Below, in pieces: positions 1 to 31,988 of a DNA stretch of 31,988 nucleotides. The first letter of the stretch is position 1, and every line of letters starts with the position of its first letter. The position numbers were made by a program, and so were the translations under genes. Below the pieces are notes generated by a model. The model made no database searches, had not been told where the DNA came from, and worked only from the letters and a program-made list of their open reading frames with translations. This DNA is from a virus. Taxonomy: Duplodnaviria; Caudoviricetes. The stretch lies in the IMG/VR virus record IMGVR_UViG_3300048589_000239, positions 1-31,988 of that record; one strand, 5' to 3'.

Positions 1-241
1 CCAGGGCATCCTGAATCTTGATCCGACCAAAGCCGACATTGGTCAGAACGCTTTGCTCGCCCATCTGTTTACATATATCCATGGCATCGTCAACGGAATC
101 GACCGTCCGGCTTGTATTCCAGATCCCGCCGAAGTCCAGCTTCAACTTCTTCGTCTGATAATTGGGATGCTCGCCCAACTGAATCACAGCAACATTGGAT
201 GTCCTATAAACAGTCCGCCATTGCCAACTAACGCGCGACAT
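1..241 (-). CDS. Hypothetical protein, partial (runs off the left edge); not in the ORF track
   Basis: ATG at 241-239 with AAGGAG RBS at 252-247; open for 80 codons (MSRVSWQWRTVYRTSNVAVIQLGEHPNY...) to the window edge. Confidence 0.7.
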   Translation of the reverse strand, partial: MSRVSWQWRTVYRTSNVAVIQLGEHPNYQTKKLKLDFGGIWNTSRTVDSVDDAMDICKQMGEQSVLTNVGFGRIKIQDAL

Positions 242-252
242 AATATCTCCTT

Positions 253-287
253 AAAAAAGAAAGGGCCGGGGGGTCAGATCCCCGGCC
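253..287 (-). terminator. Intrinsic terminator-like hairpin after recT
   Basis: GGCCGGGG(264-271)/CCCCGGCC(280-287) stem followed on the minus strand by a TTTCTTTTTT tract. Confidence 0.7.
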
Positions 288-303
288 ATGAAGATTCGTT
301 TGA

Positions 304-1356
304 TCAGAAGTTCAGGACATCGAGGCAGACAAGCAGCGCCTCGGTGTCGAGATCTTTGATCAATTCCAATTTTACCCCTAGCGCTTCCTCGAAGTCAGCC
401 CGCTTGTGACCCTCTTTCGCAAGCTCTCTGATCCGCCCCTGGACCTCGGCGACCCTGGCCAATCTCTCGGCCTCGGCTTTCGATTCCTTCTCCTGGCGCA
501 GAGTCTCCTGCGTGAGCGTTTCGCCTCTCTCATTTTTTTCAGCAGGCATCTCATGGGTGTGTTCCATCTCGATGATGTTGGGATCTGTCTGTCGATCAGA
601 GATCTTGATGATCGCCTGATCAACAGCAAGGGCTCTGCCGATCTCTGTCGATTTGGGAGCACGCTTGCAAAGATCCTTGAGCACAGTCTTGAGAGACATT
701 GCATCGAAGTGTTCAATCCATGGACCATCGCCCGCCTTGAAAGCCCGGCTGAATTTTCTAGCATGTTCGACAACTTCCTCGCGTGTCCAGATCTTATAAT
801 CAAAGCCGCCGTAGATTGTTTTGTAATAGGCATAGTAATCTGTGGGGCTCAGCCCTGCCTTGAGCGATCTTTGTTTCACATGCTTGAAGTATGTCTGTGA
901 TCCTTTCTCATGTTTGAGTTCATCGCCTGCATACACCTTGTCGCAGACGATCTCTGAGTACATCCTTGTGTTGGTCATGAGCTTCGGCCAGCCCATGTAC
1001 CCGATCTGAAAAGTTGCCTCGCCGGCATAGGGAATGATCCATGATTCATTCATCGCCCCTGTTCCAATGTCCAGACCCATCTGCGCGGCGGTAAAGAGAG
1101 CGCCGAGAAATGAATCGACATTACAACTGAGAAGCTTCTGGTTCTTCCGCAACGTATTCAAAGCCAGGAAGCGCATCCGATCTGTCGTCTGGAGATGGCT
1201 CGGCATACAGTATCGAATATTCTCCGAGAGCGACATGATGATCTCGGTGATCTCTCTCTCCCGTTCCTGCATCCAATTGAATTGGTGCTGGCTCTGATGA
1301 TGCGATCTTTCCTGCCCCTGATTTTTTTGCTGCTGGCTTACGATTATTTTTCCCAC
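304..1356 (-). CDS. recT: RecT-family single-strand annealing recombinase
   Basis: Motifs SFLGALFTAAQMGL, WIIPY..EATFQIGYMG, VYAGDE, GPW..HFDAMSLKTVLK..KRAPKSTE; GTG start with AGAGGA RBS. Confidence 0.9.
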   Translation of the reverse strand: MGKIIVSQQQKNQGQERSHHQSQHQFNWMQEREREITEIIMSLSENIRYCMPSHLQTTDRMRFLALNTLRKNQKLLSCNVDSFLGALFTAAQMGLDIGTGAMNESWIIPYAGEATFQIGYMGWPKLMTNTRMYSEIVCDKVYAGDELKHEKGSQTYFKHVKQRSLKAGLSPTDYYAYYKTIYGGFDYKIWTREEVVEHARKFSRAFKAGDGPWIEHFDAMSLKTVLKDLCKRAPKSTEIGRALAVDQAIIKISDRQTDPNIIEMEHTHEMPAEKNERGETLTQETLRQEKESKAEAERLARVAEVQGRIRELAKEGHKRADFEEALGVKLELIKDLDTEALLVCLDVLNF

Positions 1357-1909
1357 GAGATCTTTCCTCTTTGATGATGTCGAATTCAGGCTTGCGTCTT
1401 ACGCCGATCTGGGCGAGCTGTTCGGCCTTGGCTCTGAGATCAGGATCATCTGATTCAAGAGCCTTGGTGATGGCCGTCTTCGACCATTCGTATTTGATCC
1501 GAACGAAGTCGCCGTACATGATCTTGTGCTTCGGCAGGCATTCCATGTCCTCTTTGATCTCGCAGTATTCATCTGATCTCAGCCTGACCAGATACTCCTG
1601 GCCGGTGAACATCTCAAAGCCATTTGTTTCCATCGCCCATTGGAGATGTCTCATAAAGCCATCTAGGTTTGACTTGGCGGATTTTTTTGCTTCGGTAAAT
1701 CGTTTGACGAGATCGGAGAAGTGTTCGAGCTGGAGGGTAAGCTTGTCGTGGATGTACTTGTAGGAATCTACCTTTAATTTTCCAGCCTCCATGAGGGCAT
1801 CTTGTTCATCCCAATTGATGTTGTCGATGCAATCATCGGCTTCTTTGAGAGCCCTGAGAAGCTTATGCAGGGGCTTCTCAGACGCGAGTTCCAGAGAACT
1901 CATGATCAT
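1121..1909 (-). CDS. Siphovirus Gp157-like protein with a C-terminal extension overlapping recT
   Basis: KVDSY-coiled coil-AMETNG...KTAITKAL pattern typical of Gp157; adjacent to an SSAP gene; GAAAGGAG RBS. Confidence 0.65.
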   Translation of the reverse strand: MIMSSLELASEKPLHKLLRALKEADDCIDNINWDEQDALMEAGKLKVDSYKYIHDKLTLQLEHFSDLVKRFTEAKKSAKSNLDGFMRHLQWAMETNGFEMFTGQEYLVRLRSDEYCEIKEDMECLPKHKIMYGDFVRIKYEWSKTAITKALESDDPDLRAKAEQLAQIGVRRKPEFDIIKEERSRGKNNRKPAAKKSGAGKIASSEPAPIQLDAGTGERDHRDHHVALGEYSILYAEPSPDDRSDALPGFEYVAEEPEASQL

Positions 1910-2050
1910 GTCTCCTTTCCTAAGATGGATTGACAGGGCCGAAGGAAGGCCCCTTTAAAACGATGTCGGATCATATCAATAATATTAAGAGAGGGAAAGA
2001 TGAAACACATGCCCAGAAAGGGTTTGGAGAAAAATCAGGATGATGATCTG

Positions 2051-2088
2051 AAAATAAAATCGGGACCAGATCGCAATGATCTGATCCC
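2051..2088 (-). terminator. Intrinsic terminator-like hairpin
   Basis: Minus strand GGGATCAGATC-ATTGC-GATCTGGTCCC (one G:U pair) followed by GATTTTATTTT. Confidence 0.6.
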
Positions 2089-2127
2089 TGAATCGGCTAA
2101 GTCTTACAGAGAGATCTCATTATAACA

Positions 2128-2156
2128 GACAGGGCTGTCCGATTGGATGCCCTGTC
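2128..2156 (-). terminator. Hairpin just after the Cys-rich ORF
   Basis: GACAGGGC(2128-2135)/GCCCTGTC(2149-2156) inverted repeat; weak U tract. Confidence 0.4.
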
Positions 2157-2163
2157 CTTCTGA

Positions 2164-2331
2164 TCAATGATCTGCCTTCTCCGATTCGTAACATCGCTTG
2201 CAGAGGTTGCAATGATCACAGGTAAGAGAGATCTGGCCACACCCGGAACATTTACCCCTGGTCATCCCCTGCTTTTCAGGGGTCCAATAAAGGGCGCAAT
2301 GGAGACAGTATTCTCCGATCGACCATTTCAT
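2164..2331 (-). CDS. Small Cys-rich (metal-binding-like) protein, about 55 aa
   Basis: ATG at 2331 with GAAGGGGG RBS; CxxC...CxxC...CxxCxxCxxC. Confidence 0.6.
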   Translation of the reverse strand: MKWSIGEYCLHCALYWTPEKQGMTRGKCSGCGQISLTCDHCNLCKRCYESEKADH

Positions 2332-2342
2332 CTTTGCCCCCT

Positions 2343-2597
2343 TCAATCGTTGATCACATGGAGGAGTTCTGTTCCATCGACATCATAGATGATCGCAGCC
2401 ACATCTCCTGAGGGTGTCTTGACAACCCTACACATGGTTGACAGGACCTTCTTTCCATCGGGGAGATCGAGCCCCAGCAGGGCTGGATAGGTATTCATTC
2501 TGTGATCAGATGCCTCGATGATATAAAACGTCTTGTCCTCTGAGAGATCATTTTCCTGGAGGCGAATGCTCCAGACATAAGTTGGAAAATTCGTCAT
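2343..2597 (-). CDS. Hypothetical protein (84 aa)
   Basis: ORF with AGGA RBS, in line with the leftward gene block. Confidence 0.6.
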   Translation of the reverse strand: MTNFPTYVWSIRLQENDLSEDKTFYIIEASDHRMNTYPALLGLDLPDGKKVLSTMCRVVKTPSGDVAAIIYDVDGTELLHVIND

Positions 2598-2623
2598 GGG
2601 TTTTCCTAAAATGTTGAGAGAGA

Positions 2624-2652
2624 GAAGGGGGGAATAGTGGGTTCCCCCCTTC
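2624..2652 (-). terminator. Perfect 11-bp hairpin after the 190-aa gene
   Basis: GAAGGGGGGAA(2624-2634)/TTCCCCCCTTC(2642-2652); followed on the minus strand by TCTCTCTC rather than a pure U tract. Confidence 0.5.
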
Positions 2653-2666
2653 GTTATGGAGTCGCC

Positions 2667-3239
2667 CTACCCGATGCGTTCCACCTGGAACCCATGATGG
2701 GCAAGCCATGTCAAGGCTTTGTGCGTATCGAAGTCCCAATTCATTTCAAAGCCATCAAGCTCGAATGCCTTTCGGTAGATGTCTTTGGGCGGGAACTTCG
2801 CCCCGTCGATGATCACAGCCCATGCCTTGAACGACATCGGGGTTTTCGCCAAAGCCTTCGCGGCTTTCTTGATCAGATCGGGACCACAGGCAAGCTCGTC
2901 ATCATCGAGCGCCCTGACTCCATACCCTCGCTCTTCTTTGGGTTTCTCTGCCTTCTCTGCCTTGGGTTGGTTTGCAGGATCGGCAGGATCATTTAGTTTC
3001 TGTTCGATGGTTTCCATGAGATAGCCTTTCGGATTTTTCATGTCGTCCACCAATTGAGCGACCTGGGCAAGCAGGGCTTTGAGAGCCATGAGCTTGTTCG
3101 GGTCGATCGTCTCTTGCAACATGATCTCGGCGGCAAGAGATGTCTCTTCTTTCGCCTCGGCTGGTTTCTTGACAGCCTTGGTCTTCTTGGCAACAGACGC
3201 TTGAGCAGAAACTTTCGATACAGTTTTCTTCTTGGACAT
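2667..3239 (-). CDS. Lys/Ala-rich N-terminus plus C-terminal SCO5918/ScoMcrA-head-like putative DNA-binding domain
   Basis: AAAGGAG RBS; C-terminal WAVIIDGAKFPPKDI...DFDTHKALTWLAHHGFQV resembles the 'V.IdG..YPpK...dFtTh.A...L...GF.v' pattern. Confidence 0.5.
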   Translation of the reverse strand: MSKKKTVSKVSAQASVAKKTKAVKKPAEAKEETSLAAEIMLQETIDPNKLMALKALLAQVAQLVDDMKNPKGYLMETIEQKLNDPADPANQPKAEKAEKPKEERGYGVRALDDDELACGPDLIKKAAKALAKTPMSFKAWAVIIDGAKFPPKDIYRKAFELDGFEMNWDFDTHKALTWLAHHGFQVERIG

Positions 3240-3267
3240 GGGCGTTCTCCTTTGAACATGAGTCCAG

Positions 3268-3295
3268 TTAAATAAACGGGATCGAGATGATCCCG
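3268..3295 (-). terminator. Intrinsic terminator-like hairpin
   Basis: CGGGATC-GAGAT-GATCCCG (3277-3295) followed on the minus strand by TTTATTT. Confidence 0.55.
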
Positions 3296-3308
3296 AGTTC
3301 GGGTAATT

Positions 3309-3635
3309 TCAGCAACCTTTCTGATCTTCGATGAATTGAGAGACGATCTTGATCCATGCCTTCGCATCGGTCAGGGGGTCGCCCGAGAACTCGAAGTCAC
3401 AGACATCGGCGTCGATCTCTTGATCATCTTTCATGAGACAGATCGGGAGGCCATCGGCTTCATCAAAGAAGGGGGTTGCAAGTATTTCGATTCCATCTTG
3501 GATCTGGCATCGAACAAGGTTTTCCTCTCCAAAGAGTTCAACCCTTGACATCCATTGGGGGCGGTTCTTGTTGATCTCAGGGATCACACAGAACTTCATG
3601 TAATTCGTAACAAAATTGTGTTTCACGTTGATCAT
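3309..3635 (-). CDS. Hypothetical acidic protein, first gene of the leftward unit
   Basis: ATG at 3635 with GGAG RBS at 3647-3644, preferred over the ORF-track start at 3653. Confidence 0.6.
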   Translation of the reverse strand: MINVKHNFVTNYMKFCVIPEINKNRPQWMSRVELFGEENLVRCQIQDGIEILATPFFDEADGLPICLMKDDQEIDADVCDFEFSGDPLTDAKAWIKIVSQFIEDQKGC

Positions 3636-3694
3636 ATCTTTGGCTCCAATCACATGGGGGCTCTGTGTTTCATCTCGCCCGCCTTACAATAACC

Positions 3695-3722
3695 TTATCG
3701 GGCAAAATCAGAAAACCTTTAG
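3695..3722 (-). promoter_or_regulatory. Sigma28 (FliA)-type promoter for the leftward genes
   Basis: Minus strand CTAAAGGTTTTCTGATTTTGCCCGATAA = TAAA-N15-CCCGATAA, versus consensus TAAA-N15-GCCGATAA. Confidence 0.65.
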
Positions 3723-3749
3723 TAAAATCGGTCACTTACCGAATATGAT

Positions 3750-3758
3750 TGGTAAAAT
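3750..3758 (+). promoter_or_regulatory. Possible extended -10 element (TGn-TAAAAT) for the rightward operon
   Basis: TGGTAAAAT about 60 nt upstream of the ParB-N start; no good -35 element. Confidence 0.25.
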
Positions 3759-3818
3759 CCCGGACCTTTCTACATACTCATTTCAAACCCCTAATAAAAT
3801 CGGAGGCTTAAAAAGCCC

Positions 3819-4376
3819 ATGGAAATCGTTCATAAGAACTTGGAGAGCCTTACCCCTTATGAGAACAATCCGAGAATCAATGATCATGCAATTGATCAGA
3901 TGATTCAGATCTTGACCGAGTTCGGTTTCAAGATCCCGATGTTGATCAGAGGCAATGGCGAGATCGTCGATGGTCATTTGCGATTCAAGGCGGCGAGCAA
4001 GATGGGCATGACTTCCGTGCCGACCATCGCCGTTGATGATTGGAGCGAGGCACAGATCAAAGCCGCCCGCCTCGTGATCAATAAATCCGTTTCATGGGCA
4101 GAGTGGGATAACCAAAAGTTGAAAGATGAATTCGCTGCGCTCTCGGCATTGAACTTCGATCTCGACTTTACAGGGTTCAACAAGTCCGAACGCGAGCTGA
4201 TCGTCAACGGCTGGCAGTCAGACATGGACCAGCTCAACAAGATCAAAGAAAATGAAGATGGCATACCCGCGAAGCTTACCCTCTCTGTGCCTCAGGACAT
4301 GAAGGCAGAGATCAAAGAATGGCTCGAAAGCATGATAGAGGAAAGCGAGTATGCAGACGACATCAAGCTTTCCTAA
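3819..4376 (+). CDS. ParB N-terminal (ParB/Srx-like) domain protein of the terminase-associated type
   Basis: LTPYENNPRIND, EFGFKIP, IVDGHLR.KAA, RLVINK...AEWD motifs; GGAGG RBS. Confidence 0.85.
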   Translation: MEIVHKNLESLTPYENNPRINDHAIDQMIQILTEFGFKIPMLIRGNGEIVDGHLRFKAASKMGMTSVPTIAVDDWSEAQIKAARLVINKSVSWAEWDNQKLKDEFAALSALNFDLDFTGFNKSERELIVNGWQSDMDQLNKIKENEDGIPAKLTLSVPQDMKAEIKEWLESMIEESEYADDIKLS

Positions 4377-5220
4377 GCTGAACCTTCTCTGCGCGTACCC
4401 TTATTTCAAGCAGCCTGTGATCGACATCATGAAGACGAAGACCTTTCAGGATAATGTCAACATGCTCGTCGACTCGGGCGCGTTCACGGCATGGAAGGCC
4501 GGCAAGCCGATTCGTCTCAAGGACTATCTGCGCTTTCTCGATTCATTGCCTTATCAGCCATTCGGTTACTTCATGCTTGATGTGATCGGACAGCCTGAGC
4601 AGACGCGGGCGAATTATACTGCGATGTACGATCACGGCTATCGACCTATCCCGATCTTTACTCGAGGAGAAGAGTTCGATGAGCTGGAAAATTATTATGC
4701 CACCACTGACTATGTTGGGATCGGGGGCCTCGTCAAGACCCCTGGCGCTCAGGGCTTCGTCAAGCGGATCATGCAGAAAGTGAACGGGCGCAAGGTTCAT
4801 CTGCTGGGGTTCGGCAATCAATTGATGATCAAGGCCACCCGACCATACTCGGTCGATGCCTCGACCTGGGTTTCAGCTCTGACCTACGCCCGCATCTCTC
4901 TCTATGTCGGATCGGGGAAGTGGATGGCCCTGACCAAAAAAAATTTTCTCGACAAACCAAAGCCGGAAGTTCTTGCAGCTCTCGCCCGCTATGACGTAGA
5001 TTACCTCGAACTTGCGCAACAGAAAAACTGGCGAAACAGCGGCAAAGGCGATGTGGCTATCGAGCATCTGACCTTTCGATCATTCGTTCGCTATGCAATC
5101 GACATGGAGCAGGTCATCGGCACGAAATATTTTCTGGCCGTGGCTTCCGATTGGCAGGCACGTCTGGCGCTTGACGCTTATCTGTGGGCGAAACAAAAGT
5201 ACGGGAGTAATCAGCAATGA
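4351..5220 (+). CDS. dpdA: DpdA-like (TGT-fold) DNA 7-deazaguanine transglycosylase
   Basis: TGT-like motifs LVDSGAFT, LDVIG, PIPIF, YVGIGG, VHLLG, SVDASTW; directly upstream of the que genes. Confidence 0.75.
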   Translation: MQTTSSFPKLNLLCAYPYFKQPVIDIMKTKTFQDNVNMLVDSGAFTAWKAGKPIRLKDYLRFLDSLPYQPFGYFMLDVIGQPEQTRANYTAMYDHGYRPIPIFTRGEEFDELENYYATTDYVGIGGLVKTPGAQGFVKRIMQKVNGRKVHLLGFGNQLMIKATRPYSVDASTWVSALTYARISLYVGSGKWMALTKKNFLDKPKPEVLAALARYDVDYLELAQQKNWRNSGKGDVAIEHLTFRSFVRYAIDMEQVIGTKYFLAVASDWQARLALDAYLWAKQKYGSNQQ

Positions 5221-5909
5221 AGAGATTGGTTCTGCTTTCCGGCGGCATGGATTCATCGACGGTCCTTGGCTATGTGCGTTCTCTCTCTTTGAAAGGGGAC
5301 GAGCTCGCGGCTCTCTCATTTGAGTATGGCAGCAAGCATAATGAATCGGAGTGGGCGGCGGCCCAGAAGATCGCTGACTTCTACGGGGTGGAGCTTGATC
5401 GGGTGCATCTTGATTTCATCGCGCGCCTGTTCAAATCAGATCTGCTGGCCTCCGGAGCGGAAGTTCCCGAGGGCCATTACGCCGATGACTCGATGAAGAA
5501 AACCGTGGTCCCGTTTCGCAATGGGATCATGCTGGCTGTGGCTGCCGGTTACGCAGAAAGCAATGGCTTCCATGAGATCTATCTGGCTAACCATGCAGGC
5601 GATCACACGATCTACCCTGACTGCCGGCCTGAGTTCACAGAGGCGATGCACATGGCTGTCAAGCATGGGACCTGGGCGGGGATTGAATTCGTTGCGCCCT
5701 TCACCCATCTGAGCAAGGCCACCATCTGCAAGTTCGGTGTCTCTCTCGGGGTCCCTCTCGATCTCACATGGTCATGTTATAAAGGCGGATCTGTTCACTG
5801 TGGGGTGTGCGGTACCTGTCACGAGCGCCGTGAGGCTTTCCTTCTCGCGGGCGTCGATGATCCAACCGAGTATCTTGAGATGCCTCCATTGCCAGCCGTG
5901 GGGGCCTGA
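5217..5909 (+). CDS. queC: 7-cyano-7-deazaguanine (preQ0) synthase
   Basis: LLSGGMDSST PP-loop, VPFRNGIML, YPDCRPEF, TWSCY...HCGVCGTC..R zinc site. Confidence 0.95.
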   Translation: MKRLVLLSGGMDSSTVLGYVRSLSLKGDELAALSFEYGSKHNESEWAAAQKIADFYGVELDRVHLDFIARLFKSDLLASGAEVPEGHYADDSMKKTVVPFRNGIMLAVAAGYAESNGFHEIYLANHAGDHTIYPDCRPEFTEAMHMAVKHGTWAGIEFVAPFTHLSKATICKFGVSLGVPLDLTWSCYKGGSVHCGVCGTCHERREAFLLAGVDDPTEYLEMPPLPAVGA

Positions 5910-5914
5910 TCATC

Positions 5915-6331
5915 ATGTCCGGCCAGAGACTTGTGATCATCAGTTGCGGCGCCACCAAGCGGGCAATCCGTTCGCCTGCGGGCCAGCTCTATATCGGGTC
6001 CTATTTCAGAGCCAATCTTGCATGGGCGCTGTCCGTCGTGAGGCCGGATCAGGTCATCATCCTGTCGGCTGCGCATGGCTTCCTCAGACTCCATGACCAG
6101 ATCGACCCTTACGATCTCAGGATGGGAGATGAGAACTCCATCGGCATAGGCATTCTGAAAGAGCAGGCCGAGAGCATGGGGCTTCTCAATCGAGACACGG
6201 TTGCGATCTGTGGGCAGGACTATCTCGACAAACTTCTCTGCGTGATCCCCGATGTCAAGCTCCCATGTCGGGGGCTGACTCTTGGTTGGTCTGTTGGATT
6301 ACTCAAACGAAACAGGGGGCGGTGGCCTTGA
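5915..6331 (+). CDS. DUF6884-like (YaaA-related) protein
   Basis: VIISCGATK..PAGQLY.GSYF...IILSAAHGFL...IDPYDLRM signature. Confidence 0.65.
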   Translation: MSGQRLVIISCGATKRAIRSPAGQLYIGSYFRANLAWALSVVRPDQVIILSAAHGFLRLHDQIDPYDLRMGDENSIGIGILKEQAESMGLLNRDTVAICGQDYLDKLLCVIPDVKLPCRGLTLGWSVGLLKRNRGRWP

Positions 6332-6765
6332 AAATTTCAATCATGAGAACTCTTGAGTTTGATGCTGCTCATCGGGTGATGCACCATGAGAGCAAATGCG
6401 CGAACATGCACGGACACAGATACAAGGTCGAGATCCATGCGCGGGCTGATGCGCTCGATCCTCTCGGGCGGGTGATCGACTTCTCGGCGATCAAGGCTCG
6501 GGTGGGTGGATGGATCGACACGCATTGGGATCATACAACGATCCTCAACGAGAACGATCCATCGGTGAGGGCCTGGCAGGATGATCTGATCCCCGCCAAC
6601 AAGCCCATCTACCTGATGCCCGAGAACCCGACCGCCGAGAACATGGCGAAGTATCTGCTCGATCGCTGCAAGGATGAACTCATGCTCGGCACATCCATCG
6701 AGGTCTGGAAAGTCGTTGTATGGGAAACGCCGAACTGCAAAGCGGAGGCAGAGCTGCCATCATGA
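6328..6765 (+). CDS. queD: 6-carboxy-5,6,7,8-tetrahydropterin synthase
   Basis: FDAAHR, C.NMHGHRY, VIDF, WDH, NPTAENMA, VWETP; TTG start overlapping the previous stop (TTGA). Confidence 0.93.
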   Translation: MKISIMRTLEFDAAHRVMHHESKCANMHGHRYKVEIHARADALDPLGRVIDFSAIKARVGGWIDTHWDHTTILNENDPSVRAWQDDLIPANKPIYLMPENPTAENMAKYLLDRCKDELMLGTSIEVWKVVVWETPNCKAEAELPS

Positions 6766-7424
6766 AAACCTATCGAGTCAAGGAGATCTTTGGGCCAACG
6801 CTCCAGGGCGAGGGATCTCATGCTGGTCGTGCGGTGATCTTTCTCCGCTTCGCTGGATGCAACAAATGGAATGGTCGAAAGGAAAGCAAGCCGAACTCGG
6901 TCTGCTATTACTGTGATACTGATTTCGTCGGCGGCGAGAAGATGACGGCCGTCGAGATCGAACAGGCGATCGTGGATCTCGCCGAGAGACATGGGCACAT
7001 CTACGCCCTTGGCAACTATCATATCGTGATCTCGGGTGGTGAGCCCATGATGCAGCTCGATGAAGATCTCGCCGAGCTTCTAAGCCGCCAGCATTTCCTT
7101 CATCTTGAGACGAATGGATCAATACCCATCTCGCCCCTGATCAATCGGCATCTCAAGCATGTGACGGTTTCCCCGAAACAGCCCTGGCCGGAAACAAAAG
7201 TCCGCTACGCCGAGGCTCTTAAGATCCTTTACCCCTTCATCGGTGGACCCCGCGCGATGGTATCGCTCGATTCATTCCACGAGTTCAAGGCGGGGGAGAT
7301 CTTCATTCAACCAATCCATGATGAGCATTACGAGAGGAATCTGCGCGAGGCGATCAAGATCTGTCTTGCCAATCCCAATGTCAGGCTCTCACTTCAGCAA
7401 CACAAAATCCTGGGGCTTCAATGA
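6762..7424 (+). CDS. queE: 7-carboxy-7-deazaguanine synthase (radical SAM, Cx14CxxC type)
   Basis: EIFGPTLQGEG, FLRFAGCN-x13-CYYCDTDF, SGGEP, LETNG, VSPK, RLSLQQHK; ATGA coupling at 6762. Confidence 0.93.
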   Translation: MKTYRVKEIFGPTLQGEGSHAGRAVIFLRFAGCNKWNGRKESKPNSVCYYCDTDFVGGEKMTAVEIEQAIVDLAERHGHIYALGNYHIVISGGEPMMQLDEDLAELLSRQHFLHLETNGSIPISPLINRHLKHVTVSPKQPWPETKVRYAEALKILYPFIGGPRAMVSLDSFHEFKAGEIFIQPIHDEHYERNLREAIKICLANPNVRLSLQQHKILGLQ

Positions 7425-8005
7425 TGACGATGAACAGACGCGAGCAGATCGAGGAACACGTTCGGGGGATCATGCAACTCTTTGATCTGGATCTGACCGA
7501 TGAGTCCTTGAAGGATACACCAAAGCGGGTTGCCAAGATGTTTGAGGCTGATCTGTTCTGGGGATTGAAAGAGGAACATATCCCAAGCATGACGACACAG
7601 GAAAGCAAGGGATATAACGAGATGCTGATCGAGACTAATATCACAGTCAACAGTCTTTGCGAACATCATCTCGTTCCGATCATCGGCTCGGCTCACATCG
7701 CCTATATCCCAAATGATCGCATCCTGGGTTTGTCGAAGTTCAATCGCATCGTCGATTACTTTTCGCGCAGGCCGCAGGTACAGGAAAAGCTAACAAAGAA
7801 CATCAAGGACTTTCTGGTCAAGGTCTTGAACACCGAAGATGTTGCCGTCGTTATCGACGCCTCCCATATGTGCGTTAGAATGAGAGGGATACGTGACCGC
7901 GCATCCATCACCCGCACCAACATGCTGGGAGGTCGATTCATGGCGGGCGAAGTGAGAGCTGAGCTGTTCGCCTCGCTGCCCAAGCCTTCGGACCTCCAGC
8001 TATGA
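7421..8005 (+). CDS. folE: GTP cyclohydrolase I
   Basis: DTPKRVAKM, SLCEHHLVP, GLSKFNRIV, RRPQVQEKLT, HMCVRMRG. Confidence 0.95.
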   Translation: MMTMNRREQIEEHVRGIMQLFDLDLTDESLKDTPKRVAKMFEADLFWGLKEEHIPSMTTQESKGYNEMLIETNITVNSLCEHHLVPIIGSAHIAYIPNDRILGLSKFNRIVDYFSRRPQVQEKLTKNIKDFLVKVLNTEDVAVVIDASHMCVRMRGIRDRASITRTNMLGGRFMAGEVRAELFASLPKPSDLQL

Positions 8006-8018
8006 GAAGGGTTCGAGC

Positions 8019-8495
8019 ATGGCTGGACAGAAACCCCCGGCCCGAGATCAAAAGTCAAAACCAGTTATAACAGATCGCCCCAATCGCAGAGGACCGAAGC
8101 TCAAGGGACCGACCACAGAGGAAGACTTTCAAGCCTTCGAGTCTCTCTGCAAGATTCAGTGCACGCTTCACGAGGTGGCGGCCTTCTTCAATTGCGATGC
8201 TGACACGGTTGAGAAGCGGGTACGCGAACATTACGGGATGAAATTTTCGGAAGTTTTTCGACTAAAAAGGAAGGCGGGCATCGTCTCCCTGAGACGCCTC
8301 CAGTATGAGAAAGCCCTGGCAGGGAACACGACAATGCTTATCTGGCTTGGGAAGCAATACCTGAATCAATCCGAAGAGCCTGCGCCCCATGATCCCGATC
8401 CGATTGCCGATGGGCGGACTGATGACGAGATCGAGGCAGAGATCGAGCGCCGCATCAAGCGCCGCATGGACCGCGAGGCAAGGATGAAGAAATGA
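8019..8495 (+). CDS. terS: Terminase small subunit
   Basis: HTH-like CTLHEVAAFF plus SLRRLQ..AL.GNTTMLIWLGKQYL.Q motif; precedes the large subunit. Confidence 0.8.
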   Translation: MAGQKPPARDQKSKPVITDRPNRRGPKLKGPTTEEDFQAFESLCKIQCTLHEVAAFFNCDADTVEKRVREHYGMKFSEVFRLKRKAGIVSLRRLQYEKALAGNTTMLIWLGKQYLNQSEEPAPHDPDPIADGRTDDEIEAEIERRIKRRMDREARMKK

Positions 8496-9940
8496 GATCA
8501 AGGTCGGTCGAGCTGCTGACAGACATGCGTGAGTCTGATCTGAGATGGGCGAGGAAGGATCTCCTTGAATTCATCCTTGAGATCATGCCTCACTACAAAG
8601 TCAATTTTCATCATCGCATCATCTGTGATCGTCTGACCCAACTGCTCTGGCAGAAAGGTCAGAGGATCATAGTTTGCGTTCCGCCCCAGTATGGAAAGTC
8701 ACAGATCGTCAGCCGATGCCTTCCGGCTTTCATTCTCGGCAATGATCCGAAGGCCAAGATCATCATGGGATCTTACTCGGCCTCGCTCTCGATGACTTTC
8801 AACCGGGCCGCGCAATCGGTCATGGAGTCCGACCGATACCGAGAGATCTTTCCCGATACTCTGATCAGACCATTCGCACCCAGAAAATTCATGCGCACAG
8901 CTCAGCTCTGTGAGACGAGCGAGTATGGATATCTTTATACGGTGGGCGTTGGCGGCTCGACGACAGGGCGATCGGCAGATCCCCTGCTCATCATCGACGA
9001 TCCATTCAAAGACTGGAAAGAAGCTCTTTCACCTGTGCGCAGGCAGAACGTGATTGATTGGTTCGGCTCTGTGATCGAGTCGCGTCTGTCTCTCAATGCC
9101 AATGTCGTGATCGTCCAGACCCGATGGCATGAGGGCGATCTGTCCGGCTACCTTCTCAAGCGGGCGCTGGAGGATCATGATGCAACCCAATGGGAGCTGC
9201 TTAATTTCCCTGCGATCGTTGAATCAATGGATGAGCTGCACCCCGACGATCCGAGAAAGATGGGCGAGGCCCTTTGGCCAGAAGTCAAAGGGGACGCCGC
9301 GAAGCTATCAAGGATCAAGAAGGATGTAGGCTCTTATATCTTTGCCGCGCTCTGGCAGCAACGACCAAGATCGGCGACCGGCAACATAGTCGATCCCAAA
9401 TGGTGGCGGCGGTATCGTGTCCTTCCTCATGACTTTGAAGAGATGATCATCTCCTGCGATGCAGCATTCAAAGACTTCGAGACGAGTGACTATGTGGTCA
9501 TCCAGGTCTGGGGTCGCAAGGGTGTTGACAAGTATCTTGTGGATCAACGCAGAGATCACATGGACATTATCCGAACATGCAAAGAACTTGTTAACATGAA
9601 GGTGAAGTATCCCGATTGCGATGCGGTCTACATCGAGGACAAGGCGAATGGAACGCCCATCCTCCAACTGCTAAAGAAGAAAGTCAGCGGCCTTATTCCA
9701 GTCGAGCCGGATGGTTCCAAGGTCGCGCGTGTTCATTCCGTGTCGCCTCAGATCGAGGCTGGCAATGTCTGGCTTCCCGATGAAAGTATTGCCCTGTTCC
9801 CCATTGACAAGTTCATAGAAGAGTTCAGCAACTTCCCGCTTGCAGACAATGACGATCAAGTGGATGCTGCCACTCAGGCATTGGAAAAATTATCCGAAGG
9901 CGAGAACCATTACTTGCGAGCCCTCTTGGGAAAGGAGTAG
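8492..9940 (+). CDS. terL: Terminase large subunit
   Basis: Walker A PPQYGKS, Walker B LIIDDP, TRWHEGDL, nuclease motifs SCDAAFK, IEDKANG, DDQVDA. Confidence 0.95.
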   Translation: MRSRSVELLTDMRESDLRWARKDLLEFILEIMPHYKVNFHHRIICDRLTQLLWQKGQRIIVCVPPQYGKSQIVSRCLPAFILGNDPKAKIIMGSYSASLSMTFNRAAQSVMESDRYREIFPDTLIRPFAPRKFMRTAQLCETSEYGYLYTVGVGGSTTGRSADPLLIIDDPFKDWKEALSPVRRQNVIDWFGSVIESRLSLNANVVIVQTRWHEGDLSGYLLKRALEDHDATQWELLNFPAIVESMDELHPDDPRKMGEALWPEVKGDAAKLSRIKKDVGSYIFAALWQQRPRSATGNIVDPKWWRRYRVLPHDFEEMIISCDAAFKDFETSDYVVIQVWGRKGVDKYLVDQRRDHMDIIRTCKELVNMKVKYPDCDAVYIEDKANGTPILQLLKKKVSGLIPVEPDGSKVARVHSVSPQIEAGNVWLPDESIALFPIDKFIEEFSNFPLADNDDQVDAATQALEKLSEGENHYLRALLGKE

Positions 9941-9948
9941 GACCCGTT

Positions 9949-11640
9949 ATGCTTGATACCCTGAAACAACAGATCACGGTTCGTCTTGATGATTGGGTCA
10001 ACACGTTGACCAATCTTAATGTGCTTGGAAAGGACAAGCGTCTCGGCGCTGAAGCACAAGCCTACCTTATGTCTGAGGCCGAAGCCGAACAGACTTATGC
10101 TGGCGACGACATCGCGGCGAAGGTTGTGGACATGCTGCCCAAAGACATGGTGCGCGAGGGATTCAAGCTCAAGATCCCCTCATGGGATGAGGAGGAGATC
10201 AGAAACTTCGTGACCTACCTTGAGCAGGAGATGAATTGGAAAGCGACTTTCCAGAAAGCTCTGAGCTGGGCTCGCCTCTATGGTGGCTCGGGTGTTGTGC
10301 TCGGGATCGACGATGGAGCGCCCAACCCCTGGTCGCCCCTCAATACGAATCGGATACGACGCTTTGACTTCGCCACTGTTCTGAATCGGCATGAGCTGAT
10401 CTGGCACATGATTGATGAGGACCCCCGATCGAAGAACATGGGGATGCCCCTGATCTATCAGATGCAACCCCGCTTCTCGATGAAGGGCGCGGGCATCACG
10501 ATGATCCATCATAGTCGGATCATTCGCTTCGATGGCGCCACCCTCCCCAGGCAGCTCTTTATTCAGAATGGGTTCTGGTCGAACTCTGTGCTGGCAACCT
10601 TCCGGGGGCCGCTCTCGAATTATTCACAGACCCAGGATGGCGTTGCAACCCTGATGACTGAGATGGCGGTCGGCGTGTTCAAGGTCAAGGACATGCAGCG
10701 CCTGATGTCGATGAAGGGCGGCAAGAACCTTCTGCAAGAGCGCCTGAACCTGATGGATCTCGCCAAGTCCGTTGTAAACAGCATCATGATTGATGCCGAA
10801 GAGGATTACGAAAGAAAGCAAACACCGCTGACGGGTGTGGCTGATGTGATCGACAGGATGGAAAGGCGACTGGTCACGGCCTCCGGATATACCCATACCG
10901 TTCTCTTGGGCGAGGCCCCTGGCGGCGGCATGGGCGAGACAGGAAAGTCTGAGCGACACGATTACTATGACTTTGTGAGCAAGGAGCAGGAGGTTGTTCT
11001 TAAGCCTGCGCTTCGCCAATTCATCAAGCTCTGCTTCCTGAACAAGTCGGGCCCCACCCGAGGGATCGAGCCCCCGGATTGGGACATCGAGTTTTGCCCT
11101 CTCTGGCAGGAGCCGGAAGGCGAGGTCCTCGATCGCAAGGAAAAGCAGGCCCGCATCGACGACATCTATATCAAGAACCAGACGATCACCCCCGAAGAGA
11201 TCGCCCGCTCCCGCTTTGGCTCTGGAGAGTACAGCCATGAGACGAAGCTTGATTTCGATCGGCCAACCATGGAGGAAACGCCGACGAGAGAGGAAGTGGA
11301 GGCAGGCTTGCCGCCTTTGCTCGAGGAAGAAAATCCAGAACAGACAACGGGTACAGGGGGAGGGCAATCAAACCCGCCGGCCGTCGAGGAAGTAGATCAA
11401 ACCGATGATGAGAGATCAGCCGAGATCATGAAGGACACAAGCCTGAATGGAGCCCAGGTCACATCATTGATCACAGTCATCCAGGAGGTCGCCAGCAATC
11501 GCCTGCCGAGAGAGACAGGGATCAGGATCATCGAGGCGAGCTTTGGCCTATCGACAGAACAGGTGGAAAGCATCATGGGCGAGGTCGGCAGAAGCTTCAC
11601 CATCGACCAGGGGCAGGGTCAGAGCGGAGGCGCTGAGTAA
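9949..11640 (+). CDS. Portal protein (DUF1073-like) with an acidic C-terminal extension
   Basis: WARLYGGS, IHHSRIIRF, T.LLGEAPGG, F.PLWQ motifs; position after terL. Confidence 0.85.
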   Translation: MLDTLKQQITVRLDDWVNTLTNLNVLGKDKRLGAEAQAYLMSEAEAEQTYAGDDIAAKVVDMLPKDMVREGFKLKIPSWDEEEIRNFVTYLEQEMNWKATFQKALSWARLYGGSGVVLGIDDGAPNPWSPLNTNRIRRFDFATVLNRHELIWHMIDEDPRSKNMGMPLIYQMQPRFSMKGAGITMIHHSRIIRFDGATLPRQLFIQNGFWSNSVLATFRGPLSNYSQTQDGVATLMTEMAVGVFKVKDMQRLMSMKGGKNLLQERLNLMDLAKSVVNSIMIDAEEDYERKQTPLTGVADVIDRMERRLVTASGYTHTVLLGEAPGGGMGETGKSERHDYYDFVSKEQEVVLKPALRQFIKLCFLNKSGPTRGIEPPDWDIEFCPLWQEPEGEVLDRKEKQARIDDIYIKNQTITPEEIARSRFGSGEYSHETKLDFDRPTMEETPTREEVEAGLPPLLEEENPEQTTGTGGGQSNPPAVEEVDQTDDERSAEIMKDTSLNGAQVTSLITVIQEVASNRLPRETGIRIIEASFGLSTEQVESIMGEVGRSFTIDQGQGQSGGAE

Positions 11641-12527
11641 TGGCAAGGGCTCCCAGAATTACAGACTTCATCCCCAGAAGCCGCGGGAAGCCTGAGCCCA
11701 TCCCTTACCCCCGGAATCTTGAAAGGCGATACGAGGCCATCGTCCAGGGCCTTGTGGTTGGGCTCAAGGAGGATCTGCAAAAAGAGATCGTCGAGATACT
11801 GCCGACGATCGAGGCTCTGTTCCGATCCGACATGGGCGCGACGCGGCGGGTTGATTCCGTGGGCCGCCCGATCCGTCTTGATGTGATGGATGCCTTCGAT
11901 CTGCTGGAGGCGGCTTTGCAGAGAATCCTCGTGCGGTTTTCCAAAGCCCTTGGCGATCGCCGTCCCCAGATCTTTGATGTGGGCCAGGCCATCAACAAAG
12001 ACAACGAGCAGGCGACCCGCAAGTCTTTGGGGGTCGATCTTCTCCTTGGCGATGATCAGATCATCAAGGCGATTGATGCCTGGACCAAAGACAACGCCCG
12101 CAAGATTACGCGCCTTGCCGAGGCCGAGACGGATCAGATCAGCAACATAGTTCTTAACGGGTATCGTCAAGGACTCTCTCCTTCCGGTCTGAGATCAGCC
12201 ATACTGGATACATTCAGAGCTGCCGATGAGCGCGAAAGCCAGATGGTCCGGGGGATGTCGCTGGAGGCGCGGGCCAAGTTTGTCGCCCGCGATCAGGTCG
12301 CAACCCTTAATGGACAGGTCGCCCGCATGAGACAGGAGCGGGTCGGGATCAGAAAGTACATTTGGCAAACCTCTGAGGATGAGCGGGTTCGTCCATCTCA
12401 TGCTGCCCTTAACGGCGAGATCATGAGCTGGGATGATCCACCCCCTTTCGGTCATCCCGGCATGGACTACAATTGTCGATGCGTGGCAATCCCATATCTC
12501 GATGACACAGATGATGATGACGAGTAG
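11640..12527 (+). CDS. Head morphogenesis protein (SPP1 gp7/Mu gpF family)
   Basis: RAKFVARDQ, YIWQTSEDERVRPSH, HPG.DYNCRCVAIP. Confidence 0.9.
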   Translation: MARAPRITDFIPRSRGKPEPIPYPRNLERRYEAIVQGLVVGLKEDLQKEIVEILPTIEALFRSDMGATRRVDSVGRPIRLDVMDAFDLLEAALQRILVRFSKALGDRRPQIFDVGQAINKDNEQATRKSLGVDLLLGDDQIIKAIDAWTKDNARKITRLAEAETDQISNIVLNGYRQGLSPSGLRSAILDTFRAADERESQMVRGMSLEARAKFVARDQVATLNGQVARMRQERVGIRKYIWQTSEDERVRPSHAALNGEIMSWDDPPPFGHPGMDYNCRCVAIPYLDDTDDDDE

Positions 12528-12574
12528 GCCGGTTTGAGGTTAGAGTCTCAATTAAATTTCGGAGTCATAAAAAA

Positions 12575-13840
12575 ATGAAGCAGCAGATCAGGATGGATCG
12601 CATGTCCTTCGGCAAGCCTCAACGTCTTGCCAATGGCTATTTGCGGGTTCCGATCACGGCGACAAGATCGGGGATCTTTGTTTACCGGCGCGATGATGGC
12701 TCGGAGTGGCGAGAGTTCCGCCCGCCTGAAGAAGTCTTCAACCCCGCGTCCATGGAGACATTGAAGGGGGTACCGGCGACCAATGGACACCCGACAGTCA
12801 ATGATGGTCTTCTCACATCCGAGAACACCACAGACCACATGGTAGGCTTCACTTCTGAGAAAGTCGAGCGCGTCGATGATCTTCTGGCCACCACCATGAC
12901 TATCACCCACGCCCCTAGCATTCAGGATGTTGAGACAGGCGACAAGCGGGAAGTGTCGTGCGGCTATGTCTGTGATCTCGACATGAAACCCGGTGTGTAT
13001 CAGGGTCAGCGGTATGATGCTGTCCAGCGGAATATTCGATACAATCATGTTGCCATCTGCAAAAACGCACGAGGCGGCTCCCAGGTCCGCATCCACCTGG
13101 ACTCTCAAGAACAGGTCTTACGCTTGGACTCAATCCTGAGTCCCGAAGAAAACCCTAGAGGAGACTCTTTAATGGAAAAGACGATTGTAATTGATGGTGT
13201 CGAGTACAAGGTCAATGCAGATGTTCATGCTGCCGTGACTGGAAAATTCAACAAGGACCATCAAACGATCCAGGGATTGAACGACAAGCTGAAGCTGGCC
13301 GATGACGACAAGGCCAAAGTCCAGGCTCGCGCCGATTCCCTGGAAGCTGATCTTAAGAAGGCGAAGGAAACAGCAGGCGTCCGCACAGACTCTGCCGAGT
13401 TCAAGGAAGCCATCAAGGCCCGCGTGGCTCTTGAGCGTTTCGCAGCTCCCCGCCTTGACGACAAGGATCTGTCGGCCATGAGCGATCGGGATATCATCGT
13501 CGAGCTGATCAAGCTCGATTCCCCTGAGTTCAAGGCAGAAGGAAAGTCGGATGTGTATCTGCAAAGCCGACTCGATCACATGATTGAAACAGCCGATGAC
13601 GAGATCGAGGATGGAGAAGTTCACCTTGATAGCGAAGACGAGGACAGCGAGGAAGATCATGGCCAGGGCGGCAATGGCCGCTCTGGCGCTTATGATCGCA
13701 TTCGCTCTGGGGTCAAGACCGGCGTTCGCAATGATCAGCGCGGTCGCCAAAAGACTCATGAAGAGATCCGCGCCGATGCGATGGAGAAGCAAGCCAACGC
13801 TTGGCAGAAACCAATCGGCGCAACCCGCAAGGCCCGCTAA
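12575..13840 (+). CDS. DUF2213 prohead protease/scaffold protein
   Basis: GYLRV, RPPEEVF, P.TNGHP, EVSCGY, QRNIRYNHVAI...ARGG; coiled-coil/acidic C-terminal half. Confidence 0.85.
   Translation: MKQQIRMDRMSFGKPQRLANGYLRVPITATRSGIFVYRRDDGSEWREFRPPEEVFNPASMETLKGVPATNGHPTVNDGLLTSENTTDHMVGFTSEKVERVDDLLATTMTITHAPSIQDVETGDKREVSCGYVCDLDMKPGVYQGQRYDAVQRNIRYNHVAICKNARGGSQVRIHLDSQEQVLRLDSILSPEENPRGDSLMEKTIVIDGVEYKVNADVHAAVTGKFNKDHQTIQGLNDKLKLADDDKAKVQARADSLEADLKKAKETAGVRTDSAEFKEAIKARVALERFAAPRLDDKDLSAMSDRDIIVELIKLDSPEFKAEGKSDVYLQSRLDHMIETADDEIEDGEVHLDSEDEDSEEDHGQGGNGRSGAYDRIRSGVKTGVRNDQRGRQKTHEEIRADAMEKQANAWQKPIGATRKAR
13172..13840 (+). CDS. Putative nested scaffolding protein (in-frame internal start)
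   Basis: AGAGGAG (13157-13163) followed by in-frame ATG 13172 (MEKTIVIDGVEY) at the domain boundary. Confidence 0.55.
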   Translation: MEKTIVIDGVEYKVNADVHAAVTGKFNKDHQTIQGLNDKLKLADDDKAKVQARADSLEADLKKAKETAGVRTDSAEFKEAIKARVALERFAAPRLDDKDLSAMSDRDIIVELIKLDSPEFKAEGKSDVYLQSRLDHMIETADDEIEDGEVHLDSEDEDSEEDHGQGGNGRSGAYDRIRSGVKTGVRNDQRGRQKTHEEIRADAMEKQANAWQKPIGATRKAR

Positions 13841-13878
13841 TCATCCATCGACCCCTTCATTTTAAAGGAGATGAATTC

Positions 13879-14352
13879 ATGCAAACTTCTGTTTCGATGA
13901 ACATGCCTCGCGCTCGTGCAGGTCAACTGGCCCATGCTTTCAAGTCTGAGGACATCCGAACCATGCTGGCTGAGGGTGCAGTTCCCTTTGGTCATGGTGT
14001 TGTCGAGGGAACAGCAACCCGCCAGGGCAAGGTGCCCTCTGCTGACACTCAGGTGTTCGCAGGCTTCGCAGCTCTGACCCAGGCCCTTGAATCACGGACT
14101 GGTTCATCTGCTCCCGGCTATGCCGATGATGAAACCCTCAATGTCTGTAACTGGGGCGCTGTCTGGTGTCAGTGCACAGATACAAACCTCCCATCGGTAA
14201 ATGGTTCTGTTTATGTTGTTGTGGGCACAGGCAACGCAGGCAAGCTCACAAGCTCCGCTTCTGGCAACATCAACATCACCACCAAGGTCGTTGTGCGTGA
14301 GGTCGATTCTGATCTCAAGCTGGCCCTTGTCGAGTTCCGCGAGCGCGTCTAA
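13879..14352 (+). CDS. Head decoration/cement protein
   Basis: AAGGAG RBS, ATG 13879; VPFG.GV motif; lies between protease and capsid genes. Confidence 0.7.
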   Translation: MQTSVSMNMPRARAGQLAHAFKSEDIRTMLAEGAVPFGHGVVEGTATRQGKVPSADTQVFAGFAALTQALESRTGSSAPGYADDETLNVCNWGAVWCQCTDTNLPSVNGSVYVVVGTGNAGKLTSSASGNINITTKVVVREVDSDLKLALVEFRERV

Positions 14353-14433
14353 GCCTCTCGCCATTCATTCAGACCCTTGACGATGTAATCCGTAGTTCCT
14401 GAACACTCTTTTAAATCTTAGGAGAAAGACATA

Positions 14434-15393
14434 ATGAAGCGTCGCAACCAGAAAGGCCCGCGCTTTCCCCGCCTCGACTCGAATGAAAGCATCTTCTTTG
14501 CCCGCGAATTGGAGACGATCAAGTCGCGTTCTTATGATGTGCGGTACCCCACTCTTCGCCAGCGGGAAGTTATTCCTGTCAGCTTCGAGGGTGATCCCGC
14601 AGCCCAGACCATCACATACAACCAGTATGATCAGGTGGGCATGGCCGCGATCGTAAGCGATTACGCGACCGACTTCCGCAATGTCGAGATCTCGGGCAAG
14701 CAGTTCACAGCGCAAGTCAAATCGCTGGGCGCGGCCTATCAGTATTCTGTGATGGAGATCAGATCAGCAGCCAAAACAGGCAAGCCTCTGACGACATCCA
14801 AGGCGAACGCAGCCCGTCGCGCGATCATGCAGCTTGAGCGTGACATCGCTTTCTGGGGCGACAGCGCCGCTGGCCTCCAGGGCTGGCTGACCAATGCCAA
14901 CATCCCCGATGTGACCCTGGCTCATGGGGCCTGGCTTGATGATGCGCAGACAACTGCCAACATCCTCGCCGATCTCAACAACCTTGCGAACTCTGTGATC
15001 GACACCTCGAAGTCGGTCGAAGTTCCCAACACGATGCTCCTCCCAATCCCTTACTACACCAAGCTGGCAACAACGCCACGCTCGGATGGTTCCGACATGA
15101 CGATCCTGAATTACTTCCTTGAGAACACCCCGTTCATCGACAGCGTTGATTGGTTGGCTGAACTCGCCGCTGCAAACTCGGGCGGCAATCTCTCGGATGA
15201 TACGGCGATCGTCTATGATCGCAACCCTGAAAAGTTCACGCTTGAGATCCCTCAAGAGTTTGAAACCTTCGCGCCTGAGCTGCGGGGCATGGCTTACAAG
15301 GTTGCAGTGCATGAGCGTTGCGGCGGCGTGATCATCCCTTATCCTCTGTCGCAGGCGATGACCGATGACATCGGCGGCAACGTGTCCAGCTAA
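14434..15393 (+). CDS. Major capsid protein (DUF2184, HK97 fold)
   Basis: FFARELE, YSVMEIRSA..G.PL, IAFWGD...GL.G.L, RCGGVIIPYP motifs; AGGAG RBS. Confidence 0.88.
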   Translation: MKRRNQKGPRFPRLDSNESIFFARELETIKSRSYDVRYPTLRQREVIPVSFEGDPAAQTITYNQYDQVGMAAIVSDYATDFRNVEISGKQFTAQVKSLGAAYQYSVMEIRSAAKTGKPLTTSKANAARRAIMQLERDIAFWGDSAAGLQGWLTNANIPDVTLAHGAWLDDAQTTANILADLNNLANSVIDTSKSVEVPNTMLLPIPYYTKLATTPRSDGSDMTILNYFLENTPFIDSVDWLAELAAANSGGNLSDDTAIVYDRNPEKFTLEIPQEFETFAPELRGMAYKVAVHERCGGVIIPYPLSQAMTDDIGGNVSS

Positions 15394-15447
15394 TAGAGAA
15401 GTCCAAGGAAAAAACCCCAGTTAACAAACCAAAGATAGGAGTCTTCC

Positions 15448-15894
15448 ATGCTGATCAAAAACAACCGGGAAAGGGTTCTTAGAGTCTTTGAACCCTCCGG
15501 TCGCGGCATCGTTCTTCTCCCTGGCGTGAGCCAGCTCGATCCGAAAACCTGGAACTACCTCAAGGGCAATCGAAACTTTGCCAAGGACATCGAGCGTGAG
15601 CATGTGACTGTGCTCACAGAGGAAGAGGCCCCGGCCAAGTCCTCACAGATCAGCGTCTTCCGCAATGTGCGGGAGGCTTTCGACATCATTCGGGCCACGT
15701 TCGATGTGGCTCTCTTGAATAGCTGGAAGGTGGGCGAGGAACGCGGGACGATCATCAAGGCCATTGATGAACAGCTCGCCAAGCTCGAACGCAACAAGCA
15801 GAAAGCTCTGGCCAAGGCCAAGGCGAAAGCCAATGCCGAAGCAGTTGGGGATGAAACAGATGATGATCAGAATGATCAGAACATCGAAGAGTAA
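15448..15894 (+). CDS. Hypothetical head-associated protein
   Basis: AGGAG RBS; position after the capsid gene. Confidence 0.55.
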   Translation: MLIKNNRERVLRVFEPSGRGIVLLPGVSQLDPKTWNYLKGNRNFAKDIEREHVTVLTEEEAPAKSSQISVFRNVREAFDIIRATFDVALLNSWKVGEERGTIIKAIDEQLAKLERNKQKALAKAKAKANAEAVGDETDDDQNDQNIEE

Positions 15895-15905
15895 GAGGTG
15901 ACCCG

Positions 15906-16259
15906 ATGGCTTCGAGTGTAATGGCTACCGTTCGCGCCATAGCCCCCGAGCTGAAAGATCGACCGGCCAATGAGTTTGATATTTTTCAAGCTCTCGCCGA
16001 GGTCTGGCTGGACGAAAGTGTCTGGGGTGACAAGTTCACAGTTGGGCTCTCCTACCTAACGGCCCATCTGATGACGCTCTCGATCTCCCGTGGGGGTGAG
16101 ATAGCAGGACCATTGACCTCGGAGACTGTCGGGGCAACCTCCGCCTCTTACGGCACATCGGGCCTCAGTGAAGAGGAAATGGGATCGACAGGCTATGGGC
16201 AGATGTTTGTATCTCTGCGCCGCGGCGTTGTCTATTCGCCTCTCGTCGGGGGTTGCTGA
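15906..16259 (+). CDS. Head-tail adaptor (DUF4054-like)
   Basis: YLTAHLMTL, SETVG..SASY, STGYGQMF motifs. Confidence 0.75.
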   Translation: MASSVMATVRAIAPELKDRPANEFDIFQALAEVWLDESVWGDKFTVGLSYLTAHLMTLSISRGGEIAGPLTSETVGATSASYGTSGLSEEEMGSTGYGQMFVSLRRGVVYSPLVGGC

Positions 16260-16822
16260 TGGCCAGACTGCTTTCAGATGAAGAGATCCAACGGCTCATG
16301 TCTGGCAAAGGTTATTCAACCAAAGTCAAGGGGAGCAAGGGTTTTGATGTGAAAGCAGTCAATAAGTTTATTGAGGATGTCGGCCAGGGCATCACCCTGA
16401 CTGTCGGCATCCATGAGGACGCGGGCGAGGCGGAAGGCACAACGCTTGCTCAGATCGCATACTGGAATGAGCATGGCGTGAAGACCAAGGCGACCTCTGA
16501 ATCAGACTCGCCCTGGCGCATCCCCCCGCGTCCTTTCATGCGACCGACTATAGACAGCCAGGGGAAGAAAGCTGATCAGATGCTTTCCAAGGAGATCGAG
16601 AAGATCTTTCAGGGCAAGAAAAAATCCAGCATCGCAACAGCTCTCGGGCGAGTCGGCGCTTTCCTGGCTGGTGCCATTCAAAGAAAAATCACAACCCTGA
16701 AGCGCCCGCCGAATGCTCCATCGACGATCAAGAAAAAGGGATCCAGCAATCCCCTGATCGACACCGGTGCGATGCGTCAGGCGGTCGGCTTCAAGGTTAC
16801 TCAGGGGAAGGGTGAGCAATGA
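16259..16822 (+). CDS. Neck/tail-completion protein
   Basis: VGI, AQIAYWNEHG, IPPRPFMRPT, PPNAPSTIKKKGSSNPLIDTG. Confidence 0.75.
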   Translation: MARLLSDEEIQRLMSGKGYSTKVKGSKGFDVKAVNKFIEDVGQGITLTVGIHEDAGEAEGTTLAQIAYWNEHGVKTKATSESDSPWRIPPRPFMRPTIDSQGKKADQMLSKEIEKIFQGKKKSSIATALGRVGAFLAGAIQRKITTLKRPPNAPSTIKKKGSSNPLIDTGAMRQAVGFKVTQGKGEQ

Positions 16823-17199
16823 GCGTTGCCGGAATGATCAGACGGGCCGCGCGGCGAGGCGGTCAAAGAAAGATAACCCTGACCCGATATGCCCCCGGCT
16901 CTTTCAGGGGCGGGGTTTTCCAGCCTGGAGCTGTGGAGTTCAGACGCGACATCGAGGCATCGGTACAGCCTCTGAACCAGGACAAGGTCGAGATCACCAT
17001 CAATGATCTGGCCCGCCTCTCAAGCTATGTGACCATCATCACAACAGAGAAGCTTGTCGCTGCTGACAAGACTCTCGGCCAGAACGCCGATGAGCTGGAC
17101 ATAGATGGCGAGCTGTTCATCATTGAATCGGTCGAGAACTTTCGATTCAGACACCTGCAACATTTTGAAGCTGTGGCATCGAGAAAGGCGGTTAGATGA
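16819..17199 (+). CDS. Head-closure/neck protein
   Basis: ASVQPL, ADEL.IDGE.F pattern; synteny. Confidence 0.6.
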   Translation: MSVAGMIRRAARRGGQRKITLTRYAPGSFRGGVFQPGAVEFRRDIEASVQPLNQDKVEITINDLARLSSYVTIITTEKLVAADKTLGQNADELDIDGELFIIESVENFRFRHLQHFEAVASRKAVR

Positions 17200-17807
17200 G
17201 TGCAGTCATCCAGTCAATCGTTAGACGCAGAATGGATGAAGTCAGGGCCGGGGTTCGTGCATGGCTTGCCGCTTGCCTTCCTCCTGGCGTTCCTGTGGTT
17301 GATGAGAATCAATATAAGCCCGAGCCGAAAGGCCCCTACGTATCGTTTGGTTTCGTGGGTGGACTTGTCAAGCTTGGTCGGGCCGATTCCTTTCCATACG
17401 ACAAGACGCTCAACGCTTTCAAGATCCGACTCCATCGTCAGGCCACGCTCACGATCAATGCCTTTGGCAAGCCATACACCGATCTCTATTCAGATCTCTA
17501 CCGGGCGACGGACATCCTGAGCGGGGTACAGGCTTGCATTGATGAGCCGACAGCATACGCCAACCTCCAATCCCGAGGCATAGCGATCTGGGGAGATGCC
17601 GGCGTCCAGGATCTGACAGCTCTTGAGGATAATGTCTATTACCCGAGAGCAGCCCTTGACTTGATCCTCGGTGTCTCGATCGAGGCGACGATAGACCCAG
17701 GCTATATCGAAACAGTCAGAGTCACAGGCCGCCTGGACGCTGATTTCGATGGTTCGTTTGAAACAGTAATAGGTCCATTCACCTTTGAATTGGAGGACGA
17801 GGAATGA
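17196..17807 (+). CDS. Tail terminator/neck protein
   Basis: ENQ..PEPKGPYVS, RAALDL motifs; precedes the sheath gene. Confidence 0.6.
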   Translation: MSAVIQSIVRRRMDEVRAGVRAWLAACLPPGVPVVDENQYKPEPKGPYVSFGFVGGLVKLGRADSFPYDKTLNAFKIRLHRQATLTINAFGKPYTDLYSDLYRATDILSGVQACIDEPTAYANLQSRGIAIWGDAGVQDLTALEDNVYYPRAALDLILGVSIEATIDPGYIETVRVTGRLDADFDGSFETVIGPFTFELEDEE

Positions 17808-18835
17808 GTTTGAATGACATCATAGACATCGTGATCACGCGCCAGCCTGTGGTGCCCACCGCAGAAGGGTTTGGGTATGCGAACTTTGTTTCGCCGCTCT
17901 CAACCTTCACCCCGCGCATCAAGAGCTATGCGAACATCACCGAGGTCGAAGCTGATGCCCAGCTTGGCTCTGATGCTCTTGATTTCGCCGGTCGGTATTT
18001 CGGCCAGGCCGTCCGCCCCCAGCGTCTTTATGTGACGAAGAAAGGCGGCGGCGATACTTATGTCCAGGCTCTGACAGCAGCCGAAGAAGCTGGATCGACA
18101 ACCGATTGGTATGGCGTTGCCATTGACTCTGATTCAGATGCCGACATCCTCGCTGTTGCTGCATGGGCAGAGACGCGGGTCAAGATCTTTGGAGCCAAGA
18201 CAGCCGATGTCTCTGTCTACGATCCCGATGATGAGTACAACATCCTGAGCGTGCTCAAGGATCTTGGCTATGATCGGACGTTCCTTTTCTATCATCAGGA
18301 CTCGGCCACTGAGAACGTCGAGGGCGCTCCCTTCGGTCTTCAGCTTCCAAAGAATCCTGGCTCCAGCAACTGGGCATACAAACGCTTCTCTGGTGTTGAA
18401 TCGAGCAGCATCAATGCGACCCAGAGGACACAGATCCTCGATCGCTATGGCAACTGCTATACCAATCGAAACAACTTCAACGTCTTTGAAAATGGCCGGA
18501 TGGTTTCAGGCGAATGGATTGACGTGATTCAGGGGATTGATTGGCTCCACTATCGGATGCAAAACAACATCTGGACCGCGCTCGTGAGCAACGAGAAGAT
18601 CCCATACACAGACGATGGCATCTCGATCATCCTGAATCAGATCCGTGAGGCCCTGCGGACATCTCAGATCAGAGGGATCATCGCCTCTGCCCCTGAGTTT
18701 GAGATCACATCTCCTTTGGCATCTCAAGTTTCATCGAACGACAAGGGCAATCGTTTGCTTCCTGACATCACCTTTGAGGCGACTCTGTCGGGTGCGATCA
18801 ACAAGACTCAGATCCGTGGACGTATCCTGATCTAA
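17804..18835 (+). CDS. Tail sheath protein (DUF3383-like, compact)
   Basis: YFGQ..RP, PGS.NWAYK...GV, G.WIDVI.G.DWL, KIPYTDDG, LSGAI. Confidence 0.85.
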   Translation: MSLNDIIDIVITRQPVVPTAEGFGYANFVSPLSTFTPRIKSYANITEVEADAQLGSDALDFAGRYFGQAVRPQRLYVTKKGGGDTYVQALTAAEEAGSTTDWYGVAIDSDSDADILAVAAWAETRVKIFGAKTADVSVYDPDDEYNILSVLKDLGYDRTFLFYHQDSATENVEGAPFGLQLPKNPGSSNWAYKRFSGVESSSINATQRTQILDRYGNCYTNRNNFNVFENGRMVSGEWIDVIQGIDWLHYRMQNNIWTALVSNEKIPYTDDGISIILNQIREALRTSQIRGIIASAPEFEITSPLASQVSSNDKGNRLLPDITFEATLSGAINKTQIRGRILI

Positions 18836-18868
18836 CCCTCAACCTCAAAGCGATAGGAGCAAGAAGCA

Positions 18869-19300
18869 ATGTTGAGAAGCTATGACCCCAAGAGCGTATC
18901 CATCATGGTCGGCACGCATATCGTGTCTGAGTATGAGGATGGAACTTTCATCAACGTGGAACGGAACAACGACACATGGGCGATCAAGAAAGGTGCATCG
19001 GGCGAGACGGCTCGCGCGAAAAGCAATGATCGCTCGGGTCGGATCACGATCACCCTGATGTCAACCTCCCCGTCGAATGATTTTCTGTCAGCCCTGGCGA
19101 TCACAGATGAGCAGACCAACGCTGGCGTTGTTCCTGTTCTGATCCGTGAAGTCGGCGGCACGACCATCGTTGAAGCGACAGAGGCTTGGATCGTTCGCCC
19201 CTCTCCTTTCGAGAGATCGAAGACGGTCGGCGCGACGACATGGATCATTGAGTCTGGCGACATCCTGATGAACATCGGAAGCCTGCCAGCCAACGCCTAA
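18869..19300 (+). CDS. Tail tube protein (DUF3277-like)
   Basis: YDPKSVSI.VG, GASGE, SG.ITITL..TSPSN..LS. Confidence 0.85.
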   Translation: MLRSYDPKSVSIMVGTHIVSEYEDGTFINVERNNDTWAIKKGASGETARAKSNDRSGRITITLMSTSPSNDFLSALAITDEQTNAGVVPVLIREVGGTTIVEATEAWIVRPSPFERSKTVGATTWIIESGDILMNIGSLPANA

Positions 19301-19341
19301 TTGAACATGATGTACGAGAGAAGCGGAAAGGACTTAAACCT

Positions 19342-19791
19342 ATGCAGAAACCAAAGGATATTATCATCGACGGGAAAACCTACACGCTCGGTCATTGGGA
19401 TGTGCCCAAGGCGATCGAGGTCTGGGCATGGCTTGTCGAGTCGCTGGGGCCTGGAGTCAAGGAAGCCTTCGAGAAGTTCCAAACACTTCAGAAGCCCCAG
19501 CCTTCTACTGATCCATCTCTGCCCGAGGCAACGAAAGAGGATCAGAGCATCAAGCTTGCCATCGAGGTCTTCGGCATCATCGTCGAGACTCTTCGCAAGA
19601 GTGTACCGCCAAAGGAGTATGCTGATCGCATGCTCTCCTTCTGTTCCGATGTGCTTGTCGATAACGCCAAGCTCAAGCCACAAGTCCATTTCCAGGGGAA
19701 CCTGCTTCTGATGCACCGCGTTGTCGCAGAGGTCCTGAGGTATCAATACGCAGATTTTTTCGACGAGGCCCTGTCACTTTTAAGCAAGTGA
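19342..19791 (+). CDS. Tail assembly chaperone (G-like)
   Basis: Between tube and tape measure; ends ...Y.DFF at a slippery site. Confidence 0.75.
   Translation: MQKPKDIIIDGKTYTLGHWDVPKAIEVWAWLVESLGPGVKEAFEKFQTLQKPQPSTDPSLPEATKEDQSIKLAIEVFGIIVETLRKSVPPKEYADRMLSFCSDVLVDNAKLKPQVHFQGNLLLMHRVVAEVLRYQYADFFDEALSLLSK
19755..19761 (+). other. -1 programmed ribosomal frameshift heptamer T TTT TTC
   Basis: In-frame GAT TTT TTC; the -1 frame is open through 19788 into the 73-aa ORF ending at 20009. Confidence 0.7.
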
Positions 19792-20009
19792 GCATCGGGC
19801 GGGCATCATCAATCCCGCCCTTTGAACCAGGGCAGTTGAACATCAATTGGTTTATATGGCGACCTGTGATCAGAAAGGTCGCCACGTACACTGAGATCAT
19901 GAAGTATTGGACGATCAAGGATCTGATGGACTGCCATGAAGCTTTGGATCTCCAGGATGCCGCCGACCAATACTATCATGACATGCAGAGGAAGCTGACC
20001 CAATCGTGA
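19788..20009 (+). CDS. Tail chaperone C-terminal (T-like) segment, probably made as a frameshift fusion
   Basis: WRPV...ATY.E....WTI.DL.D.HEALD pattern; -1 frame relative to the upstream gene. Confidence 0.7.
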   Translation: MSIGRASSIPPFEPGQLNINWFIWRPVIRKVATYTEIMKYWTIKDLMDCHEALDLQDAADQYYHDMQRKLTQS

Positions 20010-20021
20010 GAGAGGATCGAG

Positions 20022-21788
20022 ATGTCCGCAACATTCGTTCGAGAGTTTCTGACCAGGTATTCATTTGATGTTCAAGAGGGTCCGATCAATCGAATGAATC
20101 GGGCGCTCAAGACAGCAGGCGATCGAATGAAAACCGCATTCGATCGCAAGCCGATTGATGCGAAGACGGGCAAGGTGATCGAGGCCGAGAAGGCTTTCAA
20201 GAACCTGAACAACGCAGCCGATGAAGTCGGCAGGAGCTTTCAGAAGATTGCCATCACCATGGCTGCGATTGGAGCTGCGGCGGGGGGGATCTTTCTTGTC
20301 GCCAAATCAACAGCGGACTTTGCTGACTCTGTGACCGACACGGCCAAGGCTCTCGGGGTCGGCACGCAGGAGCTTCAGCGTCTGAGATACGCTGCACAGA
20401 TCGGCGGCGCATCGGTCGAAAAGATGGATCAGTCTCTGAAGTTTCTTGCAAAGAATGCTGTTGAAGCAGCCAAGGGCACAGGCTCACAGGCCGATGCTTT
20501 CAAGCTTCTCGGCGTCCGTGTCGTCGATGCCAATGGCAAAATGAAAACCTCCGAACAGCTCATCATCGAAAGCTCTGATGCCTTTGCCCGCATGAGAGAT
20601 GGAGCAGAAAAAACATCCATTGCCTTGAACATCTTTGGTCGGGAAGGGGCTGGCATGTTGCCCTTCCTGAGCCAGGGCAGCGTTGCCATTCGAGCCATGA
20701 TGCGAGAGGCCGAGCAGCTCGGCTATGTCCTCGATGAAGAGGCCCTGGTCGCCGCCGCCGACTTCAACGACAACATGGATCGGCTGAAGTTTGCCGCCAC
20801 AGGGCTGAGAAATATTCTCGGCTCTGAGCTGATCCCGATCTTTCATGAGATCACGAGCGGCATCATCGAATGGGTCAAAGCCAATCGGGAGCTGATCAAG
20901 ACAAGAGCCCAGGAGTGGGTTGCAGGTCTGGCCAAGGTGACGAAGTATGTGGCCAGCATATTCAAAGGACTCTTCTCTGTGCTCGATCGTGGGGCACAGA
21001 TCTTTGGAGGATGGAACAGGGTAATCAAACTGCTGACCGTCTCGCTTCTTGCCTTTGCGGGTGCCAAGGTCCTCATCGGGATCGGCTCTCTTGCGCAGGC
21101 GCTCATTGGACTTGTGACCGGGATCAGAGCGGTCGGCGCTGCTGCGATGTGGACACAGATCAAGATCTTCGCAATCCCTCTGGCCATCGGGGCGGCGGTC
21201 GCGGCAGCGGCTCTGCTCATCGACGACATCATCACTTTCTTTACAGATCCCGAGGTCGAGACAGCGACAGGTCATTTCGTTGACTTCATCAAGGAGACAT
21301 GGAATGCGGCCGTCCAATTCATCCAGGACTCGCTCGAAAGCATCAAGGGCTTCATGGTCGATGTGGGTGCCTCCATCATTGAGGACCTCGCCCAGCCGCT
21401 GGAGAAGGTGCTTATCCTGATCAATCGTGCGGTCAAAGGCTTTACCGGCTTTGATGTTCTGGAGTCGATTGGATGGAAGACAGGCGAGGAAGGGGTCAAG
21501 CAAAGGCGGTCGATGGTTCAGGGCGCTGCTGACTTCATCACATCTCCGATCGCCTCTTACGACACAGGCATGAGGGGCGGGTTCGCTCCATCCCCTGAGG
21601 TCCGCGCGGCGACCATCTCAAGTGCAGGCAAGGGCGGGACGACGATGATCGAGAACAAGGTCGAGATCAACGCCAATGGTCTGTCGGAACAGGCCGCCAA
21701 GGAGCTTGCAACCCAACAGTTCATGCAAAGCCAGAAAGAGCTTCTGCGCAAAGCCGGTAACAATTCGATACCCAAGAACAGGGAGTAA
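20022..21788 (+). CDS. Tape measure protein
   Basis: Ala-rich helical sequence, LQRLRYAA, AL.IFGR.G..MLP.L..G, hydrophobic central segments. Confidence 0.85.
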   Translation: MSATFVREFLTRYSFDVQEGPINRMNRALKTAGDRMKTAFDRKPIDAKTGKVIEAEKAFKNLNNAADEVGRSFQKIAITMAAIGAAAGGIFLVAKSTADFADSVTDTAKALGVGTQELQRLRYAAQIGGASVEKMDQSLKFLAKNAVEAAKGTGSQADAFKLLGVRVVDANGKMKTSEQLIIESSDAFARMRDGAEKTSIALNIFGREGAGMLPFLSQGSVAIRAMMREAEQLGYVLDEEALVAAADFNDNMDRLKFAATGLRNILGSELIPIFHEITSGIIEWVKANRELIKTRAQEWVAGLAKVTKYVASIFKGLFSVLDRGAQIFGGWNRVIKLLTVSLLAFAGAKVLIGIGSLAQALIGLVTGIRAVGAAAMWTQIKIFAIPLAIGAAVAAAALLIDDIITFFTDPEVETATGHFVDFIKETWNAAVQFIQDSLESIKGFMVDVGASIIEDLAQPLEKVLILINRAVKGFTGFDVLESIGWKTGEEGVKQRRSMVQGAADFITSPIASYDTGMRGGFAPSPEVRAATISSAGKGGTTMIENKVEINANGLSEQAAKELATQQFMQSQKELLRKAGNNSIPKNRE

Positions 21789-21791
21789 ACG

Positions 21792-22604
21792 ATGGCCGTT
21801 GGTGAATTCATCTTTGGCTATGAGGACAAGCTGTCTGCGATACAGAGCGGACTCTTTGGCTATGAGAAGAGACTGACCCGGATCGGCGAAAGCATCATCG
21901 TGGATGTCACAGAGGTATTGACCACAGATCTCGAAGCAGAGGTTACGAAGTGGCCTGTCGAGAGAAGTCAGGACATCTCGGACCACATCAAGCTTGGCCC
22001 TGTGAGGATTCAGATACAGGGCTTCATCTCGAACGCTCCGCTTGGGGGGATTGCAGGGGTCGCTCAATCCGTTGCGACAGGTGTCCTCTCTGGCTTCGGT
22101 GCACAGCTCGCCCAGAACACAAGGATAGGCGGAACCAGTCTTGTTGGTACAGGGCTCGGGACTGCTGTCGGCGCTCGCCTGGGTGGAGCTCTCGGCAATT
22201 ATCTGAGGGGTCAGGACCCTGATGTCTCCTACCCACAGAAAGCCATGAAGGCGATGATTGATTGCTACAAGGATCGAAAGCCCTTCACCATTCGGACCTA
22301 CTTCTACCCGAACGAGAATGAATCGAACATCTATACCAACATGGTCATCACCGCCCTGAGCTTTCCTCAGTCTGTCCAGACAGGCGATGGCCTGCCCTTC
22401 ACCCTCTCAGCGGAAAGGATCGAGCTGGTCGATCTCGAACTCAAGGGGGTATCGGGGGAATTCATCAAGGGCTTTCTCGCGGGCAACTCGGCGCCACCGA
22501 AAGCGGACCTTGGCAAGCAGGGGACCAAGCCTGCCTCTGGGCCCGCCTCGGCCAAAGCCTCAGCCTTTCTTAATGTGATTCGTGGCGCGACAGGAGGACT
22601 TTAA
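21792..22604 (+). CDS. Baseplate/tube-initiator (Dit-like) protein
   Basis: VT.WPVE....ISDH...P, Y.NMVIT.L motifs; follows the tape measure gene. Confidence 0.7.
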   Translation: MAVGEFIFGYEDKLSAIQSGLFGYEKRLTRIGESIIVDVTEVLTTDLEAEVTKWPVERSQDISDHIKLGPVRIQIQGFISNAPLGGIAGVAQSVATGVLSGFGAQLAQNTRIGGTSLVGTGLGTAVGARLGGALGNYLRGQDPDVSYPQKAMKAMIDCYKDRKPFTIRTYFYPNENESNIYTNMVITALSFPQSVQTGDGLPFTLSAERIELVDLELKGVSGEFIKGFLAGNSAPPKADLGKQGTKPASGPASAKASAFLNVIRGATGGL

Positions 22605-22607
22605 AAG

Positions 22608-22931
22608 ATGGCGACCCTTCAGCTTCCGGTCAGGAATGATCAGCCGGCCTATCGCTTCCAGCTCACGCTTGAGGCCCGCGTCTACTTCTTTGAATTCCGA
22701 TTCAACACCCGCCAAGACAGATGGCTCATGGATGTCCTCGACGAGACACAGAGCCCGATACTTATGGGTGTACCCATACTAACCGGCCTGCCCATACTCG
22801 ATGGCTATACCCGCGCGACCAGGCCACCTGGAACTTTCCTTGCCGTGGATCTCACAGGAGCGGAACGCAATGCCGATCGTGAATCATTCGGGGTCGATGT
22901 TGTTTTGCTGTACGTGGAATCAGAGAGCTGA
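22608..22931 (+). CDS. Small baseplate protein
   Basis: FRFNTR.DRW.MD.......GVPI..G pattern; synteny. Confidence 0.65.
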   Translation: MATLQLPVRNDQPAYRFQLTLEARVYFFEFRFNTRQDRWLMDVLDETQSPILMGVPILTGLPILDGYTRATRPPGTFLAVDLTGAERNADRESFGVDVVLLYVESES

Positions 22932-22946
22932 GGGGAGAGCGAGAGG

Positions 22947-23822
22947 ATGGCTGACTCAAAAATCATAACGGCAACCGGGCAGGGTTCGCAACCCCTGTTT
23001 TTGCGATCGGCTCAGATCGTGCTCCTGAACCTGCGCACAGCCCAGCGTCTGACTGTGGACAAGCTGCGCTTTAAGTTTCAGGTCGAGAGATCGGTCGGAT
23101 CACAGACCAACCAAGGGTCTCTTGAGATCTATAACCTTTCAGAGCAGAGCCGAAACTTCTGCAACATCCCCCCCGAGAAGCCAGGGGTCGAGACAAAGAG
23201 AGGGCTGTTCGTCGAGCTGTCGGCTGGGTATCAGAACTTCACGCGCACGATCCTTACCGGCAATGCCAAGGGCGGATCTGAATACACAGGCCCCGACTGG
23301 ATGACCAAGCTTGAGATCATCGACGGATACACCGCGCTCCGGACGACCACCATACAGAAATCATACGGCGCGGGCTTCTCGATGAATCGGGTCATCCTCG
23401 ATGTGATCCAAAGCTTCGGCCTGCCTGTCGGCTATGTCAAGCCGGTACTGACAACCGATGTCGTCCGCACAGGTCTGACCCTCAATGGATTGAACAAGCG
23501 CATCCTCGATGACTTCGCAGCCACGTATGGCTTCCGCTGGAGCGTGCAGAATGGAGCCATCAACGTCATCGACCGCTTCGGGGCTCTGCCCCAGCCTGCC
23601 GTGAACCTGACCCCGCGCACGGGGCTTATCGGCTCTCCTGTGAGAACAGACAAGGGTGTCAATTTTAAATGCCTGCTGATCCCTTTGATCGTTCCAGGGG
23701 GGAAGGTCCGGCTCGATCAGAACTCGGTCTTTACCGGGGAGCTGATCGTTCAGAAAGCAATCTATTCGGGAGACACGCATGGCGCCGAGTGGAACATTGA
23801 TGTGGAGGCAACGACACCATGA
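22947..23822 (+). CDS. Baseplate hub protein
   Basis: IYNLS, L.AGY, WSVQNG, TGLIGSP, GDTHG..W motifs. Confidence 0.8.
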   Translation: MADSKIITATGQGSQPLFLRSAQIVLLNLRTAQRLTVDKLRFKFQVERSVGSQTNQGSLEIYNLSEQSRNFCNIPPEKPGVETKRGLFVELSAGYQNFTRTILTGNAKGGSEYTGPDWMTKLEIIDGYTALRTTTIQKSYGAGFSMNRVILDVIQSFGLPVGYVKPVLTTDVVRTGLTLNGLNKRILDDFAATYGFRWSVQNGAINVIDRFGALPQPAVNLTPRTGLIGSPVRTDKGVNFKCLLIPLIVPGGKVRLDQNSVFTGELIVQKAIYSGDTHGAEWNIDVEATTP

Positions 23823-24559
23823 CGAGACAGGCCCATGAGACTCCCGAGCTGGTTGATGTGATCTCTGAGCTGATCGACGATCGCCTCAAGGATCTCGATG
23901 TCTGCTTTCCTGGCACGGTAAAAGCTGTGGATAAAACAAAGGGGTTGGTCGATGTGCAGTCAGACTTCAAGCGTCTGTACTGGGATCAGGATCAACCTGT
24001 CAACCCGCCTGTGATTCGTGGGGTCACGCTCTGGCAATACAGAGCCGGAACGGCACGCATGAATTTTCCGATCAAGGTCGGCGACAAGGTGATGTGCCTT
24101 TGCTCGCAGAGATCCCTCGACAAGTGGAAACAATCAGGGGCTCTCGATACCCCTGGCTCGACCCGGGTCCTTTCGATGTCGGATGCCATCGCCATACCTG
24201 GGCTCTACCCGATCCCTCAGGCATTCCCCATCGGCGACAACCTCACCCTGCAATACGGGGCGGCTCTGATCTCGCTCATCGAGAATAACGAGATCTCTCT
24301 GGAGGTCACCAAGGCCAAGGCCCGGCTGACGAAAGATGGAAAGTTCAGTTTCTCAAACGGGACCGTTGAGCTGATCGACATCACTATCCAGAGCCTGACA
24401 GCTCAGAATGCCCTCATTGATCTGATCAAACAGCTACAGGTCTCAACCTCTCTTGGGCCTTCGGGGACGCCGCTTCCTACAAACATAACGGCACTCGATC
24501 AGCAGAAGCAAACCAATCAGCAGCTCATCGACAAGCTGACTCAATTGAAACTGGGGTAG
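23819..24559 (+). CDS. Baseplate central spike (Gp138-N/gpV-like)
   Basis: PG.V, FPIKVGD, QRSLDKW, SDAIAIPG motifs. Confidence 0.8.
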   Translation: MTRQAHETPELVDVISELIDDRLKDLDVCFPGTVKAVDKTKGLVDVQSDFKRLYWDQDQPVNPPVIRGVTLWQYRAGTARMNFPIKVGDKVMCLCSQRSLDKWKQSGALDTPGSTRVLSMSDAIAIPGLYPIPQAFPIGDNLTLQYGAALISLIENNEISLEVTKAKARLTKDGKFSFSNGTVELIDITIQSLTAQNALIDLIKQLQVSTSLGPSGTPLPTNITALDQQKQTNQQLIDKLTQLKLG

Positions 24560-24562
24560 GGT

Positions 24563-25096
24563 ATGGCTCTCGGATCAGACAACGATTGGCGCGCGGCTTT
24601 CGGGGAGATGCCCACTGTAGGAGATGACACCTGGAAGGCCAATCTTGCCGATACCATTGACGGGCTCGTGACGAATCTTCTCAGCTCGCCTGGGCTCTTA
24701 AATGAATCGGGTGAGCCTGCGGCCGTATTCACGTTTGGGAAGTCAGCGTTTCAGGCCGGGCTCTCAGGAAACACAGCCGCGGCGATCTCTTCGGCCATGC
24801 AAGCGGGGCTCACAGCATCGACTGCTGTTGTAGCCGCGCTCTCCTACACGACACCGAAGACGCCCGCTACAACCTTCTCAGCCGTGGCGACTTCGATCAT
24901 AACCCCGGCTTCGATTGCTCTGGCCACAGCGAAGATCCTTCAGATAGCAGGCAAGGCAAACGTGGATGATCCCCTGGATAGTCTCGTGCCGCCTATCTTT
25001 CGTGAGGCATTCCTGCTTTTAAAATTGACGACGACAGGCAGCGATTCATCATCTCCGCCTGTGGCTTTGACTGATGCTGAAAGGGCAATGGGATGA
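24563..25096 (+). CDS. Hypothetical baseplate-region protein
   Basis: Ala/Thr-rich ORF packed between the spike and wedge genes. Confidence 0.55.
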   Translation: MALGSDNDWRAAFGEMPTVGDDTWKANLADTIDGLVTNLLSSPGLLNESGEPAAVFTFGKSAFQAGLSGNTAAAISSAMQAGLTASTAVVAALSYTTPKTPATTFSAVATSIITPASIALATAKILQIAGKANVDDPLDSLVPPIFREAFLLLKLTTTGSDSSSPPVALTDAERAMG

Positions 25097-25467
25097 ACAT
25101 ACTGATCAATGATGCAACGGGTGACATCGACATCCAGCAGAACAATTGGGTGATGGTCCAGGGCACTGAAGAGATTTCCCAGATCATCAAGCAAAACCTG
25201 CAAACGGTTCTGGGCGAATGGTTCCTCGATTCCTCTCTCGGGCTTCCATGGTTTACCGAGATCTTTGAGAAGGGTCAGAGCCAGAAGAACATCGACACGA
25301 TTTTCATCGACGAGATCGGGGCATGCCCTGGCGTGATCTCTCTGGTCAACTATTCGAGTCAGCTCACTGACAAGGCGAACCGTGTCCTCTCAATCGAGTT
25401 TCAAGCCTATACCGTTGAAGGTATTCTTGACTTCACATCCATCATCACTCCAACAGGGGGCGCGTAA
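25093..25467 (+). CDS. Baseplate wedge/sheath initiator (gp25-like)
   Basis: GEWFLD...GLPW, I...PGV motifs. Confidence 0.8.
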   Translation: MNILINDATGDIDIQQNNWVMVQGTEEISQIIKQNLQTVLGEWFLDSSLGLPWFTEIFEKGQSQKNIDTIFIDEIGACPGVISLVNYSSQLTDKANRVLSIEFQAYTVEGILDFTSIITPTGGA

Positions 25468-26957
25468 TGACTTTTGGTGTAACGCCAGAGGGCCTTGTTA
25501 TAAAGAGGCTCGCGGACATCCAGACCGAGCTGAATGAAGACGCACGCGGGGTTTACGGGAACGCTGTCGATCTCGATCCCCGCAGGCCGTTCGGTCAATT
25601 CCTGGGGATCATGTCGGAACGATTTGCTCAGATCTGGGAACTCGTCGAGCAGGTCTATCTTGCCCGCTATCCTCGCACAGCCGAGGGCAAACAGTTCGAT
25701 GATGTTGCATCATTCAATGGCCTTGTGAGACGCGCGGCGACCTTCTCAACCGTTGGTGTCCGTCTGTCGGGTACAGAGGGCACAGTCATTCCTCAGGGAA
25801 CCAGGGCGTCTGTCGATGGAAACCCTGAGTCGATCTTTGAAACCGATGAAGAGTACACGATCGAGGCAGGCATCAACGAGATCCAGGAGATCATCTTTCC
25901 TGATGAACCTGTCGCGGGTGCCTTTACTCTTGTCTTTGGAGGCGAGGCAACATCGGCCATCCAATGGGATGATACAGCGGGCGACATCGAGGCCGCGCTG
26001 GAGGCCCTGTCTGGAGTCTCAGCGGTTACGGTGATTGGTAGTTTCTATTCCGGCTTTACCATCACCTTTACCGGGGCAGATGGACAGCAGCCGCAGAGCC
26101 TTATTTCTCTCGGCTCGAACACACTCAGCTCTGATGGCATCGCTGTCGGCGACATCATTCCGACCATCGCCAGGGTCCAGCTCGGTGTGCTTCCAGGGGT
26201 CGATGGAACGATGACCGCGCAGACATCGGGACCGATACCTGCACCTGCTGGAAGTCTGACAGTCAGAGAGGACACGGTTTCAGGATGGGATAGCATTACG
26301 AACCCGCTCGATGCGGAGCAAGGCGAGATCGAGGAAACCGATGCTGCATTCAAGATTCGTAGGGCTCAGCAGATCGCGCTCGGCGCTCTCTGTACCCCGG
26401 ATGCGATCAGGGCGAGGATGCTTGAGGTTGAGGGTGTCGAGTCTTGTGTCGTCTATATCAACAACACGGAGGCGACAGTCGATAGCCTCCCGCCAAAATC
26501 TGTTCGCGTCGTTCTGCTCGGCGGTGATCCTCTACCCATTGCAAGGCAGCTCTTTGCATCCGTGGCGGGCGGTATCAGAACTTATGGGGCACAGAGTCAG
26601 ACCATCACGGATGACTCAGGCTTTCCGCAGATCCTTCGCTGGGACAATGCCGAAGAAGTTTCCATCTGGGTCGAGATCGACCTGACGATTGATCCTGAGG
26701 ACTTCCCGCTCGATGGCGAGGATCAGATCATTGCAGCCATCCTCGCTTATGGTGAGGGACTTGGGACGGGCGATGATGTTATCGTCTACCCATATTTCAT
26801 CTGTACTCTTGATGTGATCAGCCGGGGCATCCTGGATGCGGCCGTCAGGATCGGGACATCATCCGGCCCGACCCTTGACGACAACATAAGCATAGCGCCT
26901 GACGAGATCGCCCGCTTCGACAGCTCGCGGATAACGATCAACATCGCATCATCGTGA
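25467..26957 (+). CDS. Baseplate J-like wedge protein with an inserted domain
   Basis: FGVTPEG, P.TAEG..D, GT.IP.G, ETDA....RR, GI.TYG motifs. Confidence 0.88.
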   Translation: MTFGVTPEGLVIKRLADIQTELNEDARGVYGNAVDLDPRRPFGQFLGIMSERFAQIWELVEQVYLARYPRTAEGKQFDDVASFNGLVRRAATFSTVGVRLSGTEGTVIPQGTRASVDGNPESIFETDEEYTIEAGINEIQEIIFPDEPVAGAFTLVFGGEATSAIQWDDTAGDIEAALEALSGVSAVTVIGSFYSGFTITFTGADGQQPQSLISLGSNTLSSDGIAVGDIIPTIARVQLGVLPGVDGTMTAQTSGPIPAPAGSLTVREDTVSGWDSITNPLDAEQGEIEETDAAFKIRRAQQIALGALCTPDAIRARMLEVEGVESCVVYINNTEATVDSLPPKSVRVVLLGGDPLPIARQLFASVAGGIRTYGAQSQTITDDSGFPQILRWDNAEEVSIWVEIDLTIDPEDFPLDGEDQIIAAILAYGEGLGTGDDVIVYPYFICTLDVISRGILDAAVRIGTSSGPTLDDNISIAPDEIARFDSSRITINIASS

Positions 26958-26964
26958 GGGCATC

Positions 26965-27567
26965 ATGGCTGATTCAAAGATCACGAAAGTAACGACTCAT
27001 GTCCAGGATGCCAAAGACAGACTGACCGGACAGTACAAGGGCAAGCCTCGCATCGAGGGCACCGTTGGACTTCTCGCAAAGCAGATCCAGGATCTTGAGG
27101 ATGTGCTGACCGATCTCCTTGAGGCCGAGATCCTTGCGAATGCCCAGGGCGCGTTCCTCGATCAGCTTGGGGATCTTGTCGGTCAGGAGCGGGAGGGTTT
27201 GCAGGATGACTTCTATCGCATCCTGATCGCGGTCAAGATCGTGAAGAACTTTAGCAAGGGTGAGCCTGATGCGATCATTCGGGCAACCCGTCTGATCTTT
27301 CAGGCGAGCGAAGTTCATTACATGAACCTGGGCGGCGCGAACGTGGGGCTTTATGTCAATGGCACAACGCCCGATGTGCCTTCATCGTTCATCTATTCCA
27401 ATCTTCAGGAGGTGGCGGCAGCGGGGGTCAAGATCCTCTTTGTTGCTGTGGCCCCTCCTGACACAGATCCCGATGATGTCTTTGCTTTCGATGGCGGCGA
27501 GACTGGGGGCGGCTTTGGCTCTCTCTCTGATCCCGACATCGGGGGCGCGTGGTCAGGTCTTATTTAA
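26965..27567 (+). CDS. Baseplate wedge protein (DUF2612-like)
   Basis: QY.GKP, AQG..LD.LG..VG..R, D..YR..I..KI, AAGV. Confidence 0.75.
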   Translation: MADSKITKVTTHVQDAKDRLTGQYKGKPRIEGTVGLLAKQIQDLEDVLTDLLEAEILANAQGAFLDQLGDLVGQEREGLQDDFYRILIAVKIVKNFSKGEPDAIIRATRLIFQASEVHYMNLGGANVGLYVNGTTPDVPSSFIYSNLQEVAAAGVKILFVAVAPPDTDPDDVFAFDGGETGGGFGSLSDPDIGGAWSGLI

Positions 27568-27590
27568 TCAACCCGAGCGAGGTTTTTGTT

Positions 27591-28229
27591 ATGCCGATTT
27601 TCATCACCGAGGACAGGCCGTCAGCATTCAGTAACTGGGGTGATTCAAACACGACCCCTCTCGTTGACATCATCGAGCCGCCAAGCGGTCTTCAGCAGGC
27701 GACATGGCAGCCAGGACAGAAGCCGCCAGCGCCTTATCAAAACTGGCTGGAATATATAACCCAGAGATGGATCAAGAACCTCGATGAGAGGGCTCCACGG
27801 ATTCAGGAATACAACTACTTCATCGGCGACTTCTCGGGGGCTCACTATGCAGATCTTGAGACATGCCTTGCCGCGATCAGCAGCGGTGCCCGGATACTCT
27901 TCGTCGGCAGCAACTCGAACCTGTTCCTGAGCAACACGATCACCATTCCTTTCAAGGTCGAGATCGACTTTCTATTCACGACTTTCTACAAGTCGAACTT
28001 CGCCCTGACGCGGGCCATCATCATCAATGGCGATGATGTTGTCCTGCGTGGAGCCCGCTTCTCTTCGGGCTGGAGCGGGGGATCGGACGCTTGTGTCGAG
28101 ATCAATGGGGATCGCTGCCGCATCCAGGATTTCGTTTTCGATGAGAACGTCACGGCGTGCTTCGATGAAACCGGGGTTGCATCTGATCAGTATCCTGAAC
28201 TCATTAACAACGTGGTGGAGTATTTCTAA
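27591..28229 (+). CDS. Tail fibre/spike attachment protein
   Basis: ATG 27591 with GAGG RBS; N-terminal EPP.....W.PGQKPPA...NWL...W fibre-anchor motif, then beta-rich region. Confidence 0.65.
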   Translation: MPIFITEDRPSAFSNWGDSNTTPLVDIIEPPSGLQQATWQPGQKPPAPYQNWLEYITQRWIKNLDERAPRIQEYNYFIGDFSGAHYADLETCLAAISSGARILFVGSNSNLFLSNTITIPFKVEIDFLFTTFYKSNFALTRAIIINGDDVVLRGARFSSGWSGGSDACVEINGDRCRIQDFVFDENVTACFDETGVASDQYPELINNVVEYF

Positions 28230-29101
28230 TGCCGAGCATCATCCAACGGATCAGAGCAACGATATTTGAGATCGGGCGCGGGGCGAACGATGAGCTTGAT
28301 CTTGTGTTTCGATCGAACATTGCCAACACCCCTGCATTCAGGAGAGAGGCATCATCGAATGAGCTTAAGCTGAGATCGGGCGGGCGCTCGACCTTCCGAC
28401 GTCTTGAGAAGCTGACGGCGACAGCGACAGGGGCGACATCGGTATCGCCTGCAGCAACTGACCATAACAAGATCTACCTCTGTAATGTGTCAGGCGGGGC
28501 GATCACTTTCAACCTTCCGGCTCCCGCCGATGGGCTGATGTTCCATCTCAAAGACATCACGGGTGATGCTCCGACGAACAACATCACGATCGTTCGGAAC
28601 GGATCGGAGAAGATCGACAACGCCACCGCGTCCTTTGTGATTGATCAAGCATATGCAGCCATCACGATCTATAGCGATGGAACGGATTGGTTCATCATTG
28701 GAAAGAGCCTTGGCTATCTCGCGGGCACAGCTACAGCAGCCCTGACGACAGGCGGGGGATCTGCAACGCTCAACGCATCGGTCAGGACGATAACATGGCA
28801 GCGGCATGGAAAATTGGTTTACCTCGCTGGACGGCTCGATGTTACCTCTATCTCAGCGCCCTCTGGGTTCCTTCGGATAACGGGGCTTCCATACAACTCG
28901 GCGGTGGACATGGCTGTTCCGATCGCGGCGGTTGTAGGACGGAGCTTCGACAGCCAGACCCAGAACATATACGGCAAGGTTCTGTCAGGAACCAATTACA
29001 TAACGGTCGAGAACTTCCAGGATGGCGACGCGGAGAACGGCGGCGGCATTCTGAATTCCCTTTCATCATTCGTTCTCGGTGGCTGTTATATCGCCAGCTA
29101 G
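28229..29101 (+). CDS. Tail fibre protein
   Basis: IT.NLPAPADG...KD..G....NNIT...SDGTDW repeat-type module; C-terminal G.LV...G......GLPY head-like domain. Confidence 0.65.
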   Translation: MPSIIQRIRATIFEIGRGANDELDLVFRSNIANTPAFRREASSNELKLRSGGRSTFRRLEKLTATATGATSVSPAATDHNKIYLCNVSGGAITFNLPAPADGLMFHLKDITGDAPTNNITIVRNGSEKIDNATASFVIDQAYAAITIYSDGTDWFIIGKSLGYLAGTATAALTTGGGSATLNASVRTITWQRHGKLVYLAGRLDVTSISAPSGFLRITGLPYNSAVDMAVPIAAVVGRSFDSQTQNIYGKVLSGTNYITVENFQDGDAENGGGILNSLSSFVLGGCYIAS

Positions 29102-29110
29102 GGGGATCTC

Positions 29111-29227
29111 ATGAATTGGCAGCGTCTCGGGGATGGCGACATCATCCTCGCTCTTTGCATAACGATCCTCTGCGCGGGGCTTGTGGCTTTGATCAACCGC
29201 TTCACAGATCGGGATGGTGGCCCATGA
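29111..29227 (+). CDS. 38-aa single-transmembrane peptide (possible holin-like); not in the ORF track
   Basis: GGGGGA RBS; MNWQRLGDGDIILALCITILCAGLVALINRFTDRDGGP*; stop overlaps the next ATG (ATGA). Confidence 0.55.
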   Translation: MNWQRLGDGDIILALCITILCAGLVALINRFTDRDGGP

Positions 29228-29727
29228 GTTATGTGGATTGGCCTTATGTGCGGCGGGTTCTCTCGCCCTCTGAGATCCCAACGCGGAACCTTTTGCTGAT
29301 GGCGATCTTCCGTGTTGAGTCCAGCTATGACCCGAACGCTGTGCGATTTGAATCCGACTTTCAGTATGTCTGGAACGTCGAGGCTCATGCACGGATGCTC
29401 GGGATCACGCAGAAGACCGAGCGATTCATGCAGCAGACATCATGGGGGCTCGGTCAGATCATGGGCGGCACCGCCCGATGGCTTGGATATAACGGGCCTC
29501 TGACCGGACTTCTCGATGTCGAGACGAACATCGTTTTCTCTGAGGCTTACTTGAATCGTCTGCTTCAGAGGTACAACAACAACATCGAGAAGGCCATCGC
29601 CTCCTATCGTCGGGGCAACGCGCGACATTGCAATGATGATGTCTGCTCGACAGATGATTACGTCCAGATGGTGATGGCTGAATACAACATGGAAGTCAAG
29701 AACTCGGCATGGGAAAGGAGCAGCTAG
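29224..29727 (+). CDS. Lytic transglycosylase (SLT family), probable endolysin
   Basis: AIFRVESS (catalytic Glu), SWGLGQIM, AIASY..G; true start at ATG 29224, not 28687. Confidence 0.85.
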   Translation: MSYVDWPYVRRVLSPSEIPTRNLLLMAIFRVESSYDPNAVRFESDFQYVWNVEAHARMLGITQKTERFMQQTSWGLGQIMGGTARWLGYNGPLTGLLDVETNIVFSEAYLNRLLQRYNNNIEKAIASYRRGNARHCNDDVCSTDDYVQMVMAEYNMEVKNSAWERSS

Positions 29728-29728
29728 C

Positions 29729-31552
29729 ATGGGTCTGATCAATATCGGCGGCGAAAATCAGGGGCCTCCTGGACCACAAGGCCCCCAAGGCCCTGCAGGT
29801 GCAGCGGGCGAAGCAGGTGTGCGAGGCAGCACCATTCAAAGAGGCGCAGATCCAGAGGCAGTCACAGGAGCATTGGCCGGTGATCTTTTCATTCTGGAAA
29901 CCAATGGCCTGCTTTATCAGTACGATGGCTCACAGTGGGTTGACACAACGATCCATGTCAAGGGCAGCCGCTGGTATGAATCAGGCACAGAGCCAACCGA
30001 TCTCGTCCCTGGCGATGTGATTTATGATGATGTGGGTTTTCTCCAGATCTATACCGGCACAGGCTTTGAAGGCATCGGCAGGATCTCCCCTGCGAAGTGG
30101 TACTTCGGAACAGATCCTACTACTGATGTAAGCGTTCCTCTTGATGGTGACATCTTCGTCGTCATCTCCAATGGCGATGTCTTTCAATACTCAATTGATA
30201 ACGGCTGGGCTGGATTTCCAGATACTCCACTTTATAACATCAAGGGCGCTGATGGAGCGCAGGGTCCACAAGGCGAACAGGGACCACAAGGCGAACAGGG
30301 ACCACAAGGCGACCCTGGTGGAGGACCGACCGGAGGTACAACAAATCAGGTACTAAGAAAAAACTCCGGGACCGATGGCGATTATGATTGGGCCGATAAC
30401 GATCTCCTTTTTTCATCTCAGACTTTCAGCGGCTCCAATGGAATGCTCGGGGCTTTGAAGTTCAAGCCTTCCAATGCAGGATCGACTGGCTACAGCGGCG
30501 GCGCGATCTATCTTGATGATGGGCGATACGCAGCGGGCACCAGAGACATCGGCAAGAAGTGCATTGACTTGAACATGGCATGGAATGGAGTTAACCAACC
30601 CATACCCTCTGGAGCACAGGGTTGCGCAATCGTTGGCGGCGTTTTCAATCGCATGACCAACTCAATTGACAACGCCTTCATCGGTGGTGGTCTAACGAAC
30701 AGGGTTAGTGGTTCGTATTCAAGCATTCTGGGCGGAACCAATAATATAGCCAGTGGCTCCAACAGCGGGATCTATGCCTCTGATGCTTCCTCGGCTTCAA
30801 CCTTCGGGGTTGTGCTGGGTGGCCGATTCATGAACTGCAGCAATTTTTATGCTGTCACGTTCGGGGAATACACTCAGTCTCCTGAGGATGCAACTCTCTC
30901 TCTTGGAAAATACCCAGGCTTCTCTCTGTTCAGTGCAGACGAACGCGCCAATATCTGGAAGGTCGGCGGCACCAAGCGCAGCATGTCGCTCGGCTATTAT
31001 CTGAACCTGCCATCGGGCGCGGGGGTTGATTCAGCGACAGCGGCTGCTGAGAATACTTTCTGGTGGCATACAACCAATCGTCAGAATGAATCAAATGCTT
31101 TCGGTCTTCGTGCTGGCACAGGCATGACGACAAAGTATCGCATTACGATGCCGAACGGAAACCCAGGCGGCGCTCAAAGAATTCTCAGAGTCACCGGCTC
31201 AACTCTCACGTCAGGAATTTATGAGGTAGCCACGCAATGGGTGGCCGTTGGCACAAATGCTCTCGGAAATAGTGGAAGCTCGAAGGTTGTTGATTTTCTT
31301 GAAGGCCGCGTTCACACGATAGGCCTTAATGCCGATTGCACTCTCACTTTTGCCAACTCAAAATCTGGAGACATCTATCATCTCGTGATCACGCAGGACA
31401 GCACACCCAGGGCAATTACATGGCCTGCTTCAGTGAAATGGCCTGGAGGTGTTGCCCCTACGTTATCGCCGGGTGCATTCGCTGTTGATGTTGTGCAATT
31501 GGTCTACGACGGAACGAATCATTATGGAACCATCGCGCAAGCGTTTGCATAA
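29729..31552 (+). CDS. Collagen-repeat tail/head fibre protein
   Basis: Two Gly-X-Y tracts, repeated GD.F/Y modules, GG..N beta-repeat region, C-terminal [17 protein letters not shown] domain. Confidence 0.75.
30266..30312 (+). repeat. 18-bp coding tandem repeat (collagen GPQGEQ), about 2.6 copies
   Basis: CCACAAGGCGA at 30266, 30284 and 30302. Confidence 0.9.
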
Positions 31553-31564
31553 GGGCAGGGAAAA

Positions 31565-31936
31565 ATGACTATCAAGGTAAAGACAGGAGCCAAGATTCCC
31601 CTCTGGGTTGCGATTGATGATGGCTCTGAGGATCTGATCATCTCGGCCCGCGTGACCTCGCGCGATCCTTTCACGGTCTGGGCTGATGGGACTCTTCTCG
31701 ATTTCATCGAATACTCTGAGGGCGAGTACGAAAACAACAGCCTGGACATGCCTGATGTTCCGGCGATTGATGTCGTCTATTCTGTGTTTCAGAACGATGG
31801 CATTACCCTGATCAGGAAAGCCTATGAGCTGTTCCTGAGAGACGATGGCGGCGGGGCCTCTGATGATGGGGCGCTCATTGGTCAGATACTCGACGAGGAT
31901 CAATTGATCGGCGTCGTTCACACATGCGAGGACTAA
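31565..31936 (+). CDS. Hypothetical acidic virion-associated protein
   Basis: ORF with AGGG RBS following the fibre gene. Confidence 0.6.
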   Translation: MTIKVKTGAKIPLWVAIDDGSEDLIISARVTSRDPFTVWADGTLLDFIEYSEGEYENNSLDMPDVPAIDVVYSVFQNDGITLIRKAYELFLRDDGGGASDDGALIGQILDEDQLIGVVHTCED

Positions 31937-31939
31937 GAC

Positions 31940-31988
31940 ATGATGAGTCAGCTTCTCTCGATCATCAAAGGCACAGATCGAACAATCA
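31940..31988 (+). CDS. Partial ORF running off the right edge (MMSQLLSIIKGTDRTI...)
   Basis: GAGGA RBS at 31928-31932, ATG 31940. Confidence 0.5.
   Translation, partial: MMSQLLSIIKGTDRTI

Follow-up and report, generated by a model that had tools for sequence, protein, structure and literature searches.

Why should a phage that appears to encode its own deazaguanine DNA modification system be so rich in the tetranucleotide GATC? The window, that is, the whole 31,988-nt stretch of a Caudoviricetes record (IMGVR_UViG_3300048589_000239) that we analysed, contains 469 GATC sites, which makes GATC its commonest 4-mer, with a mean of 14.7 per kb and 6-22 sites per 1-kb bin. Hand counts in the initial annotation (18 sites in positions 1-1000, 18 in 11641-12540 and 8 in 31561-31988) proved exact, and a recount agreed that 18 of the 28 GAT trinucleotides in 1-1000 continue to C. 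Its general figure of 18-20 sites per kb applies to the dense bins but not to the average. Leaving out loci shorter than 5 kb or with a duplicate signature, we retained 74 of 104 random viral loci, 72 of 120 loci pulled by GATC cluster, 65 of 76 DpdA loci and 117 of 165 capsid loci for comparison. The window was denser than all 74 random loci (maximum 10.3 per kb) and all 72 GATC-pulled loci (maximum 13.6 per kb). Only two unrelated loci, L052 and L070, were denser; they belong to one lineage, and both carry the DpdA family of the window. A scan for cassette-less relatives of these two gave none closer than 30%, with one at 40% from another source.

The size of the excess depends on the model against which it is measured. 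Base composition predicts 123 sites and a first-order model 310, so that the enrichment is 3.8-fold over base composition, 1.5-fold (1.51) over dinucleotides and about 1.1-fold (1.10-1.11) when GAT and ATC are fixed. The approximately four-fold excess over base composition holds genome-wide (3.8-fold, in every 1-kb bin). Shuffles of the window preserving dinucleotides gave 309±15 sites (z 10.7), and those preserving trinucleotides 426±11 (z 3.9), an excess of only 1.10-fold. When synonymous codons were shuffled in 41 genes, 437 sites were observed against 275 (1.59-fold, z 15), with an excess in each of the three frames (143, 37 and 257 against 103, 16 and 155), and GATC ranked first among 4-mers both in the window and in G001, a complete relative with cassette and GATC excess. 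Correction thus has two outcomes: the excess survives codon shuffling, and codon use alone is not its whole cause, as the initial annotation had argued, but it is mostly gone under the second-order model. The 2029 nt of non-coding DNA contain 29 sites against 7.9 expected, five of them in 2041-2120, which bears out the earlier remark that GATC is dense there. The two hairpins described with GATC in their stems, at 2062..2088 (z -3.2) and 3277..3295 (z -3.0), are real and terminator-like, and score as intrinsic terminators on the minus strand.

Most of the excess decomposes into biases of GA, AT, TC, GAT and ATC. The dinucleotide signature of the window is GA/TC 1.38, AT 1.32, AC/GT 0.70 and TA 0.40, and the largest excess at codon junctions is that of AT (1.46), a dinucleotide without G. 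At four-fold sites, G was used in 52% of 194 cases before ATC, in 49% of 137 before other AT-codons and in 37% of 672 elsewhere; the similarity of the first two values indicates that part of the bias targets GAT and not GATC. We also found that 19 of 38 testable six-base palindromes occur at less than 0.35 of expectation, including ATCGAT (0 against 38) and GGATCC (1 against 15); GTCGAC and GATATC are depleted as well. Three of the four palindromes with a GATC core (TGATCA, AGATCT and CGATCG) escape this purge, and GGATCC does not.

One way to account for these observations is that the host methylates GATC, and that selection has favoured numerous methylated sites in the phage, which would act as a protected word or a mark of self. 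That the excess extends to each reading frame and to non-coding DNA is consistent with this, as is codon choice: Asp is encoded by GAT in 120 of 140 cases before C against 240 of 416 elsewhere, and Lys, Glu and Gln codons end in G in 88 of 92 cases before ATC against 174 of 268. Synonymous change inside GATC is also somewhat slower (odds ratio 0.74, p 0.027 against G001; 0.32, p 0.056 against a second relative, L002), and the proposal would cover relatives without the cassette. On the other hand, the GATC-specific residual is only 1.1-fold and the host methyltransferase is hypothetical. Shielding of overlapping sites by GATC was considered and rejected: 9 of 29 TCATGA sites overlap GATC where 10.1 are expected, and no purged palindrome was found in the window to be rescued by such an overlap. 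We regard selection for host-methylated sites as unlikely. A CcrM-type alphaproteobacterial signature consists of under-represented GANTC; the window does not show it, with a GANTC observed/expected ratio (O/E) of 0.92 against a random median of 0.90. In a survey of restriction-site avoidance (PMC6286503), phages deplete GATC where the host has a GATC-cutting enzyme, with 46 of 46 cases for a Type IIM site, suggesting that such pressure is absent for the window, a point in favour of host methylation.

The initial annotation had also named binding sites for a phage protein, and the ParB-N protein would be a candidate to dock at GATC, taking into account that ParB-N genes adjoin modification genes in the window, in its relatives G005, G006 and G007 and in mycobacteriophage Pipefish. 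Against this, the sites are spaced at random (with a coefficient of variation of 1.07 and no gap above 618), which also led us to reject even spacing, and 219 of 395 aligned sites (55%) are shared with G001, within the 42-61% range of six control 4-mers. G005 has ParB-N without the excess, and G011 the excess without a ParB match. Sites that are randomly spaced and freely turning over are unlikely to be fixed binding sites, and we consider docking very improbable.

We then turn to the DpdA-like enzyme that the initial annotation had placed at 4351-5220, correctly; the gene lies within a full preQ0 cassette on the plus strand. The first gene of the cassette encodes a ParB N-terminal domain protein (3819..4376; PF02195 E 8e-5, below cut-off; phrog_620 E 6e-42), followed by a DpdA-type DNA guanine transglycosylase of 289 residues with a TGT barrel (4351..5220; phrog_887 E 6e-32), QueC of 230 residues (5217..5909; PF06508 and TIGR00364, both above cut-off), a DUF6884 protein that G001 does not have (5915..6331), QueD (6328..6765; PF01242; TIGR03367 88 bits against a cut-off of 89.25), the radical SAM enzyme QueE (6762..7424; phrog_2076; TIGR04508 E 1e-48, below cut-off) and the GTP cyclohydrolase I FolE (7421..8005; PF01227, TIGR00063). 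The packaging genes lie directly downstream, with the terminase large subunit at 8492..9940 on the same strand. FolE, QueD, QueE and QueC, which Hutinet group 2 requires, are all present, together with the DpdA homologue bearing the TGT barrel and catalytic aspartates. The DpdA is 32% identical to that of phage iggy (E 3e-21), and its structure model (pLDDT 94.7) matches TGT structures and the DpdA 7ui4, while a PDB sequence search with its profile gave no match. It belongs to an uncultured family of more than 1000 homologues. D41, D77, H150 and D169 are invariant among 78 homologues; from motif position, we infer that D41 and D169 are the catalytic pair. The QueF profile matched only folE, below cut-off, QueC is without a Gat domain, and Pfam scans (Pfam only, with no dedicated ArcS profile) of 44 window proteins and 27 ORFs of the near-identical G004 gave no ArcS. 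Judging from its gene content, the full parB-dpdA-queC-queD-queE-folE cassette is genuine, and it leads us to predict dPreQ0 in the DNA.

If the excess were the target of this enzyme, it should track the cassette. Relatives were found through the major capsid protein (14434..15393, plus strand), and their codon-corrected GATC O/E was compared with that of the window (1.58). L174, whose capsid protein is 87% identical and which has queC, queD, queE and folE, showed only 6.0 GATC per kb and a ratio of 0.97. The L174 contig stops within dpdA, but the end of the gene that it includes shares 93% identity with a full-length homologue, itself 72% identical to the window DpdA. Conversely, the complete genomes G006, G007 and G011, in which dpdA and que genes were not found although positive controls were detected, gave ratios of 1.78, 1.65 and 1.52. 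G006 and G007 are weaker controls because both carry a C5 methyltransferase; three homologues (46-56%) of the G006 enzyme, which was considered as a candidate GATC methyltransferase, are accompanied by second-order GATC O/E values of 0.50, 0.0 and 1.46. In G011, no cassette, methyltransferase or ParB match was found, yet the excess is present. The cassette and the excess are thus uncoupled, and enrichment equal to that of the window occurs in cassette-less relatives, one of the outcomes that the initial annotation had set in advance as refuting its proposal. Since relatives gain and lose the two separately, we read the excess as probably a DNA signature of the whole lineage and not the DpdA target.

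A DpdA variant modifying GATC (or GAT or GA), with the target piled up by selection or mutational protection, would require a change of specificity after the split from L174. Several observations fit such a change. The cassette is intact with conserved catalytic aspartates, in a phage without another detected modifying enzyme, and dpdA is evolving more rapidly than the genes around it (against L002, 19 codons differ non-synonymously and 59 synonymously, compared with 4 and 66 in the terminase). The phage DpdA enzymes known so far recognise particular motifs (GA in iggy, both GA and GGC in CAjan), and GATC is the top 4-mer under codon shuffling. The one GATC-core palindrome subject to the purge, GGATCC, is recognised by BamHI, whose cleavage dPreQ0 does not block in iggy, and the depletion of GTCGAC and GATATC, which are protected in iggy, would agree with a more restricted motif than GA. 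Loci with 4 kb or more beyond the cassette represented 31 lineages carrying this DpdA family, in which GC-adjusted tilts were +0.10 for GA (t 3.5) and +0.33 for GATC (t 2.2). TA shifts more in these lineages (-0.10, t -4.8). However, GATC O/E was at least 3 in four of the lineages and below 0.7 in eight, and for loci of at least 8 kb the codon-corrected medians were alike in 48 DpdA and 63 random loci (1.11 and 1.03, p 0.14). On a DpdA tree whose topology looked unreliable, and from which L174 was left out for its truncated dpdA, GATC values were scattered. There is no build-up of GA in phages whose dPreQ0 has been measured: its junction value is 0.69 in iggy, 0.89 in CAjan and 0.88 in Rosebush, and GATC O/E is 0.56, 0.95 and 1.46, respectively. 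GATC accounts for only 5.7% of all G in the window, whereas 16-32% of G is modified in these three phages, and additional modified sites would be costly where host glycosylases attack 7-deazaguanine DNA. In the literature reached, mostly outside subscription journals, there was no report of a GATC-specific phage DpdA or of a build-up of DpdA targets. We therefore consider a GATC-modifying variant doubtful. Its strongest form, in which DpdA has narrowed to GATC (or GAT) as the first palindrome-specific phage deazaguanine writer, with the genome rewritten synonymously so that both strands carry modified G at intervals of 68 bases and with every unprotected palindrome purged, is more doubtful still. 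The weak GA tilt of DpdA carriers keeps a softer form of the idea alive.

Genes for DNA polymerases and methyltransferases were sought in the phage and its relatives. DNA polymerases A and B and the Dam, D12, N6/N4 and C5 methyltransferases (PF05869, PF02086, PF01555, PF00145) were absent from G001 and G004; searches of the window record covered four of the six families, including PF05869 and PF00145, and its 44 proteins were scanned with Pfam. No polymerase and no modifying enzyme besides the cassette was found in this phage. Attempts to find the host gave no assignment. The closest match in a capsid scan of species genomes came from a Bdellovibrionales bin, at 49% identity; a search of positions 1-20000 against 401 genomes of the phylum of that bin returned que/folE homologues as best matches and otherwise short matches, of which the one inspected lay outside any CRISPR array. 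YjbQ homologues and a RecT atlas search pointed to no host, and none of 20 sampled Bdellovibrionota stretches approached the GATC density of the window (maximum 9.3 per kb). Among 18 listed sequencing runs, 12 contained small shares (0.18 or less) and no RNA run was listed as containing any; these runs carry no weight in our argument.

These searches gave no phage-encoded Dam. Of the alternatives to a DpdA target that the initial annotation had listed, a host-lineage signature is the reading we favour, though with no more than even confidence. GATC would be the peak of a GA/AT-rich, AC/TA-poor signature written by the host and tolerated by GATC-sparing hosts, with the dPreQ0 cassette a separate predicted trait; we put the chance of this at about one half. 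The replication and repair machinery of the host may write the bias into the phage genome. The signature would persist where hosts leave GATC uncut while cleaving many six-base palindromes, presumably for want of a GATC-cutting nuclease, perhaps because the host itself methylates GATC, and loss of the forbidden words could push synonymous choices toward GATC. The DpdA cassette would install dPreQ0 independently of the excess. Counted against this host-written signature are that no sampled Bdellovibrionota stretch came close in GATC density, that the density is above that of every random viral locus, that the denser L052 and L070 carry DpdA, the GA and GATC tilt in DpdA lineages and the slower change inside GATC. 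In addition, Pipefish and Rosebush share a laboratory host genus and differ in GATC O/E (3.97 and 1.46), indicating that a phage-encoded factor can matter.

If the host-written signature is the true explanation, the window adds another extreme example of a phage signature that has been described but not explained, and it warns against inferring the target of a modification from how often a word occurs. The clade offers a natural experiment, with cassette and excess in the window and G001, the cassette only in L174, a C5 methyltransferase and the excess in G006 and G007, and neither in G005. Should DpdA prove GATC-specific, it would provide a new enzyme for labelling DNA at specific sites and connect base modification to genome evolution in a new way. 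A DpdA narrowed to GATC, together with the B3 phages and G006, would suggest that phages accumulate the target word of their ParB-linked modifying enzyme, and under such a rule k-mer counts could reveal the specificity of the enzyme.

Like known dPreQ0 phages, the window has dpdA with folE, queD, queE and queC. No amidotransferase or QueF was found in it. Its DpdA is 30-32% identical to theirs over the barrel, and its cassette lies directly upstream of the terminase as in Rosebush. Unlike them, it has a contractile-tail (myovirus-type) gene set, no detected polymerase and a DpdA of an uncultured family, and it is rich in GA and GATC where they are GA-neutral or GA-poor. As in the phages of the restriction-site avoidance survey (PMC6286503), six-base palindromes resembling Type II sites are almost excluded from the window, although its purge is unusually broad (19 of 38 testable) and GATC is raised, not avoided. 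Subcluster B3 mycobacteriophages, a published precedent (PMC4841201), over-represent GATC and GGATCC with a genome-wide four-fold GATC excess of unexplained cause. The idea that the PAPS-reductase module of B3 drives GATC in general was not supported (Salgado 0.89, 035JT001 0.64, P11VFA 1.90; partial genomes). The pre-terminase slot of Pipefish (B3) holds ParB and PAPS reductase, with no DpdA match in the first 50 kb, and the phage has its own polymerase/primase. ATCGAT is absent from both Pipefish/B3 and the window, whereas GGATCC is abundant in B3 (84 against 49) and purged in the window. The two signatures are otherwise close: GA is 1.42 in Pipefish and 1.38 in the window, and GATC O/E under successive models is 3.97, 1.76 and 1.15 in the former and 3.8, 1.51 and 1.11 in the latter.

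GATC was the commonest 4-mer of the window: 469 occurrences, at a mean of 14.7 per kb (range 6-22 among 1-kb bins), against 123 expected from base content. A recount reproduced exactly the four hand counts of the initial annotation, which had proposed that DpdA swaps G for preQ0 at GATC and that target sites had accumulated in the genome. The excess persisted over dinucleotide shuffles (309±15), but most of it lay in GA/TC (1.38), AT (1.32) and GAT/ATC; trinucleotide shuffles gave 426±11, and only about 10% was left as GATC-specific. The view that codon use is not the whole explanation was borne out, as coding GATC numbered 437 versus 275 in a shuffle preserving proteins and codon usage, and non-coding GATC 29 versus 7.9 expected. 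GATC density was above that of 74/74 random viral loci and of 72/72 loci pulled by GATC cluster, and the observed/expected ratio (O/E) corrected by synonymous codon shuffling was above that of 63/63 random loci. The GATC excess in the window is real and extreme.

Synonymous codon choice is tilted towards GATC. Of 140 Asp codons followed by C, 120 were GAT, versus 240 of 416 elsewhere; of 92 Lys, Glu and Gln codons followed by ATC, 88 had G as the last base, versus 174 of 268 elsewhere. Control T-before-C pairs displayed the same tilt more weakly (odds ratios 1.5-2.6 versus 4.3), and G at four-fold sites was equally common before ATC (52%) and before other AT-codons (49%). Site spacing was random; that GATC represents binding sites seems very improbable. 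The two hairpins with GATC stems were ordinary terminator-like structures. A complete 45.5-kb relative with ~80% nucleotide identity, G001, had 55% of GATC sites in common with the window, comparable to control words. Synonymous positions within GATC were somewhat less changed (odds ratio 0.74, p 0.027). Selection for host-methylated GATC is, in our estimate, unlikely. Dam, D12, N6/N4 and C5 methyltransferases were not found in G001 or in G004, a record with 99.96-100% identity to the window.

The window, linear and 32 kb long, is a ~71% complete fragment of a contractile-tailed phage genome, with RecT and Gp157 at the left followed by the modification cassette (3819-8005) and by packaging, head, tail and baseplate genes. 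G004 adds 13.6 kb absent from the window, and DNA polymerase A or B was found in neither G001 nor G004. After the tail genes, G004 (L254:14526-17304) and G001 (L083:10580-13454) carry YjbQ, CDP-glycerol glycerophosphotransferase-like, IspD-like and short-chain dehydrogenase genes, possibly a virion or host-surface decoration module; two glycosyltransferase-9 genes lie near the corresponding region of another relative, G006.

The annotation of a DpdA-like enzyme at 4351-5220 (+) held. The ORF matches phrog_887, and its identity is 32% with iggy DpdA and 30% with Rosebush gp2. Structure prediction gave a high-confidence barrel that most closely resembles tRNA-guanine transglycosylases and DpdA 7ui4. 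QueC, QueD, QueE and FolE genes come after it; folE was the sole match of the QueF profile. By gene content the cassette would be a group-2 system as described by Hutinet et al. (PMC6884629), which predicts dPreQ0. GATC is not among the reported DpdA motifs, GA and GGC for CAjan (PMC7544227), GA for iggy (PMC10484667) and a CAG/CTG context for the bacterial enzyme (PMC10164549). Compared with locus L002, many synonymous differences fall in the dpdA, queC, terminase and capsid genes while neighbours are near-identical, a mosaic that suggests recent recombination; of these genes, dpdA shows the largest number of amino-acid changes.

Among close relatives, the excess failed to track the cassette. 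L174, a 19.9-kb stretch from a 45-kb contig with a capsid 87% identical to that of the window, carries queC, queD, queE and folE. Its dpdA is clipped where the contig stops, and the terminal part that is present has 93% identity to P0003, a full-length homologue. L174 nevertheless has 6.0 GATC per kb and a codon-corrected O/E of 0.97. It retains ATCGAT and other sites lost from the window, which suggests a different host. Conversely, neither dpdA nor que genes were found in three complete genomes, G006 and G007 of a single lineage (capsid identity 61%) and G011 (49%), by a search that detected six positive controls, and the codon-corrected O/E values of these genomes were 1.78, 1.65 and 1.52, respectively. 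The GATC-rich G006 (L260:15909-17667) and G007 (L503) encode ParB-N plus a C5 cytosine methyltransferase; methyltransferases of four families were not found in G011. Outside the window's clade, 8 of 116 capsid-family loci had an O/E of at least 3 and lacked cassette genes in the part analysed. In G005 (codon-corrected O/E 1.04), ParB-N adjoins a 295-aa protein in the pre-terminase slot occupied by dpdA-que in the window (L089:1892-3372); the protein has no Pfam, PHROG or NCBIfam match and is a candidate DNA-modifying enzyme.

Across the DpdA family, the GATC excess is weakly associated with the enzyme. O/E reached 3 in 8 of 65 DpdA loci and in 0 of 74 random loci, and fell below 0.7 in 11 and 16, respectively; the codon-corrected comparison was not significant (p 0.14). 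GATC was densest in two loci with this DpdA family, L052 (24.7/kb) and L070 (17.7/kb); in both, GGNCC is almost wholly lost. With cassettes masked, kin pooled into 31 lineages and GC adjusted, DpdA lineages had raised GA (+0.10, t 3.5) and slightly raised GATC (t 2.2). As TA (t -4.8) and AC (t -3.7) shifted as much, this tilt appears to reflect a difference in host or lifestyle. Phages in which dPreQ0 has been measured show the opposite, with junction GA values, calculated over 40-45 kb per genome, of 0.69 (iggy), 0.89 (CAjan) and 0.88 (Rosebush). GATC is nearly eliminated (O/E 0.0-0.1) in L016, L027, L029, L036, L059 and L074, all with the window's DpdA family, so their modification has not rendered GATC safe. 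We consider it rather doubtful that DpdA drives the excess. In a 35% GC viral locus, L387, the GATC-specific signal is far cleaner than in the window (3.2 times codon shuffle; GANTC wholly absent), and dpdA/que had no match in the 20 kb analysed.

The genome holds a second signal, not listed in the initial annotation. In a 45.6-kb composite, 19 of 38 six-base palindromes, each expected at least 5 times, fell below 0.35 of expectation, including ATCGAT (0 observed/54 expected), CAGCTG (0/19), TCGCGA (0/19) and GGATCC (2/24), while the GATC-core palindromes TGATCA (65/64), AGATCT (40/35) and CGATCG (41/58) were retained. ATCGAT was missing from the window, G001 and G004-G007 (0 versus 23-47 expected each) and present in L174 and G011; a very broad purge was also noted across G001 and G004-G007. 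Non-palindromic words, among them GAGA, AGAAG and GACCC, were also avoided in G006 and G007. The palindrome purge is classic restriction-site avoidance, as described for phages in PMC6286503, and implies that the hosts have numerous six-base cutters and lack an effective one for GATC. GA-containing palindromes were purged like the others (8/15 and 11/23), so any dPreQ0 here has not rendered GA-containing sites safe. We lean, with evenly balanced confidence, to a lineage signature: host replication would write the bias lineage-wide, and the restriction landscape would spare GATC. As the search for the host found none, the source of this bias is inferred.

A precedent exists in subcluster B3 mycobacteriophages, for which PMC4841201 describes an unexplained four-fold GATC excess. 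Pipefish (B3) has GATC numbers almost equal to those of the window and carries a ParB/PAPS-reductase module in place of DpdA (ParB, PAPS reductase and ParB upstream of terminase, L501:1-2822). This module is possibly the modification system behind its signature; three phages with homologous PAPS reductases were not GATC-rich to the same degree. Rosebush, in contrast, has the preQ0 cassette, yet little GATC excess. Together, the two phages show that the GATC signature does not require DpdA and does not have to come from the host.
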